Assembly (NCBI GenBank): GCA_036405895.1 | Contig: DASWWS010000002.1 | Coordinates: forward strand, 124,029 to 188,028 | DNA length: 64,000 nucleotides | DNA from: Minisyncoccota bacterium | Lineage (GTDB): Bacteria > Patescibacteriota > Minisyncoccia > Phycocordibacterales > UBA9973 | Direction: 5' to 3' | Shown: in pieces, positions 1 through 64,000 of the stretch | How the letters are laid out: the number at the start of each line of letters is the position of its first letter | Numbering within the stretch: the stretch's first letter is position 1 | Notes under the pieces: generated by a model | Told to the model about the DNA's origin: nothing | Databases searched by the model: none | Seen by the model: only the letters and a program-made list of their open reading frames with translations | Made by a program: the position numbers and the translations under genes

Positions 1-207
1 GCTCTTTCCGCGCAAAGACGCATTCATGTCCATCATCATAGTTGCCATGTCTGAGCCGTCATTGTGCATCATAGTGCCGTCGGGCATCCTATGCTGCCCC
101 TGGTTAACGGCCAAAGATGCAGTATCCCCGCCCCAGATAATAAATCCTGCGAATACGCCGATAATAAGAGCTCCAAGTGCGCTGAATAGTGTTGTATGAT
201 TTTGCAT
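1..207 (-). CDS. Partial small membrane-anchored protein with a Met-rich tail (MQNHTTLFSALGALIIGVFAGFIIWGG...HNDGSDMATMMMDM...). Its C-terminus runs off the window edge.
   Basis: Translated by hand from the minus strand, ATG at 207-205. One TM helix, then an Asp/Met-rich segment reminiscent of Met-rich copper-binding motifs. Too short for the ORF track because it is truncated by the window edge. Confidence 0.3.
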   Translation of the reverse strand, partial: MQNHTTLFSALGALIIGVFAGFIIWGGDTASLAVNQGQHRMPDGTMMHNDGSDMATMMMDMNASLRGKS

Positions 208-248
208 ATTTTTAGAAGTTAAATAAATAATAAAAGAGCTTTTAAGGA

Positions 249-626
249 CTATGGCGCCTTGGGGTGAAGAATGCCTTGAGAAAAAAGGGTTGTTATGAAA
301 TTTTCACGACATGGCCTCGCATAGTAGCGATTCCTCGCAAGGTTCGGTGGATGAAGCAGTATGAAAAAGGAGACAAAAAAGAGTGGAACAAGAAGAAGCA
401 CTAGCTCCCCAACGGTTCCCGTTATAAGGTTTTTCCATGACACGACATGCTCCGTAAAATTCATTGCACAAAGAGAATGCTGTCCAACCATGAAGGGGCA
501 GTTACTCATGGAGCCCGTTGAGTGCTGATGGAGATATCCCGTAGCAAGAAGGCCGAATACGGCAAGGAATACATACCCTGCCAGAGCGAACGGTGCGACT
601 GTTTGCCTTAAAGCGTTCATATTCAA
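249..626 (-). CDS. hypothetical membrane protein
   Basis: ORF-track 125 aa with two hydrophobic segments. No recognisable family. Confidence 0.35.
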   Translation of the reverse strand: MNMNALRQTVAPFALAGYVFLAVFGLLATGYLHQHSTGSMSNCPFMVGQHSLCAMNFTEHVVSWKNLITGTVGELVLLLVPLFFVSFFILLHPPNLARNRYYARPCRENFITTLFSQGILHPKAP

Positions 627-657
627 ATTGTATCAGAAAAAAGAGTGTTTTCTTCAG

Positions 658-1110
658 TTACCACGCCGGATTCATATTTACTCCGAAACAAGACCAATAC
701 GGTGCATTGCTGTTGCACCCGGTATTTGGTTTTCCTTCAAAGTGCACGAACACCACATATCCTTGGCGATCTACCGTTGTCGCATATTGCATGCCGCAAT
801 TGGTTCCTAAAGGATCTACAGGATATGTAGGCAGGAGATTATTGGTCACCAGCGACTGCATAAAGTTATTATTAACAACCGTATACCCTTCGGTTCCCAC
901 ACATTCGTTTTCAGTGATGGGAGGATATGCGCCGTAGGTGTCATAATAGAACTCAAGCGCCGTCTGGATCTGCTTCATATCGGCGAGACGCCTTGTGTCC
1001 CGTGCTTTCACTCGAGCACTGTTGAGGCTCGCCATCACAACGGATGCCAAAATACCGATCACTGCGATGACTACAAGAAGTTCAATAAGAGTGAGCCCGC
1101 GGTTTTTCAC
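658..1110 (-). CDS. type IV pilin / pseudopilin with prepilin N-terminal cleavage-methylation motif
   Basis: N-terminus MKNRGLTLIELLVVIAVIGILASVV, the class III signal G/LTLIEL. Paralogous to the ORFs at 16537, 17000 and 17546. Confidence 0.8.
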   Translation of the reverse strand: MKNRGLTLIELLVVIAVIGILASVVMASLNSARVKARDTRRLADMKQIQTALEFYYDTYGAYPPITENECVGTEGYTVVNNNFMQSLVTNNLLPTYPVDPLGTNCGMQYATTVDRQGYVVFVHFEGKPNTGCNSNAPYWSCFGVNMNPAW

Positions 1111-1156
1111 AAAAGCAGTATACCGCAGCTTTGGGGGTTGTGGCAGTTTAGAGCCT

Positions 1157-1777
1157 TTATTCAGCAGGAGTGAAGAAGTAAACCGTTTTAAACATTACAA
1201 GTTCTTCATACATTTCATTTTCTACAACGTATTCTTTTCCAAACTGGTTTAGTTCGCTTAAATCAAAATTCTTTGGTATTTGCATTACGACTTTTTCAAA
1301 ATGTTTAAATGCAAGATCAAGTATTTCCTTTCCGGAAGGACTAAAATCTTCGAGAGTAAATTTCTCTTTTTGAGAATAATCAGGTCCGCCCCACGGTGGG
1401 GCTATGAACACTGCTTCCGCCTGAAGCTTTGGGGCTTCTTGGAAGTAGTCGCCAGTGATAAAAGTTACCTTGTCTTCAAGGCCATACACTCTAAGATTGT
1501 TTTTTGCCATTTCAATTCTTTGAGAATCAATTTCGATAGCATAGACATGCTCTGCGTGCTTTGCAAAACCGATTGTATTCCCTCCTATTCCGCAAAAGCC
1601 ATCTACTACAGTTCGAGCTCCGGTCTTTCGAGCATTCTTATCCGCAATATCTTCCGGTCCTACAGAATACAACCCTTCAATATCCGTCTGAATCCCCTCG
1701 TCAAATTTACTGAACTTGTTATATCTTCTGTCCCAGTATTTTTGATATTTTTCTCCAAAAGGATTTTCCTGTTTCAT
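1157..1777 (-). CDS. TGS1-like RNA cap guanine-N2 methyltransferase family protein (SAM-dependent)
   Basis: Motifs VVDGFCGIGGNTIGFA and IAPPWGGPDY match the TGS1/PF09445 signature. The ORF-track start at 1861 (MPPQAIY...) lies inside a repeated promoter-like element, so the internal Met (MKQENPFGEKY) is the more likely start. Confidence 0.6.
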   Translation of the reverse strand: MKQENPFGEKYQKYWDRRYNKFSKFDEGIQTDIEGLYSVGPEDIADKNARKTGARTVVDGFCGIGGNTIGFAKHAEHVYAIEIDSQRIEMAKNNLRVYGLEDKVTFITGDYFQEAPKLQAEAVFIAPPWGGPDYSQKEKFTLEDFSPSGKEILDLAFKHFEKVVMQIPKNFDLSELNQFGKEYVVENEMYEELVMFKTVYFFTPAE

Positions 1778-1812
1778 ATGTATAGTATACCAAAAGAGTT
1801 TGCGGAGTTTCG

Positions 1813-1950
1813 GTTTATAGTCGCTGTCGTTAAGAGACGAATAAATCGCTTGCGGAGGCATTATGTAGTCGCTAACGCTTCTTATAATGCACTGCGCAAA
1901 ATATGGTCGTATCTTCGATACTCCCTATTTTGCGGGCGTTGTGGCAGGAT
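1813..1950. repeat. 135-bp intergenic repeat, copy 1. About 90% identical to 3366-3500.
   Basis: Direct alignment of ...cgcttgcggaggcattat(g/a)tagtcgct(a/g)acgct(t/c)cttataatgcactgcgcaaaatatggtcg... It contains an 8-bp inverted repeat GCATTATA/TATAATGC and TATA(A)T boxes. At its distal end it carries a tRNA-3'-end-like core GCGGGCGTTGTGGCAGG. Confidence 0.8.
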
Positions 1951-1970
1951 GTTGGAACTTATTTAAGCAA

Positions 1971-2447
1971 CTACTCTTCTTTAAATATTCTAGAGTAATC
2001 AGACAACCCGGTATCTTTTAAGTCTTCTTCGATTAAATTCTTCGCTAAATCAAAATTTACAACAAAGCATAAAACTTCCATCGTACCACCCCCAATACTT
2101 CCTCCGTCACAATGACCCAAACCTCTCCATCCGAGAAATTCATTCATCCTACTTTCCAGATTGTGTCGCTTAGTCAAATCATTTTCTGATTCTATTTCAT
2201 CAACCTTGTATTCAATAACAAGCCTTTCTAAAAGTTCATCTGCTACTTCAGTATATCCCTCAATTATTTTCTGATCGTATTCTTTTTGAACTTCTTTTTT
2301 AAAACTTGAGAATATTCCTGAGCTGATTTCTCTCGATTGACCTTCTTCGCCAACCTTACCCCAATGAATAATTCCTGCTCTACCGCTTTTATCCCAAGTT
2401 TCCCAATAGAGTAAGCCGTCTCCAGTTTCTTTATATAGTTTTTCCAT
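1971..2447 (-). CDS. WGR-domain protein
   Basis: N-terminal LLYWETWDKSGRAGIIHWGKVGEEGQSREI...F.S...A...Y.QKIIEGY matches the WGR (W-G-R/K-x-G-x-x-GQ) pattern. The C-terminal ~90 aa has no known family. Confidence 0.55.
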   Translation of the reverse strand: MEKLYKETGDGLLYWETWDKSGRAGIIHWGKVGEEGQSREISSGIFSSFKKEVQKEYDQKIIEGYTEVADELLERLVIEYKVDEIESENDLTKRHNLESRMNEFLGWRGLGHCDGGSIGGGTMEVLCFVVNFDLAKNLIEEDLKDTGLSDYSRIFKEE

Positions 2448-2454
2448 GACAAAA

Positions 2455-2510
2455 TTATATCACGGTATAGCTGCGGGCGTTGTGGCAGAAGTTAGAATCT
2501 TTTTAATCAA
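2455..2510. repeat. Partial copy of the intergenic repeat and tRNA-3'-end-like core (GCTGCGGGCGTTGTGGCAGAAG)
   Basis: Shares CTGCCACAACGCCCGCA with the distal end of repeat copy 1. Confidence 0.6.
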
Positions 2511-2531
2511 TTCCAAATTCTAATAACCTTT

Positions 2532-3335
2532 CTATTTAAAAACCGTATCAATCTCTTTCACCAACCAGCTTCCGAGATTCTCTAGAGTATCCACTATTGT
2601 ATTTTTGTCAGAAGTTGGATTAACGGCAAGCTCTAACGCTTTGTACATTTCTTCCTTTTTCTCTGGATAGTATTTTGAGAATTCTTCATAACAAGGATAG
2701 AGGTCGCGTGTGTATTTCTGGGACCGTTCCATCACAAGCTCAAACCCTGAACGTATAATACGCTTCATAATCCAAGTACATCGACGCTTTATCTCTTCTT
2801 CACTACGCTCTTCTTGCAACCACTCTTTCGTCTTATTGATTTCTCGTTCGATGCCTTCAAAATGTTGAGCTGTATCTACGCCCGGCTTTAGAGCCGGAAG
2901 AGTACTAAAAAGATTGTTACCGTACACGCAGATACTTTGGGTCTTGATCATTATTCGATCCCCTTTCGAGTCTGGTATCTCTTCAAGTGGTACGACGCCT
3001 ATTTCTACTCCGACTATAAATGGAAATTGTTTCTTTACTTTTTCTACAAAATCTTTTGACCATTGGATATCAACGTCATCGTATGACACTGTAACAACAG
3101 CGAAACTGTCTATGTCGGAGATGTTGTTTATCGCTTGCCCCTTCGCTACCGAACCTCTTATATAGACACTGTGCAAATGTTCACCAAGGTGTTTTTGATA
3201 TGCATCTTTGACCATTTCAACCGCGGGCATCCATGCCGCCTGAATCTTTTCTGGTGATGTAGTATTGACGATAAAACCATCGGTATCAGTTTGCAAAAAT
3301 GATCCAATGGCTTGTACTTCGTTTTTCATGTCCAA
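2532..3335 (-). CDS. Nucleotidyltransferase of the aminoglycoside-adenylyltransferase (ANT/AadA-like, NTase + DUF4111-like) family
   Basis: YIRGSVAKGQAINNISDIDSFAVV matches the GS-x9-DxD Pol-beta-superfamily NTase motif. Size and C-terminal helical domain resemble AadA/ANT(9). No experimental basis for the substrate. Confidence 0.65.
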   Translation of the reverse strand: MDMKNEVQAIGSFLQTDTDGFIVNTTSPEKIQAAWMPAVEMVKDAYQKHLGEHLHSVYIRGSVAKGQAINNISDIDSFAVVTVSYDDVDIQWSKDFVEKVKKQFPFIVGVEIGVVPLEEIPDSKGDRIMIKTQSICVYGNNLFSTLPALKPGVDTAQHFEGIEREINKTKEWLQEERSEEEIKRRCTWIMKRIIRSGFELVMERSQKYTRDLYPCYEEFSKYYPEKKEEMYKALELAVNPTSDKNTIVDTLENLGSWLVKEIDTVFK

Positions 3336-3365
3336 ATTGTATCATGGGAAAGCTGCGGAGGTGGG

Positions 3366-3500
3366 TTTATAGTCGCTCTCGCTAAAAACAGAGTGGGTCG
3401 CTTGCGGAGGCATTATATAGTCGCTGACGCTCCTTATAATGCACTGCGCAAAATATGGTCGCACCTACGGTGCTTCCTATTTTGCGGAGGATGTGAGACG
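3366..3500. repeat. 135-bp intergenic repeat, copy 2, upstream of the NTase gene. It ends in a 15-nt copy of the 3' end of the adjacent tRNA (3484-3498).
   Basis: Aligned to 1813-1950. The distal core gcggaggatgtgaga is identical to the reverse complement of the tRNA 3' end at 3694-3708. Confidence 0.8.
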
Positions 3501-3693
3501 CTGAGCTATTCGCCCGCGAGTCTTTGTTTGATCAGTCACCAAACAAAGCTCTGGGCACCGGCTCAGTAGATTCTTCTGCTGAAGAATCATACTTCCGCCG
3601 TTCTCATCTCAACGTAAACCAAAGCAGTTTGGTTTACTCATCCTCCGCGAATAAAAATGGCCCAGATTTCTCTGGGACGCATTTTTATACTCG
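3501..3693. ncRNA. Structured ~190-nt tRNA-associated module A. It consists of a closing stem, three internal hairpins and a bidirectional terminator hairpin.
   Basis: Homologous to 4399-4579. Its hairpins covary with the second copy: GATTCTTC-TGCT-GAAGAATC vs GATTTCTT-TGCTA-AGAAATC, and GTAAACCAAA-GCAG-TTTGGTTTAC vs GCAATGCA-GTT-TGCATTGC. The terminator inner stem reads CCCAGA..TCTGGG here and CCGACC..GGTCGG in the other copy. The two ends are complementary: GCGGAGGATG..CATCCTCCGC. Confidence 0.5.
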
Positions 3694-3779
3694 CGGAGGA
3701 TGTGAGATTCGAACTCACGGGCCTTTAAGGGGCCGACGGTTTAGTAAACCGTTGATTTAAACCACTCATCCAATCCTCC
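3694..3779 (-). tRNA. Type-II (long variable arm) tRNA, Ser-like. The apparent anticodon is ACU, which is unusual.
   Basis: Hand-folded: acceptor GGAGGAT/ATCCTCC, T-arm GTGAG-TTCGAAT-CTCAC, variable arm GGCC-CCTTAAA-GGCC, anticodon stem ACGGT/ACCGT with loop TTACTAA. Discriminator G. No encoded CCA. Confidence 0.65.
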
Positions 3780-3833
3780 AGGACACCAATAAGTGTTTTG
3801 ATATCCTACCATACTCGCCTAAATAGAAAAGAA

Positions 3834-3868
3834 AACAGCCTAACGAGGACCGTCCTCGTTAGGCTGTT
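3834..3868. terminator. GGACNGTCC-core palindromic hairpin (AACAGCCTAACGAGGACCGTCCTCGTTAGGCTGTT) followed by TTTTT
   Basis: Perfect inverted repeat with a T-run. Member of a dispersed family listed in findings. Confidence 0.75.
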
Positions 3869-3880
3869 TTTAAGTACGTA

Positions 3881-4312
3881 TTAGTACTGAGGCTGAGGCT
3901 CGTGCTTCATCAAGCGCATCAGGTGCGAAAGCGAGTATCGGCCGGGACCCTGCACCAAAAGCGGGATGAGGGCTGCAATGAATACGAGGTTCACTTCCCA
4001 TCCGCCGAGGAATTCCATGTTCATCAAATTCTTTACAACAAATGCAGCAACAATCATGACAATAATAAGGAGGAATGAAACAATCTCGGTTCCAATACCC
4101 ACAATGAGCGCCAGACCGCCGATTGTTTCAACAAGCGTCACAATCCATGCCATGAGTCCCGCAAGCGGGAATCCCCATGCAACGAAGCCTTCCGTTACCG
4201 CCTCAATCCCCATGTTGAACTTCTGCAAGCCATGAAGGAAGAAAGCAATACCGACAATAATGCGGACAATCAACAGCGCTGTATTTATTTTGCCTTTGAA
4301 TATATTTCTCAT
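3881..4312 (-). CDS. DoxX-family integral membrane protein
   Basis: 143 aa with four predicted TM helices. LHGLQKF...GG motif typical of DoxX. Confidence 0.6.
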   Translation of the reverse strand: MRNIFKGKINTALLIVRIIVGIAFFLHGLQKFNMGIEAVTEGFVAWGFPLAGLMAWIVTLVETIGGLALIVGIGTEIVSFLLIIVMIVAAFVVKNLMNMEFLGGWEVNLVFIAALIPLLVQGPGRYSLSHLMRLMKHEPQPQY

Positions 4313-4345
4313 GTACTAAAGTGTATCACTGATAGGTATAACAGA

Positions 4346-4376
4346 AAACTAGCAAGGACGGTCCTTGCTAGTTTTT
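4346..4376. terminator. GGACGGTCC-core palindromic hairpin (CTAGCAAGGACGGTCCTTGCTAG) flanked by A/T runs
   Basis: Inverted repeat seen directly. Confidence 0.7.
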
Positions 4377-4398
4377 TATTTTTGCGGAGACGGCGAGA

Positions 4399-4579
4399 AT
4401 TTCTCCCTCGCCTCTCGTTGTGTCAGACACACTTCCTCGGGCTGGTCACCAGCTCAGTAGATTTCTTTGCTAAGAAATCATACTTCCGCTGTTCGAATCT
4501 CACCCGCAATGCAGTTTGCATTGCTCGTCTCCGCGAATAAAAATGGCCCGACATTAGGTCGGACTCATTTTTATACTCG
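4399..4579. ncRNA. Structured tRNA-associated module B, homologous to 3501-3693. It is bounded by a 15-nt copy of the tRNA-Ser 3' end at 4384-4398.
   Basis: See module A. Closing stem GCGGAGACG...CGTCTCCGC. Minus-strand T-arm-like GCGAG-GGAGAAATT-CTCGC. Terminator hairpin at 4531-4582. Confidence 0.5.
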
Positions 4580-4664
4580 CGGAGACGGCGAGATTCGAAC
4601 TCGCGAGGCTGTGACACCTGCCTCCTTAGCAAGGAGGTACAATCGACCACTCTGACACGTCTCC
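4580..4664 (-). tRNA. tRNA-Ser(GCU)
   Basis: Hand-folded: acceptor GGAGACG/CGTCTCC, anticodon stem CCTCC/GGAGG with loop TTGCTAA (anticodon GCT), long variable arm, T-arm GCGAG-TTCGAAT-CTCGC. Confidence 0.85.
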
Positions 4665-4725
4665 AGTACCGCCACTGTATCATGAAAATACAGTTTTTTA
4701 AAGACTACCCTGCTATACTCTATAC

Positions 4726-5025
4726 ATGACCACTACACACAAAGTACTTGTTGGAATTCTTATCATTATTGTTATTGCGCTTCTTGCGCGCTACGTTGTT
4801 TTTAAAGAAAAGTTCGATGAATGGGGTGCAGGACTCCAGCGTATTGAAGACTGGCAGACTGAGTACAAGCAAAAGAACCCAAATGCTTCCAAAGAAGAAA
4901 TGGATGCTGCATTTGAAGCTGGCATGGACAACATCACTGAGTGGAAAGCAGAGTATAAGCGCGATAATCCAGGCGCGACAGATGCCGAGGCGGATGCTGC
5001 ATTTTCCGCAATGTGGAATAACTAA
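4726..5025 (+). CDS. Small membrane-anchored protein with an internal ~28-aa duplication
   Basis: One N-terminal TM helix. Repeats EDWQTEYKQKNPNASKEEMDAAFEAGM and TEWKAEYKRDNPGATDAEADAAFSAMW. Confidence 0.45.
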   Translation: MTTTHKVLVGILIIIVIALLARYVVFKEKFDEWGAGLQRIEDWQTEYKQKNPNASKEEMDAAFEAGMDNITEWKAEYKRDNPGATDAEADAAFSAMWNN

Positions 5026-5041
5026 TTCTATTTACTGATAT

Positions 5042-5626
5042 ATGCAACCAACCGGAAAAATTCGACTTGAGGCATTCAGCGACGGAGTATTCGCTATTGC
5101 CATCACGCTCCTTGCGCTCGAGCTCCATGTCCCCGCCTTTCTTGGGACCACTTTCTTAGGTTCTCTCCACGAACTCATCCCACTGATTCCTTCAATGCTC
5201 ACCTTTGTACTCTCATTTATCACCATTGCAATCTTTTGGGTCAATCACCACCAGCTCACCCAAAACTTTAGCACCATCACCAAGCGGCGCATTCTTTGGT
5301 CAAATATCCTCTTTCTCCTCTTCTTAACCCTCATCCCCTTTGTTACCGCTGCCGTAAGCATCAGCCCGACTGCGCCCTTAGCAGTATTCTTCTACAGTTT
5401 AGTATTGCTTGGTTCATCGCTCTCCTTCACCCTTATGCGCTATTTTGTGCACAAAGGCTGCGGCCAAAGCCATATCCCCATGACCCGTAGCCTCATTGGA
5501 CCAATCGTGTACCTCCTTGCGGTTATTGCTTCGATTTTTTCAGTCTGGATTGCCTATTTTCTCCTTGCTATCCCGGCATTATTCTATTTCCTCCCAAAAG
5601 GGAGCCTCAAAGAGACAGATGAGTAG
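5042..5626 (+). CDS. TMEM175/DUF1211-family putative potassium channel
   Basis: Starts RLEAFSDGVFAIAITLLALE, the family signature, with six predicted TM helices. Confidence 0.7.
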   Translation: MQPTGKIRLEAFSDGVFAIAITLLALELHVPAFLGTTFLGSLHELIPLIPSMLTFVLSFITIAIFWVNHHQLTQNFSTITKRRILWSNILFLLFLTLIPFVTAAVSISPTAPLAVFFYSLVLLGSSLSFTLMRYFVHKGCGQSHIPMTRSLIGPIVYLLAVIASIFSVWIAYFLLAIPALFYFLPKGSLKETDE

Positions 5627-5727
5627 TCCCCATATCTATTTTTACTCAGTCGTGTTATAGTGGAAAAGTTGTAATGTGCTCCTTTGTTAAAGGTCCGTTG
5701 CAAAATAATAGTAAGTAACAACCAATA

Positions 5728-6027
5728 ATGAACAATAAAGTATTCGTCGGTAGCCTCTCATTCAATACCGACCAGAATGGATTAGCAGCATACTTCGCTT
5801 CAGTCGGCACTGTAACAAGTGCAAACATCATCACTGATAAGATGACTGGACGCAGCAAAGGTTTCGGCTTCGTAGAATTTTCTTCTGACGCTGAAGCTCA
5901 GGCTGCTGTTGATAAACTCAACAACACTGAACTCGACGGCCGCACACTTTTCGTTGACCTTGCACAGCCTCGCGCTGACAAGCCAGCAGGTGGCAACCGC
6001 GAGCGCACTGGTGGCTACAACCACTAA
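5728..6027 (+). CDS. RRM-type RNA-binding protein (glycine-rich C-terminus)
   Basis: RNP-2 VFVGSL and RNP-1 KGFGFVEF motifs. Confidence 0.85.
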   Translation: MNNKVFVGSLSFNTDQNGLAAYFASVGTVTSANIITDKMTGRSKGFGFVEFSSDAEAQAAVDKLNNTELDGRTLFVDLAQPRADKPAGGNRERTGGYNH

Positions 6028-6034
6028 TCCTCCA

Positions 6035-6062
6035 AAAAACCAGTCTTCGGACTGGTTTTTTG
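6035..6062 (+). terminator. Intrinsic terminator AAAAAACCAGTCTTCGGACTGGTTTTTT
   Basis: GC hairpin plus T-run immediately after the RRM gene. Confidence 0.8.
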
Positions 6063-6118
6063 TTTGCACAGGTTTTTCTATTATTTTCCTTCCCTTGCCG
6101 TGATACACTACTTATACA

Positions 6119-6600
6119 TGAATCGACACATCATCAAAAACACGCTCTTTGCACTGGTCAGTATCATTTTTCTTCTCAGCGCTATAGGAAAGTTTGCCGA
6201 CCGCGAGGCAATTGTCGAACTCTTTGCCAATGCTGGCATGGCAGACTATCTTATCCGCTTTGCAGTGATACAGCTGATTATTGTTGCGTGCCTGTGGTAC
6301 AAGCCGCTTCGCAGTCTTGGGGTATTGGTTGCAAGCGCATTCCTCGGAGGGGTGATTGTCATGATGATTAACACAGACTGCAGCCCTCTCTCGGCAGGAC
6401 TCACACTTATCATGCTGTGGATCGCGTACAAGCTTGAATGGTGGGGATACTGGAATCACTACACTGACACCTGTTCCTGCGGGTGGTGCAAGCTCCATGG
6501 AAAAGGGAAGGGCAAAAAAGCCGTCTGCCCCAATCCAAAAGACGAATGCGACTGCGGCAACCACTGTAAATGCCCCAAGGGCAAGTGCACCTGTTCGTAA
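6119..6600 (+). CDS. DoxX-like 4-TM membrane protein fused to a C-terminal Cys-rich metallothionein-like tail
   Basis: The internal start MNRHIIKNTLF is preferred because the terminator ends at 6062. The tail CSCGWCKLHGKGKGKKAVCPNPKDECDCGNHCKCPKGKCTCS has 10 Cys in 42 aa. Confidence 0.5.
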
Positions 6601-6622
6601 TTGTGCGCTACAATAAAAGAAT

Positions 6623-8794
6623 ATGACGCTTGAGTCACCTATCGAAACATTGATCCGACTCAAGGAAGATACCCGAGCCGGCCTTCGCCGTTTGGGTATT
6701 TTTTCTGTGCGCGACCTTTTGTACCACTTCCCCACCCGCTATGCAGACGCAAGTATCTTTACTTCCATCGCAGGCCTGGTCGAAGGCGAGACGGCGACTA
6801 TCCGCGGAACCGTGAAAAAGATTGCCACGAAGAAATCATGGAAGACAAAAGTCCCTATGAGCGAAGGCGTGATCGAAGACATGAGCGGCACCATTACGGT
6901 TGTATGGTTCAATCAGCCATACTTGGCGCGCATGATTCGCACAGGAAGCGTCGTAGAGCTCACTGGAAAAGTCACGCTTTATAAAGACATGCCGGCATTG
7001 GTAAACCCCACCGCGCGCGAAGAGCGCGTGATGCCGATTGATAGCCACGACTCTTTATTTGGCACAGGCGACGCAAATGAGGGTGGAGTGTTGACGCCGG
7101 TGTATGCCGAAACAAAAGACGTATCGAGTTTGTGGTTCTCCCACACGATAGCGCGAGCACTTTCCACGCTCGATAGTATTCCCGACCATATCCCCAACAC
7201 CCTTCTTGAGCAATACTCACTACCAAGCCTCAAGACTGCGCTCATTTGGATACACAGCCCCAAAAACCACAACGATGCAACAATTGCGCGCAAGCGCTTT
7301 GCATATGACGAGATCTTTTCCATCAATGTTGCCCGCGCGCAAGAACGGTTGCGGGTAAAAAGTCAGCGTGCCTACTCTATCGATATGAGCACCATTGATA
7401 TGAATTATTTTTTAAAGCGCTTTTCTTTTCCTCTTACCACAGCGCAAAACTCTTCCATTGAACACATTCTCAAGGACCTCGAACAAGATGTGCCGATGTC
7501 GCGCCTCTTAGAAGGCGATGTAGGCAGCGGCAAAACCGCAGTTGCAGCAGTTGCAGCATATGCAACCGTCATGAACCGTCCGAGCAACTCTGGAAAAAAA
7601 CAAACGTTTGGAAACCTCCAAGTTGCATATATGGCGCCAACAGAGCTTTTAGCAACGCAGCACTTCGAATCCTTCATCGAGCTTTTTGAAGGAACGGGCA
7701 TTTCGCTTGCGCTCATCACCGGAAGCGGCTGCCGCAAGTATCCGAGCAAGGTCGCGTCGAACACAAAAGGATGGACCACTATTTCCCGCGCCCAGCTTTC
7801 AAAATGGATCGCGAACGGCGAGATACCGATAGTGATCGGCACGCACACGCTCATTCAAAAATCCCTTACCTTCAAGCATCTCGCACTCGCCATCATCGAT
7901 GAGCAGCACCGCTTCGGGCTCAAGCAGCGCCAGGGCCTCGCAAAAAAAGACACGCACTTCCCTCACTTGCTTTCAATGACTGCAACTCCCATCCCGCGCA
8001 CACTTGCACTAACCTTGTACGGCGACCTTGATCTCTCAGTGCTCGACGTATTGCCGGCGGGGCGCAAAAAGATCGAGACCTCGCTCGTCACCATTGATAA
8101 GCGCGAAGCAATGTATGAGGCCATCCGCGCCATTCTTAAAGAGGGCCGGCAGCTTTATGTCATCTGCCCGCGCATCGGCGACCCGGATCCGGATAAAGCA
8201 AAAGCAATACAAGCAAAGTCGGTAACAACAGAAGCGGTGCGCCTCCAGAAAGAAGTCTTCCCGGAATTCCGCATTGGTGTACTGCACAGCAAAATGACGA
8301 AAGAAAAAAAGGAGGACGCCATGAAAAGCTTTGCCAATCATGAAACCGATATATTGGTTGCAACAAGTGTGGTTGAAGTCGGGGTAAACGTGCCGAACGC
8401 AACCCAAATAATCATCGAAGGTGCCGAGCGCTTTGGGCTCTCCCAGCTTCACCAGCTTCGCGGCCGCGTTGCGCGCTCAAGCTACCAGGCGCACTGCTAT
8501 TTGTTTGCGGATGCAAAAACCGAGCGCACGCTCGAGCGCATGAACTATTTCCTGAAAGCAGAGGACGGTTTTGCGCTCGCCGAGTACGACCTCGCAATGC
8601 GCGGTACCGGCGAACTTACCGGCACCAGCCAGTGGGGCATCTCCGACATTGGCATGGAGGCGCTTCGCAACATCAAGCTTGTCGAAGCTGCGCGGCAAAG
8701 TGCGCAGGCGCTTGTTGCAAGCGATCCGACATTGGCCGACCACCCCCTCTTGGTTGCAATTGTTTCCAAATACGAAACCATGCATTTTGAATAA
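6623..8794 (+). CDS. recG: ATP-dependent DNA helicase RecG
   Basis: 723 aa. DEQHRFG and helicase motifs. The N-terminal wedge region resembles RecG. Confidence 0.9.
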   Translation: MTLESPIETLIRLKEDTRAGLRRLGIFSVRDLLYHFPTRYADASIFTSIAGLVEGETATIRGTVKKIATKKSWKTKVPMSEGVIEDMSGTITVVWFNQPYLARMIRTGSVVELTGKVTLYKDMPALVNPTAREERVMPIDSHDSLFGTGDANEGGVLTPVYAETKDVSSLWFSHTIARALSTLDSIPDHIPNTLLEQYSLPSLKTALIWIHSPKNHNDATIARKRFAYDEIFSINVARAQERLRVKSQRAYSIDMSTIDMNYFLKRFSFPLTTAQNSSIEHILKDLEQDVPMSRLLEGDVGSGKTAVAAVAAYATVMNRPSNSGKKQTFGNLQVAYMAPTELLATQHFESFIELFEGTGISLALITGSGCRKYPSKVASNTKGWTTISRAQLSKWIANGEIPIVIGTHTLIQKSLTFKHLALAIIDEQHRFGLKQRQGLAKKDTHFPHLLSMTATPIPRTLALTLYGDLDLSVLDVLPAGRKKIETSLVTIDKREAMYEAIRAILKEGRQLYVICPRIGDPDPDKAKAIQAKSVTTEAVRLQKEVFPEFRIGVLHSKMTKEKKEDAMKSFANHETDILVATSVVEVGVNVPNATQIIIEGAERFGLSQLHQLRGRVARSSYQAHCYLFADAKTERTLERMNYFLKAEDGFALAEYDLAMRGTGELTGTSQWGISDIGMEALRNIKLVEAARQSAQALVASDPTLADHPLLVAIVSKYETMHFE

Positions 8795-8795
8795 A

Positions 8796-8826
8796 AAAGC
8801 CACACAATATTACTGTGTGGCTTTCT
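8796..8826. terminator. Bidirectional terminator AAAAAGCCACACAATATTACTGTGTGGCTTTCT between convergent genes
   Basis: Hairpin flanked by A-run and T-run. Confidence 0.7.
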
Positions 8827-8835
8827 CTCATTGTG

Positions 8836-9372
8836 TTACTTAATGAGAGTAATAATTTGTCCTTTTGGTACAGGAATCGTAACAATGTGCGATACCCCTG
8901 TATCAAGGTTTCGGTACTCGGCCGTGAGCTCAACGCTTGAGCTCATCTTATTTTCCATTGCCGTACTAATGTCGCTCGTGACAAGAACTTTTTGTGTTCC
9001 ATTTTTGTTTGTGTCGAACGATGAAAAATCAGTACCGCTTTGGGTAGCAACGCGCTTAGACGTGCTCGTTCCTCCCAATGTTACTGCGGACTTAATTGCA
9101 CTGTATGCGATAGGGATTGATTCTTCTTGAAGAAATCGCACCCGGCAAAATAGTGTAATCTCCACATTCTCAGGATTGTTGATCGTTAGATCTCCGGCAA
9201 ACATAAGAATGCCGGCCTGAGGTGTTTTCACTTCAGCGTCGTCATAGGTAGTGCTTTTCTTAAATGAAAATGTCGGCGCCTGAAATGCAGGTTCAACATA
9301 TCCTTCTTCCTTTTCGCAGCTTGTAGCGAAAAACAGGGTTGCCGCCAGGGCGCATAACAATACATTTTTCAT
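8836..9372 (-). CDS. Lipoprotein, hypothetical
   Basis: Signal peptide with lipobox ATSC. Confidence 0.55.
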   Translation of the reverse strand: MKNVLLCALAATLFFATSCEKEEGYVEPAFQAPTFSFKKSTTYDDAEVKTPQAGILMFAGDLTINNPENVEITLFCRVRFLQEESIPIAYSAIKSAVTLGGTSTSKRVATQSGTDFSSFDTNKNGTQKVLVTSDISTAMENKMSSSVELTAEYRNLDTGVSHIVTIPVPKGQIITLIK

Positions 9373-9576
9373 GGTCTATTTAGTTTTTATGGTTCAAATT
9401 TACTTTGTTTATTTTTTATATTATATCACTTTATTTATAAAAAGTCAATAGAGCTCCTCTGCCTAAAAATTGTCTTTTACGTCAGGACTGATAGAATCAA
9501 AGGGTTCTCATTTCCGCTCTTAGCTGTTTGGTGTACGGGCCAAGCAAGGTAGGGGTTATAGAAAATCAATATACTT

Positions 9577-9650
9577 CCGCTCTTAGCTCAGTTGGTTAGA
9601 GCGCCGAGCTTATACCTCGGTGGTCCATGGTTCGAATCCATGAGGGCGGA
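9577..9650 (+). tRNA. tRNA-Ile(UAU)
   Basis: Hand-folded: acceptor CCGCTCT/AGGGCGG (one G-U pair), D-arm GCTC-AGTTGGTTA-GAGC, anticodon stem CCGAG/CTCGG with loop CTTATAC, T-arm CATGG-TTCGAAT-CCATG. Confidence 0.8.
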
Positions 9651-9744
9651 CATTAAGTAAACAAATATGCAGTATGCCTCTGAGGCAATGGCGTGTAGCG
9701 TTTCGACCCCAGGGAGAGGCGGACAAGTGCTATACTGTACACAT

Positions 9745-10215
9745 ATGAATGAATTTGTAGCAAAGAAACTCGGCGAAGTGCTCGCCTTTAACCAAGTCGG
9801 CACGGACACCTATGAAAAAGGAAAAGAAGCACTCATCGCAGTACTGGGAGCTGAACGTTTTGCGGATATTGAAGACAAGAACCGCATTCACGGAGAAGCA
9901 GTGATGAAGATCGCGACCGACGCGGGCATGATCGACACAACGCTTGCAAAAGCCGAAAAGACCGGAGAGAAGCTCAAGGCTATGCGCGACCTCTATGTTG
10001 GTGACCAATGGGACAATGCCACAGAGCTGATGGAATGGAGCGGATTTTTCGAAGGCGCAGCAATCGTGCACTGGGCGCTGGTGCGCGGTGCGGCAGAAGG
10101 CATGAATGACGAAACCCTCCTCGAACTTTCAAACGAAGGAGTGAATTGGCACTATGAGCTTTTGGAAATGGCTGAAAGCGAACTCGGCACCACCGGACAG
10201 AACAAGGCTTCCTAA
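9745..10215 (+). CDS. Hypothetical protein
   Basis: The ORF-track start at 9667 overlaps the tRNA, so the internal Met (MNEFVAKKLGEV) is more likely. No family recognised. Confidence 0.45.
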   Translation: MNEFVAKKLGEVLAFNQVGTDTYEKGKEALIAVLGAERFADIEDKNRIHGEAVMKIATDAGMIDTTLAKAEKTGEKLKAMRDLYVGDQWDNATELMEWSGFFEGAAIVHWALVRGAAEGMNDETLLELSNEGVNWHYELLEMAESELGTTGQNKAS

Positions 10216-10219
10216 TAAT

Positions 10220-10281
10220 CAGAAGGACCGTCCTTCTGAAAATAAAAACAACCTAACGAGGACCGTCCTCGTTAGGTTGTT
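10220..10281. terminator. Two tandem GGACCGTCC-core hairpins (CAGAAGGACCGTCCTTCTG and AACAACCTAACGAGGACCGTCCTCGTTAGGTTGTT) between convergent genes
   Basis: Perfect inverted repeats, the second followed by TTTTT. Confidence 0.75.
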
Positions 10282-10289
10282 TTTATTGT

Positions 10290-12188
10290 TTAAAGCTCGA
10301 TTTTCTTTAATGGAATGCCGTGAGCGGAAATAATTGCTTCATATTCCGGCTGTTCGAGCGTTTCCACTTCGATTAGCTTTGCGGTGATTGCTTCGAGCAC
10401 ACCCTTGTGTTCGGTAAGAACAGTGCGGGCACGCTCAAATCCTTCTTTCATGATGCGCTGCACTTCGGAGTCGACAAGTGCACTAGTCTGCTCTGAATAT
10501 TCTTTTCCTTTCACTCCTTCGCCGAACATTGCGCGGCCTCCGTCGTTTTCAAGGGCAAGCGGGCCGATGGCATCGCTCATCCCCCATCGTGTCACCATGG
10601 CGCGTGCAAGCGCGGTTGCAACCTGAAGGTCGTTTGAAGGACCGGTTGTCACGTCCCCAAAGATTGATTCTTCTGCAACGTATCCTGCAAGCGACATTGC
10701 AATGTCGTCGAGATATTCTTTCTTGGTGGTAAGCTTTCGCTCTTCAAGCGGAAGCTTCAGCGTGTACCCACCGGCGCGCCCTCGTGCAACAATAGAAACT
10801 TTGTGCACCGGGTCAGCATCCGGAAGAACTGATGCAACAAGCGCATGCGCTGCTTCATGATACGCCGTGATTTTCTTTTCTTTCTTTGTCAGCAAATGGC
10901 TCTTGCGCTCAGGCCCGATCATCACTTTTTCAATGGAGCGTACAAGGTCAAACTGCGATATCTTCTTTCGATTTTCGCGTGCTGCCAAGATTGCACCTTC
11001 GTTCATTAATGAGTAGAGGTCGGCTCCGGAGAATCCGGGTGTGCGCTCTGCTATCACCTTGAGATTCACGTCTTCTGCAAACGGCTTTTTGGTGCTGTGC
11101 ACATTCAAAATGTCTTCGCGGTCGCGACGGTCTGGAAGGTCAAGCATCACTCGGCGGTCAAATCGGCCTGGACGCAACAGTGCTGGGTCCAATACATCGC
11201 TTCGGTTCGTTGCCGCCATCACGATTACCTTGTCGTTCGGTTCAAAGCCGTCCATCTCCACCAATATTTGGTTGAGTGTCTGTTCTCGCTCGTCGTTTCC
11301 ACCGCCATATCCGCCTCCGCGTACGCGTCCTACCGCATCAATTTCATCGATAAAAATAATGGACGGTGCTGCGCGCTTTGCCATCTTGAAAAGGTCGCGC
11401 ACGCGCGATGCGCCCACACCGACAAACATCTCAACAAATTCTGATCCTGAAAGATGGAAGAACGGCACACTTGCCTCCCCCGCTACAGCGCGAGCCAAGA
11501 GCGTCTTCCCTGTTCCTGGTGCACCGGCGAGCAATACTCCTTTTGGAATGCGCGCTCCGATATCCAAAAACTTTTTTGGATTCTTCAAAAAGTCCACAAT
11601 TTCTTTGAGTTCTTCCTTGGCTTCGCGCGCACCTGCAACATCTTTGAATGTTACCCTGTTTGTCGTATCGCTTGGGTCAGTGATGCGCGCTTTTGACTGC
11701 CCGAAATTAAATGCCTGCATGCCAGCACCCTTTGCCTGGCGTGTAAGCATCCAAAAAAAGAATCCAATCAATACTACCGGCAAAAGTATTGGGAGAATGG
11801 TAAGGAAAAAGAATGCGAGGCCTGATGCGCTGGCAACAGTAATGTCGACTGCGCTGATGCGAGGCTCTTCAACACCATATGCTGCCAATGTTTCCACCAA
11901 TGAAGCACTTGGTTCTTTTTTGCTTTCAAGAATTGTCTCGTCTGTTTTTGTAACAGTGAGCGCTTGGTCGTCGATGACAATGCTCTTCACCTCCCCTGCC
12001 TGCACAAGGCGTGCAACTTCTGAAAGGGTCACCACTTCGTTCTTTTCTGTCCCCATACCAGAGACAACAGAGTAGCCGGCAGTAAGGAGTGCGAAGATAA
12101 GGAGGGTTGAAAATATATAGGAAGAAAGAGAGCGCTTGGGAGGCGTCTTTTTTATAGGGTTCGGTGTAGGGATTTCTTGTTTGGACAT
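10290..12188 (-). CDS. ftsH: ATP-dependent zinc metalloprotease FtsH
   Basis: Walker A GAPGTGKT, second region of homology, and HEAAHA zinc motif. 632 aa. Confidence 0.95.
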
Positions 12189-12455
12189 AGGCTTTATTAT
12201 ACATAAAAACGATAAAAACGCCTTTTAGGGGGTATCGACCTCCAGGTTACTAAATATTTTTCAGGGTATCGCCTCACAAATCACTAAGCATAATTCTTCG
12301 CTCCACTCGAATTCTGCCAAGTGTTCGCGAGCCCGGCTCGGTTCCGCCATAGGCGGATACCTGCGCCTTTTCGATACCCACGCAAGACAAGCAGTTGCCC
12401 TGTTCCATCTCCACCTAAAAAACAAAAAACGCCCAAGGGCGCTAATGTTGTTACA
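12189..12455 (-). promoter_or_regulatory. Structured region between ssrA and ftsH with TATAAT 7 nt upstream of the ftsH ATG, repeated CGATACCC motifs, and the ssrA intrinsic terminator (12423-12446)
   Basis: Minus strand reads ...GCGCCCTTGGGCGC-TTTTTTGTTTTTT, a terminator. Three CGATACCC motifs follow. GTATAATAAAGCCT then ATG. Confidence 0.5.
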
Positions 12456-12841
12456 GGTGGAGATGGGGGTATCGAAACCCCGTGCAAATGATCACGAACA
12501 AGTACTTCTCCATGCGTAGTACGATTTAATTGTTAAGACAGAATCTCAAAACCGTACAAAACGATTCATGTCCGAGCCTCGATTGTTTCGGAGTACTGAC
12601 GAGACACGCAGTACTTCCTACGTTCGATGAATGTTGCCGCGACTACGTTATCGAACATCACGTAGAGCGACACCGGATTGACCTAAATTTAGGCGAATGC
12701 CGGAGCGAAGTTTCCAAAATATGGAGACTTCACTGATGCTGTGCTGTTGCCAGGTAAGCGTTCGGACGAATTTTACGAGATACGTCCATTCTCGGCATGC
12801 ATACAGGCCCGATACATCAAATGTCGAAACCTTTCATCCCC
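12456..12841 (-). ncRNA. ssrA: tmRNA (ssrA)
   Basis: Minus strand 5' end GGGGAUGAAAGGUUUCGAC matches the tmRNA 5' consensus. The GCAUGCCGAG...CUCGUAAAA PK1 region is almost identical to E. coli tmRNA. A tag reading frame ends ...GNFAPAFA-UAA (stop at 12689-12691). The 3' T-arm-like GGGGT-TTCGATA-CCCC is followed by acceptor strand CATCTCC-A-CC, which pairs with the 5' GGGGATG using one G-U. It is adjacent to smpB. Confidence 0.8.
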
Positions 12842-12863
12842 AAAGTTGCAATACAGAGCAACT

Positions 12864-13008
12864 TTGGCGCCAGGAGTCGTTTTCGACATTTGTCGAAAAC
12901 TATCGTGGTGCAAAAATTACTGTGCCCTGCTGAAGCTCCATAACAAATTTGGCGCCAGGAGATTTTTTTAGCTTCGCTAAAAAAATTCGTGGTGCAAAAG
13001 CGCCAGGA
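12864..13008. repeat. Tandem 85-bp repeat, 2.1 copies. Each unit is GGCGCCAGGAG-hairpin-TCGTGGTGCAAAA, lying between smpB and ssrA.
   Basis: Unit 1 hairpin GTTTTCGACA-TTT-GTCGAAAAC and unit 2 hairpin TTTTTTAGC-TTC-GCTAAAAAA show compensatory changes between the conserved flanks. Confidence 0.7.
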
Positions 13009-13032
13009 GTTCTATTTGGAAAATCACACTCT

Positions 13033-13473
13033 CTATTGAGCCCCTTCGCGCCTTAGCTCCCGATCAAGGTCGCGCGCTTTGAGCGTTTCTCGTTTGTCGA
13101 AGTTCTTTTTCCCTTTCGCTATTGCGATTTGTACCTTTACGATACTCCCTTTATTATACAACGATATAGGCACTACCGTCAAACCCTTGCTCGAAAGCGC
13201 CCGTAACAAATCATAGAGCTCTTTTTTATTCACTAAAAGCTTTCGGGTGCGATACGGATCATACGCCGAAGAAACATTCTTCTCCTGCCAGGCAGGAATA
13301 TGAGCGCCAAGAAGATAGAGTTCTCCCCCGAGCACTTGCACATAGGCCCCATTGAGGCTGCCGTGATTTGCTTTGAGGGATTTCACTTCAGTACCGAGAA
13401 GCTGTATGCCCGCTTCGAGTGTTTCCTCGAAAGAGTAGTCATGCGATGCTTTTTTATTCCGGATAAATTCCAT
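13033..13473 (-). CDS. smpB: SsrA-binding protein SmpB
   Basis: KKASHDYSFEETLEAGIQLLGTEVKSLK...RTRKLLVNKKE matches the SmpB family. Start moved to MEFIRNKK, since the ORF-track N-terminal extension is hydrophobic junk. Confidence 0.9.
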   Translation of the reverse strand: MEFIRNKKASHDYSFEETLEAGIQLLGTEVKSLKANHGSLNGAYVQVLGGELYLLGAHIPAWQEKNVSSAYDPYRTRKLLVNKKELYDLLRALSSKGLTVVPISLYNKGSIVKVQIAIAKGKKNFDKRETLKARDLDRELRREGAQ

Positions 13474-13557
13474 ACTAGACCAATCGTACCATGTATGAAC
13501 AAATATTGACATATCCGCATAACATGCGATAATAGTGACAAAACAAAATTGATAACT

Positions 13558-13923
13558 ATGCAAAGTGAACAAAAAACCCGGTATTCCGACTCTGAACTAA
13601 GAGAGTTCAAAGCGCTCATAGTGGAAAAACTAAAAAGCAGCCGCGAAGAATTAGCAGACTTTTTAAGCCAGATGAGCATCGACAACGAAAAAGTTTCGTT
13701 GAGTGACTACAGTGCCGTAACAGAGGAAAAAGAATACCTTGGCAAGCAGGCGGGCCGCAAGAAAACATTTATTCAAAACCTGGAAAATGCACTGATACGC
13801 ATTGAAAACAAGACGTACGGTATCTGCCGGATAACAGGTAATCTGATACCGAAAGGGCGTTTACTTGCAGTACCTCACGCTACGTTATGCATGGAGGCAA
13901 AATTGAAACAATCAGCCGCATAA
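13558..13923 (+). CDS. DksA/TraR-family transcription factor-like protein
   Basis: Coiled-coil N-terminus and C-terminal C-x-x...C zinc-finger-like region (YGICRITGNLIPKGRLLAVPHATLC). Only a partial Cys set. Confidence 0.5.
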   Translation: MQSEQKTRYSDSELREFKALIVEKLKSSREELADFLSQMSIDNEKVSLSDYSAVTEEKEYLGKQAGRKKTFIQNLENALIRIENKTYGICRITGNLIPKGRLLAVPHATLCMEAKLKQSAA

Positions 13924-13940
13924 CAACACTCATCGAAAAA

Positions 13941-13975
13941 AGCCAAACCGCATGCGGTTTGGCTTTTGTTTTTAC
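13941..13975. terminator. Bidirectional terminator AAAAAAGCCAAACCGCATGCGGTTTGGCTTTTGTTTTT
   Basis: Perfect hairpin flanked by A- and T-runs between convergent genes. Confidence 0.8.
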
Positions 13976-14559
13976 AGCTCAAGATCAATTCCAATTCCGA
14001 GCATTACGGCTTTTGGTCCGACAGTTGCCGAAACATTAAACAATCCAAGTGTGTACTGAGTACGAATACCGGTCACCGCTTCCGTTTGGCTATAGAGCCC
14101 GAGCGAAAGCTTCTCTCCTACTCCGTACATCACCGACGTCATTTGGAAAAATCCATACGGGCGAGAATAATACGGATTGGTGTACAGCATAAACTTCCCT
14201 TTCTGGCTCTCCTCTTGTGCATGCGATTCAAAATACGCATATGCATTAAGGCTTGCACTGGTGCGGCCCCGAGCAAAATCAATACCCGGGCCAAGTGAAA
14301 GTTCAACATAGTTATCGCCTGGTGCAAATGCAATCAAGGGCCCAAGAGAGACGCCCAGAAGCCCTGGTTCATTTACAACAAATCCAAATACCCCAACTCC
14401 TCGCTTGTTTGTATGAGCAAACGATGCCCATTGAAAAGTTTCAAGACCTTTTGCATCAAACTGTTTGGTTGCTTGAGCTTCGGCGCTTACAAGAGTTTGT
14501 TGCGCCATTGCTGTACTTGTTGCCACCAAGGCAAGAAGTACTGTGAGTAATTTCTTCAT
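13972..14559 (-). CDS. Secreted beta-rich hypothetical protein
   Basis: Signal peptide MKKLLTVLLALVATSTAMA. Alternating hydrophobic pattern. Confidence 0.5.
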   Translation of the reverse strand: MKKLLTVLLALVATSTAMAQQTLVSAEAQATKQFDAKGLETFQWASFAHTNKRGVGVFGFVVNEPGLLGVSLGPLIAFAPGDNYVELSLGPGIDFARGRTSASLNAYAYFESHAQEESQKGKFMLYTNPYYSRPYGFFQMTSVMYGVGEKLSLGLYSQTEAVTGIRTQYTLGLFNVSATVGPKAVMLGIGIDLEL

Positions 14560-14617
14560 TTTCCTTTGTTAATTTGCGTATATTATAGCACAAATTGAAC
14601 AAAAAATCAAGTATATA

Positions 14618-15391
14618 TTATATGGTGTACTCTCCTATTCGCACTCTCTTAATACGGTACGCAAGGGCTGGAATACCCGCTGTTGCTCCTACAACTTCCG
14701 CAAGGGCTCTCATATATGTACCCGAAGTTGCAGTAATACGAATCGTGATAAAAGGAATTTCTTTTTCTCCCTCTTTTGCAATTACTTCCATCCACTTTTT
14801 TATAATTTCTTCTTGCCGAAAGTCTCCTGCAACATTTTGTATAACAGGCAGTGTTTCCTCAATACCTTCTGCAAGTGTTCTGTATTCTATTCCCTGCAAT
14901 TGAACACCGGTAACCTGCACTTTCTTTGTTGGCACCCTTACCACTGTTCCCGCTCTCGCATGAACAAAAAGAGGCATTCCGTCTACCGTTCGAGAGGAAT
15001 ACAGAGGATATGCAAGTTCAGTTACCCCTTCCAAACTTTTAACAGCATTCTCAATAGATTCTTTTACGATAGCTGTGTCTGTATTAATTGCCGTAACAAG
15101 GCCCAGCATATCCGCCGTATCAGTGCTCACCCCTAATAACACCGTGAGCTCATAGGTTTTATCTAGTCCTAAAAGGTCATCTTTATAAAATCGAGCATCG
15201 CCCTTAAGGATAATCACCACTCCTTCGGCCATTGGATCGAGCCTTCCGGCATAGGTAAGCTTGATTGCATCCGTTAGACCCTGTTCACTGCGAAAGCGCT
15301 CTAAAAGGACTGCAAGTGTCTCGCCGGGGTGCTTCCACACAGCAAAAACATCTTGACTATTTGGGCCTTTTTGGGTATCATGTGAAGACAT
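14618..15391 (-). CDS. truB: tRNA pseudouridine(55) synthase TruB
   Basis: YAGRLDPMAEGVV (the GxLDP catalytic Asp motif). Start moved to the Met before FAVWKHPGETL. Confidence 0.85.
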   Translation of the reverse strand: MSSHDTQKGPNSQDVFAVWKHPGETLAVLLERFRSEQGLTDAIKLTYAGRLDPMAEGVVIILKGDARFYKDDLLGLDKTYELTVLLGVSTDTADMLGLVTAINTDTAIVKESIENAVKSLEGVTELAYPLYSSRTVDGMPLFVHARAGTVVRVPTKKVQVTGVQLQGIEYRTLAEGIEETLPVIQNVAGDFRQEEIIKKWMEVIAKEGEKEIPFITIRITATSGTYMRALAEVVGATAGIPALAYRIKRVRIGEYTI

Positions 15392-15409
15392 TATTGTACT
15401 ACTATAGCT

Positions 15410-15925
15410 TTGAAGGAACGAATCAACAAACAAATACACGCATCAGAACTTCGCGTCGTTGACGAGGAGGGTGAAAACAAAGGAGTCATGTCTCTGACAG
15501 AGGCATTGGCTTTGGCTGAAAGCCTGGGCGTGGACTTGATTGAGACCGGGCCGAATGCGCGCCCCCCTATTGCAAAGCTTATGGAGTTCGGTAAGTACCA
15601 GTACGAACAGAAGAAAAAGCTCCAAAAAGCACGCACAGGAGCTAAGCCTACGGAAACAAAGTCCATTCAGATTAAGATTGGTACCGGCGACCACGACCTC
15701 GAGCTGAAGGCAAAAACCGCCAGCAAGTGGCTCAAGGAAGGACACCGCATCAAAGTAGAGCTTTTCCTTCGAGGACGCTCAAAGGGCATGGAAGAGCCAT
15801 TTTTAAAGGAACGACTCGACCGGGTCTTGCATTTTATCACCGAACAGTATAAGATTGCGGAACCACATAAGCGCTCTCCTAAGGGTTTGGCTATCGTTAT
15901 CGAACGAGACAGAGCAGCAAAATAG
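15410..15925 (+). CDS. infC: translation initiation factor IF-3
   Basis: IF3 N- and C-domains. Part of the infC-rpmI-rplT synteny. The true start may be a non-AUG codon upstream. Confidence 0.85.
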   Translation: MKERINKQIHASELRVVDEEGENKGVMSLTEALALAESLGVDLIETGPNARPPIAKLMEFGKYQYEQKKKLQKARTGAKPTETKSIQIKIGTGDHDLELKAKTASKWLKEGHRIKVELFLRGRSKGMEEPFLKERLDRVLHFITEQYKIAEPHKRSPKGLAIVIERDRAAK

Positions 15926-15934
15926 ACATAATAT

Positions 15935-16126
15935 ATGGCAGCAAAGACCAACAAATCATATACAAAACGCCTTAAGCTTACCAAAACAGGTAAGATTATT
16001 GGACGAAAGCCAGGATTTAACCACTTTAATGCAAAGCAGTCACGAGTACACCAGCTCAACGGCAAGCGAGGCGTCGAATTCCCAATGACTCCGAAAGAGA
16101 TTGGCCTTTTTATCCCTCATCGATAA
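15935..16126 (+). CDS. rpmI: 50S ribosomal protein L35
   Basis: MAAKTNKSYTKRLKLTKTGKI... family match and synteny. Confidence 0.9.
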   Translation: MAAKTNKSYTKRLKLTKTGKIIGRKPGFNHFNAKQSRVHQLNGKRGVEFPMTPKEIGLFIPHR

Positions 16127-16144
16127 TAATTTTAATATACCTAT

Positions 16145-16492
16145 ATGACACGAGTAAAACGAGGAACAATTGCAAACAAGCGCCGAAAGAACGTATTAGC
16201 CCAGGTAAAGGGGTACCGTTTTGGCCGCAGCACCAAGGAGCGAATGGCAAAGGATGCTATTGCCCACGCTGGGACCTACGCATTTGCACACCGCCGCGAC
16301 AAGAAAAGCGACAAGCGCCGATTGTGGCAGGTGCAGATCAATGCAGCAGTTCGCGAGCTTGGCCTCACCTACTCTGTGTTTATCGATAAGCTCAAGAAAG
16401 CGAACATCGAAGTAGACCGCAAAATCCTCTCTACTCTTGCACAAAACAGCCCTGCATCATTCAAGCGAATCTTTGATACAGTAAATAAATAA
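16145..16492 (+). CDS. rplT: 50S ribosomal protein L20
   Basis: MTRVKRGTIANKRRK... family match. Confidence 0.9.
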   Translation: MTRVKRGTIANKRRKNVLAQVKGYRFGRSTKERMAKDAIAHAGTYAFAHRRDKKSDKRRLWQVQINAAVRELGLTYSVFIDKLKKANIEVDRKILSTLAQNSPASFKRIFDTVNK

Positions 16493-16510
16493 GAATAATA
16501 AAAAATCTCC

Positions 16511-16540
16511 CGTTAAACGGGAGATTTTTTATTATTTTAT
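16511..16540. terminator. Bidirectional terminator AAAAATCTCCCGTTAAACGGGAGATTTTTT
   Basis: Hairpin plus T-run between convergent rplT and the pilin gene. Confidence 0.8.
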
Positions 16541-16998
16541 GATGGCCAGTACCCTTCAATAAAACAAGAGTACCCGGAATTTGTGTGATTCTGGTCACAG
16601 CGATTGTTCGGTGCCCAGTTTTCAAATATAGTAAAAATAATGTAGCCCTGATTACTGTTTGTCGGAGCATACTGAAGACGGCACTGTATATTAGCGGGAT
16701 CTTTGGGGTACGCCGGAAGAAACCCCTCTGTCACTAAGCTCTGCATAAAGTTATTGTTCGTTGTTGTATACCCCTCAGTTCCCACACATTCGTTTTCAGT
16801 ATAGTTGGGATAGTATCCATACTTATCGTAATAAAACTCAAGCGCTTTTTGTATTTCCCGAATAGTTGAAACGCGCTGTGCATCACGTCCTTTTGCCCGA
16901 GCACTGTTTAACGACGCGAGAACAACTGATGCCAAAATGCCGATCACTGCGATGACGACGAGGAGTTCGATGAGGGTGAAACCGTTTTGTTTTTTCAT
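16537..16998 (-). CDS. type IV pilin-like protein (prepilin)
   Basis: GFTLIELLVVIAVIGILASVV prepilin motif. Paralogous to 658..1110 and 17546..18016, sharing FYYDKYGYYP...ENECVGTEGYT. Confidence 0.8.
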   Translation of the reverse strand: MKKQNGFTLIELLVVIAVIGILASVVLASLNSARAKGRDAQRVSTIREIQKALEFYYDKYGYYPNYTENECVGTEGYTTTNNNFMQSLVTEGFLPAYPKDPANIQCRLQYAPTNSNQGYIIFTIFENWAPNNRCDQNHTNSGYSCFIEGYWPS

Positions 16999-16999
16999 A

Positions 17000-17524
17000 T
17001 TACCAATTTGTTCGCTCTGCATTCATCATCGCTCCTGGGGTAAACACTCCCGCTGTACACTGTGTCCCAGACCGGTCAGGGTCATAGAAACCAAAGCTTG
17101 CTGGCAAGGGCGGACACGAGACGCTTTCAATGGTTTGGTGGGCAATAAACTTGTAATCAATGCCATCTGAATTATATAAATAGCAGCCGTGCGTGGTAAC
17201 AGGCTTTGGGTCAAGTGGGAGGACTGGTATGTAGGTTGGAGCCAGGTTTGGAATATATCCGGTCGCACCCATGGTACCATATGAACCATAGGCAGAACAG
17301 TTTCCCCGCCATCCTCCTCCGCTCGAAGGATACACACCATAGTCTGCCATATACAGCTCAAGTGCATTCCTGACCTGTGTCAAATCAGCCTTTCTTTTTG
17401 CATCTCTCGACTTTGCCCGAGCACTGTTTAACGACGCGAGAACAACTGATGCCAAAATGCCGATCACTGCGATGACTACTAACAGTTCAATAAGGGTGAA
17501 ACCTCTTTGGCGAGCGCGAAACAT
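17000..17524 (-). CDS. type IV pilin-like protein (prepilin), divergent C-domain
   Basis: MFRARQRGFTLIELLVVIAVIGILASVV. A 64-bp segment is identical at the nucleotide level to 16895-16958. Confidence 0.75.
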   Translation of the reverse strand: MFRARQRGFTLIELLVVIAVIGILASVVLASLNSARAKSRDAKRKADLTQVRNALELYMADYGVYPSSGGGWRGNCSAYGSYGTMGATGYIPNLAPTYIPVLPLDPKPVTTHGCYLYNSDGIDYKFIAHQTIESVSCPPLPASFGFYDPDRSGTQCTAGVFTPGAMMNAERTNW

Positions 17525-17545
17525 GTATCCTCAGTATATCAGCAA

Positions 17546-18016
17546 TTACGAAGGCCACTCGCCTTCCATGAAGCAGGAATATCCTACATCCGTATGTTCC
17601 TGATTGCAGCGGCCGTTTGGCGGCAGTTTCTCAAACTTCACAAAAACAATGTAACTTTGATTGTTAGCATTGTATACGCCGTATTGCACATTGCAGTTTA
17701 CATTGTTGGGATCCTTTGGGTATGCCGGCAAAAACCCTTCGGTGACCAAGCTCTGCATAAAATTATTGTTCACTGTTGTGTACCCTTCCGTACCGACGCA
17801 TTCATTTTCCGTCTCGTGCGGATAATACCCATATTTGTCATAATAAAATTCCAGTCCTTTTTGTATTTCACGGATGGTGGCTGCCCGCTGCGCATCGCGT
17901 GCCTTTCCTCTCGCACTGTTCAAGGATGTCATCACAACGGATGCCAAAATCCCAATCACTGCGATGACGACCAAAAGTTCAATAAGGGTGAAGCCTCGAC
18001 TGGCATTAGATTTCAT
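17546..18016 (-). CDS. type IV pilin-like protein (prepilin)
   Basis: MKSNASRGFTLIELLVVIAVIGILASVV. Closest paralog of 16537..16998. Confidence 0.8.
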   Translation of the reverse strand: MKSNASRGFTLIELLVVIAVIGILASVVMTSLNSARGKARDAQRAATIREIQKGLEFYYDKYGYYPHETENECVGTEGYTTVNNNFMQSLVTEGFLPAYPKDPNNVNCNVQYGVYNANNQSYIVFVKFEKLPPNGRCNQEHTDVGYSCFMEGEWPS

Positions 18017-18033
18017 GTAAAGAGTATAGCAAA

Positions 18034-18798
18034 CTATAGCGTCAGAATTTCCGGATACCCTTCGGTATTGATAAGCACTGTATGTTCAAAATGAGCCGAG
18101 CGAGAGTTGTCGGAAGTCTTCAGCGTGTAGCCGTCTTTCAAGAGTATCACTTCTTCGCTTCCGCGCGAGAGCATTGGCTCGATAGCAATCACCATACCGG
18201 GAACTAATTTATCCCCTTTGCCTTTTTTGCCGTAGTTTGGAATGAATGGGTCTTCGTGGATATGGCGCCCTACGCCGTGCCCTGAAAGCCCGCGGACAAT
18301 ACCAAGGCGATATGGCTTCACAAACTCCTGGATTGCATAGCCAATGTCACCTACCGTTGCTCCTGGCACAATAGCTGCAATCCCTTCATCAAGCGCGCTT
18401 TTGGTAATAGAGAGGAGTTGCTTGTCCTTCGGAGAAATCTCTCCAATGCCTACAGTAATAGCGTGATCGAGGTACACTCCTTCGTACTTCAGTCCCAAGT
18501 CGAGCGCGACAATATCGCCCTCCTTCAATACATATTCCCCCGGTACACCATGCACCACTTCACTGTTAACTGAAGTAATCAGGCTCGCCGGATAGGGGCG
18601 GTCGGCGCCTTCAGGCGTGTAGTTGAGAAATGCAGGAGTGCAACCGGCATCAATAATAAGCTTGTGTGCAATCGCATCAAGTTCTTTTGTTGAAATGCCA
18701 ACCTTTGTTTGCTCCGCGACCTCGCGCAAAATACGCGCAAGGATTGGCCCTCCCTTTCGGAGCTTTGCTATCTCTTCTTCTGTTTTGATGATTATCAT
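18034..18798 (-). CDS. map: methionine aminopeptidase, type I
   Basis: 254 aa, pita-bread fold metal-ligand pattern (D,D,H,E,E). secY-adk-map synteny. Confidence 0.9.
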   Translation of the reverse strand: MIIIKTEEEIAKLRKGGPILARILREVAEQTKVGISTKELDAIAHKLIIDAGCTPAFLNYTPEGADRPYPASLITSVNSEVVHGVPGEYVLKEGDIVALDLGLKYEGVYLDHAITVGIGEISPKDKQLLSITKSALDEGIAAIVPGATVGDIGYAIQEFVKPYRLGIVRGLSGHGVGRHIHEDPFIPNYGKKGKGDKLVPGMVIAIEPMLSRGSEEVILLKDGYTLKTSDNSRSAHFEHTVLINTEGYPEILTL

Positions 18799-18820
18799 GT
18801 ATAAAAAATTACAGTTGCAA

Positions 18821-19408
18821 TTACAATCCTAAAATGTGGCAAATATCGCTGTGCACTTCTTCAATCGTCTGCTCGCCGGCAATATCGTGAAACCGTATCA
18901 GCGGGCTTTCGCGCAAGAGCACGATTGCGGGCTCAACGCTTTGGTGAAACCATTGAATACGCCCCCATACCTCTTCTTCCACGGCATCGTCCGCGCGGCC
19001 GCGCGCCTTGATATGCTCGTACGACCATTCGTCCGATACTTGGAGATTAATCACATGCGCCTCCCATCCGTAAAATTGAATCGCGGAGAGCAGCAACGGC
19101 ACTTCTTCGGGGACGCGCGGTGTTCCGTCAATAAAGACGGCTCCGGTGCCCGTATAGGCTTCTATAAGGCAGTGTGACCACATATGAACGCCGATAAACG
19201 GCGGCGGCAGCTTTCCTTTCTCTACCATTGATTTCACTTTCTTTCCGGTATAGGTGTCATTTGCAATGAGTTCTCGAAATTTCTTGCCGGTTTCAATAAT
19301 GCACGTGGCTAAAAGTGGATCAATTTGCTTGATCTTTGCTTCAAGGAGTTTTACTTGTGTACCCTTACCAGCACCTGAGCGCCCGATAAAGATATATACA
19401 CCGTTCAT
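18821..19408 (-). CDS. adk: adenylate kinase-like nucleoside monophosphate kinase
   Basis: P-loop IGRSGAGKGTQ. Position between secY and map. Start moved to MNGVYIFIG. Divergent lid region. Confidence 0.75.
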   Translation of the reverse strand: MNGVYIFIGRSGAGKGTQVKLLEAKIKQIDPLLATCIIETGKKFRELIANDTYTGKKVKSMVEKGKLPPPFIGVHMWSHCLIEAYTGTGAVFIDGTPRVPEEVPLLLSAIQFYGWEAHVINLQVSDEWSYEHIKARGRADDAVEEEVWGRIQWFHQSVEPAIVLLRESPLIRFHDIAGEQTIEEVHSDICHILGL

Positions 19409-19454
19409 ACGAACAAAGTATAGCAGTAAAGAGATGAAGAAGTAATAAAGAAGA

Positions 19455-20726
19455 TTAGTACTCTTGCATTGACACCTGAGCGTCAACGCGGCGAATGAGG
19501 TCAATGATAACTGAGACAGTAATCAACAAAGATGTTCCACCAATTGCAAATGCAGTGATACCAGAGAGATTTTGCACAATGATCGGAAGCACGGCAACTG
19601 TACCGAGGAAGAGCGAACCAACGAGCGTGATGCGGGTAACAACGCTTGCAAGGTAGCTGTCAGTTGCCTGTCCTGGGCGAGTACCCGGGATAAATGCGCC
19701 GTTTTTCTGAAGATTGTCGGCAATCTGTTTTGGATCAAAGGTGACCGCTGTATAGAAGTAGGTAAAGAACACTACAAGAACAAAGTAGATAGCAGCATAG
19801 AGCCATGTGTTCTGCAAAAACGCAGTGAGTCCCTGGCTGACCGCATAGAGCGCTGGCACTGTCGAAGTCTGCAGGAGTGTGGCAATAAACTGCGGGAAAA
19901 GGAGGAATGAAGACGCAAAGATGATCGGCATCACACCAGCCTGAGTAAGGCGAAGCGGGATGTACGAGTCGCTTCCACTAAAGCCACGCACTCCGCGCAC
20001 TTGGCGCGCGTACGTCACATGTACTGGGCGCTCCGCTTCGTAGATATACACCACTCCTGCAATAACGAGAAGTCCGATTGCAAGATAGAGAAGCACTGTT
20101 GGGAGCATGTCTATTGTGAACGTAAAGAGGAATTGTGAAATACTTGTTGGAAGAACGGCCAAGATACCAGCCAAGATGATGATGGATGTACCATTCCCGA
20201 TACCAAACTCATTAATAAGTTCACCGAGCCACAAAAGGAGCATTGAACCTGCAGTGATGATGACGATATTTGTAAGGAGGGATCCTGCTGAAAGAGTACC
20301 AATAGCGCCCTGAGTCTGAAGGTATTTCAAAAAAGCAAAGGCTTGCAGTACGGAAATAGGCAGCGTCAAAAGACGGGTGTACTGGTTAAAAGTACGGCGG
20401 CCCGCTTCCCCGCTCTCCTGCATCAATTCCTTCATTGAAGGAATCATCATGCCGAGCACCTGCATAATGATAGATGCGGTGATGTAAGGAGAAACACCAA
20501 GCATAACGATAGAGAATGAAGAAAGTCCTCCACCAGAGAGCGTGCTAAAGAGCGAGAGAAGCTGGTTGTTTGCAAGAAATTCTGTCAAACGGCTCGTGTC
20601 TACTCCGGGAACCGGGATAGTACCGAGAAGTCGGAAAATAACAAGAACACCGAGCACAAAAAGGATGCGGTTTCGAAGAGACCGATCCATTATTGCTGTT
20701 TTTAGTTTTTTGAAAAAAGTGTTCAT
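19455..20726 (-). CDS. secY: preprotein translocase subunit SecY
   Basis: 423 aa, 10 TM helices, conserved SecY motifs. Lies after rplO. Confidence 0.9.
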   Translation of the reverse strand: MNTFFKKLKTAIMDRSLRNRILFVLGVLVIFRLLGTIPVPGVDTSRLTEFLANNQLLSLFSTLSGGGLSSFSIVMLGVSPYITASIIMQVLGMMIPSMKELMQESGEAGRRTFNQYTRLLTLPISVLQAFAFLKYLQTQGAIGTLSAGSLLTNIVIITAGSMLLLWLGELINEFGIGNGTSIIILAGILAVLPTSISQFLFTFTIDMLPTVLLYLAIGLLVIAGVVYIYEAERPVHVTYARQVRGVRGFSGSDSYIPLRLTQAGVMPIIFASSFLLFPQFIATLLQTSTVPALYAVSQGLTAFLQNTWLYAAIYFVLVVFFTYFYTAVTFDPKQIADNLQKNGAFIPGTRPGQATDSYLASVVTRITLVGSLFLGTVAVLPIIVQNLSGITAFAIGGTSLLITVSVIIDLIRRVDAQVSMQEY

Positions 20727-20746
20727 GGGGCGGATGGATATAATGC

Positions 20747-21187
20747 CTAGCCGAGGACAGTACCTCCAGCTGCTTCAATTTTTGCTTTCGCAATGTCAGT
20801 AATCTGACATTCGCGGATAGTAACTGCCTTGGTGATTTCCCCTCCTGCGAGGATTTTCACAACCGGGATGCGGCCTTGTGAGCGGCGTACGAGACCTGCT
20901 GCAAAGAGTGCTGCTGGTGTAACTGATGCGCCTGCTGTAAATACGCGTTCGATTTGAGACACGTTTACAGGAGATGGCTTGATAGCAAAGGCCTTGTTGG
21001 TGTTCTTGCCGCGACCGCGAAGTTTTGGCAACTTCTTGATCATATCACGAATCATCGGGCGAATCTTGTGACCTGCACGAGCGCGCTGACCTTTGGTACC
21101 GCGACCAGAAGTCTTACCGCGCTTGCTACCGCGGCCGACGAGCTTTGCTTTCTTGTTTTCAGTTGTGCGCTTGATAGTGTTTAACAT
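20747..21187 (-). CDS. rplO: 50S ribosomal protein L15
   Basis: Family match and synteny. No L30 gene between it and rpsE. Confidence 0.9.
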   Translation of the reverse strand: MLNTIKRTTENKKAKLVGRGSKRGKTSGRGTKGQRARAGHKIRPMIRDMIKKLPKLRGRGKNTNKAFAIKPSPVNVSQIERVFTAGASVTPAALFAAGLVRRSQGRIPVVKILAGGEITKAVTIRECQITDIAKAKIEAAGGTVLG

Positions 21188-21197
21188 GGTAGTGATA

Positions 21198-21836
21198 TTA
21201 TTTCTTCTCTTGTGGAGCTACAGGAGCTGCTACAAATGTTTCTGCTGGCTTAGGAGCCGTGAACACGTGCTTAGTGCTGATAGTAGAAAGTGCCTTCATC
21301 ACCGCGCGCGCTGTGTTGAGCTTGTTCTTGCTTCCTGAAATTACTTTCCCTGAAACGTCTTTGAGTCCTGCGATAACAGCGATGTCGCGAAGTGCTGCAC
21401 CTACTACAAGCCCCTTACCATTGTTTGGGAAAAGCATCACCTTGCTTGAAGTGTACTTTGCATTCACATCGTGAGGAATAGAGTGCTTCTCTGTGCGCTT
21501 GATTTTGATTGCGTTTTTCTTTGCATCCTTGAGAGCCTTTGCAATAGCGAGGGCTGTGTCATTACCCTTCCCTGTTCCAACACCAACCACTCCGAGAAGC
21601 TTGTCTCCGATAATCATAGAAACGGCAAAACTCATACGGCGACCACCTGCAACCACGCGAGTAACTCGGCGGATATCAAGAATTTTTTGGTCAACGTCTT
21701 TTACGCGCTCTGTAAACGGTTTGCCGTCACGGCGAGGTCCGCGAGGACCTGAGCCACCTGCACCACCAGTGCGAGGACCGCGGCTTTGGTAGCTTGATGT
21801 GTTTGATGGAGTTGTAGGTGTAGTAGGTGTAGTCAT
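21198..21836 (-). CDS. rpsE: 30S ribosomal protein S5, with low-complexity N- and C-terminal extensions
   Basis: Core RVTRVVAGGRRMSF...GVGTGKG. N-terminal Thr/Pro/Gly-rich extension. Confidence 0.9.
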   Translation of the reverse strand: MTTPTTPTTPSNTSSYQSRGPRTGGAGGSGPRGPRRDGKPFTERVKDVDQKILDIRRVTRVVAGGRRMSFAVSMIIGDKLLGVVGVGTGKGNDTALAIAKALKDAKKNAIKIKRTEKHSIPHDVNAKYTSSKVMLFPNNGKGLVVGAALRDIAVIAGLKDVSGKVISGSKNKLNTARAVMKALSTISTKHVFTAPKPAETFVAAPVAPQEKK

Positions 21837-21844
21837 AAAAATGT

Positions 21845-22192
21845 TTAGAAGTTAAGTCCCGCTTCTCGAGCTGCGTCAGCTAAAGCTTTCACGCGACCTG
21901 CGTACTTAAAGCCGTTTCGGTCAAACACTACTGTGTCGATTCCTTTTGCTTTTGCAGCTGCTGCAATGCCCTTCCCGACCGTTTGCGCACTTTCCATCTT
22001 TGTTCCCTTTGCTTTTGGAAGATCGTTGAATGCCAAGAGGGTTACTGCTTTTACGTCATCAATAAGCTGAGCGTAGATATGTGTACTTGAACGAAAGACG
22101 CTCAAACGAGGGCGAGTGTCTGTGCCTGAAATAGTAGCACGAATCTTGCGCTTGATGCGGAGTTTCTTCTGTTGTGGCGTTTGTCGTGACAT
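21845..22192 (-). CDS. rplR: 50S ribosomal protein L18
   Basis: Family match and synteny. Confidence 0.9.
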
Positions 22193-22208
22193 ATAATTGA
22201 TTTATTGA

Positions 22209-22748
22209 TTATGCAGTCTTCTTACCTGCCTTGCGACGAATCACTTCGTTATCGTAGCGGAAGCCCTTACCCTTATATGGTTCTGGCTTTTTCTTTGCGC
22301 GTACTGATGCAGCGAATTCTCCCACAACTTCCTTGTTAATACCAGTGATAGTGATGTTATTCTTCTCTGCTGTTACAGTGAGGCCTTCAGGAATTGCAAT
22401 CACAACAGGGTGAGAGAAACCGAGTGCAAGGTGAAGATCAGTGCCTTTGACTTCGCTCTTAAAACCAACCCCTTCGAGGATAAGCTTTTTCACATACGGT
22501 GTGTTTACTCCAGCAATCATGTTCTTCACGTGTGAAGCATGTGTTCCCCAAATAGCGCGAGCAAATGAATCAGTCCCCTTTTGTTCAAAGGTAACGAGCG
22601 CGTTTGCAGCATCGATGTTGATAGTTACCACTTCAGGAAGATTTTTTTCGAGTGTGCCAAGTGGCCCCTTCACGCGGAGAATGCCTCCTTCGTATGTAAC
22701 TTCAGTATTAGCTGGGATTACCAATTGTTGTTTTCCTACTCTGCTCAT
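22209..22748 (-). CDS. rplF: 50S ribosomal protein L6
   Basis: Family match. Start moved to MSRVGKQQLVIP to avoid overlap with rpsH. Confidence 0.9.
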   Translation of the reverse strand: MSRVGKQQLVIPANTEVTYEGGILRVKGPLGTLEKNLPEVVTINIDAANALVTFEQKGTDSFARAIWGTHASHVKNMIAGVNTPYVKKLILEGVGFKSEVKGTDLHLALGFSHPVVIAIPEGLTVTAEKNNITITGINKEVVGEFAASVRAKKKPEPYKGKGFRYDNEVIRRKAGKKTA

Positions 22749-22752
22749 ATAA

Positions 22753-23142
22753 TTACCAAATTTTGAATAACGCTTCTCCACCGACCAATTCTTTCTTTGC
22801 CTGCTTGTCGCTGAGGATTCCTTTCGGAGTTGAAAGGATGATAAGACCGTGGCCGTTTTTCACTGGGCGAAGGTCGCGAGTGCCCATGTATACGCGGCGA
22901 GAAGACTTTGAAATACGCGCAACATCCTGAATCTTTGCAACACCGTCTTTGTACAAGAGTCCGATTTCAATAACAGGAATATTGTTCTTTTCTGTCTTCT
23001 TTGAAACATCAGAAACAAAGCCGTGCTCCTTAAGGCACTGTGCGATTGCGTACTTAAGCGCTGAAAAAGGCACTACCACACGGTCTTTTGAAACCATGGA
23101 AGCGTTTTTCATTGTGATGATCATGTTTGAGATTGAATCCAT
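22753..23142 (-). CDS. rpsH: 30S ribosomal protein S8
   Basis: Family match and synteny. Confidence 0.9.
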   Translation of the reverse strand: MDSISNMIITMKNASMVSKDRVVVPFSALKYAIAQCLKEHGFVSDVSKKTEKNNIPVIEIGLLYKDGVAKIQDVARISKSSRRVYMGTRDLRPVKNGHGLIILSTPKGILSDKQAKKELVGGEALFKIW

Positions 23143-23155
23143 AAAAATAGTGAGA

Positions 23156-23341
23156 TTACCAAGAAGACTTGCGAATACCCGGAATCATGCCCTCGTTGGC
23201 AAGTTCGCGGAAACAAATACGGCATAGCCCGAAATCGCGCATGTAGCCATGACGACGACCACACTTGAAACAGCGGTTTACAATGCGGGTGCTAAATTTT
23301 GGCGTCTTTTTGGAACGCGCAATAACGGATGTCTTTGCCAT
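23156..23341 (-). CDS. rpsN: 30S ribosomal protein S14, type Z (zinc-binding, 61 aa)
   Basis: [12 protein letters not shown]...CFKCGRRHG...CRIC, a C4 zinc ribbon. The ORF-track N-terminal extension was rejected. Confidence 0.85.
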
Positions 23342-23498
23342 ATTGATTGAACGTTCTGTGGAATATCGCGCGTTGCTTTCTTCTGTACTCAAAACTTGGG
23401 TAAAAAAGAGAGAAATGCGGATTACCAAAGAACTCGAGTATCTTATCAAATGAAGCTTCTTTCGTCAACCCGACTTCCCTATTAATAATAAAAGCCCC

Positions 23499-24059
23499 TT
23501 ATACAGGGGCTTTCGCTTCTTTTTGTAAGGCTATTTTCTGTGAAAAATGCTCATACACTTTTGAGTCCGCAAACAATGGATTTTTTACTATGAGCCATAA
23601 ATTATGGTCATACTCTGTCTCGACCAAAGCAATCACCTTCTCAACCATAGAGGGGGCGAGAAATGCGCCCCTTAAAACAAGAAAAGCATCTGGGGAAAGC
23701 TCTTTTGTTGAATAGCCATGCAATATGGTCAATCGATAGTCGTTTTCGGTTTGATCGATCCACGACTCGAGGTATGGCCCTAATAGCTTAGCAAAGTCAG
23801 AAATAAACCCTCCCGCTTCTTGATAGCATTCGAAAAGCTTGTTGATGTTTCTTAGGAAACCAAAACGCTCATCACTTTGAGGGTGAAGGGTTCCTATTCC
23901 ATATGAAAGAGTACTTTCAACATGAGTTCGTGTTGCCGCTTTTTTCTCTTTCAAAAGGGCTTCAGCATTATGATTCGATTTCAAGTAAAGAACCATTAAA
24001 GGGATTCCTGCGATGAAACCTCCTGTAAAGAAATAAATAATTCCATTCATAGTCTTCAA
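23499..24059 (-). CDS. Hypothetical membrane-anchored protein inserted between rpsN and rplE
   Basis: 186 aa, N-terminal TM helix, no family recognised. Flanked by terminator hairpins at 23483-23510 and 24096-24122. Confidence 0.5.
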   Translation of the reverse strand: MKTMNGIIYFFTGGFIAGIPLMVLYLKSNHNAEALLKEKKAATRTHVESTLSYGIGTLHPQSDERFGFLRNINKLFECYQEAGGFISDFAKLLGPYLESWIDQTENDYRLTILHGYSTKELSPDAFLVLRGAFLAPSMVEKVIALVETEYDHNLWLIVKNPLFADSKVYEHFSQKIALQKEAKAPV

Positions 24060-24095
24060 TTTTTTCCTGATACTACTCCCTTCCCCTTAAATGTC

Positions 24096-24122
24096 AAAGA
24101 CCGCCCTTGCGGGCGGTCTTTT
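24096..24122. terminator. Bidirectional terminator AAAGACCGCCCTTGCGGGCGGTCTTTT inside the spc operon
   Basis: Perfect GC hairpin flanked by A/T runs. Confidence 0.75.
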
Positions 24123-24131
24123 AGTAAAAAA

Positions 24132-24680
24132 TTATTTCTCTACTTCTTTCTTGAATGGGATTCCAAGGTGTTCGAAGAATGCGAGGGCTTCAGCTTTGGT
24201 CTTTGCAGAAGACACAAGAGTGATAGCAAGACCGAAGACATCGCGGAGGTCTTCGTCGGAAGTTTCCGGGAAGATAGAATGCTCCTTGATGCCGATAGTC
24301 ATGTTCCCGATTGAGTCCACAACCTTGCGATCAATTCCGCGGAAGTCTTTTGTACGAGGAAGCGCAATGTGGATGAGCTTGTCGACAAAGTGGTTCATGC
24401 GAGCGCCGCGAAGCGTTACCGTGAGTCCTACAGGATCCCCTTCACGGATCTTGAAGCTTGCCACTGACATCTTTGCCACGCGAAGCGTAGGCTTTTGGCC
24501 GGTGATGCGCATAAGGCGGTCTGCCACAAGGTTATTTCGTTCGCGGTCCTTCTTCATTCCTGAACCGGTTCCGCTTGAAACTACCACCTTCATGAGCTTC
24601 GGTGCTGCCATCTTGTTCTTGTAGCCAAACGCGCTGAGCGCTTCAGGTACTTTTTCTTGTTGTGCTTTAGTGAGTTGCAT
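24132..24680 (-). CDS. rplE: 50S ribosomal protein L5
   Basis: Family match and synteny. Confidence 0.9.
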   Translation of the reverse strand: MQLTKAQQEKVPEALSAFGYKNKMAAPKLMKVVVSSGTGSGMKKDRERNNLVADRLMRITGQKPTLRVAKMSVASFKIREGDPVGLTVTLRGARMNHFVDKLIHIALPRTKDFRGIDRKVVDSIGNMTIGIKEHSIFPETSDEDLRDVFGLAITLVSSAKTKAEALAFFEHLGIPFKKEVEK

Positions 24681-24684
24681 AAAA

Positions 24685-24993
24685 TTATTTTAGAGTCTTA
24701 CCGCTTTTCTTCTCAAATCGAACCTTTTTGCCGTCTTCAGTGCGTACACCGATGCGAGTACCGGTACCGGTCTTACTATCGATAAGCATAACATTTGATG
24801 CGTTGAATGCTACTTCAACTTCAACAATAGAGCCTTTCTCGGTCTTTGAACGAGCCTTGATGTGGCGCTTTGCCTTGTTTACACCGTCAACGATAACGCG
24901 ATTGGTTTCTTTGATAACACGCGCAACAGTCCCCTTCTGACCCTTGTTCTTGCCGGCTGTTACTATTACATTGTCTCCTTTTTTGATCTTCAT
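24685..24993 (-). CDS. rplX: 50S ribosomal protein L24
   Basis: KOW motif. Synteny. Confidence 0.9.
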   Translation of the reverse strand: MKIKKGDNVIVTAGKNKGQKGTVARVIKETNRVIVDGVNKAKRHIKARSKTEKGSIVEVEVAFNASNVMLIDSKTGTGTRIGVRTEDGKKVRFEKKSGKTLK

Positions 24994-25005
24994 AAAAATT
25001 TTGTA

Positions 25006-25377
25006 TTAGAGGACTTCAGGTGCCAATGACACGATTTTCTGATAGCCAAGTTCACTGATCTCACGTGGGATCGGTCCAAAGATGCGTCCAGCCTTCGGCT
25101 CTTTCTTTCCTTTATCAATGATAACAACAGCGTTGTCGTCAAAGCGGATGTATGAACCGTCCTTTCGGCGAAATGCTGTCTTTTGGCGTACTACTACACC
25201 ATATACCACATCCTTTTTCTTAATCGGCTTGCGAGGTTCTGCAACCTTTACAGAAAGCACTACCAAGTCGCCAATCATCGCATAGCGACGTCGTGAGCCG
25301 CCGAGCACCTTAAAAATCTTACCGATTTTACCGCCGCCGTTGTCTGTGATTTTTACTACTGTTCCTGCTTGTAACAT
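25006..25377 (-). CDS. rplN: 50S ribosomal protein L14
   Basis: Family match and synteny. Confidence 0.9.
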   Translation of the reverse strand: MLQAGTVVKITDNGGGKIGKIFKVLGGSRRRYAMIGDLVVLSVKVAEPRKPIKKKDVVYGVVVRQKTAFRRKDGSYIRFDDNAVVIIDKGKKEPKAGRIFGPIPREISELGYQKIVSLAPEVL

Positions 25378-25387
25378 ATAATTGAAA

Positions 25388-25633
25388 TTATGCTTTTACT
25401 ACTGAAAAGCGCTTGTCTTTTGAAATTGGGCGACCTTCAACAATAGAAACCAAGTCCCCTTTCTTTGCAGCATTGTCTTCGCTGTGAGCCTTGAACTTCT
25501 TTGTAATCTTGAGGTACTTTTTGTACTTCGGGTGCTTCACAAAACGGGTAACAGCAACAACCACCGTCTTGTCCATTTTGTCGGAGACGACTGTGCCTTT
25601 GAGTATTTTGTTTGTAGTGGTTGTTGTAGTCAT
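25388..25633 (-). CDS. rpsQ: 30S ribosomal protein S17
   Basis: Family match. Only 49 nt separate it from rplP, so there is no L29 gene. Confidence 0.9.
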
Positions 25634-25682
25634 ATTGCGTGTGTATAGTACTTATTTTTCAGTGTTTGGCAAGTTTGGGCGT

Positions 25683-26099
25683 TTATGCGCGTGCAACGAT
25701 GCGGGTCTTCACAGGAAGTTTTGTTCCCGCTTTGCGAAGGGCTTCGCGAGCGATAGCTTCATCAACTCCGTCTACCTCAAAGAGGATACGGCCAGGGAGC
25801 ACTTCTACGTGGTACCCTTCGAGATCACCCTTACCCTTACCCATCGGCTGCTGTGCAGCTTTTTCTGTAAACGGACGGTCTGGGAATACGCGAATCCACA
25901 TGCGGCCAACTTTTGTAAGGTGGCGAGATGCTGCCTTGCGGGCTGCTTCGATCTGGTTTGAAGTAACGCGGCCCATAGATTCTGTCTTAAGACCAAATGA
26001 TCCGAAGTTCACAAGCGTTCCGCGAGTTTCAACGCGCTCACTCATGTCAGTTCGTTTCTTTTGCCATTTTCGGTATTTTACTTTTTTAGGGAATAACAT
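25683..26099 (-). CDS. rplP: 50S ribosomal protein L16
   Basis: Family match and synteny. Confidence 0.9.
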   Translation of the reverse strand: MLFPKKVKYRKWQKKRTDMSERVETRGTLVNFGSFGLKTESMGRVTSNQIEAARKAASRHLTKVGRMWIRVFPDRPFTEKAAQQPMGKGKGDLEGYHVEVLPGRILFEVDGVDEAIAREALRKAGTKLPVKTRIVARA

Positions 26100-26110
26100 G
26101 ATAGTAACTC

Positions 26111-26776
26111 TTATTTCTTAGCGCCGTTAAAGACCATACCCTTGTAAATCCATACTTTGATACCGATACCACCGTATGCGAGGCGTGCTGTTTCGTGTGC
26201 GTAGTCAATATCCGCTCGAAGGGTCTGAAGTGGAACACTTCCGCGCTTTACCACTTCTGTACGAGAAATTTCAGCGCCGCCAAGACGTCCGCCAACATAG
26301 AACTTTGCACCCTGTACTCCGCGAACAGACATCACTTTCTCAATAAGAGTCTTCATAACACGACGGTACGGCATGCGCTTTTCAAGCCCTTCAGCAATCA
26401 TAAATGCAACGATTTTCGCATCCCCTTCTGGGTTTGTTACTTCGATGATTTCAAGCTTGATGTCGTCAGTGACAGTAAGGCCTGCCTGCTTAAGCGCCTT
26501 TACTAAGTCAGTCTTAAGCTTTGTTGCACCTTCACCACTTCGTCCGATAACCATACCTGGGCGTGAGGTGCGGATGATAACGCGGATAGACTTTTGCGCG
26601 CGTTCAAGTTCAACGCTTGATACATAAAAACCGCGAAGACGCTTTTCGAGGAACTGACGAATTGTTACATCAACCGCAAGGTTGTTAACATAGTTCTTGT
26701 CAGTTGCAAACCAGCGTGATTTCCAATCACGGAGGATAACAAGGCGGTGTGCATAAGGGTGTACTACTTTAGACAT
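26111..26776 (-). CDS. rpsC: 30S ribosomal protein S3
   Basis: KH domain. Start moved to MSKVVHPYAHRLVIL. Confidence 0.9.
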   Translation of the reverse strand: MSKVVHPYAHRLVILRDWKSRWFATDKNYVNNLAVDVTIRQFLEKRLRGFYVSSVELERAQKSIRVIIRTSRPGMVIGRSGEGATKLKTDLVKALKQAGLTVTDDIKLEIIEVTNPEGDAKIVAFMIAEGLEKRMPYRRVMKTLIEKVMSVRGVQGAKFYVGGRLGGAEISRTEVVKRGSVPLQTLRADIDYAHETARLAYGGIGIKVWIYKGMVFNGAKK

Positions 26777-26786
26777 ATTATAAAAA

Positions 26787-27131
26787 TTATTTAGATGATT
26801 TCTTAACTGGCGCTTCACCCAAAGTGACGTCGACATGGCTGGTGCGTTTATTGATGCGTTTTGCAACACCCATCGCACGAGCGCGGATACGCTTCATTAC
26901 GAGTCCCTTGTTTACTTCGATATTCTGGATAACGAGAGTAGAGGTGTCGGCACCGAGGTTGTAGGCATTTGCAGCAGCGCTCTTGATAAGCTTCTGGATA
27001 GGCTCAGCAGCGCGCTTTGGCATATATGAGAGCACAGTGTCAGCAGCAGCAAGTGACTTGCCTTTAACAGCGTTCGCTACGAGGCGGACTTTGCGGGGAC
27101 TTTGACGATAGTTAGTGAGTGATGCTTTCAT
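26787..27131 (-). CDS. rplV: 50S ribosomal protein L22
   Basis: Family match and synteny. Confidence 0.9.
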   Translation of the reverse strand: MKASLTNYRQSPRKVRLVANAVKGKSLAAADTVLSYMPKRAAEPIQKLIKSAAANAYNLGADTSTLVIQNIEVNKGLVMKRIRARAMGVAKRINKRTSHVDVTLGEAPVKKSSK

Positions 27132-27155
27132 ACGAATGTGTTAACTGAATAGAGT

Positions 27156-27503
27156 TTATTTCTTCTTAGCGTCTCCGCCTGAAGCTTTTGCTGACTTAGC
27201 AGCAGTGATTTCAGCTTCTTTTTTCTTCTGGTCGATATCCTTCTGCATCTTACCTCCGTGACGGGTAAACTTGCGAGTCGGTGAGAATTCACCCAAGCGG
27301 TGCCCTACCATATCTTCTGTTACGAGGACTTCGAGGTGAGCGCGTCCGTTGTGCACTCCAAAAGTGAAGCCAACCATTTCAGGCGCGATTTGTGAATCGC
27401 GTGACCATGTCTTGATAACGCCTGCAGCCATAGGCTGCTTGCCTTCAATCTTTTTGAGTAATTTTGGGTCAATGTATGGCCCTTTTGCGAGTGATCGTGT
27501 CAT
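27156..27503 (-). CDS. rpsS: 30S ribosomal protein S19, with a Lys-rich C-terminal extension
   Basis: [16 protein letters not shown] core. The C-terminal ~25 aa [28 protein letters not shown] is extra. Confidence 0.9.
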
Positions 27504-27623
27504 GTGAGAAAAAAAGAGGCTCTTTTTGAGCTCCGCATATCTTAGCAAATTACAGGGCAATGTCAAATATATGCTTTAACTAAAAAATTATTATGGATAA
27601 AAAGAGAAAAACCAAGGAATTAC

Positions 27624-28022
27624 TTACACCAAAAAGAGTAGTTTTGGAATGAAAATGATCGCTCCTATTGAGGCTGCACTGAGAACCGAGATAAGCACAG
27701 CGCCGGCTGCGACGTCTTTGGTATCTTTTGCGTACGGATGATACTCGGGGCTGGTGAGATCGATATCTATCTCAAAGGCGGTATTAATCGCTTCTGTTAC
27801 CAAAACAGCCGCCATCGCCAAAATAAGGATGCACCACTCCACCGGAGCGATGCGTAGCCATACCCCAAGAGCGGTTACAAGAGCTGCTGCGGCAATTTGG
27901 ATCCAAAAGTTGTGCTGGGTGCGCACAATGATGCGAAGTCCCCGTACGGCGTATTTAAAGCTTCGAGCGCGTGCGATAAGCGAGAACCGTTTCTTTTCCG
28001 AAATATGTTTTACAGCATTCAT
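27624..28022 (-). CDS. dgkA: diacylglycerol kinase / undecaprenol kinase family (DgkA-like) membrane protein inserted between rplB and rpsS
   Basis: Three TM helices and the EAINTAFE motif of prokaryotic DAGK. Confidence 0.7.
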   Translation of the reverse strand: MNAVKHISEKKRFSLIARARSFKYAVRGLRIIVRTQHNFWIQIAAAALVTALGVWLRIAPVEWCILILAMAAVLVTEAINTAFEIDIDLTSPEYHPYAKDTKDVAAGAVLISVLSAASIGAIIFIPKLLFLV

Positions 28023-28057
28023 AGCGTGAGTATAGCAAACAAACAGCAGATACCCCT

Positions 28058-28166
28058 CCTAGCAAGGACGGTCCTTGCTAGATTTGTTTAACGAGGAAAT
28101 TCCCTTCTCTCAGAAGGACTGTCCTTCTGAGAGAACAAAAAACTCCCGAACGGGAGTTTTTTGCGA
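28058..28166. terminator. Cluster of three hairpins: CTAGCAAGGACGGTCCTTGCTAG, CAGAAGGACTGTCCTTCTG, and AAAAACTCCCGAACGGGAGTTTTTTG
   Basis: Two members of the GGACNGTCC-core family plus an ordinary terminator, between rplB and dgkA. Confidence 0.75.
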
Positions 28167-28181
28167 TAGTTACTATAGAGA

Positions 28182-29027
28182 TTATCGAGTGCCGTTTTTG
28201 CGGCGAGTGATAACGTTCTTGTTTGAGTATTTCTTCGGAGTACGAGTGCGAACACCGTATGCCTGCTTACCGTGACGAGTCTTAGGACCTCGGCGAAGAC
28301 CAATACCTTGAACACCCTCACCACCACCGTGTGGGTGGTCAACCGGGTTCATGGCAGTACCACGAACAGTTGGGCGAATACCCTTCCATCGTGAGCGTCC
28401 AGCCTTACCGTACTTCACGAGCTTGTGTTCGTGGTTAGACACTTCACCAACTGATGCCCATGCAATGTCCTGCACGCGGCGAATTTCGGTCGAAGGCATC
28501 TTGAGCTGTGTGTAGCCCTCCTGCTGCGCAACAACTTGTGCGAATGAACCGGCTGAGCGAACCATCTTTGCTCCTGCTCCTGGCTTGATTTCGATATTGT
28601 ATACAAAAGTACCAGAAGGGATTTTGTTCAAAGGAAGGCGGTTCCCTACTTCAATAGGAGCGTTTTCTGAAACGAGGAATGTGTGTCCTGCAGTAACGTT
28701 CTTTGGAACTACTACATAGCGCTTTTCACCATCGGCATAGACTGCAACACCTACGAATGCTGATCGGTTTGGATCGTATTCAACAGTGGTGATTTTCGCT
28801 GGGATATCGTGCTTGTTGTAGTGGAAGTCCACCAAACGGTATAAACGCTTGTTACCACCGCCCTTGTGAGCTGTAGTGATGCGGCCCATGTTGTTTCGTC
28901 CAACAGAGCGCTTGCGACCCATAGTCAAAGACTTCAAGGGCGTGTCTGTTGTGAGAACCTTGCGGTAATCGATCGTAACGGTGTTACGGCGAGACTGTGT
29001 TGTTGGTTTGTATGTTTTCATTGCCAT
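28182..29027 (-). CDS. rplB: 50S ribosomal protein L2
   Basis: Family match and synteny. Confidence 0.9.
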   Translation of the reverse strand: MAMKTYKPTTQSRRNTVTIDYRKVLTTDTPLKSLTMGRKRSVGRNNMGRITTAHKGGGNKRLYRLVDFHYNKHDIPAKITTVEYDPNRSAFVGVAVYADGEKRYVVVPKNVTAGHTFLVSENAPIEVGNRLPLNKIPSGTFVYNIEIKPGAGAKMVRSAGSFAQVVAQQEGYTQLKMPSTEIRRVQDIAWASVGEVSNHEHKLVKYGKAGRSRWKGIRPTVRGTAMNPVDHPHGGGEGVQGIGLRRGPKTRHGKQAYGVRTRTPKKYSNKNVITRRKNGTR

Positions 29028-29040
29028 AATAATAACTCGG

Positions 29041-29352
29041 TTAGATTACATCAATCGTTACGCCCTTTGGAAGGAATACGTACGCTTTCTTGGTAAAGTT
29101 CCCGCGACCGACACGTCCACCGCGAACATGAATCTTTGGAAGAGAGTTCACAGTGTTCACCTTGAGGGGCTTCTTGTTGTACTTTGCCTGAAATGCTTTT
29201 GCAATTTCGCTCTTTGTAGAGCCCACTGCTACGTTGAAAAGGTATACGCTGAACTGCGCGTAGCCAGCTGCTTTCTCAGTGATGCGCGCATCTTTGAGGA
29301 TGAGATTCTTTGGAGCTTCGACTTCTTTAGTTGTTGTCTTTTTTGTAGCCAT
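29041..29352 (-). CDS. rplW: 50S ribosomal protein L23
   Basis: Family match and synteny. Confidence 0.9.
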   Translation of the reverse strand: MATKKTTTKEVEAPKNLILKDARITEKAAGYAQFSVYLFNVAVGSTKSEIAKAFQAKYNKKPLKVNTVNSLPKIHVRGGRVGRGNFTKKAYVFLPKGVTIDVI

Positions 29353-29356
29353 ATAA

Positions 29357-30133
29357 TTATTTCATCTTAGCTTCTAGAACTGCTACTGCATCCGACGGAT
29401 TCACCACCACAATTGCGTGGAAGGTTGCAACAACAAGTGCGTTGAGCGCTACAGCTGTCGTAAGTGTTACTCCTGGAAGGTTTGCAAAGCTTAGTGCAAG
29501 CGTGTCATTGGTTTCCGGAAGCACGATAAGAACCCCGGTCTTTTTCTTTGTTGTAAGCTTTTCAAAGCCTGCAATACTAGCGAGAGTAGAGAGTACGCTT
29601 GAAGCGTCTTTTGTCTTGATTGCGTCGAGTGAAAGGGTGTCCACAAAAAGGATAGCACTGTCAGCAAACTTCTTAGAGAGCACAGTATAGAGAGCTTTTA
29701 CGCGCATCTTCTTGTTGATCTTCTGAGAGTAGTCTTTGTCGTTGCGTGGACCGAATGTCACACCACCGCCAACCCAAATTGGGGAGCGATTTGAACCGTG
29801 ACGAGCGCGTCCTGTTCCCTTCTGCTTCCATGGCTTTTTACCGCCACCGCGTACTTCGCTGCGGTCTTTAGTGTGTGCTGTTCCTGCACGCATGTTTGCC
29901 TGCATTCCAACAACAACCTGGTGCACAAGGTCGCCATTCCATTTCAGTCCAAATACTGACCCAGGAAGCGCGATTGTTCCGGCTGCCTTTGCAGACTGGC
30001 TGTAGATAGGAGCTGAAAGTTCAGCAACTGCCTTTTTCTCTTTTGGCACTTTTGCTACAACTGACTTAGGCGCCGCTGTCTTGGCAACTGTCTTCTTCGC
30101 AACTGTTTTCTTTGTAGGAGTTGTTTCTTTCAT
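29357..30133 (-). CDS. rplD: 50S ribosomal protein L4, with a ~55-aa Lys/Ala-rich N-terminal extension
   Basis: L4 core begins around ...LPGSVFGLKWNGDLVHQVV. Start placed at MKETTPTKK, just after the rplC stop. Confidence 0.85.
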   Translation of the reverse strand: MKETTPTKKTVAKKTVAKTAAPKSVVAKVPKEKKAVAELSAPIYSQSAKAAGTIALPGSVFGLKWNGDLVHQVVVGMQANMRAGTAHTKDRSEVRGGGKKPWKQKGTGRARHGSNRSPIWVGGGVTFGPRNDKDYSQKINKKMRVKALYTVLSKKFADSAILFVDTLSLDAIKTKDASSVLSTLASIAGFEKLTTKKKTGVLIVLPETNDTLALSFANLPGVTLTTAVALNALVVATFHAIVVVNPSDAVAVLEAKMK

Positions 30134-30137
30134 AAAA

Positions 30138-30761
30138 TTATTTGTTGATCGTCTCAAAAATCTGGACAATAGTGCCTCGACGACCTGGTACTGCTCCGCT
30201 AATAGCAATAGTGTTTGTTGCTACATCCACTGCCACTACTTTGAGGCCTTTTACAGTCACGATATCTCCACCAGTACGTCCTGCCATGCGCATGCCTTTT
30301 ACAACACGTCCGCCAGCGCGTCCTGGACCTCCACCGATAGAACCAGCTTCGCGTTCAGAGTGCTTCTGACCGTGAGAGCGAGGACCTCCTTTAAAGCCGT
30401 GGCGCTTAACCACACCCTGGAAACCTTTCGCCTTTGAAGTACTGGTAACAGTAACATCGTCTCCAGCTTCGAACATTTCTACATTGATAGTGTCGCCAAT
30501 AGCCTGTCCAACTTCGTCTGCACGGAATTCCTTCACTGCTTTGTAGCCTTTGCCGCCGTGCGCGCCAAGAACAGCCTTTGTAACGCGGCTTTCCTTCTGT
30601 TCTTCTGTAGCAAGTGCGATAGCGCTGTAGCCGTCACGTTCAAGCGTTTTGATAGCAGTTACCACGTTAGGCATCGCCTGAATAAGGGTAACTGGGGTGA
30701 CACGGCCGCTTTCATCAAAGCGCTGTGACATATTGATTTTTCTTCCGAGGATATATTTCAT
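30138..30761 (-). CDS. rplC: 50S ribosomal protein L3
   Basis: Family match and synteny. Confidence 0.9.
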   Translation of the reverse strand: MKYILGRKINMSQRFDESGRVTPVTLIQAMPNVVTAIKTLERDGYSAIALATEEQKESRVTKAVLGAHGGKGYKAVKEFRADEVGQAIGDTINVEMFEAGDDVTVTSTSKAKGFQGVVKRHGFKGGPRSHGQKHSEREAGSIGGGPGRAGGRVVKGMRMAGRTGGDIVTVKGLKVVAVDVATNTIAISGAVPGRRGTIVQIFETINK

Positions 30762-30909
30762 ACTGTTCGTGCCCCTCCGCCCCTTATAAATGCGGGACTG
30801 GAGTTATTGGGTATTGGACCATTGCATATAGTAATACGTGCAAGTGGGTAGGATTATACACGGCTTCAAAAAAAGTGCAACTTTTCTTATAAAACCTAAT
30901 GATGTAAAC

Positions 30910-30936
30910 AAAAAGCCCCCTTTCGGGGGCTTTTTG
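30910..30936. terminator. Bidirectional terminator AAAAGCCCCCTTTCGGGGGCTTTTTG between rpsJ and rplC
   Basis: Hairpin plus T-run inside a 176-nt spacer that separates S10 from L3. Confidence 0.8.
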
Positions 30937-30937
30937 T

Positions 30938-31282
30938 TTACATCATCTTAACGTCGATGTCGACACCAGAAGGCATGGATAGGTTCGTCAGAGATTCGAT
31001 TACCTTCGGAGAAGGGTTTTCGATATCGATGAGGCGCTTGTGAACGCGCATCTCGAACTGCTCGCGCGAGTTCTTGTAGATGAACGGAGAGCGGTTCACA
31101 GTGTACTTCTTGATTTCAGTCGGAAGCGGGATCGGACCGCGCACTACTGCGTCATAACGCACTGCAGTGTCGATGATCTGCTTGACTGAAGCGTCAAGAA
31201 TTTTGTTTTCGTAGGCGCGTACGCGAATGCGGAGCATGCTTTGTACGTCGTCTTTTTTAGGTTTTGCTGTTTTTGTTGCCAT
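30938..31282 (-). CDS. rpsJ: 30S ribosomal protein S10
   Basis: Family match. Confidence 0.9.
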   Translation of the reverse strand: MATKTAKPKKDDVQSMLRIRVRAYENKILDASVKQIIDTAVRYDAVVRGPIPLPTEIKKYTVNRSPFIYKNSREQFEMRVHKRLIDIENPSPKVIESLTNLSMPSGVDIDVKMM

Positions 31283-31381
31283 GTTGTGAAGAGCTCGGTG
31301 AGGGTCGGACTGTCGCAGTGGTGAGTTCTGATGTTTTCACGCTCTACGCCCCGGTTCCGCAAACCATTATTCTAATACTGA

Positions 31382-32575
31382 TTAGGCAATAACCTTAGTT
31401 ACCACTCCGGCACCGACTGTGCGGCCACCTTCGCGGATAGCGAAACGCATTTGGTCTTCAACACCAACTGGAACAACAAGTTTAACGTTGATCTTCACAG
31501 TGTCCCCTGGCATAACCATTTCTGTTCCTGCTGGGAGTGTTACTTCACCGGTAACGTCAGTTGTACGGATGTAGAACTGAGGCTTGTAACCGTTGATGAA
31601 AGGAGTGTGACGACCACCTTCTTCCTTTTTAAGAACGTAGATTTCACCTTCGAATTCTGTGTGAGGTTTTACTGAGCCAGTCTTTGCGAGCACCTGTCCA
31701 CGAGTAAGGTCTTCCTTTTTCACACCACGGAGGAGAATACCTGCGTTGTCACCTGCCATACCTTCAGTCAACTGCTTGTTGAACATTTCGATACCGGTAA
31801 CAGTAGTCTTCATAGTATCTTTGATACCAACGATTTCTACTTCTTCACCAACTTTCACGATACCGCGCTCGATACGGCCAGTTACCACTGTACCGCGACC
31901 TTCAATAGAGAAGATGTCTTCGATCGGCATAAGGAAAGGCTTGTCGATGTCACGTTCTGGAAGTGGGAAGTACGTGTCGAGAGCGTTTGTAAGCTCAAGA
32001 ACCTTCTGTGCCCATTCGTCGTCGATAGAAGTAGCTTCAAGTCCCTTAAGACCTGATCCGCGGATGATAGGACAATCCTTGTCAAAGCCCTGTTTCTCAA
32101 GGATTTCACGGATTTCTTCTTCCACGAGTTCGATCATGTCAGGATCATCAACCATGTCGCACTTGTTGAGGAACACGATGATTTTTGGAACACCCACCTG
32201 CTTCGCAAGGAGGATGTGTTCGCGAGTCTGAGGCATAGCACCGTCAGTCGCAGCAACCACGAGCACAGCACCGTCCATCTGAGCGGCACCAGTAATCATG
32301 TTCTTGATGTAGTCGGCGTGGCCTGGTGCATCAATGTGAGCGTAGTGACGAGACGCTGTTTCGTACTCGTTGTGTGAGATGTTGATAGTAATACCACGCG
32401 CCTTTTCTTCAGGTGCGCCGTCAATATCGCTAACTCCTTTCATTTTAACTTTGTCTCCGTTCATGTTCAAAACATGAAGGATCGCCGCTGTAAGGGTAGT
32501 CTTACCGTGGTCAACGTGACCGATGGTACCTACGTTTACGTGCGGCTTTGAGCGATCAAATGCTTCTGCAGCCAT
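31382..32575 (-). CDS. tuf: elongation factor Tu
   Basis: [19 protein letters not shown]-motifs. Start moved to [14 protein letters not shown]. Confidence 0.95.
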
Positions 32576-32742
32576 AATAATATACTGATTAATTAAGTAA
32601 TAAGTTCCAAACAAAAACAATCTGCCCGACGCCGTTTAAAGAGCGCGGACGCAAAAATGATTGTGGGCGTATCGTACTATAAATTGGAAGCCTCTGTCAA
32701 ACCACTCTTCTATACAAAATCCCCTCTTATGAGGGGATTTTG

Positions 32743-32922
32743 TTATTTTGCTGCAGCAAGCGCTGCTTCTCCTTCTCTAATTTTTGCCAACAATGCTTTT
32801 GATTCTTTGTCGAGATTTTCCTCTCCACCAATGGAGTTTAATTCGGCTTGTATTTCTTGGCTCTGTCGGGCAATTTTCTGATCCAAAGTTTCAGGAGAAA
32901 GGGTTTTTTCAAAATTTTCCAT
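32743..32922 (-). CDS. Small hypothetical protein (59 aa, predicted helical, acidic)
   Basis: Hand-translated MENFEKTLSPETLDQKIARQSQEIQAELNSIGGEENLDKESKALLAKIREGEAALAAAK. Followed by a terminator at 32714-32742. Below the ORF-track length cut-off. Confidence 0.3.
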   Translation of the reverse strand: MENFEKTLSPETLDQKIARQSQEIQAELNSIGGEENLDKESKALLAKIREGEAALAAAK

Positions 32923-32924
32923 AA

Positions 32925-33086
32925 TTATCCTTGTGCTGCTGTTAATGCGTCCTTTATATTCTTGATATATTTCTTCAATACGTCATAAGAAAAGCTGATT
33001 TCCTGAAGCAGTTCTTCTTGCTCAAGGTCTGTAGCCTCCCCCATTTGTACTTTTTCGATTAGCTCGTCCATTCGTGCCTGATCCAT
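32925..33086 (-). CDS. Small hypothetical protein (53 aa, predicted helical, acidic)
   Basis: Hand-translated MDQARMDELIEKVQMGEATDLEQEELLQEISFSYDVLKKYIKNIKDALTAAQG. Its stop lies 2 nt before the start of the next small ORF. Confidence 0.3.
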   Translation of the reverse strand: MDQARMDELIEKVQMGEATDLEQEELLQEISFSYDVLKKYIKNIKDALTAAQG

Positions 33087-33168
33087 AGTGTTGTACTACT
33101 CTTTCCTTGTAATAGCAACAGTATAGCATTTTAAGACAAAGACCGGCATAACCGGTCTTTGTTGAGTA

Positions 33169-35310
33169 CTATTTTCGAGATTCGATAATCGTTGCCGCAA
33201 CGTTTTGCGGAACAATGTCGTAGCGGAGGAATTCCATCGTAAACGATGCGCGTCCTTCGGTCATAGAACGAAGCGTTGTCATGTATCCGAACATTTCTGA
33301 AAGAGGAACAATGGCGTTGACCACCTGGTTCATACCGCGAGATTCCATGCCCTCAATGATTCCACGGCGAGATGACATAGAACCCGTAACGTCGCCGAAG
33401 AATTTCTCAGGGGTCACCACTTCCACCTTCATCATCGGTTCGAGGATCACCGGCTTTGCAGCATTTGCTGCGTCTGTGATTGCCATTGAAGCGGCAATTT
33501 TAAACGCCATTTCGTTTGAGTCGACTTCGTGGTAGCTACCGTCATAGAGTTCAACGGAAACATTTTCCATTTTAAAGCCTGCAAGAATACCGCGGTCCAA
33601 GCCTTCCTTGAATCCTTTTTCGATCGGCGGAATGTATTCACCCGGAATCGCACCACCTTTGATAGTGTTGACGATTTCAAGCGTACCGATGCGCTTCACA
33701 TTTTTTGGAAGGTCTTTCGGATCAGCTGACTGATCAAGCGGCTTGATGCGGATTTTTACGTGACCGTAGTTACCCTTACCACCAGACTGTTTGATGTACT
33801 TCCCTTCAGCCTGCGCTTCAGCGGTGATTGTTTCGCGATATGCAACCTGTGGCTTCCCTACATTTGCTTCCACGTTGAACTCGCGCTTCATGCGGTCAAC
33901 AATGATTTCCAAATGAAGTTCACCCATGCCGGCAATAATTGTTTCTTCTGTTTCAGGATCGGTCGACACTTTGAATGTCGGGTCTTCCTGGGCAAGGCGG
34001 TTGAGTGCAAGACCCATTTTTTCTTGGTCTGCCTTTGTCTTTGGTTCAATGCGAAGGTTAATCACGGGTTCCGGGAAGGTAATACGGTCAAGGAGAATTG
34101 GTGTCTTTTCGTCACAGAGTGTGTCAGAAGTGTTTGTCTCTTTAAGACCAACAGCTGCAGCGATTTCACCTGCAAACACTTTTTTCACTTCTTCACGCTG
34201 GTCAGCCTGCATACGAACAATACGGCTCATGCGCTCTTTGTTTCCAGTGCGCGGGTTGTATACATATGACCCTGCTTCAAGTGTACCTGAGTACACACGG
34301 AAGAAGACGAGCTGTCCGACGAACGGGTCAGCCATGGACTTAAACGCAAGCGCTGCAAAAGGAGCCTTGTCGTCGGCTGGGCAAAGCACTTCTTCGTCAG
34401 TGTCAGGGTTCGTTGCACTAACAGGCTTAATATCAGTCGGAGCCGGAAGATAATCGACAACAGCATCAAGCACGAGCTGAACGCCTTTGTTCTTCAAAGC
34501 AGACCCTGCGTATACAGGGAAGATATCGTTGGCAATAACTGCCTTTCGAAGCATTTTCTTAAGGTCAGCGTATGCAGGCTCGTTTCCTTCAAGATATGCA
34601 TTCATCATTGCTTCGTCGTTTTCAACAATGCGTTCAACGAATTCTGCATGGTACTTCTTGGCATCCTCCATCATGTTTTCAGGGATATCCTTTTCGATCA
34701 CTTTATTTCCCATTTCGCCCTCAAAGTAAAATGCTTTCATTTTCAAAAGGTCTACTACCCCTTCGTGGTTTTCCTCAAGTCCTATCGGAAGCTGTGCGCG
34801 AACCGCTTTCTTTGAAAGACGGTCAAGGATGGTTTTGTATGAGTGTTCAAATGATGCACCGGTACGGTCAAGCTTGTTCACAAAACAAATACGAGGAACA
34901 TTGGCCTCATCGGCATAGCGCCAGTTGGTTTCGGACTGCGGTTCAACACCTGCAACACCGTCAAACACCACAACAGCGCCGTCGAGTACGCGAAGTGAGC
35001 GCTTCACTTCAACAGTAAAGTCGATGTGTCCCGGAGTGTCGATAACGTTGAATCGGAAACGACTGTCCTTTGATCCATTTGCGTACGTTGGAATCCAGGT
35101 ACAAGAAACTGCAGCAGCAGTAATAGTGATACCTCGCTCGCGCTCCTGTTCCATCCAGTCGGTAGTTGTTTCGCCGTCGTGCACTTCCCCGATCTTGTGG
35201 CTCTGTCCTGTGTAGTAGAGCACGCGTTCTGAAGTAGTGGTCTTACCCGCATCAATGTGCGCGATAATACCGAAGTTTCTTGTTTTTTCGAGTGAATATT
35301 CCCGTTCCAT
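33169..35310 (-). CDS. fusA: elongation factor G
   Basis: 713 aa. AHIDAGKTT and other GTPase motifs, plus EF-G domains IV and V. Confidence 0.95.
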   Translation of the reverse strand: MEREYSLEKTRNFGIIAHIDAGKTTTSERVLYYTGQSHKIGEVHDGETTTDWMEQERERGITITAAAVSCTWIPTYANGSKDSRFRFNVIDTPGHIDFTVEVKRSLRVLDGAVVVFDGVAGVEPQSETNWRYADEANVPRICFVNKLDRTGASFEHSYKTILDRLSKKAVRAQLPIGLEENHEGVVDLLKMKAFYFEGEMGNKVIEKDIPENMMEDAKKYHAEFVERIVENDEAMMNAYLEGNEPAYADLKKMLRKAVIANDIFPVYAGSALKNKGVQLVLDAVVDYLPAPTDIKPVSATNPDTDEEVLCPADDKAPFAALAFKSMADPFVGQLVFFRVYSGTLEAGSYVYNPRTGNKERMSRIVRMQADQREEVKKVFAGEIAAAVGLKETNTSDTLCDEKTPILLDRITFPEPVINLRIEPKTKADQEKMGLALNRLAQEDPTFKVSTDPETEETIIAGMGELHLEIIVDRMKREFNVEANVGKPQVAYRETITAEAQAEGKYIKQSGGKGNYGHVKIRIKPLDQSADPKDLPKNVKRIGTLEIVNTIKGGAIPGEYIPPIEKGFKEGLDRGILAGFKMENVSVELYDGSYHEVDSNEMAFKIAASMAITDAANAAKPVILEPMMKVEVVTPEKFFGDVTGSMSSRRGIIEGMESRGMNQVVNAIVPLSEMFGYMTTLRSMTEGRASFTMEFLRYDIVPQNVAATIIESRK

Positions 35311-35540
35311 ATATATTGTGTGTATTTGTTGTGTTAATGCTTGTTATCGTCCGTTAAATAGAGTGTGCATACTATACCGAGAGATGGCTTTTTTCGCAAT
35401 AGCAAAGACTGCATTTGCCGAAAATAAAAATCCGCCGGAGTATGAAGCCGGCGGACCTGTTAACCTTTATTAAAACAATGAAAAAGCTTCAAATTCGGCG
35501 TAAGAGCCCTTTCATATCGGACTATACCACTCTCAAAACA

Positions 35541-35572
35541 AAAAGCAACCATGGGTGGCTGCTTTTTGTTTT
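35541..35572. terminator. Terminator-like hairpin AAAAAGCAACCATGGGTGGCTGCTTTTTG between rpsG and fusA
   Basis: Imperfect hairpin flanked by A/T runs in a 386-nt spacer. Confidence 0.55.
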
Positions 35573-35696
35573 TGTGTAAAAAAAGTGATTACCAAGCGAA
35601 GTGAGGGACTACGACTCTACAGCGGCGTTGCCGCTAAGACCTGCATGCTCCACTTTGCAACTGGAAAAACAAAATCCTCTTGCGGGGACTTGGTTT

Positions 35697-36167
35697 TTAC
35701 CAGGCAAAGTGGGCAAATGCCTTGTTGGATTCTGCCATTTTGTGGGTATCCTTGCGCTTTTTAACCGCATTTCCTTCACCTTTTGCAGCAAGCATCAACT
35801 CATCAGCAAGAGCAATAGATGTTTTCACACCCTTGCGAGCGCGCGCTGAGTCAATAATCCATCGCATTGCGAGTGCATTACGGCGTTCTGTACGAACTTC
35901 GCGAGGAACCTGGTAGTTAGCACCTCCGATGCGACGTGAGCGAACTTCCACCAATGGTCCAGCATTCTTCATTGCTGTTTCAAAAGTTTCGAGAGGGTCC
36001 TCTACCGCTTCCTTTTCCTTGATGATATCCATCGCGCCATACACCACAGTGCGAGCAGTGTTTTTCTTGCCGTCCTGCATGATGCAGTTAATAAACTTCT
36101 CGAGTCTCTCTGAAGAGTACTTGATGTCAGGCTTAACGATATTTCGATTTGTTACTTTTCTTCGCAT
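35697..36167 (-). CDS. rpsG: 30S ribosomal protein S7
   Basis: Family match. str-operon synteny. Confidence 0.9.
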   Translation of the reverse strand: MRRKVTNRNIVKPDIKYSSERLEKFINCIMQDGKKNTARTVVYGAMDIIKEKEAVEDPLETFETAMKNAGPLVEVRSRRIGGANYQVPREVRTERRNALAMRWIIDSARARKGVKTSIALADELMLAAKGEGNAVKKRKDTHKMAESNKAFAHFAW

Positions 36168-36173
36168 AATAGT

Positions 36174-36596
36174 TTATTTCTTTGCTGCCTTAGGAAGCTT
36201 GGTACCGTAGAGTGAGCGGCTCTTTCGGCGCTTTTCAATACCCTGAGTATCAAGAACACCGCGTACTACGTGGTAGCGTACACCGATCAAGTCCTTTACG
36301 CGGCCTCCGCGGATCATTACCACTGAGTGTTCCTGAAGGTTGTGCCCTTCACCTGGGATGTAGCCGGTTACTTCCTGACCGTTGGTAAGGCGAATACGAG
36401 CAATTTTTCGAATCGCAGAGTTAGGCTTCTTTGGAGTAGTGGTAGTTACCTTTGTACACACGCCACGCTTAAACGGAGACGGATAGAATACCGGCTTGTT
36501 GTGGATGTGGTTCATGCCGCGCGACAAAGCAATCGCTTTTGGTTTGCGACGGACATTTACGCGGGGTCGTTTGATAAGTTGACTGATTCGAGCCAT
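36174..36596 (-). CDS. rpsL: 30S ribosomal protein S12
   Basis: Family match, including the conserved PKKPNSA region. Confidence 0.9.
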
Positions 36597-36635
36597 GTCC
36601 GAGCATGGTACTACAGGTAGGAAAAAGAATCAAGC

Positions 36636-38564
36636 CTATACGCCAAATCGCTTTCGAAAGAGCCCGGCGCGGGTCGAAAACGGCGCTGTTACCGTACTGG
36701 TTCCCTGCCCTACTACCGCTCCTGGGTCGGAGACAACTGCATAAAAAGTGCCATCCGGCAGGTTAAGATACGCCCGCCCATATACTGAGGAGAGTGCCTT
36801 TACTACCGGAGTATTAGTCTCCTTTTCAAAGACCGTGATAAGCTTCCCGTCAATCGGAAGCTCGGCGGCTTTTGAAAGGAACACGCTCGCATAAGACCCG
36901 AATACTCCCACCGCTCGAAAGAGAGCAACAAGAACATATCCGGCACACAGCAAGAGTGAAACAAGGCTTGGGAAGAAAATGACATGCAATACTGACGCCA
37001 ATAAGCCGATGCCGAAAATGAGAAAGGCTCCATTGGTAAGCGCCACCTCATGATAGAGCAAGAACTCTTTAAATGAAGTAATAACAGGAGCAATGGGCGC
37101 ACCGCCCTGCACTGGAACATCAAATGGCTGTACTGGCTGGTTACCTCGAATAAGGATTGGTTGGTCGCTATATATAGTGTTGTACAAAAGTGGCGCTGCT
37201 GTAGCAAAGCCTAAGGGCGCATTCTGTGCGTCAATGCGAAGCGTGTATGCGCCGTCCGGAACTGCTGCGCTAAACGACCCGTCGCTTTGCGTAATAGCCA
37301 CAACCGCAACCGCACCGTAAGAATTCGTAAGAGTTACGTGCGCAAGCGCGACCGGGCGATGTGTTGCACTGTCATAGACTATCCCCCACGGCTTGACCGC
37401 AGGAGTAATGCCAAGCACCACCAGCAGGTTCTGCCATAAAAGATACGGGAAAAGAAGAAGCTCTTCAGCACCTGCAACTGGTACAACAATAAACAATGCA
37501 AGCGCGAGGGCGATAACAATGATCAGTCCAGCGATAGCAAGAGTACGGAGAAGAGTTTGAACAAAGGGGTCAGCCATCAATTCCGCCAGTGCGCGGTTCA
37601 TTGCATCAAACAGTGTCTGTATCCATGCAATCACCATGCGCAAAAATTCGATGACACGATCACGCGCTTCGGGGAGCTCTATGGTAACAACATTCGTAAT
37701 CGTATCAATGACCGGTGTAATGATAGGGATGCCGGGGTCAGCAGGAGCTGGCTCCTCTATTTCACCGCCGCCTGGGGTAACAGCCCCCGGAGTACCGGGG
37801 GTACCGGGGTTTTGAGAGGGCGGGGTGACAGGAGTGCCCGGTTCTGTTGGCTCTGTAGGATCTATTGGGTAGACAGGGTCAGGATATTCACTGTTTCCTC
37901 CGTCAATACACTCGGGGTCCTCATCATCAACAAATCCATCATTGTCATCGTCAGCGCTGTTGCTGCACTGCGTTACGGTTCCCTCTGGCTGGTCTGGACG
38001 GTAGCGCACAGGACGGTAGTCAGTACGCAAACAGTCGGCTCGAACGGTACAGTTAAATTCGATCCAACCGTAATTCTCGCTCCATGCATACCCAATATCG
38101 CCTCCCACGCCCCTAAAGTATCCCGCTCCATCAATCTGCACTTGCGGTGCATCATTGTTTTCAAACGGACCAAAATTAATCCAGCCGGTATTTTCTCCCC
38201 ATGCAAAACCGTACAGTGTACCGTTTCGGTCAATATCCACTTCAAAGCGCCCGTTCTCATCATTACATCCGCTCGAAGTACTGTCACAGCTCATCACGAT
38301 ATAGCCTGCAATCACCCCCCATGCAAAACCGTACAAGCCGTCATCGGTGATATGGATGTTGTAGTCTTCGGCTGTCGAGAATTTTCCGAAGTTAATTCGG
38401 TCGTCAGTATTGCCGTTGCCCACGTCCGGTGGATTCAAAAAATGAACGAGATAGTTTCCGTCTTCATACGGATCAATCGTACCGTCGTCTACGGCTGCAT
38501 GTGCGCTTGCGCTAAAAAATAATCCGAGAAGGATTAGAAGGAGAGATGCAAGGCGCAATTTCAT
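36636..38564 (-). CDS. Large cell-surface/membrane protein. Signal peptide, three 'G(F/Y)AWxENxGWIxF' repeats, Asp-rich Cys-containing segment, Pro/Thr linker, and a C-terminal multi-TM domain.
   Basis: Repeats GFAWGVIAGYIVM, GFAWGENTGWINF and GYAWSENYGWIEF. Start moved to MKLRLASLLLILLG. Shares the repeat type with 57535..59019. Confidence 0.55.
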   Translation of the reverse strand: MKLRLASLLLILLGLFFSASAHAAVDDGTIDPYEDGNYLVHFLNPPDVGNGNTDDRINFGKFSTAEDYNIHITDDGLYGFAWGVIAGYIVMSCDSTSSGCNDENGRFEVDIDRNGTLYGFAWGENTGWINFGPFENNDAPQVQIDGAGYFRGVGGDIGYAWSENYGWIEFNCTVRADCLRTDYRPVRYRPDQPEGTVTQCSNSADDDNDGFVDDEDPECIDGGNSEYPDPVYPIDPTEPTEPGTPVTPPSQNPGTPGTPGAVTPGGGEIEEPAPADPGIPIITPVIDTITNVVTIELPEARDRVIEFLRMVIAWIQTLFDAMNRALAELMADPFVQTLLRTLAIAGLIIVIALALALFIVVPVAGAEELLLFPYLLWQNLLVVLGITPAVKPWGIVYDSATHRPVALAHVTLTNSYGAVAVVAITQSDGSFSAAVPDGAYTLRIDAQNAPLGFATAAPLLYNTIYSDQPILIRGNQPVQPFDVPVQGGAPIAPVITSFKEFLLYHEVALTNGAFLIFGIGLLASVLHVIFFPSLVSLLLCAGYVLVALFRAVGVFGSYASVFLSKAAELPIDGKLITVFEKETNTPVVKALSSVYGRAYLNLPDGTFYAVVSDPGAVVGQGTSTVTAPFSTRAGLFRKRFGV

Positions 38565-38571
38565 AGAAGCA

Positions 38572-39213
38572 TTATAACGCAATGCCGGTAAGGAGTGAAT
38601 ACAACTTATACGCAAACGGTATTATTACGGTAAATTTGTATTCCAAAACAATAAGAAGAACAAGTGCGGGGAGACTGTATTGTTCGAGTACTCGCATTGT
38701 TGGGAGTGCGCGCCACGGCAACACCGATGAAAGAAATCGAAAGCCGTCCAGAGGTGCAAGTGGAATGCTATTGAAAATAGCAAGAACAATATTGATAATA
38801 ACAATGATGCTAAGAATTTCAATAACGGGAATAGAAACGTTGTGCGTTGCCATAAGTACACGAATCACTAAGCCGCACACGATTGCAACAGCAAAGTTTA
38901 CAGCGATGCCTGCAATAGCAACCCTTGCCTCGCTTTTTCTTCCATTCCGAAGATTCTCCGCTACATAGGGTACTGGCTTTGCCCAACCAACTACAAACCC
39001 GGTTGGTATTAAAAGAAGGGGTACCAATACAGATCCTACCCAATCAAGATGCTTTAACGGATTAAGGGTGATACGCCCCAGCATACGCGCCGTCGGGTCC
39101 CCTTCCCGCTCAGCAGCAAGCCCGTGCGCCACTTCATGCACAATGATGCTGGCGATTAAAATGAGGAAGTGAAAGACGGAAATTTGCCATGTCATGGCAC
39201 CAGTATACATCAA
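38572..39213 (-). CDS. Site-2 protease family (peptidase M50) zinc metalloprotease
   Basis: HEVAHG HExxH motif in a TM helix, plus the downstream LDG motif. Multi-TM protein. Confidence 0.75.
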   Translation of the reverse strand: MMYTGAMTWQISVFHFLILIASIIVHEVAHGLAAEREGDPTARMLGRITLNPLKHLDWVGSVLVPLLLIPTGFVVGWAKPVPYVAENLRNGRKSEARVAIAGIAVNFAVAIVCGLVIRVLMATHNVSIPVIEILSIIVIINIVLAIFNSIPLAPLDGFRFLSSVLPWRALPTMRVLEQYSLPALVLLIVLEYKFTVIIPFAYKLYSLLTGIAL

Positions 39214-39259
39214 AAAAGGAGTTGCATATCCCTATGCCCTATGGTACTATCTGTCCACT

Positions 39260-39505
39260 ATGGCAAAAGAATGCATGATTACAGGAAAGAGCTCTCAGAT
39301 GGGCGGAAAATACGCAAACCGCACCCGTGCGACTATCTTTACTCCGACGGGCAACCACCGCAAGTATGCAAACCTTCAAAAGAAGCGCGTATACGTGCCA
39401 GAAATCGATAAGACCCTTACTCTTACCGTTTCTACCAAAGGCCTTCGCACTATCCAAAAGAACGGTGCCTACAACGCTCTCCGAACAGCAGGCGTACTCA
39501 AATAA
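39260..39505 (+). CDS. rpmB: 50S ribosomal protein L28
   Basis: MAKECMITGKSSQMGGKYANRTRATIFTPTGN...VSTKGLRTIQKNG matches L28. The ORF-track upstream extension was rejected. Confidence 0.85.
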   Translation: MAKECMITGKSSQMGGKYANRTRATIFTPTGNHRKYANLQKKRVYVPEIDKTLTLTVSTKGLRTIQKNGAYNALRTAGVLK

Positions 39506-39513
39506 TTAAAACA

Positions 39514-39544
39514 AAAGACCCCGCGAATCGGGGTCTTTTGTTTT
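39514..39544 (+). terminator. Intrinsic terminator AAAAGACCCCGCGAATCGGGGTCTTTTGTTTT
   Basis: Hairpin plus T-run after rpmB. Confidence 0.8.
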
Positions 39545-39601
39545 GAGACTATTTGTCAGTCTGCCTTACTCGTGTTAGAGTGTGGGCAAAACCGAGACCA
39601 C

Positions 39602-39763
39602 ATGAAAAAATTTTTTACTTCCACCGGACTTTTTTTACTCAGTATTCTTCTTCTAGGATTTTTTAAAAAAGAAGAACCGTCCGAACAGCAGCCTGTTTCA
39701 GAGCCTGACAGTACTAAAGAATACACAGGAGAAGCTGCTGGCGAACTCGGTATTGGGGCGTAA
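39602..39763 (+). CDS. Small secreted/lipo-protein (53 aa) hypothetical
   Basis: MKKFFTSTGLFLLSILLLGFF signal peptide. Followed by the terminator GCACTCTTCCACATAGTGGAAGAGTGC-TTTTTT. Confidence 0.4.
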   Translation: MKKFFTSTGLFLLSILLLGFFKKEEPSEQQPVSEPDSTKEYTGEAAGELGIGA

Positions 39764-39806
39764 TGCGAATCAATGCACTCTTCCACTATGTGGAAGAGTG
39801 CATTTT

Positions 39807-40670
39807 TTATTTCATATACCATTTTACCCCGTCGGTCTGAAGCGTTACTGTCCCCTTTTGCTGCGTACTGATGAAGGGGATAGAAAATTGCTCTAACCGA
39901 TTAGTCACTTCTTTTGCCGGGTGTCCGTAGCTATTAGCAACGCCAGCAGAAACAAGGCCGAGCATCGGACTGGTCGCGGTGAGAAATGCTGCACTGGTCG
40001 AAGTTTTTGACCCATGGTGTCCAAGTTTCAAAATGTCCACATCTACTGCCTTCGGATTTTCTGCTGAAAGAAAATGCTCAACAGATGACGGCGAGTCTCC
40101 TGTTAAGAGCATGCTCGTATCCCCCATCTGCAACCTTCCCACAACAGACGAGCTGTTTGTTTCCCAAAATGCCGTAGACCTGTCGGGAAACAGAATACTA
40201 AAATCTGTTTTTAGGAGTGGGTCGCTATCAAGCGCAATATTCATTCCGCGACGCGCATAGTATGCGGGAATAGTTCTCTTCTGCAGTTCTGCAAACAATG
40301 CTCGAAACTGCTCCGTATCAGTCACAGTATTGGGTGTAAGAAACAACCCCACATCATAGCGCGCGAATACAAGCGGAAGCCCTCCAATATGGTCGGCATC
40401 CGGGTGTGTGGCTATCACTACATCAATACTGCGGTCACCTCGCGGCATCACGCGCGCAAGCTCAGTCAATACTTTTGCATCCTTGCCCGCATCAACAAGT
40501 ATTTGCCTTCCGTTTTTTGCCTGTATCAAAAAACTGTCGCCTTGTCCCACGTTGAGCATATAGACCTCTGCCCGGCCGTCCTCTTTTTTCGGAATCATGA
40601 GAATACACCCTAAACCAAGACCGAGTGTGATGAGTATCATCGTTGCCAGTGTTTGAGGTTTACGGTTCAT
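39807..40670 (-). CDS. Membrane-anchored metallo-beta-lactamase-fold protein corresponding to the ComEC C-terminal nuclease domain
   Basis: LNVGQGDSFLI...HPDADHIGGL, the HxHxDH motif of the MBL fold, as found at the C-terminus of ComEC/Rec2. Confidence 0.7.
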   Translation of the reverse strand: MNRKPQTLATMILITLGLGLGCILMIPKKEDGRAEVYMLNVGQGDSFLIQAKNGRQILVDAGKDAKVLTELARVMPRGDRSIDVVIATHPDADHIGGLPLVFARYDVGLFLTPNTVTDTEQFRALFAELQKRTIPAYYARRGMNIALDSDPLLKTDFSILFPDRSTAFWETNSSSVVGRLQMGDTSMLLTGDSPSSVEHFLSAENPKAVDVDILKLGHHGSKTSTSAAFLTATSPMLGLVSAGVANSYGHPAKEVTNRLEQFSIPFISTQQKGTVTLQTDGVKWYMK

Positions 40671-41274
40671 GATAATAGTATATGATGAAAGTATGTATAC
40701 CGAAAAAACATTCACTATTGCTCCGTTTGCAAGTCTGTCCAAGAAATCAATAGAAGAGCACAAAAAGCTGTATGCGGGCTATGTAAAGAACGCAAACCTT
40801 GTTTTGGAAAAACTTGCTTCCTATAAGGATGACGAGTCAAAAGCATATGAGACCGCTGAGCTATATCGCCAATTTTCTTTTGAATTCAACGGCATGCGCA
40901 ATCACGAATGTTACTTTGCACTTCTTGATGGAAAGAGTGAGCTTGATAATGACAGCACACTTCTCGGTGCCATCAGTGCACAATGGGGCGATATGCAAAC
41001 ATTTAAAGACGCATTCCTCACACTTGCGCTTACCCGCGGTATCGGCTGGGCAATGCTCTCATACGACAAAGCGCAGAACAATTTAGTAATGCACTGGGTG
41101 GACGAACAGCACCTTGGACAGCTGCAAGGCACAACTGCAATCATCGCGCTCGATATGTGGGAGCACTCCTATGTTGCCGACTATCAGCCGTCCGGTAAAA
41201 AACAGTATGTAACAGACTTCATTGAGAATATGAACTGGTCTGCGGCAGAAGATTTTTTCGCACGCGCGAAATAA
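40669..41274 (+). CDS. sodA: Fe/Mn superoxide dismutase-like protein
   Basis: N-terminal His region IEEHKKLYAGYV. NGMRNHECYFALL matches the GGxxNHxxFW region. C-terminal DMWEHSYVADY...NW matches the DxWEHAYY signature. Confidence 0.7.
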   Translation: MIIVYDESMYTEKTFTIAPFASLSKKSIEEHKKLYAGYVKNANLVLEKLASYKDDESKAYETAELYRQFSFEFNGMRNHECYFALLDGKSELDNDSTLLGAISAQWGDMQTFKDAFLTLALTRGIGWAMLSYDKAQNNLVMHWVDEQHLGQLQGTTAIIALDMWEHSYVADYQPSGKKQYVTDFIENMNWSAAEDFFARAK

Positions 41275-42685
41275 ATTCCGAGAGCTCTCCCTTAAAGAGG
41301 GTGAGAAAAAATAAACAGTAGATTCCAACAACACTCCATGCCGAAAGGTCTGGAGTGTTATAGAGAGGAAGCAATGAAAACAATTGGAGTCCCTCTATCA
41401 CTACAGTTCCCACAAATGAAAGCAGTGCGCCTAACGCAGCCGCAACAGGAGCAATAAAAGAGCTTATGAGAACAACGGCTCCTCCTATCATAATCACGGG
41501 GGTAGCAACACCAAGAAAAATATTTGCTGGCACTGACGCAAGCGGAGCTATTCCTGCAAAATACATGAGATATGGCAGCATAAACAACGGCAGTAGCACC
41601 GCAAGCATCACAAGCTCCCGTATATTTACTATTGCGGTTTTTGGAATAAATGAAAACAGCATTTCGGCTTTTGGAATCACAGTGACCATACAAAGCGTTG
41701 CAAGAAATGAGAGATGAAAGCCGGGGTCGTAAAAAACCATTAGGGGCGACCAGAAGAAAAATACTATATAGCTAATAAACAGCGCTCGGAGGGCATTGTA
41801 TTCTTGAAGTCCCATCGTTGCCAAAAGTGCAATAGAACCCATCACTCCTGCACGCACAGCGGCAACCCCGGCCCCGCTGATAAGAACAAGAAAAATGATC
41901 CCAAAAAATGTCAGTACAAGGCGCACTCGAGTAGGAACACTGCGAAACATCACTCCAATAAATCCGCCCAAGAGGGTAATGTTGTAGCCTGAAAGGACTA
42001 ATACATGAAGCACTCCTGTAGTGCGAAAGAGGTCTTCTGTATCTTTTGGTATGCCGCCTTGGTACCCAAGCACCATACCAGAAACAATGCCGTCGACAGG
42101 AAATGAAATATGCCGGACAAATATATCAGAGAGCACATAGCGAGCAGTTGCAGCAACCCGTCGTGCGCTGAGAGCTCCAACGTGAACAAGAGCAATTTCG
42201 CTATCGTACATCACTGCAACAATACCTTTGCTTTCCAAATAATCCTTGTATGCAAAAAGCCTCCCTGTATCAGTAATAAAATCCTGTGGTTGCTCAACAA
42301 TACCGGTGATACTAACAATATCTCCGGGTACTACTGAAAGTGCTTCATATACAGTGACCTGTATTCTTTGGGAATAAGCCTCATCGCGTACTGTAAGGTT
42401 TGTACGGTCAAGCTCTCTGTTAACTGAGAGTACTGTTGCTTCAACTCTTCGCTCTCCAAACAATTCCAGCTGTAGCACCGTTTGCCGACTCCACACCAAA
42501 AGTCCTCCGATGATGCAAAAAATCACTACTGCACTTCCGGCTACCATCCCCTTTTTACTCGATACATACAGCCATGTGCACGCACCGAAAAATATACTAA
42601 TAAGGGCTAATTGTAAAAACGATACTCCAAACACATGGAACAATGCCGCACCGAAAGTAAGAAAAAGTATGGCAATCTCTACCAT
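41219..42685 (-). CDS. comEC: ComEC/Rec2 competence-domain membrane protein (DUF4131 plus the Competence domain, without an MBL domain)
   Basis: 488 aa polytopic protein. Conserved GAGVAAVRAGVMG region of the ComEC channel domain. Confidence 0.7.
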   Translation of the reverse strand: MVEIAILFLTFGAALFHVFGVSFLQLALISIFFGACTWLYVSSKKGMVAGSAVVIFCIIGGLLVWSRQTVLQLELFGERRVEATVLSVNRELDRTNLTVRDEAYSQRIQVTVYEALSVVPGDIVSITGIVEQPQDFITDTGRLFAYKDYLESKGIVAVMYDSEIALVHVGALSARRVAATARYVLSDIFVRHISFPVDGIVSGMVLGYQGGIPKDTEDLFRTTGVLHVLVLSGYNITLLGGFIGVMFRSVPTRVRLVLTFFGIIFLVLISGAGVAAVRAGVMGSIALLATMGLQEYNALRALFISYIVFFFWSPLMVFYDPGFHLSFLATLCMVTVIPKAEMLFSFIPKTAIVNIRELVMLAVLLPLFMLPYLMYFAGIAPLASVPANIFLGVATPVIMIGGAVVLISSFIAPVAAALGALLSFVGTVVIEGLQLFSLLPLYNTPDLSAWSVVGIYCLFFLTLFKGELSEFISRVRKNLLPQTSSYSQ

Positions 42686-42730
42686 ACTTTCACTCTAGCA
42701 AAACCACTATTAAATTTTCTTTAAGAGTAC

Positions 42731-42769
42731 CTAACGAGGACGGTCCTCGTTAGAAGGACCGTTCTTCTG
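42731..42769. terminator. GGACGGTCC-core hairpins (CTAACGAGGACGGTCCTCGTTAG plus a degenerate AGAAGGACCGTTCTTCT)
   Basis: Between comEC-N and rnhA. Confidence 0.65.
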
Positions 42770-42773
42770 AAAT

Positions 42774-43523
42774 TTAGAGAAGGCTTGCGAGGGTGTACTC
42801 TTGGATAAGTCCTGTTTCTTCACCCTTTGAAAATACCTTTTTATACTTTGCACCCTTCTTTCCTTTCACCCGCGCTTCGCATTCTGCCCATGTCTTATCG
42901 GTGTACACTTTTCCGCCCACCGATGAAACATAGGAGTATGCGGGACCTGTCTCTTTTTTTGCCCCTGGTTTTTTTACAGGCTTTTGCACTGATTTCGGTG
43001 GAGTATCAATCAGCTGTTGCTCGTATGCTTTCAGTGTTCCGTTAAAAAGGGTGTGGGGATTTTTCAACGCAGCCGCAACAGCAAGTTCGTCGCAGCGGTC
43101 ATTGTATTGGTGCCCGCTGTGTCCTTCGACTTTCACCAATTCAAGTTGTTTTCCAAAGTGGTCGCGCAGTTCCAAAAGCGCCTGCCACTGTATTTTGTTT
43201 TCCACGGGCTTTTTTGTTGCCGTGAGCCAGCCATTTCTTTTCCACCCATCGAGCCAGCTCTCAAGGCCACGGAGTACGTAGATCGAGTCGGCGTGCACCA
43301 ACACTTTCGCATCAGGAAAATGCTTCTTTGCATATTCCAATCCCTTTTCTACTGCCAAAAGCTCCATTTGGTTATTGGTCGCAGGGGTAACATTGCCGGC
43401 AAGCTCTACTGCTTTTGTGTCAGTCATCACTATTGCCGCCCACCCCCCGGGGCCTGGGTTTCCACGTGAAGCGCCGTCAGTATAAATCGTTACAGTGTTT
43501 TTCATCGAATCATTATATGACAA
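42774..43523 (-). CDS. rnhA: Ribonuclease HI with a C-terminal hybrid-binding-domain (HBD/Cauli_VI-like) extension
   Basis: N-terminal YTDGASRGNPGPGGWAAI RNase H motif. C-terminal YSYVSSVGGKVYTDKTWAECEARVKGKKGAKYKKVFSKGEE matches the RNase H1 N-terminal HBD consensus. Confidence 0.8.
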   Translation of the reverse strand: MSYNDSMKNTVTIYTDGASRGNPGPGGWAAIVMTDTKAVELAGNVTPATNNQMELLAVEKGLEYAKKHFPDAKVLVHADSIYVLRGLESWLDGWKRNGWLTATKKPVENKIQWQALLELRDHFGKQLELVKVEGHSGHQYNDRCDELAVAAALKNPHTLFNGTLKAYEQQLIDTPPKSVQKPVKKPGAKKETGPAYSYVSSVGGKVYTDKTWAECEARVKGKKGAKYKKVFSKGEETGLIQEYTLASLL

Positions 43524-43647
43524 AAAACAAGAATAGTCCCTGAGAACCGACTAACGGAGCCTGTCTGAGGCGAGTTGGAAGAATTCAACAGCCAGAAAAA
43601 TATGTGTGTGGTTCGAAGGGAGCTATTCTTATTTTTTGGAGTATTTC

Positions 43648-45288
43648 TTATAAAACCTCCCGTATTCTGAGGCGCACTCCGCTTCGAAAGCCTGGTTCGA
43701 GTGTTGCAGTAAAAGAAATGGTTGCGCCTGGAGAACACTGTGCGCACAGTTCATCGCTCGCAAAAAACGTAAACGCTGTCATGCTTGCAGTCGCGTCCTG
43801 CACCACACATTCCAAATGCTCGCGTGTTTTGCCGAACTTTTTCGCACTTACCACTTCAACATCTTTGAACAAAAACAATGGTTCAGGATTTCCTACCCCA
43901 AACGGTGCAAATCTTCTGATAACCTGATGGTGGCGAGTCGTTGCAATAGCAAGTGGGACTTCTATCGGTGTATGCGCAATGACTGCCTTTTCTGTATCCC
44001 CCACAGTTTCAATCGCACCATTGAGCGCATCTTCTAAAAAGTGTACCTGTTCTTTGCTCACAGAAAACCCGCCCGCTGCCTGGTGTCCTCCTGCGTGAAG
44101 AATCGCTCCTTCGGGAAGCGCCTGAAACAAATACGCGGCATGGTGCACTGCAATCATCCGGCATGAGCCTTTGAGGCTTCCGTCCCCCGCCTCGCCCCAC
44201 ACAAAAAAGCTTCGCTCGTACGTTTCCTGCAGCTTGTTTGCAACCAATCCTAAGACTGCTGGGCGCCATGTCGGGTCGCCAATTACCACAATAGCAGGCA
44301 GTTCGCGCGTGGAGAGGCGCGCATGCGCTTCTTTTACAATGCGTGCCACCAAAAGCTTTCGCTCGTTATTTATCTTGTCGAGTTCAGTAACGATAGTCAT
44401 CGCCTCTGATCGGTCCTCAGTTGCAAGCAAATTAAATGCGAGCATCGGGGTACGCATGCGCGACGCAGCATTGAGGCGCGGCGCAACAGTGAATGTCAGA
44501 TCAGTCTCGGAGAGCTTGTCCATCATCAGTCCATTGTTGGCAAAGAGTGTCTTCAAACCAACGCGACGCGTCTTTTTCATCACCATCATGCCGTATGCTA
44601 CAAGGACGCGGTTTTCGCCGGTCAGCGGGACCATGTCTGAGAGTGTTGCGAATCCCACCATGTCGAGGAGCCACTTCTCCCAGCCCGCTACAATGCCGTA
44701 CTCTTTCCCGTATTTTTCCAAAAATGCACGCACAAGCGTGAACGCAACACCTGCTCCGCAAAGGTCTTGATTAGAGTAGGTACCTTTTGCGGGATGCACA
44801 ACAGCGTATGCTGCGGGGTATTCCGGGAGTGGTGCGTGGTGGTCGGTCACTATGCAATCTATCCCGCGGCTTTGCGCGTCTGCAATTTCAGCAAGGGCGG
44901 TAATACCAACGTCCACGGTGAGCATCAGCGTTACTCGCTGTTTTTGCATCTCGTTAATACCAAGCACGCTCACGCCATATCCTTCATCATGGCGGTCCGG
45001 GATATATACTCGTACATAGTCTGCAACACCGAGTGCCTTAAAAAAATCGAGGAGGATTACTGCAGCCGGAATGCCATCGCAGTCATAGTCGGCGTAAATG
45101 CCAATAAATTCTTTCGCATCCACTGCGCGCTTGATGCGTTCAACCGCACGCTCCATGTCCTCAAATTTCCACACGTCGCCAAGGCTGTATGAAGGGAAAA
45201 GGAATTCTTGCTGTGCCTCTGGTGTGAGCCCCATTCGATCAATTAAAATAGCCTGCAATTCATCAGGCGTCGGAGTAGTTGGTTCCAT
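43648..45288 (-). CDS. recJ: single-stranded-DNA-specific exonuclease RecJ
   Basis: DHH motifs (IYADYDCDG and IVTDHHAP) and DHHA1 region. Start at MEPTTPTP, with its ATG inside the palindrome arm at 45286-45288. Confidence 0.85.
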   Translation of the reverse strand: MEPTTPTPDELQAILIDRMGLTPEAQQEFLFPSYSLGDVWKFEDMERAVERIKRAVDAKEFIGIYADYDCDGIPAAVILLDFFKALGVADYVRVYIPDRHDEGYGVSVLGINEMQKQRVTLMLTVDVGITALAEIADAQSRGIDCIVTDHHAPLPEYPAAYAVVHPAKGTYSNQDLCGAGVAFTLVRAFLEKYGKEYGIVAGWEKWLLDMVGFATLSDMVPLTGENRVLVAYGMMVMKKTRRVGLKTLFANNGLMMDKLSETDLTFTVAPRLNAASRMRTPMLAFNLLATEDRSEAMTIVTELDKINNERKLLVARIVKEAHARLSTRELPAIVVIGDPTWRPAVLGLVANKLQETYERSFFVWGEAGDGSLKGSCRMIAVHHAAYLFQALPEGAILHAGGHQAAGGFSVSKEQVHFLEDALNGAIETVGDTEKAVIAHTPIEVPLAIATTRHHQVIRRFAPFGVGNPEPLFLFKDVEVVSAKKFGKTREHLECVVQDATASMTAFTFFASDELCAQCSPGATISFTATLEPGFRSGVRLRIREVL

Positions 45289-45332
45289 GCTCTGAGTATA
45301 GCATTTATCAAATTTGCTATACTCAGAGCATG
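45286..45332. promoter_or_regulatory. Perfect 18-bp inverted repeat with an 11-bp spacer (CATGCTCTGAGTATAGCA-tttatcaaatt-TGCTATACTCAGAGCATG). It contains symmetric extended -10 boxes (TGCTATACT) 6 nt upstream of both divergent start codons.
   Basis: Read directly. Both ATG codons (recJ on minus, hit on plus) lie in the outer arm ends. This implies leaderless divergent transcripts and a possible operator. Confidence 0.6.
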
Positions 45333-45722
45333 ACGGACACAATATTTGGAAAAATCATTTTGGGAGAAATCCCTTCCACAAAAGTATATGAGGATGGCGA
45401 CTGTCTGGCCTTTATGGATATCAACCCTGTTGCCAAAGGGCACGTATTATTAATACCGAAAGCGCACTTTGTATGGATGCAAGACGTCCCCGATGTACTC
45501 CTTTCTATGCTTTTTATCCGTGCAAAACGACTGATGATCGCAATGAAAGAGTCTTTAGGGTGCGACTATGTACAAGTTTCGGTTGTCGGGAAAGACGTAC
45601 CACACTTTCACATTCACCTTATCCCGCGCTATATGAACGATGAACTGCACGGCTGGCGCACGGGTACGTATGAAGAAGGCGAGGTTATTGAATTTGCCAA
45701 AAAAATAACAACTGCACTGTAA
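45330..45722 (+). CDS. HIT-family (histidine triad) nucleotide hydrolase
   Basis: HFHIHLIP histidine-triad motif. Start at MTDTIFGKI. Confidence 0.8.
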   Translation: MTDTIFGKIILGEIPSTKVYEDGDCLAFMDINPVAKGHVLLIPKAHFVWMQDVPDVLLSMLFIRAKRLMIAMKESLGCDYVQVSVVGKDVPHFHIHLIPRYMNDELHGWRTGTYEEGEVIEFAKKITTAL

Positions 45723-45756
45723 AATAAAAATTCCTGGGGTTTGGCCTCAGGAATTT

Positions 45757-46890
45757 TTATTTGAGTGCATCAATCCCAGGCAATGTACCGTTTGAGAGAT
45801 AGTCGAGTGCCGCGCCACCACCAGTTGAGACGAATACTCGTTTTGAAAGTGCAGTATTGCTTGAGAGGATCTTTTCAAGTGCAGCACCAGTGTCCCCACC
45901 CCCAATGACAGCTGTCGCTTTTGATTCCACGATTGCTTGTGCAAGAGAAACAGTTCCTTTGGTAAATCCTTTTTCATACCAACCAGTTGGGCCGTTCCAT
46001 ACGACAAGCTTTGCCTTCTCAATTTTCTTCGCAATGAGTGCAGTGCTCTGGGGGCCAATATCGGCAATAATGTCATCTGCCTCCACTTCGTCGGGAGTCA
46101 GCGTTACTTTTTTAGTGCCTCGAGCGACAATGACATCGATCGGAAGAAGAAGTTTTGGGTTGCCCAGAAGCGGCTTGATTGCCTTGTCATAGCCTTCTTC
46201 TACCACTGACTTCCCTACAGGAAATCCGGCACTCTTGTAGAAATTATTTAAAATAGCGCCTCCTATTACTACATTGTCCGCACTTTCAGCAAAGCGCTTG
46301 AGAAGTGGGATTTTTGTACTGAATTTCGCACCTCCAAGAATAAAAAGAAAGGGGTGCTTTGGCTTTTCTACCACAACAGAGAGCGCTTTTACTTCTGCCT
46401 GCAGAGTGAACCCTGCGTACGAAGGAAGGAATTTTGGCACGCCCACAATGGATGCATGCTTTCTGTGCGATACTGAAAACGCATCATTTACATACGCGTC
46501 TCCATATGAGGCAAGTACTTTTGCAAAAGATTTATCGTTCTTCTCTTCACCCTCATATCGGCGAATATTTTCAAACAGTATCACTGTTCCCTTTGGAACT
46601 TTCGCTACAATATCATGCGTTCGGGAGTCCGCAAGATCGTTATCAATAAATACGATGTTGTAGCGTTTGGAAAGCACTGTTGCAACAGGGCGCAGGCTTC
46701 CCTCTCCGTCGCCCACATGCGCAAGAAGGAGTGGGGTGCCGCCCTTTTTCAATACTGCATCAATACTTCCGTACGCAGCTTCTATGCGACGAGTATCGGC
46801 AACCTTTCCGTTTTTCAGCGGCACATTAAAGTCAACACGGATAAGCACGCGTTTGTTTTTTATTGAGGGAATTTTTTGCAGTGGTGTCAT
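45757..46890 (-). CDS. pgk: phosphoglycerate kinase
   Basis: 377 aa. N-terminal RVDFNVP motif and C-terminal ATP-binding region. Confidence 0.95.
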   Translation of the reverse strand: MTPLQKIPSIKNKRVLIRVDFNVPLKNGKVADTRRIEAAYGSIDAVLKKGGTPLLLAHVGDGEGSLRPVATVLSKRYNIVFIDNDLADSRTHDIVAKVPKGTVILFENIRRYEGEEKNDKSFAKVLASYGDAYVNDAFSVSHRKHASIVGVPKFLPSYAGFTLQAEVKALSVVVEKPKHPFLFILGGAKFSTKIPLLKRFAESADNVVIGGAILNNFYKSAGFPVGKSVVEEGYDKAIKPLLGNPKLLLPIDVIVARGTKKVTLTPDEVEADDIIADIGPQSTALIAKKIEKAKLVVWNGPTGWYEKGFTKGTVSLAQAIVESKATAVIGGGDTGAALEKILSSNTALSKRVFVSTGGGAALDYLSNGTLPGIDALK

Positions 46891-46905
46891 ATGGTATTCA
46901 AAAAG

Positions 46906-47658
46906 TTATTGCAGCGATTTAGCGAGCATGCCAAAGCGCTTTGCATCGAGTGAAACGCGTCCTACCAATAGTCCCTGTACAGTGCCTTCCACAACAAACT
47001 GCTTTGCATTTTGCTCATTCACTGACCCGCCGTAGAGGACCGTAATACCTGCAGCAAATTTCTCTCCATGAACATCGCGGATGAGCTTGCGGATATATAT
47101 CACCATTTCTCGGCACTCAAGTGCTGTTGCTTCGCGCTTTGCATCCTTGCCAATTGCCCAGACGGGCTCGTACGCTATCACAATGTTTTTAAATGCAGCC
47201 TTTGAAACGCTTGAAAGCAGCAAGTCGAGTTGGTCTTTTACGACGCTCAAATACCACCCCTGTGCATCGCGCTCGCGCTCTCCGATGCAAACGATAGGGA
47301 TAATCTTTTTTTCGATTAAACGCGTTACTTGAAGATTTACCGTTTCGTTGGTCTCTCCGCGCTCCCGACTCTCAGAGTGCCCTACGATGCAGTAGTCCAC
47401 CCCTATTCCTTTGAGCTGTGTTGCACTGACAAGCCCCGTATTGGCAACTTCTGTTTCAACAGAGACACTTTGTGCTCCAATCAAAAGCGGTGCGTGTGCA
47501 GACTTAACAACAGGAGCTAGGTGCACAAATGAAGGGCACACTGCCACTTTCAGAAATTTTTTGTAGGTGCGTGCAAGTGCTGCTGTCTTTTTCGCAAGTT
47601 CAAGTGCGAGAGAAGGCTTTTCAGGAGCCATTTTCCAGTTTCCGACCAATAGTATCAT
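46906..47658 (-). CDS. tpiA: triosephosphate isomerase
   Basis: GNWKM start, catalytic AYEPVWAIG and GGS regions. Confidence 0.9.
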   Translation of the reverse strand: MILLVGNWKMAPEKPSLALELAKKTAALARTYKKFLKVAVCPSFVHLAPVVKSAHAPLLIGAQSVSVETEVANTGLVSATQLKGIGVDYCIVGHSESRERGETNETVNLQVTRLIEKKIIPIVCIGERERDAQGWYLSVVKDQLDLLLSSVSKAAFKNIVIAYEPVWAIGKDAKREATALECREMVIYIRKLIRDVHGEKFAAGITVLYGGSVNEQNAKQFVVEGTVQGLLVGRVSLDAKRFGMLAKSLQ

Positions 47659-47679
47659 TGTCTTAGTATAGCAGATTTT

Positions 47680-49434
47680 TTATACCTCTTTCCACGAATC
47701 AATATTCCATGATCCGCTCGGTCCGCTCGAAAAATTGAGGTTTGCAATTCCACTCTCATAGGTAACAGAGCTGCCTCCAGAAATACTAATGGCATAGCCC
47801 GTCACTTGTTTTGCAGTCACCCCTCCTGTAAGGCTAATAGTTCCGTTCTGGGCGACAAGGATAACCGCCCCTGATCCTCCGTCTTGGGTGATTGCATTGC
47901 TTGCAGTCGACTTCGAAACAAGCAGAATGTAGCTGCCTGTTGTACCGGAACCATTCGCCGTCCCGCCCCCCGAAAGAGCAATTCTACCGTTTACCAAGAC
48001 CGCATCGCTTGCTGTTCCATAGGCGCTCGAGAGCCGTATTGTTGAGCCTCCACTAATCGTCAGTGTCCCCGTTACCCAGAGCGTTCCGTCAAGTATTACT
48101 GTTGACCCACCCGTTACAGTAAGATTGCCAACAATTTTTCTCGGCCCCATATTGACCGTAGTCCCGCTTCCGACAGTAATATTTCCGGTAGTAGTTGTTC
48201 CGAGAACGGCTTTTTCTTCCCATGAAGCAATTGCATCTTCAGATACCGGCCACTCCCCTTCAGCATCAACCGCTCCAGTTGTCGTGCAGGCCTTATTGTT
48301 TCCAGTTCCGCTTTGGCAATGAATGGTTCCACCCACAATGGAATCGTTTACTGTGTACGCCCGCGCATCTCCACCAATGCCCCCTCCTTTTAAGTTATCA
48401 ATCAGTCCGGTGCTTCCCCCCATAAATACGCCAAAATATCCATCCAAACCGTTTGGCGTGGTTGCACTAAAGCTTCCGCCAAATACCCCGACCTTCGCCA
48501 TGCCATTTGCATAGGTGCTGTTTGTCGCACCAAGCGTATAGTACGAGCCATAGGTTGAGCTGGTATCAAGCACTATCCAATACGTGCTCCCTGCATTGAG
48601 TGTAGGAGCGGCTCCGAACGGAACAGAGATGTATGAATACCCGGTTCCTATGTCCTCATGGTCAAGCGTTGCAGAGGCAATTGTTGTTCCCGGATTTCCA
48701 CCACTATTTGCAGTGATGCGCACGGTGATATCTCCCATCCACGCCGCTGAACTTTTTTTAATATATAGCCGGACATTTGAAAGCGTATTGGATTCGGACA
48801 CCTGAAAACTCTGCGCCATGTCGTCGGTGTAGTTCGTCTGCCAGTCCACGCTCCCACCAAAGCGTATCTCTGCCGGAGGAACAGCAGCACCGTCATTTTG
48901 CTGGTTGGCAGTCGGGCTTGAAACAGTAGCGCTCACTGCAGTGCCGCTGATACTGTTTGAGCCGCTGTTGTTTGCGGTGATAGGGCCATTGGAATAGACG
49001 TTACCGACAATGCTCCCGCTCTGAAGCGATATGCCTCCGCGGCCCGCTTGCAGTCCGTATTGAAATGATGCACCCGCGCCCTGCGAAACGGTGACAGAAA
49101 CGCTTCGATTGCGGTCTTTTGCATCCCCCACAGAAGTAATCTGCTTTTCCGTAAGATTGACCGTTGTTACCGTAGTAGTTGTTTCAGCGGTACCTAAAAC
49201 AAGCGTCTCGCTTGCCGAAAGCTGCTTGCCGGTGCGCAGTCGGTACAACACATCCTCAACCCCGCTCTCGGCAATAAAATAGCTTTGCTTTGCCTGAAGC
49301 GAGTCTTCCGCGATGCGGTTTGCGTGCAGCGCCGGCACCACCAGCCCCAATGCAATAGAAAGAGAGAGTGCGACAAAGAGCACCATGGTGATAATCAGAA
49401 CGCTTCCTTGATTATACGAGTTTCTTTTTTTCAT
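47680..49434 (-). CDS. Large pilus-associated protein (putative minor pilin or tip adhesin) with an N-terminal TM anchor and Gly/Thr/Ser-rich body
   Basis: Last gene of the pilB-pilC-pseudopilin operon. N-terminus LIITMVLFVALSLSIALGLVVPALHANRIAEDSLQAKQSYFIAESGVED resembles PilX-type N-termini. Confidence 0.5.
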   Translation of the reverse strand: MKKRNSYNQGSVLIITMVLFVALSLSIALGLVVPALHANRIAEDSLQAKQSYFIAESGVEDVLYRLRTGKQLSASETLVLGTAETTTTVTTVNLTEKQITSVGDAKDRNRSVSVTVSQGAGASFQYGLQAGRGGISLQSGSIVGNVYSNGPITANNSGSNSISGTAVSATVSSPTANQQNDGAAVPPAEIRFGGSVDWQTNYTDDMAQSFQVSESNTLSNVRLYIKKSSAAWMGDITVRITANSGGNPGTTIASATLDHEDIGTGYSYISVPFGAAPTLNAGSTYWIVLDTSSTYGSYYTLGATNSTYANGMAKVGVFGGSFSATTPNGLDGYFGVFMGGSTGLIDNLKGGGIGGDARAYTVNDSIVGGTIHCQSGTGNNKACTTTGAVDAEGEWPVSEDAIASWEEKAVLGTTTTGNITVGSGTTVNMGPRKIVGNLTVTGGSTVILDGTLWVTGTLTISGGSTIRLSSAYGTASDAVLVNGRIALSGGGTANGSGTTGSYILLVSKSTASNAITQDGGSGAVILVAQNGTISLTGGVTAKQVTGYAISISGGSSVTYESGIANLNFSSGPSGSWNIDSWKEV

Positions 49435-49435
49435 A

Positions 49436-49921
49436 CTACTGCGTACGCAACAAAGCGGTCGAATAAAATGACGCAGTCCTGATAACCCCTCCGGTTGCCG
49501 TAAGCGTAAGCTCCACCTTCACTCCTTCCCCAACTGGAGTGGTGATGCGGCGAAAGACCATATTCGTTACAGCTACCTGGCTGGTAGAAAGAATTCCTGT
49601 TGTACTGTTTTCCGTTATAGTAGCTGCGCCATTTGAAACAGCAAACGCAACCGTATCTCCCCCGCTTGCAAGCGTAAGTGTTCCAGGGTGAGTGCCAAAC
49701 GTACCCGTTGAAATGCTTTCGGCGTCGCGCACTTCGCGCGTAATGCGCTCAATGATAAGTTCGCCGTTGTTCTGAAGTCTTCGGAATCCTTGTGCGCTTG
49801 CGTACGTGCGCATCAACACCACCAATGAATGCACCAAAAGAACCGAAATCATGGCAAAAAGCGCGACATAGACCAATAGTTCGAGCAATGAATATCCTTT
49901 GTTTGTATTTTTTATTTTCAT
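49436..49921 (-). CDS. pseudopilin (prepilin-type N-terminus)
   Basis: KGYSLLELLVYVALFAMISVLLV. Placed in the operon. Confidence 0.65.
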   Translation of the reverse strand: MKIKNTNKGYSLLELLVYVALFAMISVLLVHSLVVLMRTYASAQGFRRLQNNGELIIERITREVRDAESISTGTFGTHPGTLTLASGGDTVAFAVSNGAATITENSTTGILSTSQVAVTNMVFRRITTPVGEGVKVELTLTATGGVIRTASFYSTALLRTQ

Positions 49922-49922
49922 A

Positions 49923-50390
49923 CTATTGCCTAATGTTTGCTATATAAAATGCCAAACTTTTTGTTTGCAAGCCGGTTGATGCAGACCAGGAAACAGTTAC
50001 CGTCACAAGCTTTGTTCCCGAATCAGTTGTTCCGCTTGCCGCAATGTCGTCCGTTGCATTTCGGGAAACGTTCGTTACGACAATGCTTCTGGTAAAGCGG
50101 TCAATTACAACAGGAGTTGTGGTAAATACCCACGCGCTTCCATTGTATGACAAATAGTACGTCGTGCCCGGAGTAAGCGAGCTGATGCTGCTCCATGAGG
50201 TATCGCGAATCGCCTTTGTAGCTTCTGCCCCCTCTTCAAGAAGAAATGACGCTTGTGTTCGCTCAAGCGCACGCTGGGAGACTTCTACTGTGTTCTGTAT
50301 TGAACCAATCAATAAAATAAGCACCACCGCAATAACAGACGATGCGATAATCACTTCTATAAGAAAAAATCCGCGTTGTGAAGAATGCAT
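49923..50390 (-). CDS. pseudopilin (prepilin-type N-terminus)
   Basis: QRGFFLIEVIIASSVIAVVLILLIG. Start moved to MHSSQRG. Confidence 0.6.
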   Translation of the reverse strand: MHSSQRGFFLIEVIIASSVIAVVLILLIGSIQNTVEVSQRALERTQASFLLEEGAEATKAIRDTSWSSISSLTPGTTYYLSYNGSAWVFTTTPVVIDRFTRSIVVTNVSRNATDDIAASGTTDSGTKLVTVTVSWSASTGLQTKSLAFYIANIRQ

Positions 50391-50391
50391 A

Positions 50392-50841
50392 TTAATTTCG
50401 TGCGACAGTACCAGTGGCGGTAACAGTGATAGTGCGGAGTGTCCCGCTTGGCAATTGCAATTGTAGTGTACCATGATGCGCAGTTGTTCCGCGCAGTCGG
50501 TCAAACGTTATTGTTGACCCCCCGCCGGAAAGAGCAACTGTTCCAAGCACTACAGGTGATTCGTATAAAAAGATTTGATTGGTGGGAGCTGCGCTTTGAT
50601 ATGTTGCCCCGCGAAACAAAATTGCGCGGTCGGCCTCCAGCCGAACGCTGTAGTTCGTGTTCTCGGTCCCCGCAAGCGTTTTTGCGCGCGCCTCATTGAT
50701 GACAGTAAGCACTGCATTGGTCGTATTTTGCAGCGCTTGCTCTCGTCTGAATCGAATAATCGGCAAAGATGCAATACCCATCAATACTCCAACAATAGTC
50801 AGGACAATCAAAAGCTCAATAATGGTAAACCCTTTTTTCAT
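50392..50841 (-). CDS. pseudopilin, GspH/FimT-like
   Basis: MKKGFTIIELLIVLTIVGVLMGIA prepilin motif. Confidence 0.75.
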   Translation of the reverse strand: MKKGFTIIELLIVLTIVGVLMGIASLPIIRFRREQALQNTTNAVLTVINEARAKTLAGTENTNYSVRLEADRAILFRGATYQSAAPTNQIFLYESPVVLGTVALSGGGSTITFDRLRGTTAHHGTLQLQLPSGTLRTITVTATGTVARN

Positions 50842-50842
50842 A

Positions 50843-52048
50843 CTATTGAATACTGTCCATCAGTGAATACATAGGCGAAAGCATTGAAATGGCAAAAAAT
50901 CCCACCGCGCCTCCGATAAAGATCATCAGTACAGGCTCGATGATAGTAGAGAGATCCTTTGTCTTTGCATCAACCTCCGCTTCGTAAAATACCGCAATAT
51001 CGAGCAGCATGTTTGCAAGCTTCCCCGTCTCTTCTCCGACCGCTACCATTTCGCCAACCATCACCGGATAAAGATTGGTGTGTCGCTGAAGCACGCTCGA
51101 CATCGTTTCACCTTTTTCCACGCGCTCTTCAATTTCGGCAAGCACGCTCTTATAATAGCTGTTTTGCAGCACTTCTTTGGTGATGCCGATTGCGCGCGAA
51201 ATGCTCACTCCTGCAACCAAGAGAGATGAGAGCGTGCGGGCAGTACGGGCTGCATTCACCTCTTGTACCAATACGCCAACCACCGGCACGCGAGTGCTCA
51301 TATAGTCTGAAAACTTCTGCACTGCCGGGCGCTTAAACGCAAAGTAGCCTCCCACCACTATCACTGCAATGCCCAGGAGAAGAAATGCAATATGGTTTGA
51401 AATCATATCCGAAACCCATACCACAATGCGCGTTGAAGTCGGCAGGTCAACATTGAGTTCTTTGAATGTTTTTGTCAGTACTGGCACAACATAAATAAAC
51501 ATGAGTATTCCGATAATGAATATAGCGACAATAATAATCGCCGGGTACATGAGGGCACTTTTTATTTTTCGGTTGAGGTTGTAGCTTTTTTCAAGATTCC
51601 CGCCGACTTCCATTAATGCCTCAGGCAATCCTCCCGACTCTTCCCCTGCTTTCACCATTGCCACAAAAAGGCTGGAGAAAATAGCCGGGTACTTGGAAAG
51701 TCCCGCTGAAAAGGTCTCCCCATTGTCGATACTCGCAATCAGCGACTCAAGAATTGTTTTAAAATAATTGTTTGTTGTCTGTTTTTTCAATACAACAAGG
51801 GCTCGTGCAAGCGGAAGGCCCGCGCGAAGCATGCCGGCAAGGTTTTTTGTGAAAATGATTTTCTCGCTGAGTTTTACGCGCTTGAATATGCCGTCGAGCG
51901 TCAGCGTGCGCTTCTTTTTTTCTGTCACCGTAATCGGTGTAAGGCCGGTCTCGCGCAAGGTAATAATCGCTTCGGTCTTAGTAGGCTCCTCAATCACTCC
52001 CTCAACCAATGCTCCGGTTGTGTTTCGCGCCGTGTAGGTAAATAGCAT
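50843..52048 (-). CDS. pilC: type IV pilus assembly platform protein PilC / GspF family
   Basis: Two T2SSF domains. Conserved GEESGxL region. Confidence 0.9.
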   Translation of the reverse strand: MLFTYTARNTTGALVEGVIEEPTKTEAIITLRETGLTPITVTEKKKRTLTLDGIFKRVKLSEKIIFTKNLAGMLRAGLPLARALVVLKKQTTNNYFKTILESLIASIDNGETFSAGLSKYPAIFSSLFVAMVKAGEESGGLPEALMEVGGNLEKSYNLNRKIKSALMYPAIIIVAIFIIGILMFIYVVPVLTKTFKELNVDLPTSTRIVVWVSDMISNHIAFLLLGIAVIVVGGYFAFKRPAVQKFSDYMSTRVPVVGVLVQEVNAARTARTLSSLLVAGVSISRAIGITKEVLQNSYYKSVLAEIEERVEKGETMSSVLQRHTNLYPVMVGEMVAVGEETGKLANMLLDIAVFYEAEVDAKTKDLSTIIEPVLMIFIGGAVGFFAISMLSPMYSLMDSIQ

Positions 52049-52116
52049 AGGATAAGTGTAACAGATTTATAATAAAAAAAGCGCTCCCCTGGGGAGCGCA
52101 AAGTGCAAAAAAATAA

Positions 52117-52548
52117 TTATTTGAAGAGTGTTCGATACTTTGTCGGACTGGTTTCGTTTTCAAGCTCAAGCGAGGTTGCTGTCAAAGTGATAATTCCGTA
52201 CGTAATGGTGCTATTAGAAGCTTTCAGTACAATTTTAGTATCGTTTGCAGTCGGCTCCCAGGTGCCATTAAAACTTCCGCTTCCTCCAAATTCAACATAG
52301 GAAAATGTTTTGTCGGACTTAAAGGTGTAGGTATCCTTTTTTTCTTCCACGGACAGAGGGTCGTTAACACGAGTGCCGGAAACAATTTGCGTCGCAGAAA
52401 CAGGTGTCCACGTTTTTACCAAGAGCAGTGCTTTTGCACTAAGGCCGGGTTGTTCTGTTTTCGGAGTAGGGTTGTCTTTTTTGCAAGAAACAAAAGAAGA
52501 ACTGATAATCATTACCAATCCCGCTAAATAGAGAGAAATCTTTTTCAT
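52117..52548 (-). CDS. Lipoprotein, hypothetical (within the pilus operon)
   Basis: Signal peptide with lipobox SFVSC. Confidence 0.5.
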   Translation of the reverse strand: MKKISLYLAGLVMIISSSFVSCKKDNPTPKTEQPGLSAKALLLVKTWTPVSATQIVSGTRVNDPLSVEEKKDTYTFKSDKTFSYVEFGGSGSFNGTWEPTANDTKIVLKASNSTITYGIITLTATSLELENETSPTKYRTLFK

Positions 52549-52627
52549 TGTTTTTATTTTTATGTGAAAGATAAGTGATTTTCAATACTATGCACCCTAT
52601 GCAATATTTTGTCAACCCTTTGGAGCA

Positions 52628-54373
52628 CTATTCGCTGACAACTCGCAATACGTCATCAATGGTTGTTTTTCCTTGAGCAGCCTGGAAAATGCCATCTTCA
52701 AGCATTGTCATCATCCCCTCTTTTTTTGCTTGTGCTTCCACTTCGTCCGCGGTGCCATTGCGTAAAATAATTTCCTTGATTGTCGGCGTGATTTTCATTA
52801 CCTCATGAATGCCGATACGGCCCTTGTATCCGTCTTCGCTTTCTTCTGAGGCCTTTGGTTTATAAAAGGGAATCTTCTCCCATGGCATACCCTTTTCAAT
52901 TATGTGCTCAGCTTCCAAAAACTTTCTCATTCGATCAAGGTCAAGCGAGTGCCCGAGCGTTGAAACTTCCACTGCGGTAAGAAAATATGTTTCTTTAGCA
53001 GCAGTCAGACGGCGCACCAAGCGCTGTGCCAAAATGGCTTTTGCGGTCGAAACGATAAGAAACGGCTCAACGCCCATATCAATCAATCGAGGGATAGCGC
53101 CAGCGGCTGAGCTTGTGTGGATAGTGGAGAGCACCAAGTGCCCGGTAAGGGCCGCATTCACTGCCAAGTCTGCAGTTTCGCCATCGCGCACCTCTCCAAC
53201 CATGATGATGTTGGGGTCTTGTCGCAAAAGCGCACGCAAGCCGTTGGCAAAGGTCATACCGATGTCAGACTTTACTTGCGTTTGATTGATGCGCGGCATC
53301 TGATACTCGATCGGGTCTTCAACGGTTGAGATGTTTACCTCCGGCGTATTTAAAATATCGAGCAATGTATAGAGCGTAGTAGTTTTTCCGCTTCCAGTCG
53401 GCCCTGACGCCAAGATAATGCCTGAGTGCTGGCGAAGTGCTTCGTGGATTGCTTCGAGCCCGCTTCCATGAAAGCCTAAGCCTTCAAGCGTAAAGCCGTG
53501 CGTGCTTTCGCGCAAAATACGGACTACTGCCTTTTCGCCATAGTATGTTGGAATGGTCGAGACACGAAACGATACGGGCGTCTCATCAAGCACCATTTTA
53601 AAGCGCCCATCCTGCGGCAAGCGCTTCTCGTCGAGCTTAAGACTCGAGAGCACTTTGATTCGCGCCGTAATTGCCGGAGCTGCACCCTTTGGCAAAGTCA
53701 TTGCGTCATGAAGAATGCCATCGATACGGTAGCGGATTATCATTTCATTTTCTCCGGGCTCCATGTGGATGTCAGACGCGCCCTGCATGATAGCGTGCGA
53801 AATCAATGAGTCCACAATCTTGATTACCGGCAAGTCTTCAGCAAGGGCCTTGAGGTCTCCCACTGATGCGTCCGCATTCACTTGCGGAACATTCTTCAGC
53901 GACAATGCTTCAGTTTGAATAATAGAGTCGAACTCTGCTTGGAGGCTCTTTCGATACTGCTGGAGCACGGCTTTGATAGTTTCGGTATCTGTCAGGCGCG
54001 GCAAGATGCGGAGCTGCGTCTTTTTTTTGATAAAGTCGATAGCGGGCAAGTTATCGATGTCGAGCATTGCAACCTCCAAATCGCTTCCCGACTTTTTATA
54101 CGCAACAATATTGTAGCGGCGCGCGATTGATTCAGGAATCAGCGCAAGCGTGTCCGGGTCGAGACGCTCTTTTGTCAGCCCAATAAATGGAATACCCAAT
54201 ACATATGCCTCTAATCGCTTGATCTCGCTTTCTTTCACTTTTCCCGCATTCAAAAGGAAGTCTGAAAGCGACTGATCTTTATTTTCTCGAGCATCGTAGG
54301 ATTCAATGTCGGCAAGAGATGCGATATTTGCATCAAGTACAAGATTGCGGAGTTTTATTTGATCGATCACCAT
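52628..54373 (-). CDS. pilB: type IV pilus assembly ATPase PilB / GspE family
   Basis: N-terminal GSPII_E_N domain, Walker A SGPTGSGKTTTLY, Asp and His boxes. Confidence 0.9.
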   Translation of the reverse strand: MVIDQIKLRNLVLDANIASLADIESYDARENKDQSLSDFLLNAGKVKESEIKRLEAYVLGIPFIGLTKERLDPDTLALIPESIARRYNIVAYKKSGSDLEVAMLDIDNLPAIDFIKKKTQLRILPRLTDTETIKAVLQQYRKSLQAEFDSIIQTEALSLKNVPQVNADASVGDLKALAEDLPVIKIVDSLISHAIMQGASDIHMEPGENEMIIRYRIDGILHDAMTLPKGAAPAITARIKVLSSLKLDEKRLPQDGRFKMVLDETPVSFRVSTIPTYYGEKAVVRILRESTHGFTLEGLGFHGSGLEAIHEALRQHSGIILASGPTGSGKTTTLYTLLDILNTPEVNISTVEDPIEYQMPRINQTQVKSDIGMTFANGLRALLRQDPNIIMVGEVRDGETADLAVNAALTGHLVLSTIHTSSAAGAIPRLIDMGVEPFLIVSTAKAILAQRLVRRLTAAKETYFLTAVEVSTLGHSLDLDRMRKFLEAEHIIEKGMPWEKIPFYKPKASEESEDGYKGRIGIHEVMKITPTIKEIILRNGTADEVEAQAKKEGMMTMLEDGIFQAAQGKTTIDDVLRVVSE

Positions 54374-54470
54374 TGCTTGTAGTATAGCAACAACACTGCA
54401 AGTATGCGCAATAAAAAAACCACTTCCGTGTTGAAAGTGGTTTTTTTATTTTTTCTACAATGCCCGCAAA

Positions 54471-55667
54471 TTATGGATTAAGAGTAATGTCGATAATAGT
54501 GGCACTTCTGTCGATATAGTAGTCAAAATTTGCTTTTATACCTCCAAAAAGTCCTCCACGCCATGACATACCGTACAAGTATGCATAGAGGTCAACTGTG
54601 TCTCCCGGCTGAAGTACTATCGTTTTTTCAAAGCTGAAATTATACGGAACATCTCCAAATGACTTCCATTTATTCACCTGACTCAAAGAATATTGTGCGT
54701 AGAAATAATTATCCACTGGAACATCTTCGCCTGGTTGGTTGTTCCAGATATCGTAAAATCCTGATCCTACTGGAGCGAGAGGGTAATGGTCATTGTTGAT
54801 TTTTACAAAGAAATTTGTATTTCCAAATGCTATCGCACTGTTATACCTATTCTTAAGCCCCATAGAACCTCTTGCACTGATTTTGATCGAGTATGTTCCT
54901 GCCTCTTGAACTGTTAAGAGACGTCCCTTGTCGAGAGCAAACTCTGTTTTACTGATACCAGGAAGAGTATCAATAATAACACCCTCAGGCCTACTGTTAT
55001 CAATACCTATTTTGCCAATATAAGGAACAGTAACAAATTTCTGTGTCCATGCATGGTTAGGGCTTGGTCCATCTATTTCAACCCACTGTCGAAGAGTAGG
55101 GAAGGTAAAATCTTGACGCTTATATGATGGAGCTACTGAATAGAAACGCTTGAGAGTAGGGGCGTTACAAGTGCCGTCTGAAGAACGGGTATGACCCTGC
55201 GGGATAGTATACTGGTGCCCAGAAATGTTTGAACACAAGTCATCAGTACACAAACCAATAACTCCGCTACCATCCGCACATAATCGCGAGTTATCCGGAT
55301 TGGCGACAAATTGATTTTGTATATAATCTGCTGCTGCAAGATTACCACTGATAGCCGCATCGGTCACAGTACTCATAGGAACACTACCGAGCTGAAGGGT
55401 GCTTGTAGTATCAAGAGGGGTTCCTCCTCGTACTGTCCCCCGAAGCGAAAGGTCTTGCTCGAATGAAGCGTTTTGCGAAACAATAAAATTATTAACAGAG
55501 AGTCCTCCTGTCTTTATTTGAGCTGGGCCCACATGGATTGGTATACCCGTATTGCTTCCATAGGGAATGCTTGCGGGTGCTGTCCACTGAGCAAGAGTAC
55601 TTGCAGCAAATGCGAGCGTTAGACCGAAAGCGATATATTTAAGGTTGGTGAGGAGTGTTTTTTTCAT
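54471..55667 (-). CDS. Secreted paralog family member 1 (398 aa)
   Basis: Signal peptide MKKTLLTNLKYIAFG shared with the two downstream paralogs. GGLSV motif. LCADGSGVIGLC Cys pair. Confidence 0.55.
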   Translation of the reverse strand: MKKTLLTNLKYIAFGLTLAFAASTLAQWTAPASIPYGSNTGIPIHVGPAQIKTGGLSVNNFIVSQNASFEQDLSLRGTVRGGTPLDTTSTLQLGSVPMSTVTDAAISGNLAAADYIQNQFVANPDNSRLCADGSGVIGLCTDDLCSNISGHQYTIPQGHTRSSDGTCNAPTLKRFYSVAPSYKRQDFTFPTLRQWVEIDGPSPNHAWTQKFVTVPYIGKIGIDNSRPEGVIIDTLPGISKTEFALDKGRLLTVQEAGTYSIKISARGSMGLKNRYNSAIAFGNTNFFVKINNDHYPLAPVGSGFYDIWNNQPGEDVPVDNYFYAQYSLSQVNKWKSFGDVPYNFSFEKTIVLQPGDTVDLYAYLYGMSWRGGLFGGIKANFDYYIDRSATIIDITLNP

Positions 55668-55671
55668 ATAA

Positions 55672-56445
55672 TTAACAGTTCAATTCAATAATGTAAGCAT
55701 CTCCTGGATTAAGATAAAAGTCTGTTGCACCACCTGGCAAAGGAACAGGAGACCATCCTGGCAAGCAACTAATGTCAGACGAGGTGATGTTATAGCTGCC
55801 CGGGTCCACTTGATATACATCCGACATACCCATATTGGTTCCTAACGGTAATTCGATAGTATACATATTCGCATTATCACTGTTGCGAATAACTACATTA
55901 GTTCCAACCTGCATTGATCCGTTAACATACAGTCTCACAACCGTTTCAACAGTAGCAACAGGAGGGGGCGGAGGAGGTATTACGGTTACAGTTGAATCAC
56001 ATAATACAAGTGTTCCCGATTCATCAGCGCAAACACCCGCATTTATAGGGTTGGCTAGTTGAGCGCTTTGTACTGTATATACAGTGTTGGCGACTCCCCC
56101 AGAAATAGCAACATGCGCCATTGCGCCATCTGCACCAAATTCCACCGTTCCCCGCTGCTCAGTAGGATTACCCCCTCGAAGTGCTCCAGTAAAAAATGAT
56201 TGACCATCAATCTGTGCGTCTGCCATCGCCATAAACCATCCACCCAAGGAAAGTGAACCCTCCTTGATCTGGTCAGCACTACCGCTCGTAATTACAGTCG
56301 GCGCATTATTGTTAGGGAACGAAGCGCTTGGTCCTGTATAAGAATTGGAAGGTGTCCCCCAACTTGCGTGGGCATAGCTTGCAAGTGTCGCCAAAACAAT
56401 GCCGAAAGCGATATATTTAAGGTTGGTGAGGAGTGTTTTTTTCAT
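55672..56445 (-). CDS. Secreted paralog family member 2 (257 aa)
   Basis: Identical N-terminus (nucleotide-identical start and upstream junction to member 3). C-terminal domain ~80% identical to member 3, ending ...IELNC. Confidence 0.55.
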   Translation of the reverse strand: MKKTLLTNLKYIAFGIVLATLASYAHASWGTPSNSYTGPSASFPNNNAPTVITSGSADQIKEGSLSLGGWFMAMADAQIDGQSFFTGALRGGNPTEQRGTVEFGADGAMAHVAISGGVANTVYTVQSAQLANPINAGVCADESGTLVLCDSTVTVIPPPPPPVATVETVVRLYVNGSMQVGTNVVIRNSDNANMYTIELPLGTNMGMSDVYQVDPGSYNITSSDISCLPGWSPVPLPGGATDFYLNPGDAYIIELNC

Positions 56446-56449
56446 ATAA

Positions 56450-57187
56450 TTAACAGTTCAAGGTAATAATAACGTGCTCTCCTTCATTAAGGACAAAGTC
56501 TGTTGCAGCACCGGGCAAAGGAACAGGAGACCATGTCGGCAAGCAACTAATGTCAGACGAGGTGATGTTATAGCTGCCCGGGTCGACACGATATGGATTT
56601 GACATACCCATATTGCTTCCTATTGGAAGCTCGATGTTGTACATATTCGCATTATTACTGTTGCGAATAACTACATTAGTTCCCACCTGGTTTGTATTGT
56701 CGACATAAAGACTGACTTGGCCATATGGAGTTTGAGAGGGTGGTGGTACTGCCGGAGGTTGGGGCGCCTGATCTCCGCAAAGAAAGAATGTTCCGTCTTG
56801 ATTTGCGCATACCGGCTTTTTTCCTCCCCCTGAAGCGAGCGAGTTTGATTGTATTGTCCCTTTTGTACTGATAGAACCGTTGATCAGTGCGTTTACTTTA
56901 TAACTTGAGTCTCCAACAGCAACAGTACTAGTGCCGTTTCCTTGTATGTTACCCCCCGTTATCACTCCTTTAACAAAAGTGTCCTGACTGAAAAGTGCGC
57001 TTCCGCGACCATAAAATGTCCCAACAGAAAGTCCTCCTGTCTTATCTTGATTAATTGCCGTGATATTAAGCGGTGCGTCAGTATTTGCACCAAATGCACC
57101 AGTTGTCGGAGGGGTATATGCAGAAACCACTCCTGCAACACCGAGCAAGATTCCAAGTGCAATAAGGCGATAGTAGGTGGTTTTCAT
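56450..57187 (-). CDS. Secreted paralog family member 3
   Basis: Start moved to MKTTYYRLIALGILLG. C-terminal VGTNVVIRNSNNANMYNIELP...SSDISCLPTWSPVPLPGAATDF...ITLNC. Confidence 0.55.
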   Translation of the reverse strand: MKTTYYRLIALGILLGVAGVVSAYTPPTTGAFGANTDAPLNITAINQDKTGGLSVGTFYGRGSALFSQDTFVKGVITGGNIQGNGTSTVAVGDSSYKVNALINGSISTKGTIQSNSLASGGGKKPVCANQDGTFFLCGDQAPQPPAVPPPSQTPYGQVSLYVDNTNQVGTNVVIRNSNNANMYNIELPIGSNMGMSNPYRVDPGSYNITSSDISCLPTWSPVPLPGAATDFVLNEGEHVIITLNC

Positions 57188-57188
57188 A

Positions 57189-57521
57189 TTACTGGTTAAA
57201 ACTGTTAAGCATTTGTAATCGATCACTTGAAGTTGTCGTTGTCGGCGTAGAAGTAGATCCAAGAAGTTGTCCTTGTGCATACGTGTTCTGTACGTCTTCA
57301 TTTACGGGAAGAGAAGATTCTCTCAACCGCTCGAGGACACCTTCCGGGGTCTTCTCTTTTTGCTTTGCAATAAAATACCATACCCCCAAAAGAATCAACA
57401 CAATAACCAAAATAATAGCAATCATGGTGCGCTGTTTTTTCTGGTCGTAATCACTGGGAACACCGTGCTCTTCAAGAACGCGAGGGTTATAGTTATTGTT
57501 TTGTGCAACAGATGTGGGCAT
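57189..57521 (-). CDS. Small single-TM protein
   Basis: 110 aa, central TM helix, Thr-rich C-terminus. Confidence 0.4.
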   Translation of the reverse strand: MPTSVAQNNNYNPRVLEEHGVPSDYDQKKQRTMIAIILVIVLILLGVWYFIAKQKEKTPEGVLERLRESSLPVNEDVQNTYAQGQLLGSTSTPTTTTSSDRLQMLNSFNQ

Positions 57522-57534
57522 GATGATAAATATA

Positions 57535-59019
57535 CTAGAATTCTATGAATATTGGCTTCTTTTTCTCGATTGCAACTGTAGCCGCCGCTTCGCTTCCACA
57601 TTGTACCGTGACAGAGGTTATTGCGGGAGGAACTATAATGTCGCTCATTATGCTCCATATACCACTGTTGCCTTGCTGCACCAGGTTTACAGTACGAGTG
57701 CTCGCACCCCATGTAATATTACAACTTGCGCCTGCACCGATGCGAGAAATGATAATTCGCTGTCGACTTCCTGGGGTGGTACCAACCGGACAAGCAGAGA
57801 GGCCGCCAGCCGGAATAGGAGAACCATCAGGACAGTATGGATCATGGGCAACTCCATCACATCCCGTACAATTTGGACCAGGATCAGGAAGAACAGTAAT
57901 GGTTGTTTTTACACACATTCCTCCTTCGAGAATATAGCCGGTAGGAATCGTCTGTTGTGCACCGTCGATATTAGGACACATATCGTCTTGAACACAATTA
58001 GCACCTGATGCCGTGTATCCGTACGGGATGGTTGTCTGCGTACCGTCTATGTTTGCACACATATCAGGCGGTGTTATTTCACAACTAAAGCTTGTACTCA
58101 CCGCATCTGAGAAAAATGGTGCAGTTGCAGGACTTCGGGAGTGCGCCCATGCACCATAGCTCGCTCCTGGAATGCCGGCGGTAGTATAGCTCGTTGCGGC
58201 CCCTTCCCAACAGCTGTCTCCTGGATTATTACAAGGACCTGCACCTTCTTCCCATCCGTTTGCAAGATTATTAACACGGAAACTGTACCAATCGGCACCC
58301 GATACTGGAGCAACTGTTACAGTAATTTGATCTCCTGGAGCTGGACATGATGCAGTAATAGCAGGCACCGGAGGGCGGCACTGGAATGAAGGGTCAACAG
58401 TGGGCGCTCCCTGTGACCACACAGTCCCAGCCGGACAAGAGACACTTCCTACAGATCCATTCACACTTGTCCACCCTATCACTTCAGACCCCCATAGAGA
58501 GCCAGTGAGTGTGCGTGTCCCACCACTATCGGGCCCCAGTGTAAGGCCGTACCCGCTTCCCGAAAGGGAAAGAAAGCCATCCCAGTCTCCCAAATAAGCA
58601 TTATTTGCCAAGGCACCACTACACCCTGAAGCAAAAACAGAACAAGCGCGAGCCCATCCTTTTATTCCATATGATCCGTCAGGACCTGGATATGCCAAGT
58701 CTACATAGGCGCCTTGCGTGCAGCCACTCGTCGGACATCCAGCCGGAGAAAAAGTGATCCATCCGATATTTGAAGACCACGCGGTCCCTGAAATAGCTCC
58801 ACTTGCCGGATCAACAGAAACGCCATAGTCAGAACCGGTACAGGAGGAGGTATTGGTTGGGTCAGTACAGTTATTGAGCGATATCCACCCGATATTTGAA
58901 GACCACATATTCCCACTTGCATTGCTATTGGTACCAGCGCGCAATGATGATGCAGCAAAGAGCGCAAGAGTGGTCATAGTGGCGAGAGCGATGAGAAGTA
59001 CTTTGGTGCGAGTCTTCAT
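57535..59019 (-). CDS. Large secreted Cys-rich protein with 'AWSSNIGWI(S/T)(L/F)' repeats and 'C-x-NIDG-x-QTTIP-x-GY' repeats
   Basis: Start moved to MKTRTKVLLIALATMTT, a signal peptide. Repeats MWSSNIGWISL, AWSSNIGWITF, MCANIDGTQTTIPYGY and MCPNIDGAQQTIPTGY seen directly. Confidence 0.55.
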   Translation of the reverse strand: MKTRTKVLLIALATMTTLALFAASSLRAGTNSNASGNMWSSNIGWISLNNCTDPTNTSSCTGSDYGVSVDPASGAISGTAWSSNIGWITFSPAGCPTSGCTQGAYVDLAYPGPDGSYGIKGWARACSVFASGCSGALANNAYLGDWDGFLSLSGSGYGLTLGPDSGGTRTLTGSLWGSEVIGWTSVNGSVGSVSCPAGTVWSQGAPTVDPSFQCRPPVPAITASCPAPGDQITVTVAPVSGADWYSFRVNNLANGWEEGAGPCNNPGDSCWEGAATSYTTAGIPGASYGAWAHSRSPATAPFFSDAVSTSFSCEITPPDMCANIDGTQTTIPYGYTASGANCVQDDMCPNIDGAQQTIPTGYILEGGMCVKTTITVLPDPGPNCTGCDGVAHDPYCPDGSPIPAGGLSACPVGTTPGSRQRIIISRIGAGASCNITWGASTRTVNLVQQGNSGIWSIMSDIIVPPAITSVTVQCGSEAAATVAIEKKKPIFIEF

Positions 59020-59208
59020 GAATACATAGAGTATAGTGCACATACGACAACACGTGCAAGCGTTGTAAAGAAAATGTGTGGATAAAAAGTTTTTCTCCTC
59101 TGTCTTGCGTCCTGTAGCGAGTATGCTATACATATATATGTACATGTCCCGGGCACACCTATGGGGCATTTTTAGTAAATTAGTAGGACAAAATAATAAC
59201 AATCACAT

Positions 59209-60501
59209 ATGTTAGACATCAAAGCATTAAAATTAGCACTCGAACAATTGGAAACTGAACGCCGCATCGGCCGCGACAAGCTCGTCGATGCGATCGAGCA
59301 GTCACTCGCAGCAGCGTATAAGAAAGAATACGGCAAAAAGGGCCAGGTCATCCGCGCGATGATCGACCTTGATGCAGGCGCTGTTTCATTTGAACAAGTA
59401 AAGACCGTTGTTGACGACACGCTCGTGCGCTTTTTGGCAGAAGACGAGGAGATTGCAGAAGACGATACAGATCTTCGCGAGCGCTTCAACGAAGAGAAGC
59501 ATATTCTTCTCGACGACGCCCAGATGATTAAAGCTGGCGCCACTATCGGCGACGAGCTAGTATTCACTCTCGAACCAAAAGACGATTTTGGCCGCATTGC
59601 TGCACAAACTGCAAAGCAAGTCATCATGCAGCGCATCCGCGAAGCGGAACGCACCAGCATCATGGAAGAGTTCGGCGGAAAAGAAGGCGATATTATCTCA
59701 GGCTACATTCAAAAAGTTGACCGAGGAAGCGTATTCGTGGACTTCAACCGCGCAACAGGCATTATCCCGATTAGCGAGCAGATTCCCGGCGAGCGCTACG
59801 TTCGCGGTGCCCGCATTCGAGCATACCTCTACCATGTCGAAGACACTCCTCGCGGAATCACCCTTCGCCTCTCCCGCACTCATCCAAAATTCCTCGAAAA
59901 GCTCTTTGCGCTTGAAAGCCCAGAAGTTGCAAGCGGCGTAGTTGAAATCAAAGCAATTGCTCGCGAACCAGGAAGTCGTTCGAAAATTGCTGTATGGACA
60001 GACGACGCAAACATTGACCCAGTTGGTTCATGTGTAGGCCAGAAAGGTGTGCGCGTTTCAACTGTAATGAACGAGCTCGGGGGTGAAAAAATCGATATCA
60101 TCGAATGGTCTCCTGAGACTGCAGAGTTCGTGCAGAAGTCTCTCTCACCTGCGAGAGTACTCGACCTTGAGCTCAACGATGAAGAACACAAAGTAAGCGT
60201 TGAAGTTACTCCCGACCAACTCTCTCTTGCAATCGGTAAGGGTGGACAAAACGTGCGCCTTGCAGCAAAGCTCACTGGCTGGAAAATCGACATCAAGGGC
60301 TCTGAAGCAGAGGTAACCGAAGAGAGTGAAAGCACAGAGGGCGACGACTTTGTTTCACTCAAAGATCTCGCCGTGTCTGACACGGCAACAGAAGAATCTT
60401 CTGAAGAAGTTGCAGAAGAAACTGTAACAGAAGCTGAACCAGTTGCAGAAGAAACAACTGAAAAAGTTGCTGACGAAGTATCAGAAGAAGAATCAAAATA
60501 A
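59209..60501 (+). CDS. nusA: transcription termination/antitermination factor NusA
   Basis: N-terminal domain, S1 domain (GIIPISEQIPGERY), two KH domains, and an acidic C-terminal tail. Confidence 0.9.
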   Translation: MLDIKALKLALEQLETERRIGRDKLVDAIEQSLAAAYKKEYGKKGQVIRAMIDLDAGAVSFEQVKTVVDDTLVRFLAEDEEIAEDDTDLRERFNEEKHILLDDAQMIKAGATIGDELVFTLEPKDDFGRIAAQTAKQVIMQRIREAERTSIMEEFGGKEGDIISGYIQKVDRGSVFVDFNRATGIIPISEQIPGERYVRGARIRAYLYHVEDTPRGITLRLSRTHPKFLEKLFALESPEVASGVVEIKAIAREPGSRSKIAVWTDDANIDPVGSCVGQKGVRVSTVMNELGGEKIDIIEWSPETAEFVQKSLSPARVLDLELNDEEHKVSVEVTPDQLSLAIGKGGQNVRLAAKLTGWKIDIKGSEAEVTEESESTEGDDFVSLKDLAVSDTATEESSEEVAEETVTEAEPVAEETTEKVADEVSEEESK

Positions 60502-60505
60502 TTCT

Positions 60506-61036
60506 ATGAATCTCCTTCACGAAATTACTGCAGGAAACAATGTGCCCGACATCATCAATGTCATCATTGAAATTCCAAAAGGTTCAAAAAATAAATACGA
60601 AATCGACAAGGAAACCGGCCTCATCATGCTCGACCGTGCAATGCACACGAGCCAAGACTATCCTTTCGACTACGGCTTCATGCCGCAAAGCCACTGGGAA
60701 GACGGCGACCCATTGGATGTTGTAGTCCTCACCACCTATCCGCTCGCGCCCGGCATCTTGGTAAAGGTTCGCCCAGTCGGGATTGTAAACATGATCGACG
60801 ACGGCGACTCTGATGCGAAGATCATCGCAGTGCCTGACAAGGATCCTCGATTCGACCATGTACAAGACCTCTCTGACGTAAACAAGCACACCATCAAAGA
60901 GATCGAGCATTTTTTTCTGACGTACAAACAAATTCAGAAGAAAGACGTTTCGATTGATGGAATCGGGAACAAGGCAGACGCTCAAGCTGCAATCCTCAAA
61001 AGCCAAGAACTCTACAAAGAAAAGTTTCAGAAATAA
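60506..61036 (+). CDS. ppa: inorganic pyrophosphatase
   Basis: EIPKGSKNKYEIDKETG and DGDPLDVVVL family motifs. Start moved to MNLLHEITAG. Confidence 0.9.
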   Translation: MNLLHEITAGNNVPDIINVIIEIPKGSKNKYEIDKETGLIMLDRAMHTSQDYPFDYGFMPQSHWEDGDPLDVVVLTTYPLAPGILVKVRPVGIVNMIDDGDSDAKIIAVPDKDPRFDHVQDLSDVNKHTIKEIEHFFLTYKQIQKKDVSIDGIGNKADAQAAILKSQELYKEKFQK

Positions 61037-61055
61037 TCAAACCAATAGGTTTATA

Positions 61056-61090
61056 CAAAAACGAGCAAGGACGGTCCTTGCTCGTTTTTG
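61056..61090. terminator. GGACGGTCC-core hairpin CAAAAACGAGCAAGGACGGTCCTTGCTCGTTTTTG
   Basis: Perfect inverted repeat flanked by A-run and T-run after ppa. Confidence 0.75.
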
Positions 61091-61171
61091 TATTACATAA
61101 GAAATCCCAGCAAAAGCAAGTAATACCCTTCCCTTTCGGTCGTCTCTATGCTATAAATACCTATATATAGT

Positions 61172-61630
61172 ATGAAATACCTTATTACTACATTCGCCCT
61201 TGTTATCGGCCTCATGGCACCAACGGTAACACTTGCACAAACAACCCAACCGGCTCCTGCCCCAACCCTTTTTGACGTTAATGCAAATGCGCCCCTTTCA
61301 GCGCGCAAGGTCTATGTTGAGACCAATCTCCGCGACCTTTTGACACAGCTAAGCGATATCCGCTTTCGCGTCCAGACAGCGAGCAATCGCCTTGCCCAAA
61401 ACGGCATTAACGTAAACGCATCGAATACAAGTCTCAATCTTGCGCACGCAGCGCTATTGACTGCACAAACAAATCTCGACATTTTTGCACAAACCCCTAT
61501 TGATGAAAGCCCTGCTACCGTTGCAACCCTTCGCGCACGTGCAAAGGCTGCTGAAGACTCCCTTAAAACAGCGCGCGCAAGCCTTATTGAAAGCATTGCA
61601 ACGCTCAAGCTTACGCTCAGCTCACAATAG
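61172..61630 (+). CDS. Secreted hypothetical protein
   Basis: Signal peptide MKYLITTFALVIGLMAPTVTLA. Helical, Ala/Leu-rich. Confidence 0.45.
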   Translation: MKYLITTFALVIGLMAPTVTLAQTTQPAPAPTLFDVNANAPLSARKVYVETNLRDLLTQLSDIRFRVQTASNRLAQNGINVNASNTSLNLAHAALLTAQTNLDIFAQTPIDESPATVATLRARAKAAEDSLKTARASLIESIATLKLTLSSQ

Positions 61631-61656
61631 CCAATACTGGGGTATACTAAGAGTAT

Positions 61657-61935
61657 ATGGATAACACAACTCTCGGCCACACCTCTTTCGAACATATCCC
61701 CCACGAAGTTTTGCACCCAAAACGCAAGACCAATCGCCTGTGGACCCTTGTTCTTATTCTTATAATACTCGGATTATTCGGAACATTTTGGTATATCAAG
61801 CGCGATGAAATCATGGCAACCCCCGCGGCCGTTGTTTCTGTTTCCCCGGCTACAGCAACTGAATCACCAAGCGTAACCGATCTTGAAAGCGACCTTGCGA
61901 ACACCACAATTGCGGACTTTCACGAGGTGCTCTAA
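61657..61935 (+). CDS. Small single-TM hypothetical protein
   Basis: 92 aa with one TM helix. Confidence 0.4.
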   Translation: MDNTTLGHTSFEHIPHEVLHPKRKTNRLWTLVLILIILGLFGTFWYIKRDEIMATPAAVVSVSPATATESPSVTDLESDLANTTIADFHEVL

Positions 61936-61989
61936 GAGATTTTTCATACCCTCGTCATAGCGGAGTGCCTGTGTTAGAATGCCCCCACT

Positions 61990-63039
61990 ATGGCTACAGA
62001 AAAACAATACACAATCGAAACAACCAAACTTCCCGGAAGCCTTGTCGAAATGAAAGGCGAATTGTCTTGGGAGGCATTTTCAGCATTTGAAGATAAAACA
62101 TTTAAAGACATTGCAAGCCAGCTCGCTGTAGACGGATTCCGCAAAGGAAATGTTCCTGAAGCGGTTGCAAAGAAGCATATCGACGACGACATGTTGCTTG
62201 CTGAAATGGCACAACGCGCTATGGAGGAGTACTATCCAGAAATCGTGAAGGAACAAAAGCTCGACCTCATCGGACGCCCCGACCTTTCTATTACCAAACT
62301 CGCCCGCGGTAATGCGCTTGGTTTTACTATTCGCGCTGCAGTACTTCCTGATATCACTTTGCCTGACTACAAGGTACTTGCAAAAAAAGCATCTCCTGTT
62401 GAAACAGTAGAAACAACAGAAGAAGATATCGACAAAGTTGTTGAAGACCTCCGCCACATGCGCGCATACGGACACGTGCACAAAGGCGAAGACGCCCACA
62501 CTCACGGCCACACCGAAGAGCTTCCTGAAGTGAATGATGAATTTGCAAAATCATTCGGAAGTTTTGAAACGGTTGCATCAATGCGCGAAAAAATCCGCGA
62601 AAACATCACCCGTGAAAAAGGCCAAGAAGCGCAAGATAAACGCCGCATTGCGATCATGGAGAGTATTATCGCCGAGACATCATTTGATGTTCCTGACCTG
62701 GTGCTCAAAAGCGAACAGGAAAAAATGCTCTCTCAAATCGAAGCCGATGTAGCGCGCGCAGGATTTACCCTCGACGCGTACCTTACCCAAAGCCAGAAAA
62801 CAAAAGAAGGATTGCTTGAAGAATTCAAGCCCGAAGCCGAGAAGCGCGCGCGCTTCCAGCTCGTGATTAATGCAATTGCACGTGACGCAAAGATCATGCC
62901 AACAGATGAAGAAGTTGAGAAAGAAGCGGACCGCATGATGGCAACCTACCCCGGCGCCGACAAGGCCCGCGCCATGGCCTACGCTGACATGCTCCTAACC
63001 AACGAGCAGACACTCTCCCTTCTGGAGTCCGAAAAATAA
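61990..63039 (+). CDS. tig: trigger factor, apparently lacking the central FKBP-type PPIase domain
   Basis: N-terminal ribosome-binding signature GFRKGNVP. tig-clpP synteny. 349 aa instead of ~430. The N-domain runs directly into a C-domain-like helical region. His-rich segment HVHKGEDAHTHGHTEE. Confidence 0.75.
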   Translation: MATEKQYTIETTKLPGSLVEMKGELSWEAFSAFEDKTFKDIASQLAVDGFRKGNVPEAVAKKHIDDDMLLAEMAQRAMEEYYPEIVKEQKLDLIGRPDLSITKLARGNALGFTIRAAVLPDITLPDYKVLAKKASPVETVETTEEDIDKVVEDLRHMRAYGHVHKGEDAHTHGHTEELPEVNDEFAKSFGSFETVASMREKIRENITREKGQEAQDKRRIAIMESIIAETSFDVPDLVLKSEQEKMLSQIEADVARAGFTLDAYLTQSQKTKEGLLEEFKPEAEKRARFQLVINAIARDAKIMPTDEEVEKEADRMMATYPGADKARAMAYADMLLTNEQTLSLLESEK

Positions 63040-63043
63040 AATA

Positions 63044-63075
63044 AAAAGGCCCCCGCTCACGCGGGGGTTTTTTGT
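63044..63075 (+). terminator. Intrinsic terminator AAAAAGGCCCCCGCTCACGCGGGGGTTTTTTG
   Basis: Strong GC hairpin plus T-run after tig. Confidence 0.85.
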
Positions 63076-63398
63076 TAATTGAATGCCGGAGTAAGTTCTT
63101 CACATTTTTTCCAGGCAACAATTACATGATCTTTTCGTTTTCGCTTCAATATCCGATTACATAAACGATGCAATCCTTGTGCTCGATGAGGTGAACGGGC
63201 TATAAGAGCAGCGAATAGCATTTTCACTCTAATGCAATACTGCGTTCCACTTTCACATTCTTCACTAATAACAGTAATTGATCGCAGTGCCTGAGCAAGT
63301 TTGAAGGGAATAATTTTTTTAAGAGCTGGGAGGGCGCATGAAACGTTTATCGTCCGTTCGCTTGCAGGTAGTTCTTTCATATAAAAGGGTTTCATCAC
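63075..63398 (-). CDS. Hypothetical protein (107 aa) antisense between tig and clpP
   Basis: ORF-track only. Basic, with no family recognised. Confidence 0.25.
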   Translation of the reverse strand: MMKPFYMKELPASERTINVSCALPALKKIIPFKLAQALRSITVISEECESGTQYCIRVKMLFAALIARSPHRAQGLHRLCNRILKRKRKDHVIVAWKKCEELTPAFN

Positions 63399-63522
63399 AG
63401 TCTAGTACACATTTTCCAATAGTCAATAGAGCTTCCGATTTTTATAAAAAATCGCTATAGTACAGGAGTCAGCATTCAGTCATTGCCGCATTCCCTTTTT
63501 AGTTTTAATTTATTTTCACACC

Positions 63523-64000
63523 ATGTTAATCCCAACCGTTATCGAAAAAACAGTCGGCGGCGAGCGCGCCTACGACATCTACTCACGCCTACTTAAGGAC
63601 CGCATTATTTTTCTTGGAGGGCCGATTGATGACCACACCGCAAACCTTGTTATTGCACAACTTCTCTTTTTGACCAACGAAGACTCCAAAAAAGATATTT
63701 ACCTCTATATCAATTCTCCAGGAGGAGTTATTACATCCGGCATGGCCATTTATGACACCATGCAATTCATCAAACCCGACGTAGCAACTATTTGCATCGG
63801 TATGGCGGCATCAATGGGGGCATTTCTCCTTGCAGGAGGGGCCAAAGGAAAGCGCTTTGCACTTCCAAATTCTGAAATTATGATTCACCAGCCATCCGGA
63901 GGCGCCGAAGGTCAGGCAACTGATATCGAAATCAGCGCGAAGCGCATTTTGAAAATGCGTTCAAAACTCAATCAGATTATGGCAAAAAATACTGGCCAAA
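63523..64000 (+). CDS. clpP: ATP-dependent Clp protease proteolytic subunit ClpP (3' partial, continues past the window)
   Basis: Hand-translated [37 protein letters not shown]...[14 protein letters not shown] (catalytic Ser region)...MIHQPSGG (catalytic His). Confidence 0.9.

Follow-up and report, generated by a model that had tools for sequence, protein, structure and literature searches.

The window (the whole 64,000-nucleotide stretch of DNA that was analyzed) contains four complete prepilin genes, A, B, C, and D, all called as ORFs on the minus strand at the coordinates originally proposed for them (Table 1). Each product begins with a short basic leader that ends in Gly, followed by a common N-terminal segment of ~33 residues (Phe or Leu at +1, Glu at +5, and the hydrophobic alpha1-N stretch) and a small globular domain. 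The leaders (a slash follows the Gly) are MKNRG/L, MKKQNG/F, MFRARQRG/F, and MKSNASRG/F, with Glu at +5 in all four, and the common segment reads G/FTLIELLVVIAVIGILASVV...SLNSAR.K.RD. These are the marks of a class III signal, with a hydrophobic +1 residue that in A is Leu and not Phe. The sole Pfam match in each of the four proteins is N_methyl (PF07963), at 31-41 bits versus a cut-off of 21.2.

Table 1. Positions of the pilin genes, repeats, candidate regulatory sites, and pilus machinery in the window
Feature	Position	Strand	Description	Support
Pilin gene A	658-1110	-	150 aa; GTG start; leader MKNRG, Leu at +1; A/B/D-type four-cysteine globular domain	ORF; Pfam N_methyl; NCBI HEY0980292.1; orthologues P0006 and P0122
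N-terminal block of A	1006-1098	-	Gly-1 and first 30 mature codons	
TATACT box	1117-1122	-	6 nt upstream of A GTG	
Hairpin	16494-16536	.	Perfect 21-bp stem between B and convergent rplT; candidate bidirectional terminator	
Pilin gene B	16537-16998	-	153 aa; A/B/D-type domain	ORF; Pfam N_methyl; NCBI HEY0980312.1
B copy of identical tract	16892-16956	-	65 nt; codons V10 to K31 of mature protein	
Pilin gene C	17000-17524	-	174 aa; globular domain unrelated to A/B/D	ORF; Pfam N_methyl; NCBI HEY0980313.1
C copy of identical tract	17412-17476	-	65 nt	
TATACT box	17533-17538	-	8 nt upstream of C ATG	
Pilin gene D	17546-18016	-	156 aa; A/B/D-type domain; first gene after map	ORF; Pfam N_methyl
N-terminal block of D	17903-17995	-		
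TATACT box	18023-18028	-	Within TGCTATACT, 6 nt upstream of D ATG; leaderless-type promoter candidate	
Type IV pilus machinery	49436-54373	-	Would assemble A-D pilins	Pfam T2SSE/MshEN, T2SSF, N_methyl
Three minor-pilin-like genes	49436-50841	-	N terminus different from A-D	Motif scan; N_methyl
PilC-like platform	50843-52048	-		Pfam T2SSF
PilB-like ATPase	52628-54373	-		Pfam T2SSE 4e-122

The globular domains fall into two kinds. Those of A, B, and D form one four-cysteine family (56-74% amino-acid identity; 74% for D versus B beyond the N-terminal block), and that of C is only 22-26% identical to them and belongs to a family that is widespread across the Patescibacteria and conserved across the phylum. 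The original prediction of a common N-terminal peptide in four genes, with one core in three of them and an unrelated C-domain in the fourth, is borne out by the translations and by these identities. PDB profile matches cover the alpha1 helix only (T4a pilins, GspG, and geopilin), and the profile search returned no PDB sequence match for the globular domains. In AF2 models (pLDDT 86 for D and 85 for C), both proteins have the lollipop shape, with a long alpha1 helix (11-62) followed by a globular head of three beta strands; their best Foldseek fold matches in the PDB are pilins and pseudopilins, although weak (E about 0.1). Judged by sequence, this genome, of an uncultured Candidatus Paceibacterota (CPR/Patescibacteria) bacterium, encodes four complete type IVa-like pilins, A-D, and C is a candidate core or major pilin.

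The pilin slot adjoins map, adk, secY, rplT, rpmI, and infC; the pilin genes stand at the end of a secY-adk-map operon, away from the pilus machinery genes. The latter are encoded in the window together with ComEC; the ORFs scanned in this window included no prepilin peptidase (Peptidase_A24). A common N terminus would allow a single prepilin peptidase and a single PilB/PilC machine to handle every paralog, from processing and extraction to packing into the filament core. Because all paralogs would depend on that peptidase and machine, the N-terminal segment is likely to be under very strong protein-level purifying selection.

The arrangement also suggests how the genes may be expressed. TATACT boxes placed like those of A, C, and D are also present at pilB, tpiA, and adk. 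B showed no separate promoter-like box; its likeliest start is the ATG at 16998, 1 nt past the C stop (a longer ORF, to 17022, overlaps C); the TAAT ATG junction suggests that B is probably translationally coupled to C. Since all four genes are complete and have their own start codon, and since three have a promoter-like box and one is coupled, none of them is a silent cassette. D, the C-B pair, and A seem to be three units that could each be expressed separately. Such a repertoire would consist of pilins that replace one another or assemble together, rather than of one expressed gene with silent donors.

At the nucleotide level, B and C stand apart. Their longest exact run is 65 nt, at an offset of 520; the 27 nt that precede it contain 6 mismatches, and beyond its other end the two genes diverge at once. 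Over the best 90 nt, B and C are 93% identical, and every other pair is 78-81% identical. A 64-bp identity between 16895-16958 and 17413-17476 had been proposed; the long identical stretch is there, but it is 65 nt, and the B-side coordinates were 2-3 nt off register. The ~85% over ~90 bp ascribed to the other copies, in turn, overstates the measured values.

How much of this similarity does the peptide itself demand? If purifying selection were the only force, the nucleotide identity would follow from an invariant class III signal and alpha1-N peptide, and the peptide is indeed identical or nearly so in all copies. For A and D versus the others, such an account is close to sufficient: the runs are 17-21 nt (P 0.004-0.04, a modest excess over chance), and an identical peptide and common codon usage or ancestry would give roughly the 5' similarity that is observed. 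The idea that recombination had made the 5' identity of A and D is not supported by these values. We infer that most of the 5' similarity reflects protein-level selection together with common codon usage or ancestry, which would explain the 78-81% identity of most copies. The B-C run, however, compares with a maximum of 32 nt in 20,000 codon-usage simulations, and for 21 identical codons in a row the analytic probability under genome codon usage is 6e-12. Identical residues are encoded by identical codons in 27 of 34-35 cases for B-C, versus 15-19 of 31-36 for other pairs, where 10-12 are expected.

Related genomes add a second line of evidence. A sister genome (L159/L160) has orthologues of both genes: B' is 2 residues away from B, and B' and C' encode the same peptide, yet 17 of the 65 tract sites differ between them. 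Within the tract, the B and C of the window match at every site, but 14 of 65 sites separate B from B' and 12 of 65 separate C from C'; paralogs within the genome are therefore closer in the tract than orthologues between genomes. The excess divergence of B from B' is confined to the N-terminal block (24% in its 93 nt versus 12% in the remaining 351 nt; Fisher P = 0.007), although the block carries zero amino-acid changes and the rest of B is 88% identical to B'. More broadly, where L007 and L159 genes encode an identical or nearly identical peptide, their nucleotide identity is only 60-75%; the adjacent pilin pair of the relative L007, with 5 differences in 42 codons of peptide, has 60% nucleotide identity and a longest run of 11. 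Purifying selection alone fails for the B-C tract because of the probability given above and because the tract is absent from the sister B'/C' pair; as an explanation of the whole pattern we regard it as very unlikely. Selection as the entire explanation, the ground on which the original prediction would founder, is contradicted by the B-C tract, a lineage-specific conversion.

Two further explanations of the identity can be weighed. First, a nucleotide-level functional element, for instance an RNA structure or a regulatory target, could lie inside the 5' coding region. A 12-codon core common to the four copies has 8 invariant codons versus 0.5 expected, and 7 of these 8 are also kept in L007_B, an orthologue from another species; ancestry, older conversions, or codon-level constraint could each contribute to this. 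But the L159 and L161 orthologues change 12-14 of the 65 positions while keeping the peptide, and a search of 185,579 species genomes and 241 million metagenome records gave no exact match to a degenerate 29-mer of the core. An element of this kind is highly improbable.

Second, an assembler could have homogenized or misjoined two similar blocks. The window is part of a MAG, assemblers tend to err at conserved repeats, and independent contigs check all of the tract except its central 5 nt (16922-16926). Nevertheless, k=31 Logan contigs from several samples end as they should at a true repeat boundary: L001-L006 stop at 17447, 30 nt into the C copy, and L172/L175 stop at 16921, 30 nt into the B copy. 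Because independent contigs from several samples stop exactly 30 nt inside each end, the tract is a real repeat, and an assembly artefact is extremely improbable. Otherwise, all short-read Logan contigs of this organism that were examined are base-identical to the window, so the proposed search for strain-level variation in metagenomes yielded no variants.

The tract is thus best understood as a recent, short gene conversion, given the excess over codon usage, the sister pair without the identity, and the real repeat in the contigs; its abrupt edges and its length beyond what peptide and codon usage predict fit this account. It would be the footprint of a non-reciprocal homologous exchange between tandem paralogs 520 nt apart, possibly with C as donor and B as recipient. 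The recombination seen here appears to homogenize the constant region and not to vary the exposed domain. Beyond the N-terminal block of the A/B/D triplet, 92 sites group B with D against A, versus 43 and 45 for the other groupings; within the ENECVGTEGY motif, a single patch of five sites in a row groups A with B against D, but it is not significant after correction.

Over longer times, exchange seems to have extended to whole genes. The map-rplT slot contains D-C-B in the window, E-C-B in L159, and C alone in L161/L162; in L168, E adjoins rplT, and in L007 the slot holds a 1296-aa protein, then E, then a B-like gene. In L165, a single slot gene has a D-like leader (19 of 24 nt) on a C-type body, an apparent chimera judged from the 24-nt leader and three synonymous sites; the map gene of this genome is only 77% identical to that of the window. 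Other pilin clusters of Patescibacteria likewise contain long N-terminal runs of identity. Across 47 non-redundant loci, an identical N-terminal run of at least 30 nt occurs in 27% of the pilin pairs within a locus, versus 0.28% of between-organism pairs, a contrast that is partly due to genome-specific codon usage and drawn from pairs that are not independent. Clear mosaics, with C-domain identity below 40%, occur in L093 (92 nt), L094, L108, and L130. Because the slot sets differ and long N-terminal runs recur elsewhere, the conserved block has apparently been a recombination substrate over evolutionary time; it would act as a homology patch for gain, loss, and reshuffling of pilins between map and rplT. 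Of the recombination-driven pilin variation in the original prediction, then, the B-C tract and the mosaics between genomes (B/B', L165, and the slot sets) stand, and a recombinational origin of the A and D identity and variation of the exposed domain are not supported. Of use for annotation, identical blocks break short-read assemblies exactly at this locus, and contigs of several relatives break inside the N-terminal block.

A more elaborate possibility is programmed, high-frequency variation, in which direct repeats drive deletion, duplication, or cassette exchange to switch the globular domain in the manner of Neisseria pilE/pilS or Moraxella Piv. Identical 65-nt direct repeats 520 nt apart, differing pilin sets in the slots of relatives, and a chimeric-looking gene all speak for it, as does the use of type IV pili for host contact by CPR episymbionts (PMC9894109, PMC11623550). 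However, every copy is full-length and has its own start, and silent cassettes truncated at the 5' end are absent. The contigs from several samples do not depart from the window, and the slot differences separate species-level relatives (map about 78% nucleotide identity), not strains. The 64-kb window has no G4 motif (G3+N1-7 x4) on either strand, no pilin copy is inverted (the terminator is the sole inverted repeat between 15 and 20 kb), and the scanned neighbor genes yielded no recombinase. We consider programmed variation very unlikely. A Neisseria-type silent-copy system was rejected, as four copies have a start codon, leader, and full N terminus; so was a Moraxella Piv-type invertible segment, as all repeats are direct and the scanned neighbors include no recombinase.

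In contrast to such a system, the locus reflects ordinary pilin-family evolution: it fits textbook pilin evolution and reveals no new mechanism. We hold it probable that the full account is four complete pilins under N-terminal selection, gene conversion between B and C, turnover of the slot, and several expressed units. Here a Paceibacterota genome has several complete pilins on one N-terminal scaffold, the block that encodes this scaffold recombines between paralogs, and the conserved map-rplT slot differs in its pilin sets among related genomes.

Among the known host-contact organelles of CPR/Patescibacteria episymbionts, type IV pili are the chief one, and the pilins are highly diverse. 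A bolder reading, which we offer tentatively and think rather unlikely, is that the invariant N-terminal block is a portable homology handle for swapping, adding, and deleting whole pilin heads at one fixed slot in a Paceibacteria clade, a slot that is probably highly expressed at the end of a ribosomal-protein/secY-adk-map operon. Were this so, related episymbionts would differ mainly in the pilin heads they display, recombination would offer a route to changed host or surface specificity, and the B-C tract, the L165 gene with D leader and C body, and the contig breaks in the N-terminal block would be snapshots of the process.

Several known systems resemble this one in part. Neisseria pilE/pilS likewise involves non-reciprocal recombination between pilin paralogs, but there one gene is expressed, the silent copies are promoterless and 5'-truncated, a G4 element is present, and the variable 3' part is converted; A-D are all complete, the window lacks a G4 motif, and the converted tract belongs to the constant 5' part. 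The Q/I pilin inversion of Moraxella bovis/lacunata, which needs inverted copies and an adjacent site-specific recombinase (the Piv invertase), similarly joins a constant 5' pilin segment to alternative 3' domains, whereas the copies here are all direct and the scanned neighbors hold no recombinase. With type IVa pilins and GspG-like pseudopilins (Neisseria PilE, Pseudomonas PilA, and Geobacter PilA-N), A-D share the Gly leader, F+1/E+5, the alpha1-N helix, the lollipop fold, and PilB/PilC nearby; they differ in heads that lack a PDB sequence match and have weak fold matches, in the Leu +1 of A, and in not lying beside the machinery genes. In Pseudomonas aeruginosa, Kus 2004 and Giltner 2011 reportedly describe a pilin island with variable pilA alleles, with or without accessory genes, in a slot between pilB and a tRNA gene. 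It is alike in its fixed slot, conserved flanks, differing pilin sets, and conserved 5' segment as the likely crossover site; unlike it, the present slot is flanked by map and rplT, holds up to three pilin genes of at least three domain families, and was compared among species-level relatives. Finally, the archaeal pilins of Haloferax also comprise several complete paralogs with one N-terminal hydrophobic segment and diverged exposed domains, away from the assembly genes. Those pilins are experimentally characterized and PibD-processed, and each can act as major pilin with different adhesion, whereas A-D are known from sequence alone; for B and C, unlike the Haloferax pilins, a nucleotide-level conversion tract is documented.

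The four prepilin genes of the window (A, B, C and D; see table) have the extents first predicted for them, and a longer alternative ORF of B, extending to 17022, overlaps C. Each protein has PF07963, the N-terminal methylation motif, as its sole Pfam match and opens with a short basic leader whose last residue is Gly; next comes [F/L]TLIELLVVIAVIGILASVV[M/L]xSLNSARxKxRD. The proposed division into one domain common to A, B and D and a distinct domain in C also stands: past the shared segment, A, B and D are 56-74% identical in amino acid sequence and carry FYYD.YG.YP..TENECVGTEGYT..NNNFMQSLVT... with four conserved cysteines, whereas C is 22-26% identical to them. The database records (HEY0980292/312/313/314), from a 276-kb contig of a Candidatus Paceibacterota MAG, read "type II secretion system protein". 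PDB matches of the A/B/D-family profile and of C are confined to the alpha1 helix (type IVa pilins, GspG, geopilin). D and C were modeled with AlphaFold (pLDDT 86 and 85, respectively): both are lollipop-shaped, having a helix at 11-62 and a small beta domain, and in fold they most resemble pilins and pseudopilins, at weak scores. Sequence and fold thus yield only weak pilin matches of the globular domains in the PDB, which do not allow a ligand or a function to be assigned to them.

The four are ordinary type IV pilin paralogs, and their common N-terminus is a conserved processing and assembly segment. C-type relatives occur in Kaiserbacteria, Doudnabacteria, Nomurabacteria, Falkowbacteria and others (50-70% identity, with more than 90% of the length aligned), and the taxonomic spread of the A/B/D type is much narrower. 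In our inference, C is a core pilin, possibly the major one, and A, B and D would be its lineage-specific partners or alternatives. A has a GTG start and Leu rather than Phe at +1 (1096-1110). Its orthologue in a related genome, L007 (protein P0122), has an extended leader, MKNRGLLPKNFNNKISDG ahead of FTLIE, so the start of A, MKNRG ahead of L, is possibly derived; it may stem from an in-frame deletion or from use of another cleavage site.

Positions of pilin genes and other features in the window
Feature	Position	Strand	Remarks
Pilin gene A	658-1110	minus	complete ORF
Pilin gene B	16537-16998	minus	complete ORF
Pilin gene C	17000-17524	minus	complete ORF
Pilin gene D	17546-18016	minus	complete ORF
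Perfect hairpin	16494-16536		21-bp stem; between B and convergent rplT
Start codons with upstream TATACT box (examples)	54373, 47658, 45288, 28022, 19408, 18016, 17524, 1777, 1110	minus	
Type IV pilus cluster	~47.7-57.3 kb		PilB-like ATPase, PilC-like platform, three minor-pilin-like genes
ComEC	41.2-42.7 kb		
ComEC with adjoining metallo-beta-lactamase-fold gene	39807-42685		Competence and DUF4131 domains in ComEC
Three tandem genes just upstream of pilB	54471-55667, 55672-56445, 56450-57301	minus	without Pfam match
Repeat in tandem genes	55624-55938, 56402-56716		
Palindromic hairpin family	3823-3872, 4332-4376, 10236-10285, 28042-28086, 42718-42763, 61045-61089		
tRNA-Ser genes (ARAGORN)	3693-3779, 4579-4664		anticodons ACT and GCT
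tRNA-Ser units	3551-3724, 4442-4610		~170 nt
tRNA-Ile (ARAGORN)	9577-9651		anticodon TAT (UAU)
Direct repeat	1812-1943, 3364-3495		132 nt

Either purifying selection on the signal segment or recombination between genes could make the 5' coding segments (N-blocks) alike. Over the best 90 nt, B and C are 93% identical and the five other pairs 78-81%, lower than the ~85% over ~90 bp originally given for the other copies. The exact B-C identity exists, but it is 65 rather than 64 nt long (16892-16956 = 17412-17476, offset 520), the earlier B-side coordinates being 2-3 nt out of register. Our codon comparison was restricted to positions with identical amino acids. The first 36 codons hold 34 such positions for B and C, and the two genes agree in codon at 27 of them; in all other pairs the codon agrees at 15-17 of 30-32, close to the fraction seen in the rest of those genes. 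Codon usage in 15 confident genes of the window predicts, for an identical peptide, 10-12 identical codons and ~9-10 nt for the longest run; the pairs other than B-C have 15-19 and 17-21 nt, respectively (P 0.004-0.04). The 65-nt run of B and C compares with a maximum of 32 in 20,000 simulations (analytic probability 6e-12), so selection on the peptide, offered in the original prediction as what might explain the identity entirely, does not explain this pair. Assembly and processing constraint accounts for most of the 5' nucleotide similarity among the paralogs, and the B-C tract is well supported as the product of a single gene conversion, short and recent, between the neighboring genes. In the 12-codon core VIAVIGILASVV, 8 codons are invariant in all four genes (0.5 expected), and 7 of the 8 are kept in a B-like gene of L007, another species. 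Ancestry, older conversions and codon-level constraint are possible sources of this invariance, inseparable here. A test for mosaicism within the A/B/D globular domain gave no support for it.

Short-read data indicate that the repeat is real. Logan contigs (k=31) from several runs of one SRR114491xx series, reached by exact-protein look-up, are base-identical to the window in all cases examined for this organism, and they break inside the N-block of C. Those entering from map and D all end at 17447 and those entering from rplT and B at 16921. Both breaks come exactly 30 nt into the tract from their side, the point at which a true repeat forces a de Bruijn path to branch; this independent check covers the whole tract except its central 5 nt. 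The strain-level variation envisaged for metagenomes did not appear, as D and B show no variants among the contigs examined from those samples. The shared core, taken as a degenerate 35-mer and as a 29-mer, had no exact match in species genomes or JGI metagenomes; the nucleotide block is lineage-specific. Contigs of three further relatives also stop in the pilin N-block beside rplT (L170/L171/L174 at ...VVIAVIGILASVV, L173 at ILAGVVLASLNSARAKSRD), as would be expected if paralogs there share at least 31 identical nt.

Related genomes provide controls. The pilins of L007 lie between secY-adk-map upstream and rplT-rpmI-infC downstream; its adjacent pilin pair has N-terminal peptides differing at 5 of 42 codons, yet only 60% nucleotide identity and a longest run of 11 nt. 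A sister genome, L159/L160 (GCA_049317285.1), found by protein-cluster look-up, has orthologues B', two residues from B, and C', ~88% identical to C. Over the 65 tract positions, B' and C' encode the same peptide but differ at 17, so the B-C identity is specific to the lineage of the window. B and B' diverge by 24% in the N-terminal 93 nt, with zero amino acid changes in the N-block, and by 12% in the other 351 nt (Fisher P = 0.007), a pattern expected after overwriting in at least one lineage. That the tract is closer to C' (12 of 65 sites differing) than to B' (14 of 65), and that A and D agree against B at several N-block sites, no more than mildly favors C as donor and B as recipient.

Over longer times, the conserved block has probably mediated turnover of pilin genes in the slot bounded by map (or its replacement) and rplT. 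The slot relatives are at species or genus level (nucleotide identity 77-80% in map, 87-91% in infC and 96% in rplT). The window has D-C-B here; L159/L160 has another pilin type, E, then C' and B'; L007 a 1296-aa secreted protein, E and the B-like gene; L161/L162 only C; L168 E beside rplT; and L170/171/174 and L173 C next to rplT, their contigs terminating in the N-block. In L165, a single gene follows map, with a leader matching that of D at 19 of 24 nt and that of C at 9 of 24; its first informative synonymous sites are D-like to codon 14 and C-like from codon 15 on, and a terminator equal to that after B follows. This gene looks like a crossover within the conserved core, as judged from few sites at high divergence. 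Very large proteins without Pfam match lie directly after map, at the D position and before the pilins, in L007 (1617-5507; 1296 aa, with an N-terminal signal/TM segment and no prepilin motif) and L168 (3120-4496).

Similar mosaics appear elsewhere in Patescibacteria. A full-length alignment search was dominated by the generic FTLIELLVV and returned mostly Planctomycetota and Verrucomicrobiota pseudopilins; a C-domain-only search obtained useful loci from Patescibacteria. From 244 extracted prepilin N-termini we kept 77 genes at 47 non-redundant loci, with the first 33 residues at least 75% identical to B. An identical run of at least 30 nt is shared by 27% of within-locus pairs (median 17, maximum 92) and 0.28% of between-organism pairs (median 8), a contrast that partly reflects genome-specific codon usage and is drawn from pairs that are not independent. 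L093 has 92 identical nt and then abrupt divergence (C-domain identity 35%), and L094, L108 and L130 are similar; these individual cases are clear mosaics.

The pilin genes of the window look like three separate expression units, D, C-B and A, given that a TATACT box precedes the start codons of D, C and A by 6-8 nt, that B starts 1 nt past the C stop (TAAT ATG), and that a candidate terminator lies after B. The map-D and D-C spacings are 17 and 21 nt. Of 39 TATACT sites in the window, 15 sit 6-10 nt before an ORF of at least 100 aa, and a (TG)CTATACT box lies 6-10 nt upstream of many starts, including those of pilB, tpiA, recJ, adk and the pilins. These boxes are candidate leaderless-type promoters; they suggest that many transcripts of this genome are leaderless or nearly so and that adk and recJ, with true starts at 19408 and 45288, are shorter than their longest ORFs.

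The three minor-pilin-like genes of the pilus cluster have a different N-terminus from A, B, C and D. The ComEC gene and its metallo-beta-lactamase-fold neighbor, a few kb from this cluster, are consistent with pilus-dependent DNA uptake. The tandem genes upstream of pilB include another paralog pair with a near-identical segment (a 69-nt block 96% identical over the stop/start junction and a 239-nt block 84% identical). Other repeats occur in the window. Near-identical palindromic hairpins (CTAACGAGGACCGTCCTCGTTAG or CTAGCAAGGACGGTCCTTGCTAG, then T-runs) recur after genes and are probably a shared intrinsic-terminator or REP-like element. The two tRNA-Ser units, 80-82% identical including sequence beside the tRNA, look like a local duplication, and the copies of the 132-nt direct repeat (83% identical) flank two small genes, in or beside intergenic regions. 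The tRNA-Ile UAU is an uncommon bacterial means of reading AUA.

Recombination-driven pilin variation, as originally proposed, is thus partly supported: recombination is seen, in the B-C conversion, but a variation system finds no support. Programmed variation of the Neisseria or Moraxella type was considered and is unlikely, as its defining features were looked for without success: the window has no G4 motif, the only inverted repeat around the pilin genes is the terminator hairpin, no inverted copies are seen, the neighbor genes scanned include no recombinase, and the four genes include no silent, truncated cassette. No papers on gene conversion in CPR pilins came up in a literature search, and a preprint on a "novel pilus system in CPR" concerns unrelated donor-strand-exchange pili. 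At the level of the locus, we take the closest analogue of the map-rplT slot to be the Pseudomonas pilin island. In function, the closest analogue of the A/B/C/D set is found in Haloferax volcanii, where six pilins share a conserved H-domain (PMC4371748).

Follow-up and report, generated by a model that had tools for sequence, protein, structure and literature searches.

The closest known systems to the locus described here are the ssrA islands of Dehalococcoides, the SCC composite islands and the tycheposons. In staphylococcal SCC, each insertion regenerates a usable site. Integrons rely on the tyrosine recombinase IntI and on folded palindromic attC sites, which are 57-141-bp imperfect inverted repeats with RYYYAAC and GTTRRRY cores, and their cassettes are mostly promoterless and expressed from Pc. 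The Patescibacteria (Candidate Phyla Radiation, CPR) have tiny genomes and their gene acquisition is poorly known; to our knowledge, no genetic tools exist for this lineage. The Dehalococcoides ssrA islands stand in tandem directly downstream of a tRNA-like gene (McMurdie et al. 2011, PMC3146451), bounded by repeats of the gene's 3' end and, next to these, by a conserved motif that cannot be aligned to the gene itself. A CcrB-like large serine recombinase (LSR) is encoded on the reverse strand right beside attL, and islands without a recombinase have been interpreted as cis-mobilisable elements (PMC3146451). Those passages of the same paper that concern SCC and pseudo-SCC describe recombinase-less elements in tandem with complete ones, delimited by short repeats (PMC3146451). 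In Prochlorococcus, tRNA genes seed tycheposon islands in which newcomers push older elements inward, partial tRNAs and degraded elements lie scattered, and a minority carry large serine recombinases (Hackl et al., 10.1101/2020.12.28.424599). On tRNA-linked elements of the CPR, our literature search found nothing specific.

We analysed a 64-kb window (the whole stretch of DNA under study) from a Paceibacteria/Nomurabacteria-like, ultra-small (Patescibacteria) genome. Three minus-strand genes lie here directly downstream of tRNA-Ser(ACU), separated by two ~130-bp repeats and three copies of a 16–27-nt core. The evidence largely supports positions 1131-3692 (~2.6 kb) as an insertion islet at the 3' end of the tRNA-Ser(ACU) gene (Table 1). 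Its G+C content is lower (36-42% versus 45-55%), and the orthologous tRNA-Ser(ACU) is followed by different, unrelated content in thirteen related genomes; the block is not conserved. The adjoining tRNA is intact, the modules of the islet begin at 3692, and the insertions all start right after the ...CCGC of the tRNA end. The junction table shows an islet built from discrete units with precise ...CCGC/ boundaries (slash, junction): each module follows directly on one ...CCGC and closes with another, whereas the degenerate end motif of the methyltransferase unit reads ...CCAA. The pilin-like gene is probably the native distal flank, outside the islet. Exact protein matches to the nucleotidyltransferase (NTase) and WGR proteins came only from contigs identical to the window. 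The original prediction of cassettes stacked at a tRNA site is largely supported; what has changed is the origin of the core, the boundary element, the identity of the second repeat copy and the likeness to promoterless cassettes.

Table 1. Features of the islet and its flanks, by window position (all on the minus strand).
Feature	Coordinates	Strand	Evidence and remarks
Type IV pilin-like gene	658..1110	-	Pfam N_methyl; homologue adjoins the tRNA-Ser pair in a related locus (L010)
Methyltransferase unit	1131..1801	-	ORF 1157-1777 (206 aa, TGS1-like); Pfam; PDB; motif
Methyltransferase unit end motif, degenerate, 26 nt, AGGCTCTAAACTGCCACAACCCCCAA, ending ...CCAA	1131-1156	-	Motif scan
R-B, second copy of the 130-nt hairpin module	1802..1931	-	Repeat, alignment and hairpin evidence
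WGR unit	1932..2472	-	ORF 1971-2447 (158 aa); Pfam; motif scan; junction table
WGR unit end motif, canonical, 27 nt, GTTCCAACATCCTGCCACAACGCCCGC	1932-1958	-	Motif scan; junction table
NTase unit	2473..3354	-	ORF 2532-3329 (265 aa); motif scan; junction table
NTase unit end motif, 27 nt, GATTCTAACTTCTGCCACAACGCCCGC	2473-2499	-	Motif scan; junction table
R-A, 129-nt hairpin module (copy 2 of the original prediction)	3355..3483	-	Repeat family D1; alignment; junction table
E1, 209-nt non-coding structured element	3484..3692	-	Sequence; repeats D2/D4/I1; folding
tRNA-Ser(ACU), target gene	3693..3779	-	ARAGORN; Rfam tRNA 55 bits; orthologues in 13 related loci
E2, second E-family member	4384..4578	-	Sequence; repeats D2, D4, D5; follows tRNA-Ser(GCU)

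The islet resembles the ssrA islands in its anchoring on an RNA gene, its tandem units, its 3'-end repeats with a conserved motif and its recombinase-less members; in addition, the annotated 3' end of the ssrA-island recombinase can overlap the RNA gene, as that of the LSR does in one related locus (L117). In contrast, the target here is tRNA-Ser(ACU) instead of tmRNA, the junction falls after the discriminator and C74 and not in the T-loop, and the units are single genes of 0.5-0.9 kb, not islands of 10-30 kb. The host is a Patescibacterium, non-coding hairpin modules (E and R) are interleaved, and no DsiA-like second recombinase was seen here. SCC elements, with their CcrAB/CcrC LSRs, share serial insertion at the 3' end of one conserved gene, but that gene encodes a protein (rlmH/orfX), the elements measure tens of kb, and their repeats are integration-site sequences in near-identical copies, whereas here a putative half-site exceeds the target by 5 bp. 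Tycheposons likewise form tRNA-seeded islands in which older elements are displaced by newer ones, as proposed here. They are, however, mostly tyrosine-recombinase elements with genuine partial-tRNA repeats, multi-gene and in many cases equipped with replication modules, and miniature single-gene units with a distinct conserved end motif have not been described among them.

The boundary element is a 27-nt motif at the 3' end of each gene unit, not the 135-bp repeat originally cast in that role, which occurs in two junctions only. The core GCGGGCGTTGTGGCAG is found at 1932-1947 and 2473-2488, with a three-mismatch copy at 1131-1146 (three matches versus 0.29 expected; 0 of 100 shuffles reached three), and is part of the 27-nt motif GTTCCAACATCCTGCCACAnnGCCCGC (gene-sense) that closes the units. 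Of the window's three motif copies, two are degenerate. The interval 2455-2510, previously taken for a partial copy of the repeat, does share the core and a ~11-nt 3' extension but lacks the 130-bp repeat. Single-gene units in three other genomes or metagenomes are closed by the same motif, which is non-palindromic, is not a hairpin and has no GTTRRRY core. An exact metagenome scan with GTTCCANCATCCTGCCACA yielded 16 stretches, of which only one (L092) is clearly related; L085-L087 share the 19-mer but not the rest, and the remaining stretches look like chance. Scans of IMG/VR gave no match to the 27-nt motif or the R core, chance matches only to CTGCCACANNGCCCGC, and 98 matches to TTCGAANGCCGGAGC that were mostly chance.

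The core GCGGGCGTTGTGGCAG had been read as the end of another tRNA, but none of the 221 tRNAs in related loci ends in ...GCCACAACGCCCG. The core fits better as the inner part of a putative attP-type half-site that exceeds the tRNA arm by 5 bp. GTTCNAA stands 22 nt from the junction in four tRNA arms versus 27 nt in six element arms; partial homology among these six P-type arms leaves perhaps two or three independent observations of the 5-bp offset. In LSR att sites, the zinc-ribbon-domain motif lies 5 bp further outward in attP than in attB (PMC3783163), and the offset between element and tRNA arms matches this half-site shift. The last 22 nt of tRNA-Ser(ACU) (3693-3714, GTTCGAATCTCACATCCTCCGC) would then represent the attB-type left arm. 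Among LSR att sites, attP and attB have a central dinucleotide in common and the partner half-site is an imperfect dyad; here, CCGC is common to all junctions. Conservation is confined to the left (P-type) arm; the right arms of the units vary, no dyad symmetry is evident, and inspection by eye gave no convincing case of an inverted GTTCNAA in them.

Each of the three gene modules is self-sufficient in carrying its own predicted -10 box. The units start with /AGCT.., followed by the box: TGATACAAT 6 nt before the ATG at 3329 in the NTase unit, an extended -10 box TGATATAAT 7 nt before the ATG at 2447 in the WGR unit, and TATACT 6 nt before the ATG at 1777 in the methyltransferase unit. A spacing of 6-7 nt to the start codon in all three modules implies leaderless mRNAs. 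None of the gene units has a terminal hairpin. The TGS1-like assignment of the methyltransferase was confirmed (Pfam Methyltransf_15, PF09445, 118.6 bits versus a cut-off of 22; human TGS1, 3GDH, E = 3.6e-44), and the WGR domain stands above its cut-off but is borderline (22.4 versus 22 bits). In contrast, no signal for an ANT/AadA-like enzyme was obtained for the NTase in Pfam, NCBIfam or PDB: its ORF reached 18.7 bits for NTP_transf_2, below the cut-off of 21, had no NCBIfam match, and gave as best PDB match a generic NTase domain (E = 0.036).

With integrons, the islet shares the outcome only, an ordered stack of miscellaneous single-gene units at one site with the recombinase encoded elsewhere. 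Single-gene units in one orientation with short conserved sites between them would be expected of a true integron cassette array, a reading to which we give next to no credence as none of the defining features of an integron is present at the islet. There is no IntI, attI or Pc, and the array, which is anchored at the end of a tRNA, lies between the tRNA with E1 and the pilin gene. The sites measure 27 nt, do not form imperfect palindromes and lack GTTRRRY or RYYYAAC cores, and the units, each with a -10 box of its own, differ from the promoterless cassettes of integrons.

In related loci, the same motif bounds other combinations of genes. Ca. Nomurabacteria UBA5155 (L009) carries it three times after the orthologous tRNA, delimiting a Polbeta-NTase, a cupin and a methyltransferase unit. 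The methyltransferase gene is common to the window and UBA5155 (80% nucleotide identity; same tRNA, different neighbours), and the similarity between the two loci is confined to this unit and stops at its boundaries. The motif is conserved between species whose RecG is only 71% identical. A 77%-identical methyltransferase lies in an array after tRNA-Gln, where the junctions mimic the tRNA-Gln 3' end. Two motif copies accompany a gene on the opposite strand in L092, and L103 has a divergent motif. Further methyltransferase homologues (L104, L106, L108 and L115) have no motif; some lie in ordinary contexts and one directly abuts tRNA-Val.

Were these sequences ordinary regulatory DNA, the 130-bp repeat serving as promoter, operator or terminator and the 27-nt motif as a 3'-UTR or terminator signal without any mobility, the promoter-like hexamers in R, the terminator-like score of its first hairpin (plus strand) and the separate -10 box of each gene would be accounted for. 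This is nonetheless very improbable, as the window has no further occurrence of R or the motif across its 64 kb, the motif forms no hairpin, relatives lack the block, the L092 motif also flanks an opposite-strand gene, and a mobile element at the same site ends in the same frame. Nor does the repeat lie upstream of other genes in the window, in ~120 related loci or in IMG/VR, which speaks against the general promoter that the original prediction had named as the alternative to a cassette boundary.

This mobile element, 9.1 kb long, encodes an LSR (P0031), AAA_25, MerR/HTH_17 and a tRNA-Arg (L099, L102 and L107) and sits at the identical CCGC/ junction in a strain variant of UBA5155's species (a sister population). 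Its attL reads ...ATCCTCCGC/AAAGTGAG and its attR GTTCTAACAGCCTCAACAGTCCGCCGC/CGCTACTTT, and the empty site in L100 and L101 reads ...ATCCTCCGC/CGCTACTTT; the right end of the element has the same 27-nt frame as the window units. Presence and absence at the exact junction are seen in L099 and L107 (occupied) versus L100 (empty), the window's own species being represented by identical contigs only. A 71%-identical LSR abuts tRNA-Ser(ACU) in L117, and LSRs lie 1-3.5 kb downstream of tRNA-Ser(ACU) in L021 and L022. The family has more than 1000 members, and the few with a source name are mostly Patescibacteria. Simple patterns detected neither the far end of the L117 element nor P-type arms near the LSRs of L021, L022, L008, L040 and L020. 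In line with the original note, no recombinase was found in the 64-kb window by tblastn with the LSR or among the domains of 20 mid-size ORFs, a non-exhaustive set in which 15 had housekeeping Pfam domains and 5 had no match. Of the tyrosine or serine integrase expected nearby, the serine type gains support from the LSR at the same junction elsewhere; neither the window nor the surroundings of any array showed a gene for a tyrosine recombinase or HUH enzyme. The recombinase behind the islet is likely an LSR.

Overall, we consider it reasonably probable that the islet was built by repeated site-specific LSR-type insertion at the 3' end of tRNA-Ser(ACU). In this model, the 27-nt motif would be the P-type (attP) half-site of the LSR family, the T-loop-to-acceptor segment of the tRNA would be the B-type (attB) half-site, and the crossover of integration would fall inside CCGC. 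Each new arrival would land beside the tRNA and push older units outward, so that the methyltransferase unit, common to UBA5155, would be the oldest. The recombinase would be supplied in trans or have been lost, and E1 and R would be non-coding hairpin modules that entered junctions of this kind, perhaps through a different mechanism. Canonical LSRs neither recombine attR-like junctions nor integrate into attL, and accumulation therefore needs attB-mimicking left ends or secondary deletions. Moreover, a single conserved arm with variable right arms and no evident dyad is atypical for a complete LSR attP.

This asymmetry would also be expected if the units were immobile remnants of larger recombinase-bearing islands, serially integrated and whittled down by deletion, with the 27-nt motifs as leftover attR arms without present function. 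The degenerate state of most motif copies in the window, the lack of a recombinase there and the presence of such remnants in the analogous islands of Dehalococcoides (PMC3146451) and Prochlorococcus (10.1101/2020.12.28.424599) point the same way. However, random deletions would leave ragged ends, whereas the left boundaries are precise, with R at CCGC/ and the gene units at /AGCT... The conservation of the motif across the RecG divergence given above, and the occurrence of the same methyltransferase unit with different neighbours in different arrays, also argue against remnants, which we regard as an unlikely origin that still deserves serious weight.

The locus and its counterparts suggest that tRNA 3' ends are docking points for very small gene modules that drive their own expression, which an abundant LSR family has probably stacked there. 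Should the 27-nt motif function as attP with the tRNA arm as attB, this combination would provide a compact natural recombinase/att pair for Patescibacteria and a simple sequence signature with which to map their accessory genome. After the ssrA islands of Dehalococcoides, this would also be the second case in which serine recombinases target tRNA-like genes.

R forms a hairpin module of its own, found at no more than two of the junctions, and is not the boundary element. The intergenic repeats are real in two copies, but their identity is 83% and not ~90% (1812-1943 versus 3364-3495, ungapped, 132 nt; 82.5% over 143 nt by BLAST), and the 27-mer TATAATGCACTGCGCAAAATATGGTCG inside them occurs exactly twice in 64 kb versus 0 expected. 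Both copies start ...CCGC/AAAATAGG; R-A, which begins directly after ...CCGC, has ...CCTCCGC as its own end. R contains two conserved hairpins (z = -3.3), and the apical stem GTATC/GATAC of R-B is replaced by GCACC/GGTGC in R-A, corresponding to two compensatory pairs. The promoter-like TTATAA-N16-TATATAAT and the inverted repeat reported earlier both exist, but the inverted repeat measures 9-10 bp, not 8, and the promoter-like elements are the two arms of a hairpin. The 130-bp repeat was not found elsewhere in the window, in ~120 related (non-viral) loci or in an exact-match IMG/VR scan (0 matches). We also considered a division of R into mini-units of 79 and 49 nt, both with the end AGCGACTATA..CTCCGC. 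At 130 nt, R is too short to circularise as an LSR substrate, and so are any such sub-units.

On the tRNA side of R-A, the segment 3484-3498 (gcggaggatgtgaga) is identical to the 15-nt 3' terminus of tRNA-Ser(ACU). This repeat had been described as the second repeat copy using the core of the adjacent tRNA; it is real but belongs to the separate element E1. E1 comprises, in order, a terminator-like hairpin, the complement of the tRNA acceptor 3' strand, hairpin H1 (CTGC loop), the T-stem complement, an interior domain and the direct 15-nt copy of the tRNA 3' end. It folds with an MFE of -99.2 kcal/mol, and its architecture is common to E2 and to elements in L025, L068 and L031, with covariation in helices H1 and P2. 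E2 directly follows tRNA-Ser(GCU) (4579-4664), to which its end segments are adapted (terminal repeat, 4384-4398). E elements contain a stretch of 15-18 nt identical to the tRNA end and, internally, a complement of the same end, both retuned to the host RNA (Ser-ACU, Ser-GCU, Gly-UCC and tmRNA). They have no complement to CCA and no adjoining recombinase. E is a conserved, unannotated family located after tRNA and tmRNA genes; one real member locus (L118) was found by an IMG/VR scan with GCGAGGCGGGGTCGCGA. Rfam searches of positions 1-12000 (E-value mode), the whole window, five related loci and L118 returned no family for E, R or the 27-nt motif, only tRNAs and one tmRNA. E was rejected as a tmRNA, Y-RNA-like RNA, retroviral-type primer-binding site, T-box or bridge RNA, since defining features are missing: besides the absent CCA complement and adjoining recombinase, it has no tag or pseudoknots and shows an A3-U70 pair instead of G3.U70.

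The perfect 15-nt tRNA-end copy in E1 is rather what tyrosine-integrase identity blocks, or some other mechanism, would typically show. The modules, and above all E and R, could have been moved by a tyrosine recombinase acting on an identity block from T-loop to 3' end, or by a single-strand (HUH/Xer-like) process reading folded hairpins that pair with the target, the LSR element merely sharing the hotspot. The retuned copy and complement in E, and the junction-spanning hairpins with compensatory changes in E and R, would fit such chemistry. In addition, the modules follow and end in ...CCGC, which recalls elements, the IS200/IS605 family among them, that have the target sequence as their own end. 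Yet the gene units lack terminal hairpins, the unit end varies with the resident tRNA (tRNA-Gln arrays) and is not a fixed short target, and the sole autonomous element observed at the junction encodes an LSR. With no tyrosine recombinase or HUH gene observed beside the arrays either, we judge this chemistry distinctly improbable.

More speculatively, and with considerable doubt, both kinds of module might be read jointly as a Patescibacterial integron-like cassette system made from different parts, plus an undescribed E family homing to tRNA and tmRNA 3' ends. The parts would be a tRNA 3' end as platform, a trans-acting LSR, and self-promoted leaderless single-gene units with a 27-nt P-type half-site. 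E would contribute structured 130-210-nt elements with complement and copy of the target, which chain (L118) and are conserved after tmRNA across species; by carrying both, E would regenerate a tRNA-like landing site. Apart from this reading, the E elements offer a separate lead as a conserved structured element, not in Rfam, in which the outer helices are copies of the adjoining tRNA or tmRNA. Related loci also contain displaced tRNA 3' fragments, which lie downstream of some 20 of their 221 tRNAs.

On the minus strand of the window, tRNA-Ser(GCU) is followed by the structured non-coding element E2, a terminator, DoxX, a second terminator, tRNA-Ser(ACU), an islet of small gene units and a type IV pilin-like gene. 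The remaining window is core chromosome, encoding ribosomal proteins, EF-Tu, SecY, NusA, trigger factor and glycolytic enzymes. The closest relatives of its RecG (6623-8794; 87% to ∼40% amino acid identity) are found in Patescibacteria MAGs that carry the label Candidatus Nomurabacteria or Paceibacterota. G+C content is 36–42% over 1200-3200 versus 45–55% in the surrounding sequence. Read on the gene-sense strand, every module of the islet starts straight after ...CCGC and finishes in its own ...CCGC. Three of the modules are gene units, for a nucleotidyltransferase (NTase), a WGR protein and a methyltransferase. Each has a short left end (^AGCT.. or ^AAAC..; the caret marks the junction after CCGC), then a -10 box (TGATACAAT, TGATATAAT or TATACT) 6–7 nt ahead of the start codon, and all three are closed by a 27-nt end motif, GTTCCAACATCCTGCCACAACGCCCGC, which is canonical after the WGR gene, has six changes after the NTase gene and is degenerate after the methyltransferase gene. 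A -10-like box ending 6–7 nt upstream of the start, without a Shine-Dalgarno sequence, was also seen at the pilin gene (4/4 genes), which suggests, from sequence, that the three units and the pilin gene may be transcribed without leaders.

Features of the islet, its surroundings and related loci (window positions unless a locus is named)
Feature	Position	Strand	Remark
tRNA-Ser(GCU)	4664..4579	-	
E2	4384-4578	-	after tRNA-Ser(GCU)
tRNA-Ser(ACU)	3779..3693	-	target gene, directly before islet
E1	3692..3484	-	first module after tRNA-Ser(ACU)
R-A	3483..3355	-	between E1 and NTase unit
NTase unit	3354..2473	-	
WGR unit	2472..1932	-	
R-B	1931..1802	-	between WGR and methyltransferase units
Methyltransferase unit	1801..1131	-	then pilin promoter
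Type IV pilin-like gene	1110..658	-	beyond methyltransferase unit
-10-like box regions	1778-1790, 2448-2462, 3330-3344, 1111-1125	-	methyltransferase, WGR, NTase, pilin
tmRNA	12455-12841	-	Rfam 108.7 bits; missed by ARAGORN
Third E member	∼12230-12425	-	after tmRNA
E members elsewhere	L025 7609-7791; L068 ∼6060-6226; L031 7196-7366		
Further E members	L007 ∼21320-21560; L013 ∼12526-12760; L118 2850-3260		
tRNA-Gln(CTG) array	L109 3002-6930, L110 1-3600		downstream of the tRNA

The original prediction had taken a 135-bp repeat as the cassette boundary. As the gene units all end in the 27-nt motif, the repeat is not the boundary element; it corresponds to a separate 130-nt insert, R, present at two of the islet junctions. 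The long repeats (1812-1943 and 3364-3495) are 83% identical ungapped and 82.5% in a 143-nt BLAST alignment, lower than the ∼90% first estimated, and a 27-mer within both occurs exactly twice in the 64 kb. The 16-nt core GCGGGCGTTGTGGCAG has two exact copies and one with three mismatches (0.29 expected); the supposed partial repeat at 2455-2510 shares this core and ∼11 further bases, and nothing else. The gene-sense strand of R forms a pair of hairpins (z = -3.3 and -2.7). The ...CGC^AAAATA junction lies within the first of them, the apical stem of which, GCACC with GGTGC in one copy and GTATC with GATAC in the other, differs by two compensatory pairs. The second is built from the TTATAA...TATATAAT segment, which is present as described but forms a hairpin where a promoter had been proposed; that the islet is plain regulatory DNA seems very improbable. 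One repeat copy was also said to end in the core of the adjacent tRNA, and 3484-3498 (15 nt) is indeed an exact repeat of the tRNA-Ser(ACU) 3' end, explained by E1 and its family. As for the gene calls, the resemblance of the methyltransferase to TGS1 is clear (Pfam 118.6 bits; 3GDH E = 3.6e-44) and the WGR domain is borderline (22.4 bits against a cut-off of 22), whereas the NTase matched Pfam below the cut-off and its assignment to ANT/AadA found no support among NCBIfam families or PDB sequences.

In 13 relatives with an orthologous tRNA-Ser(ACU), the sequence after the tRNA is unrelated to that of the window. At the orthologous tRNA of L009 (Ca. Nomurabacteria UBA5155; RecG 71% identical) there is an array in the order tRNA, Polbeta-type NTase, motif, cupin, motif, methyltransferase, motif, with 1–3 mismatches in the 27-nt motif. 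Between the two arrays, only the methyltransferase unit (80%) and the motifs show nucleotide similarity, which ends at the unit boundaries. An exact metagenome scan gave one further clear relative, L092, in which two motif copies, one interrupted by a 49-nt insert, flank a small opposite-strand gene; in another locus, L103, a divergent copy (GTTCCAATATCGCTCCAGCCGGCCAGC) stands ahead of a unit. A methyltransferase 77% identical to that of the window belongs to an array that follows tRNA-Gln(CTG) (L109/L110), whose inter-unit junctions ...GGGCAGCC^CTGTTACA mimic the tRNA-Gln 3' end ...TCGGGCAGCCA. One cargo can therefore join arrays on different tRNAs, the array boundaries following the resident tRNA. 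The tRNA-Gln array comprises Methyltransf_23, peptidase S8, TGS1-like methyltransferase, NUDIX and kinase-like units; the repeats between them, for example GTTACAGGGCAACC^CTGTTACA, end in tRNA-Gln 3'-end mimics. Another gene abutting a tRNA 3' end is a TGS1-like methyltransferase homologue (64% identical; L104 9926-10624), its first base being the last one of tRNA-Val(GAC); after it comes tsaD.

The UBA5155 population carries two variants at the tRNA-Ser(ACU) junction. In one (L100/L101), the tRNA runs directly into the Polbeta unit, ...ATCCTCCGC^CGCTACTTTAGGG; in the other (L099/L102/L107), a 9.1-kb element is inserted between exactly those bases. The element encodes a large serine recombinase (LSR), P0031 (569 aa; Resolvase and Recombinase domains), whose gene is convergent with the tRNA and ends ∼12 nt from it, together with an AAA_25 protein, a MerR/HTH_17 protein, YaaC, PP2C and a tRNA-Arg. 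Its attL is ...ATCCTCCGC^AAAGTGAGAATATTAG and its attR GTTCTAACAGCCTCAACAGTCCGCCGC^CGCTACTTT, from which attP is reconstructed as GTTCTAACAGCCTCAACAGTCCGCCGC^AAAGTGAGAATATTAGTCTC...; the right end of the element has the frame of the cassette motif, GTTCNAA plus 20 nt ending in CCGC. Elsewhere, a 71%-identical LSR adjoins tRNA-Ser(ACU) at ...CTCTCCGC^AGAG (L117), and L021 and L022 have LSRs with zinc-ribbon domains 1–3.5 kb downstream of the tRNA. The P0031 family has >1000 members, and the few with a source name are mostly Patescibacteria. The contig of a 79%-identical LSR, P0033 (L116 10001-21779), has two LSR genes, each after an HTH_17 gene, encodes a D5-type primase, a DNA methylase and an SNF2 helicase, and lacks a tRNA in the vicinity; possibly it represents a member of this family that is free or integrated in another way.

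In published LSR models, the zinc-ribbon-domain motif lies 5 bp further out in attP than in attB (PMC3783163). The T-loop GTTCGAA begins 22 nt from the junction in 4/4 tRNA arms examined, and GTTCNAA begins 27 nt from it in six element arms. Because this 5-nt offset is what the model predicts, we read the 27-nt motif as a putative attP-type half-site, although the element arms are partly homologous to one another. The core had also been attributed to the 3' end of another tRNA; none of the 221 tRNAs in related loci ends in a GCGGGCGTTGTGGCAG-type core, and the attP reading makes such a tRNA needless. In L021 (∼4030-4048) and L040 (∼5965-5984), TTTAGTATC occurs within ∼20 nt after the tRNA-Ser 3' end, with a serine recombinase near both; the reported zinc-ribbon-domain motif of the Listeria A118-family integrase has this very sequence, but the match may be a coincidence, as its orientation has no obvious fit.

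The islet thus consists of discrete units with a conserved end that share a precise insertion point; its content is variable, and an LSR element is polymorphic at the same site. The original observation is confirmed and its interpretation upheld in part, namely as to serial insertion at an attachment site in a tRNA. We consider LSR-type insertion of the units at the tRNA-Ser(ACU) 3' end the probable, if far from certain, general explanation. An LSR would catalyse integration with crossover within CCGC, newcomers would land beside the tRNA and push older units outward, and the recombinase would act in trans or have been lost. To our knowledge, a canonical LSR does not use attL- or attR-like sites, so that array growth would need an attB-like right arm or trimmed larger elements: either the unit left ends reconstitute such an arm, or bigger elements were cut down. 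Several unit left ends share GCTAY...TATAAT with the sequence after the tRNA in UBA5155. No convincing dyad partner of the motif was seen in the unit right arms, which differ between units. This lack of a conserved right arm speaks against complete attP sites and in favour of the units being pure fossil scars; their precise left boundaries speak against random decay, and we regard scars as unlikely. Insertion by another recombination chemistry appears less likely still, and a true integron hardly credible, as every defining feature tested fails.

The closest published case is that of the Dehalococcoides ssrA genomic islands, which lie in tandem downstream of the tmRNA gene, bounded by 3'-end repeats and an adjacent conserved motif, with a CcrB-like serine recombinase adjoining attL on the reverse strand; islands without a recombinase were interpreted as cis-mobilisable elements (PMC3146451). 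Staphylococcal SCC composite islands and Prochlorococcus tycheposons (10.1101/2020.12.28.424599) follow the same logic as these and the present islet. The islet differs in host lineage, in its target (tRNA-Ser(ACU), with the junction after the discriminator and C74), in its miniature single-gene units with their own promoters, in its distinct 27-nt end with a 5-bp offset and in the hairpin modules interleaved among the units.

The E family is a side finding more unusual than the islet. Its members (130–210 nt), for which Rfam gave no match, sit directly after tRNA-Ser, tRNA-Gly and tmRNA genes. E1 (209 nt) and E2 (195 nt) follow the two tRNA-Ser genes; the tmRNA gene of the window is followed by a strong terminator and then a third member with a degenerate 3' copy of the tmRNA end. 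The common plan opens with a terminator-like hairpin and a complement to the upstream RNA's acceptor 3' strand. An 8–10-bp hairpin follows, with an invariant CTGC loop and a stem that co-varies completely between members. Next come a complement of the T-stem 3' strand plus TTCGAA, and an inner helix that has a GGA/GA internal loop and a long hairpin. A direct 15–18-nt copy of the upstream RNA from T-loop to 3' end closes the element. From one host RNA to the next (Ser-ACU, Ser-GCU, Gly-UCC and tmRNA), the two target-derived segments change to match. In the tmRNA-linked copy, whose position is conserved in three species, the 5' segment has A in the place of G3 of the tmRNA G3.U70 pair and therefore complements the 3' strand instead of copying the 5' strand. 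The IMG/VR contig L118 carries two copies in tandem.

The tRNA-Ser(ACU) itself (A34) is conserved in the Nomurabacteria-like clade, paired with tRNA-Ser(GCU), with orthologues in L006, L007, L009, L010, L015, L018, L021, L022, L026, L029, L030, L031, L035 and L117; more distant relatives have Ser(UGA) and Ser(GCU) near recG in place of this pair. Decoding of AGY codons by A34, unmodified or modified, would be unusual in bacteria. Across loci L003-L117, the 3' 14-mer is repeated downstream, mostly 40–400 nt away, in ∼20 of 221 tRNA genes; small genomes like these therefore seem unusually rich in displaced tRNA fragments. In L062, the T-loop of the repeated ends is interrupted by two small hairpins (GGGTTCGCCC..GGGCGCC..GGCGAATCCCACC).

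Follow-up and report, generated by a model that had tools for sequence, protein, structure and literature searches.

A ~200-bp structured unit behind tRNA-Ser and tmRNA genes of a Minisyncoccota bacterium may be a small insertion element, or an RNA linked to tRNA genes, of a novel type

In a 64,000-nt stretch of the genome of a Minisyncoccota bacterium (GenBank assembly GCA_036405895.1, contig DASWWS010000002.1, positions 124,029 to 188,028; hereafter the window), the genes for tRNA-Ser(ACT) and tRNA-Ser(GCT) are each followed by a hairpin termed T1, a structured module of about 150 nt, and a direct repeat of 15 nt identical to the end of the tRNA. Together, these parts make up a unit that appears to be novel, be it as a small insertion element or as an RNA linked to tRNA genes. 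We give about an even chance to the interpretation that T1 and the module represent a non-autonomous, att-flanked mini insertion element at tRNA and tmRNA 3' ends, carrying a conserved structured RNA or single-stranded DNA with an antisense segment directed at its target. Three features go beyond the original prediction for this region, i.e., a 21–23-nt antisense segment, a tmRNA-linked subtype, and surrounding repeat-bounded cassettes.

Coordinates refer to the window, and all three units described lie on its minus strand. ARAGORN and Rfam placed both host genes where they had been predicted, with tRNA-Ser(ACT) of unit 1 at 3694–3779 (Rfam tRNA, 55 bits) and tRNA-Ser(GCT) of unit 2 at 4580–4664; the sequence of tRNA-Ser(ACT) does not differ among the window, L022, and L024. 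In unit 1, the last 22 nt of the tRNA form the target segment R(L) (3693–3714), adjoined by the 44-nt T1 (3649–3692), which consists of an A-run, a GC hairpin, and a T-run. The antisense segment R' (3600–3648) comes in two pieces, GCGGAGGATG (3639–3648) and TGAGATGAGAAC (3600–3611), split by the hairpin HP1 (3615–3636; loop CTGC) together with AG and CGT; seven of the nine HP1 pairs covary. The P2 arm (3559–3600) was delimited by minimum free energy (MFE) folds and by a helix table with covariation across nine copies, and in it the 4-bp stem CGGC/GCCG is separated by a conserved internal loop (GGA/GA) from the stem AGTA/TACT, which is followed by a bulged T and by an apical hairpin of 8 bp (loop AGCA). 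The P3 domain (3501–3558) ends in the motif GGGCGAAT and a linker. Its outer stem is TGCCC/GGGCG, its middle stem GAG/CTC, and its apex a variable hairpin whose loop, GACTG, is conserved; compensatory variants of this hairpin occur instead in M2 and in the L001 and L022 copies. The 3' strand of the helices P1b and P1 (3484–3500) includes the 15-nt direct repeat R(R) (3484–3498). Unit 2 is arranged in the same way, with its target segment at 4579–4600, a 44-nt T1 at 4535–4578, and the module M2 at 4384–4534, comprising R'a with an AG linker (4524–4534), HP1 (4507–4523), R'b (4491–4503), P2 (4450–4491), P3 (4399–4449), and the 15-nt repeat (4384–4398). The three further hairpins predicted for each module are thus found as HP1, P2, and P3. 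Upstream of the M2 repeat lies a T arm copied in full but diverged (GGCGAG GGAGAAAT TCTCGCC), so that the 3' end of this module imperfectly resembles the tRNA over the entire T arm, beyond the 15 nt of the original prediction.

The direct repeats TCTCACATCCTCCGC (3484–3498) and TCTCGCCGTCTCCGC (4384–4398) are, as had been claimed, perfect copies of 15 nt of their own tRNA (positions 60–74), and each 12-nt repeat core is found on the tRNA strand at just these two places within the 64-kb window. The repeat had also been proposed to close the module by pairing with the sequence next to the tRNA. A closing stem of 9–10 bp with a second helix of 5–7 bp is present, but the partner, GCGGAGGATG (3639–3648) or GCGGAGACG (4526–4534), is located 44 nt away from the tRNA, just past T1. 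T1 itself was flagged on both strands by the terminator scan in both units, in agreement with the predicted bidirectional terminator, and has the GC-rich hairpin and T-run of an intrinsic (Rho-independent) terminator; this consensus scan returned nine sites in the region versus 1.4 expected. The outer parts of T1 are the same in units 1 and 2, while the inner stems are compensatory (CCCAGA/TCTGGG vs. CCGAC/GTCGG), and all compensatory pairs listed in the original prediction are present in the sequence. Folding energies of units 1 and 2 corresponded to z = −10.45 and −8.14 relative to shuffled sequences, with none of 200 shuffles being equally stable.

A third, diverged copy in the window is linked to the tmRNA gene (12457–12841; Rfam tmRNA, 108.7 bits), whose last 21 nt (12457–12477) form the target segment. 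This T-type unit (12228–12456) is composed of T1 (12415–12456), R'a with an AA linker (12403–12414), HP1 (12383–12402), R'b (12366–12379), P2 (12334–12368), and a 3' domain (12272–12333). Its 3' repeat is decayed or duplicated (12228–12271) and lacks ATCTCCAC; intact T-type orthologues are found in L022 (2179–2339), L029, and L041, and the repeats at the tmRNA span 18–20 nt in L022 and L029.

Once the side hairpin HP1 is left out, the 5' part of the module is a 21–23-nt reverse complement of the upstream gene end, reaching from the T-loop to C74. This match to the upstream gene is longer than the match to the module's own 3' repeat and amounts to 20/22, 21/22, 21/21, 20/21, and 23/23 positions. 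The antisense of unit 1 is the reverse complement of the final 22 nt of tRNA-Ser(ACT) at 20 positions, and that of M2 matches the tRNA end at 21 of 22 nt and its own module 3' end at 14 of 15 aligned nt. Furthermore, the antisense tracks the species-specific T arm of tmRNA (CGATACCC in L022 vs. AACTCCCC in L041). The MFE fold of the whole tRNA–T1–module transcript is predicted to pair the tRNA 3' end with the antisense. Two other roles for such a segment were considered and dropped: a retroelement primer-binding site, as the antisense ends at C74 and is then followed by gene flank and not by the complement of CCA, and a group I intron with P1 across T1, as a core, a model match, and a U·G at the junction are all missing.

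We regard it as very unlikely that the closing helices mimic a tRNA by copying the acceptor and T stems, which would make the RNA a substrate or decoy for tRNA enzymes such as RNase P, RNase Z, the CCA-adding enzyme, seryl- or alanyl-tRNA synthetase, or a tRNA-directed toxin. The 5' strand does equal the tRNA-Ser acceptor strand, the helix is unbroken over positions 60–72, and unit 2 retains a T-arm-like hairpin beside the acceptor 3' strand. However, the helix is the Watson–Crick complement of the 3' strand and not a copy of the 5' strand, N73 and C74 are paired and leave no free acceptor end, and G3·U70, the alanine identity pair, has become A-U in all four tmRNA-linked copies. The lost G3·U70 and the paired N73–C74 rule out mimicry directed at synthetases. 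The T-loop is absent or altered, i.e., replaced in comparison with tRNA-like RNAs (the tmRNA domain, YrlA, and viral tRNA-like structures), and none of the Rfam tRNA, tmRNA, and Y RNA models matches a module.

The family comprises nine distinct copies in five related Paceibacterota/Minisyncoccia assemblies, with three copies per genome at most. The module helices covary: 94.2% of cells are paired across the nine copies, and both sides have changed in 26 of 35 pairs. None of 500 shuffles reached the observed pairing or covariation, and slid controls were 33–46% paired, which sustains the earlier argument from covariation to a selected structure. G·U outnumbers A·C by 10 to 1 in the helices, and the tRNA-sense strand is therefore the folding strand. 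As this strand also folds 6–9 kcal/mol better than its complement, an sRNA on the opposite strand ending in T1 was ruled out. The unit is far better conserved than silent sites; identity to the L022 orthologue is 90% for M1, 91% for T1, and 77% for the T type, and four-fold site identity is 46–60% versus 77–90% for orthologous copies. The latter range fits long-term vertical retention under selection, i.e., a host function, as well as repeated homing. At the level of single motifs, the HP1 loop CTGC occurs in six of nine copies, G-N-A/G-A of P2 in all nine, and the P3 loop GACTG/GTCTG is conserved in the M-type copies. A kissing interaction of the HP1 loop (CUGC) with the P2 loop (AGCA) was discarded, as it is not conserved in the tmRNA type.

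With Rfam 15 at the gathering threshold, the only matches in the window are tRNA and tmRNA, none of them within the modules; at permissive thresholds, searches of both module types gave just hairpin-like microRNA matches and, for M2, a 20-bit group II fragment. Literature searches returned no described equivalent of the unit. The window and L001 have nothing in common except the module, and no neighbouring gene is common to the window, L001, and L022. The absence of Rfam matches and the discrete insertion behaviour described below agree with the readings offered originally, namely an ncRNA linked to tRNA genes and not yet described, a miniature element that targets them, or a combination of the two.

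Filled and empty sites differ by the unit as one block, with a single precise junction. Behind tRNA-Ser(ACT), it is found in the window and in L022, and L024 has an empty site (CCTCCGC followed directly by CATTAGC) in which T1 is absent as well. Behind tRNA-Ser(GCT), only the window site is filled; L022, L024, and L044 are empty and also lack T1, and the L044 flank past CCGC (AAATAAAAAT and a terminator) resembles the window flank past the M2 repeat. Empty tRNA-Ser sites, which the original prediction had suggested looking for in relatives, thus exist for both genes. At the tmRNA gene, the unit is present in the window, L022, L029/L030, and L041–L043, and missing in L025, L026, and L031, whose sequences were read, and in L045; in L034, it is instead a recombinase island that directly follows the tmRNA. 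The junction of filled versus empty sites always lies just after C74.

Two copies, L022 c2 and L001, reside at non-tRNA sites, one of which runs antisense to the genes on both sides. L022 c2 (14279–14483) lies inside a repeat, X, whose other copies in L022 are uninterrupted. Its left repeat is X's own CACAACGCCCGC, and its right repeat and antisense are the perfect tRNA-Ser(ACT) version, so that the flanking repeats are unlike each other (CACAACGCCCGC vs. CACATCCTCCGC); the L001 copy is flanked by TCCCATACGGCTA and TCCCTGTCGGGTA. Free copies at non-tRNA look-alike sites hence bring along a terminal repeat and an antisense of their own. The two repeats do not differ at tRNA sites, and in both free copies the perfect antisense-matched repeat is the distal one, the reverse of the expectation for islands, in which the gene-proximal repeat is element-derived and the distal repeat represents the native fragment that was displaced. 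With regard to the crossover, the free copies would imply the right end of the repeat, whereas the analogy to islands predicts the T-loop. L022 c2 could alternatively have arrived inside X by homologous recombination via the common right flank and not by insertion. Absence from relatives and a non-conserved position had been named as findings that would count against the module, and both are seen in part. The clean empty sites, the one junction, and the free copies at look-alike sites point, however, to insertion polymorphism and not to noise.

The surroundings of the units also carry repeats. The flank after unit 1 (3330–3483, minus strand) contains the hairpin T2 (3448–3483) and two degenerate repeats ending in CCTCCGCA, and shares homology with the right-hand part of this repeat X. 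In the window, a copy of X, consisting of GTTCCAACATCCTGCCACAACGCCCGC directly followed by AAAATAGG and a hairpin (1890–1958, minus strand), lies between single genes downstream of tRNA-Ser(ACT), and a shorter copy is found at 2470–2496. Direct repeats of tRNA and tmRNA 3' ends also bound other small inserts in these genomes, like a 60-nt insert with the same repeat pattern at tRNA-Ile and a cassette with a small ORF, followed up by a third repeat, at the tmRNA of L041. A motif, GAGAGGCGA/GAGGCGA, upstream of the distal repeat is common to several insert types and resembles a conserved motif upstream of the repeat in Dehalococcoides (PMC3146451). Large serine recombinase genes are located right at the tmRNA end in L034 and at the tRNA-Asn end in L011. 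The earlier reading of the 3'-end duplication as an att-like hallmark is consistent with the same repeats around other inserts and with the direct-repeat pattern of gene 3' ends described for islands targeting tRNA and tmRNA genes (PMC4383910; PMC3146451).

These surroundings also suit a different explanation, which we consider unlikely, namely that the repeats are attL/attR cores of integrase or serine-recombinase islands and the 200 bp a passive leftover of internal deletion, with the hairpins being terminators and former att arms without a function of their own. tRNA-Ser and tmRNA are classical island targets (PMC4383910; PMC3146451), and the other repeat-bounded inserts, the recombinase-bearing islands at the same gene ends in relatives, and the shared motif ahead of the distal repeat speak for such scars. 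Against it stand the homologous modules behind three different genes, their covarying stems, and their 77–90% identity versus 46–60% at silent sites; moreover, known double-stranded att sites offer no counterpart to a 21–23-nt antisense that begins 44 nt into the unit and is matched anew to each target.

Among known systems, tRNA/tmRNA islands and cis-mobilizable elements (Dehalococcoides ssrA, PMC3146451; Islander, PMC4383910) share the targets tRNA-Ser and tmRNA with the unit. As in islands, one border of the unit is the 3' end of the intact gene, and the other is a displaced repeat of the gene's 3' part, approximately from the T-loop to the gene end; a conserved motif sits just upstream of the distal repeat, tandem or accreted arrays occur, and clean empty sites are found in relatives (L024, L022, L044, L025, L026, L031, and L045). 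Island members without recombination genes exist, too, and large serine recombinase genes are present at the same gene ends in relatives. Unlike islands of several kb or more, the unit measures only about 200 bp and encodes no protein; what it contains is a single-strand fold, conserved and covarying, with the 21–23-nt antisense of the target, and the two free copies carry the perfect repeat distally, against the T-loop-crossover prediction. About 40 ORFs of the window gave no recombinase match; large serine recombinases are found at the same gene ends in other assemblies. The unit does not have the layout of a MITE either, as its inverted copy is set back from the left end by 44 nt and interrupted by a hairpin, and the flanks of L022 c2 differ.

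The resemblance to group II introns (EBS1/EBS2 with IBS1/IBS2; class C behind terminators) lies in the position directly 3' of the target sequence, in two separated internal segments complementary to the upstream sequence, and in nearby terminator hairpins. In contrast to these introns, the unit lacks catalytic domains, intron ends, and a reverse transcriptase, is far too small with 150–200 nt, and has a terminal target copy. No group I match was obtained, and the partial group II fragment match of 20 bits (threshold 49 bits) concerns M2 only and not the tmRNA type. Group II introns have been reported absent from Patescibacteria (PMC13011429). The unit also resembles folded recombination sites in that structure is conserved over sequence with variable stems, and in that the site lies at the edges of small arrayed cassettes. 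In such single-stranded sites, i.e., integron attC and the CTX phage attP hairpin mimicking dif, inverted segments reproduce the target duplex. Unlike them, the unit has no R/L boxes, no GTTRRRY core, and no apparent link to an integron integrase or Xer, but an extra conserved P2/P3 core and tRNA-like genes as targets.

Some non-autonomous elements are transcribed together with a structural RNA gene of their host, examples being R2 with its internally deleted derivatives in 28S rRNA genes and tRNA-derived SINEs. The unit is similarly small and gene-less, occupies one precise site of a highly expressed RNA gene on the same strand, pairs via its 5' region with host-gene sequence, and includes tRNA-derived parts. 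It differs in being bacterial, in showing no signs of reverse transcription, no Rfam ribozyme match, and no A-rich tail, and in its flanking repeats, which are not simple target-site duplications since left and right differ in L022 c2. The lack of a common neighbour gene in the window, L001, and L022 also sets it apart from guide RNAs (IscB/TnpB omega RNA and IS110 bridge RNA), and HEARO or related models had no Rfam match in the window.

The unit has no ORF of its own, and the approximately 40 ORFs of the 64-kb window gave no Pfam match to a recombinase, transposase, or reverse transcriptase. An autonomous module-bearing relative was not found in viral contigs, where scans by tRNA/tmRNA end sequences returned only phage tRNAs and permuted two-piece tmRNA genes. 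An exact-pattern scan with the conserved P2 core yielded one true match in the genome collection (L001), no true match but nine chance matches in the metagenome collection, and five matches, all by chance, in viral contigs. We dropped a functional link to a tRNA-Ser-modifying nucleotidyltransferase toxin, represented by a downstream 267-aa nucleotidyltransferase, because the contexts of its homologues are unrelated and contain the module in no case; these homologues are often located near large serine recombinases.

Considering the T1-module block as a mini insertion element, the discrete ~200-bp unit directly 3' of tRNA-Ser(ACT), tRNA-Ser(GCT), and tmRNA may, by analogy to islands, act as a miniature att-flanked, cis-mobilizable element. 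The antisense would pair with either the target end or the unit's own terminal copy, and thereby choose the site and join the two ends of the unit over a continuous helix with T1. Strand exchange would be carried out by a recombinase encoded elsewhere. T1 would keep the host tRNA or tmRNA properly terminated, and the folded RNA would arise by read-through from the host gene. As T1 resembles an efficient terminator ahead of the module and should block read-through, expression is uncertain; a search for a promoter of the module revealed no convincing one. The failure to find a helper enzyme or an autonomous relative and the low number of copies and carrier assemblies also weigh against this reading.

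A more far-reaching and rather unlikely possibility is that the unit constitutes a protein-free, nucleic-acid-guided homing element, or the guide component of a recombinase acting in trans. The split 21–23-nt antisense would then pair with the T-loop-to-C74 segment of a tRNA-like gene or transcript and set the insertion point, while pairing with its own terminal copy would set the unit's 3' end beside its 5' end at the foot of T1 and create a ligatable or exchangeable junction. A circular single-stranded form of about 200 nt could recombine with any site having a matching end. If this were true, swapped hairpin arms would re-programme the target (tRNA-Ser(ACT), tRNA-Ser(GCT), tmRNA, and some tRNA of L001), and the repeat-bounded single-gene cassettes downstream of tRNA-Ser(ACT) could have been captured by this machinery as well, into a tRNA-anchored, integron-like array.

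As a tentative alternative to mobility, the unit may be a host-beneficial ncRNA produced by read-through from tRNA-Ser or tmRNA, whose antisense pairs with the 3' 21–23 nt of the upstream RNA precursor. Such pairing might regulate maturation or quality control, or decide what becomes of read-through transcripts, e.g., by forming a long duplex that a double-strand RNase could attack; the distal sense copy would serve as an internal competitor, and presence or absence would reflect gene gain and loss. All seven gene-adjacent copies are on the strand of the host gene, the antisense matches at least 20 of 21–23 positions in each of the seven, and the distal repeat is damaged in three (L022 c1, the window tmRNA copy, and L041), all in keeping with this alternative, as are the minimum-energy fold joining the tRNA 3' end to the antisense, the conservation far above silent-site identity, and the retained loop motifs of HP1, P2, and P3. 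However, the unit is dispensable, with close relatives lacking it at each of the three genes; two copies adjoin no tRNA, and one of these is antisense to both neighbours; several copies are visibly decaying; and T1 should end most transcription ahead of the module. Template switching during quasipalindrome correction can keep the arms of a long inverted repeat identical, and this alone, without selection, could account for the matching arms.

If the unit is mobile, it would, with about 200 nt and no gene, be among the smallest site-specific elements known. Its specificity for tRNA and tmRNA ends would lie in a base-pairing segment that varies by subtype, linking att sites to guide-based targeting and supplying a simple targeting module that could be programmed. 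Should it instead be a host RNA, it would represent a new class of cis-antisense element, with the precursors of tRNA-Ser and tmRNA as its targets, in CPR bacteria with reduced genomes, in which RNA processing is poorly known. Either reading would explain the build-up of tRNA 3'-end fragments and the odd "extra" hairpins behind tRNA genes in these genomes, and points to the arrays of repeat-bounded single-gene cassettes beside tRNA-Ser(ACT).

Both tRNA-Ser genes of the window, tRNA-Ser(GCT) (4580-4664, minus strand) and tRNA-Ser(ACT) (3694-3779, minus strand), were called by ARAGORN and Rfam and share the same 3' architecture, i.e., a terminator hairpin (T1), a module, and a 15-nt repeat. T1 is a 44-nt element with A-run, GC-hairpin, and T-run, scored as a terminator on both strands in a consensus scan. 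The module of ~150-165 nt comprises a closing helix, the side hairpin HP1, and the two larger arms P2 and P3. The repeats are perfect 15-nt copies of tRNA positions 60-74 in the sequence (3484-3498 and 4384-4398, minus strand), and each repeat core has only these two occurrences on the tRNA strand within 64 kb. Both units fold far more stably than their shuffles (z = -10.45 and -8.14). The original prediction of a structured module between tRNA-Ser and a repeat of its 3' end is correct, and the compensatory differences quoted for the two modules (M1 at tRNA-Ser(ACT), M2 at tRNA-Ser(GCT)) are likewise real. Regarding the tRNA genes themselves, the anticodon ACT (A34) of the gene at 3694-3779 (minus strand) is unusual; the adjacent tRNA-Ser(GCT) already decodes this codon box, and the tRNA-Ser(ACT) sequence is identical in three genomes. 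tRNA-Ser(GCT) and its promoter-like upstream region (4579-4720, minus strand) are found on the DoxX strand in the window and the related assembly L044 (9376-9461), and opposite to it in the relatives L022 (9812-9901), L023, and L024 (9813-9900), so that a small inversion around the tRNA must have taken place in one lineage.

A third, diverged copy of the unit (T1 plus module) was found at 12228-12456 (minus strand), 3' of the tmRNA gene (12457-12841). It comprises, in this order, T1, GTGGAGATGG as the complement of the 3' acceptor strand of the tmRNA, a side hairpin (loop CTGC), GGGTATCG as the complement of the T-loop/T-stem 3' strand, and a P2 arm homologous to the tRNA-Ser units. Its 3' end is rearranged, with the 3' part duplicated and the acceptor part of the repeat missing. 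Syntenic DNA of relatives, fetched via neighbouring proteins, contained intact tmRNA-linked copies in L022 (2139-2339), L029/L030 (L029 10820-11019), and L041-L043 (L041 10835-11037), each of which repeats 18-20 nt of the tmRNA end. L022 further carries a tRNA-Ser(ACT)-linked copy and a free copy, and the relative L001 one free copy. A profile search of all the DNA collected recovered these copies but no additional ones, and the module has no matching Rfam family. The source organism and the module-bearing relatives are CPR bacteria (Paceibacterota/Minisyncoccia), with only five related assemblies known as carriers; two scans of large collections demanded exact core matches, and the family may be wider than so far detected. 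Near the tmRNA gene, the interval separating smpB from the 5' end of the tmRNA (12842-13010, minus strand; L022 1580-1755) contains two to three repeats of one unit (TTGCACCACGA, a variable AT-rich hairpin, and CTCCTGGCGCC), an arrangement conserved between the window and L022. The tmRNA end sequence also led to phage-borne, circularly permuted (two-piece) tmRNA genes in the viral contigs L047-L054. These genes share 18 identical nt of their acceptor/T-arm piece with the Paceibacterota tmRNA end and are unrelated to the module.

Read without the linker, HP1, and the second linker, the 5' part of the module in gene-adjacent copies is the reverse complement of the upstream gene end, spanning from the T-loop (G53/T54) to C74. 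Matches to the upstream gene amount to 20/22 aligned positions for M1, 21/22 for M2, and 20/22 for the tRNA-Ser(ACT) copy of L022, and, among tmRNA-linked copies, to 21/21 (L022), 21/21 (window), 20/21 (L029), and 23/23 (L041); the corresponding values against the unit's own 3' end are 15/15, 14/15, 9/9, 18/18, 8/8, 17/18, and 12/12. While the distal repeat is damaged in three of the seven gene-adjacent copies, all seven retain an antisense that matches the gene at at least 20 of 21-23 positions. The antisense also varies with the species-specific T arm of the tmRNA (CGATACCC in L022 vs AACTCCCC in L041). The antisense is the Watson-Crick complement of the gene's 3' strand and not a copy of its 5' strand; G3·U70 of the tmRNA is replaced by A-U in the module helix, and pairing continues through N73 and C74. 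A tRNA mimic is a much less likely reading of the unit. Due to this complementarity, gene end, T1, and antisense form one long, nearly perfect palindrome. In the minimum free energy (MFE) fold of the whole tRNA-T1-module transcript, a thermodynamic prediction, the tRNA 3' end pairs with the antisense and the distal repeat with the tRNA 5' strand.

Covariation was analyzed in nine copies for five helices written by hand, i.e., P1, HP1, P1b, and the lower and middle P2 stems. These helices contained 306 Watson-Crick, 10 G·U, and 11 mismatched cells (only one A·C). In the alignment of 102 columns, made by hand with the structure in mind and omitting the variable apical parts, 94.2% of the cells were paired, compared to 33-46% when partners were slid by 1-3 columns as a control. 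Changes on both sides were found for 26 of the 35 pairs, and none of 500 shuffles equalled the observed covariation values. The double changes in HP1 (7/9 pairs) and the two P2 stems (4/8) carry the greatest weight, as these stems do not depend on the helices that match the target. Before any alignment, single-sequence MFE folds had already given P1, HP1, and P2 in every copy, and P1b in M1. In three copies, folding of the reverse complement was less favourable by 6-9 kcal/mol. The structure is under selection, on the tRNA-sense strand, and a reading of the units as passive att scars is much less likely. As G·T pairs are also tolerated in DNA, the fold evidence tells which strand is folded, though not in which molecule (RNA or DNA).

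Comparison of target sites revealed filled and module-free versions of all three. The tRNA-Ser(ACT) site is filled in the window and L022, and without a module in L024 (..CCTCCGC/CATTAGC, CCA encoded); the tRNA-Ser(GCT) site is filled in the window and module-free in L022, L024, and L044; the tmRNA site is filled in the window, L022, L029/L030, and L041-L043, and module-free in L025, L026, L031, and L045, while L034 has a recombinase island in place of the module. At every filled site, the junction lies directly after C74. In L044, tRNA-Ser(GCT) continues with CCGC/AAATAAAAAT and a terminator, resembling the window flank after the M2 repeat. The free copy of L022 sits within a dispersed intergenic repeat (X), other copies of which are uninterrupted. 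The left repeat of the free copy belongs to X itself (CACAACGCCCGC), and its right repeat and antisense are exact tRNA-Ser(ACT) versions. The free copy of L001 is flanked by TCCCATACGGCTA (left) and TCCCTGTCGGGTA (right), with the antisense matching the right flank; no tRNA-Ser lies near it, and the window and L001 share no similarity beyond the module. The unit therefore brings along a terminal repeat and an antisense of its own, and it can occupy look-alike sites. Copies also recombine with one another: the tmRNA-linked copy of L022 has a serine-type HP1, its tRNA-Ser(ACT)-linked copy a P3 tip of the M2 kind, and M2 and the L001 copy are ~86% identical in their core, with T1, antisense, HP1, and repeat wholly different.

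Between the window and the L022 genome, M1 and its orthologue are 90% identical, T1 91%, and the tmRNA type 77%, far above the 46-60% identity at four-fold degenerate sites. This argues for purifying selection or recent renewal by homing or exchange, two explanations not separable from these identities. The main rival reading, a host-beneficial RNA produced by read-through and acting in cis on the precursor 3' end, would fit this conservation, the preserved antisense, and the strict co-orientation with the host gene. However, the unit is dispensable, free copies exist, some copies are decaying, and T1 is placed ahead of the module.

tRNA ends are recombination hot spots in these genomes. In L025 (15325-15420) and L026 (15444-15545), the tRNA-Ile(TAT) site is occupied by an insert of 60 nt, bounded by a perfect repeat (19-21 nt) of the tRNA end; the insert shows conserved TGGCGCGTAGCGTTTCGAC...GGAGAGGCGA and lacks an antisense segment. 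The site is empty in L022 and holds a decayed version in the window. There, tRNA-Ile(TAT) (9577-9651, plus strand) has, ~60 nt upstream, a 15-nt copy of its own 5' end with one mismatch and, ~70 nt downstream, a decayed 3'-end copy, GGCGGACA (9513-9527 and 9652-9730, plus strand). This tRNA, whose anticodon is likewise unusual, was called in the window and seven related genomes. Ahead of the distal repeat, M2, the L001 copy, three of four copies of the tmRNA type, and the insert at tRNA-Ile all have a GAGAGGCGA/GAGGCGA motif. In L041, tmRNA and module are followed by a cassette of roughly 370 nt (11038-11437) with a promoter-like TTGACT, a small ORF encoding a Cys-rich, lipoprotein-like product, and a terminator, and then by a third repeat of the tmRNA end (CCCCCATCTCCACAAATTAAA). 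A gene for a 524-aa large serine recombinase starts directly after the tmRNA end in L034 (3788-5362), which diverges from L031 (3838-3890) after ..CTCCACATAA, sister strains having a terminator only; in the assembly L011, a large serine recombinase gene abuts a tRNA-Asn end. Repeat X (window 1771-1991, 2441-2531, and 3330-3483, minus strand; L022 10833-10898, 11364-11454, 13320-13450, and 15356) contains the tRNA-end-like core CACAACGCCCGC, a hairpin with the final bases of this core in its stem, and a second ..CCTCCGC core before a promoter-like TATAAT. Downstream of tRNA-Ser(ACT) in the window and L022, X repeats alternate with individual genes, all of them on the tRNA strand, which resembles an array of small cassettes anchored at the tRNA; no such array is seen after the module-free tRNA-Ser(ACT) in L024. 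The 267-aa nucleotidyltransferase-like gene just downstream of the first unit (2532-3335, minus strand) has a variable genomic context, and its 78%-identical homologues in L011 (6001-9509) and the assembly L016 (4378-7867) adjoin DUF5659 and large serine recombinase genes. In the window, the genes at 1157-3335 (nucleotidyltransferase, WGR domain, and cap-type methyltransferase) have the look of acquired cassettes. Searches with ~40 ORFs of the window turned up no recombinase, transposase, or reverse transcriptase. Repeat-bounded inserts and recombinases at tRNA and tmRNA ends match the pattern published for the Dehalococcoides ssrA islands (PMC3146451).

The discrete, conserved, and covarying unit, with its precise junction, repeats, and antisense, is best explained as a miniature att-flanked insertion unit, non-autonomous and with specificity for 3' ends of tRNA-like genes. 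Its content would be a conserved structured RNA (or single-stranded DNA) that includes the target antisense in split form. In such a unit, the antisense would select the insertion site, and its pairing with the terminal copy would put the two ends side by side at the foot of T1. The exchange itself would be done by a trans-acting recombinase, and T1 would preserve termination of the host gene.
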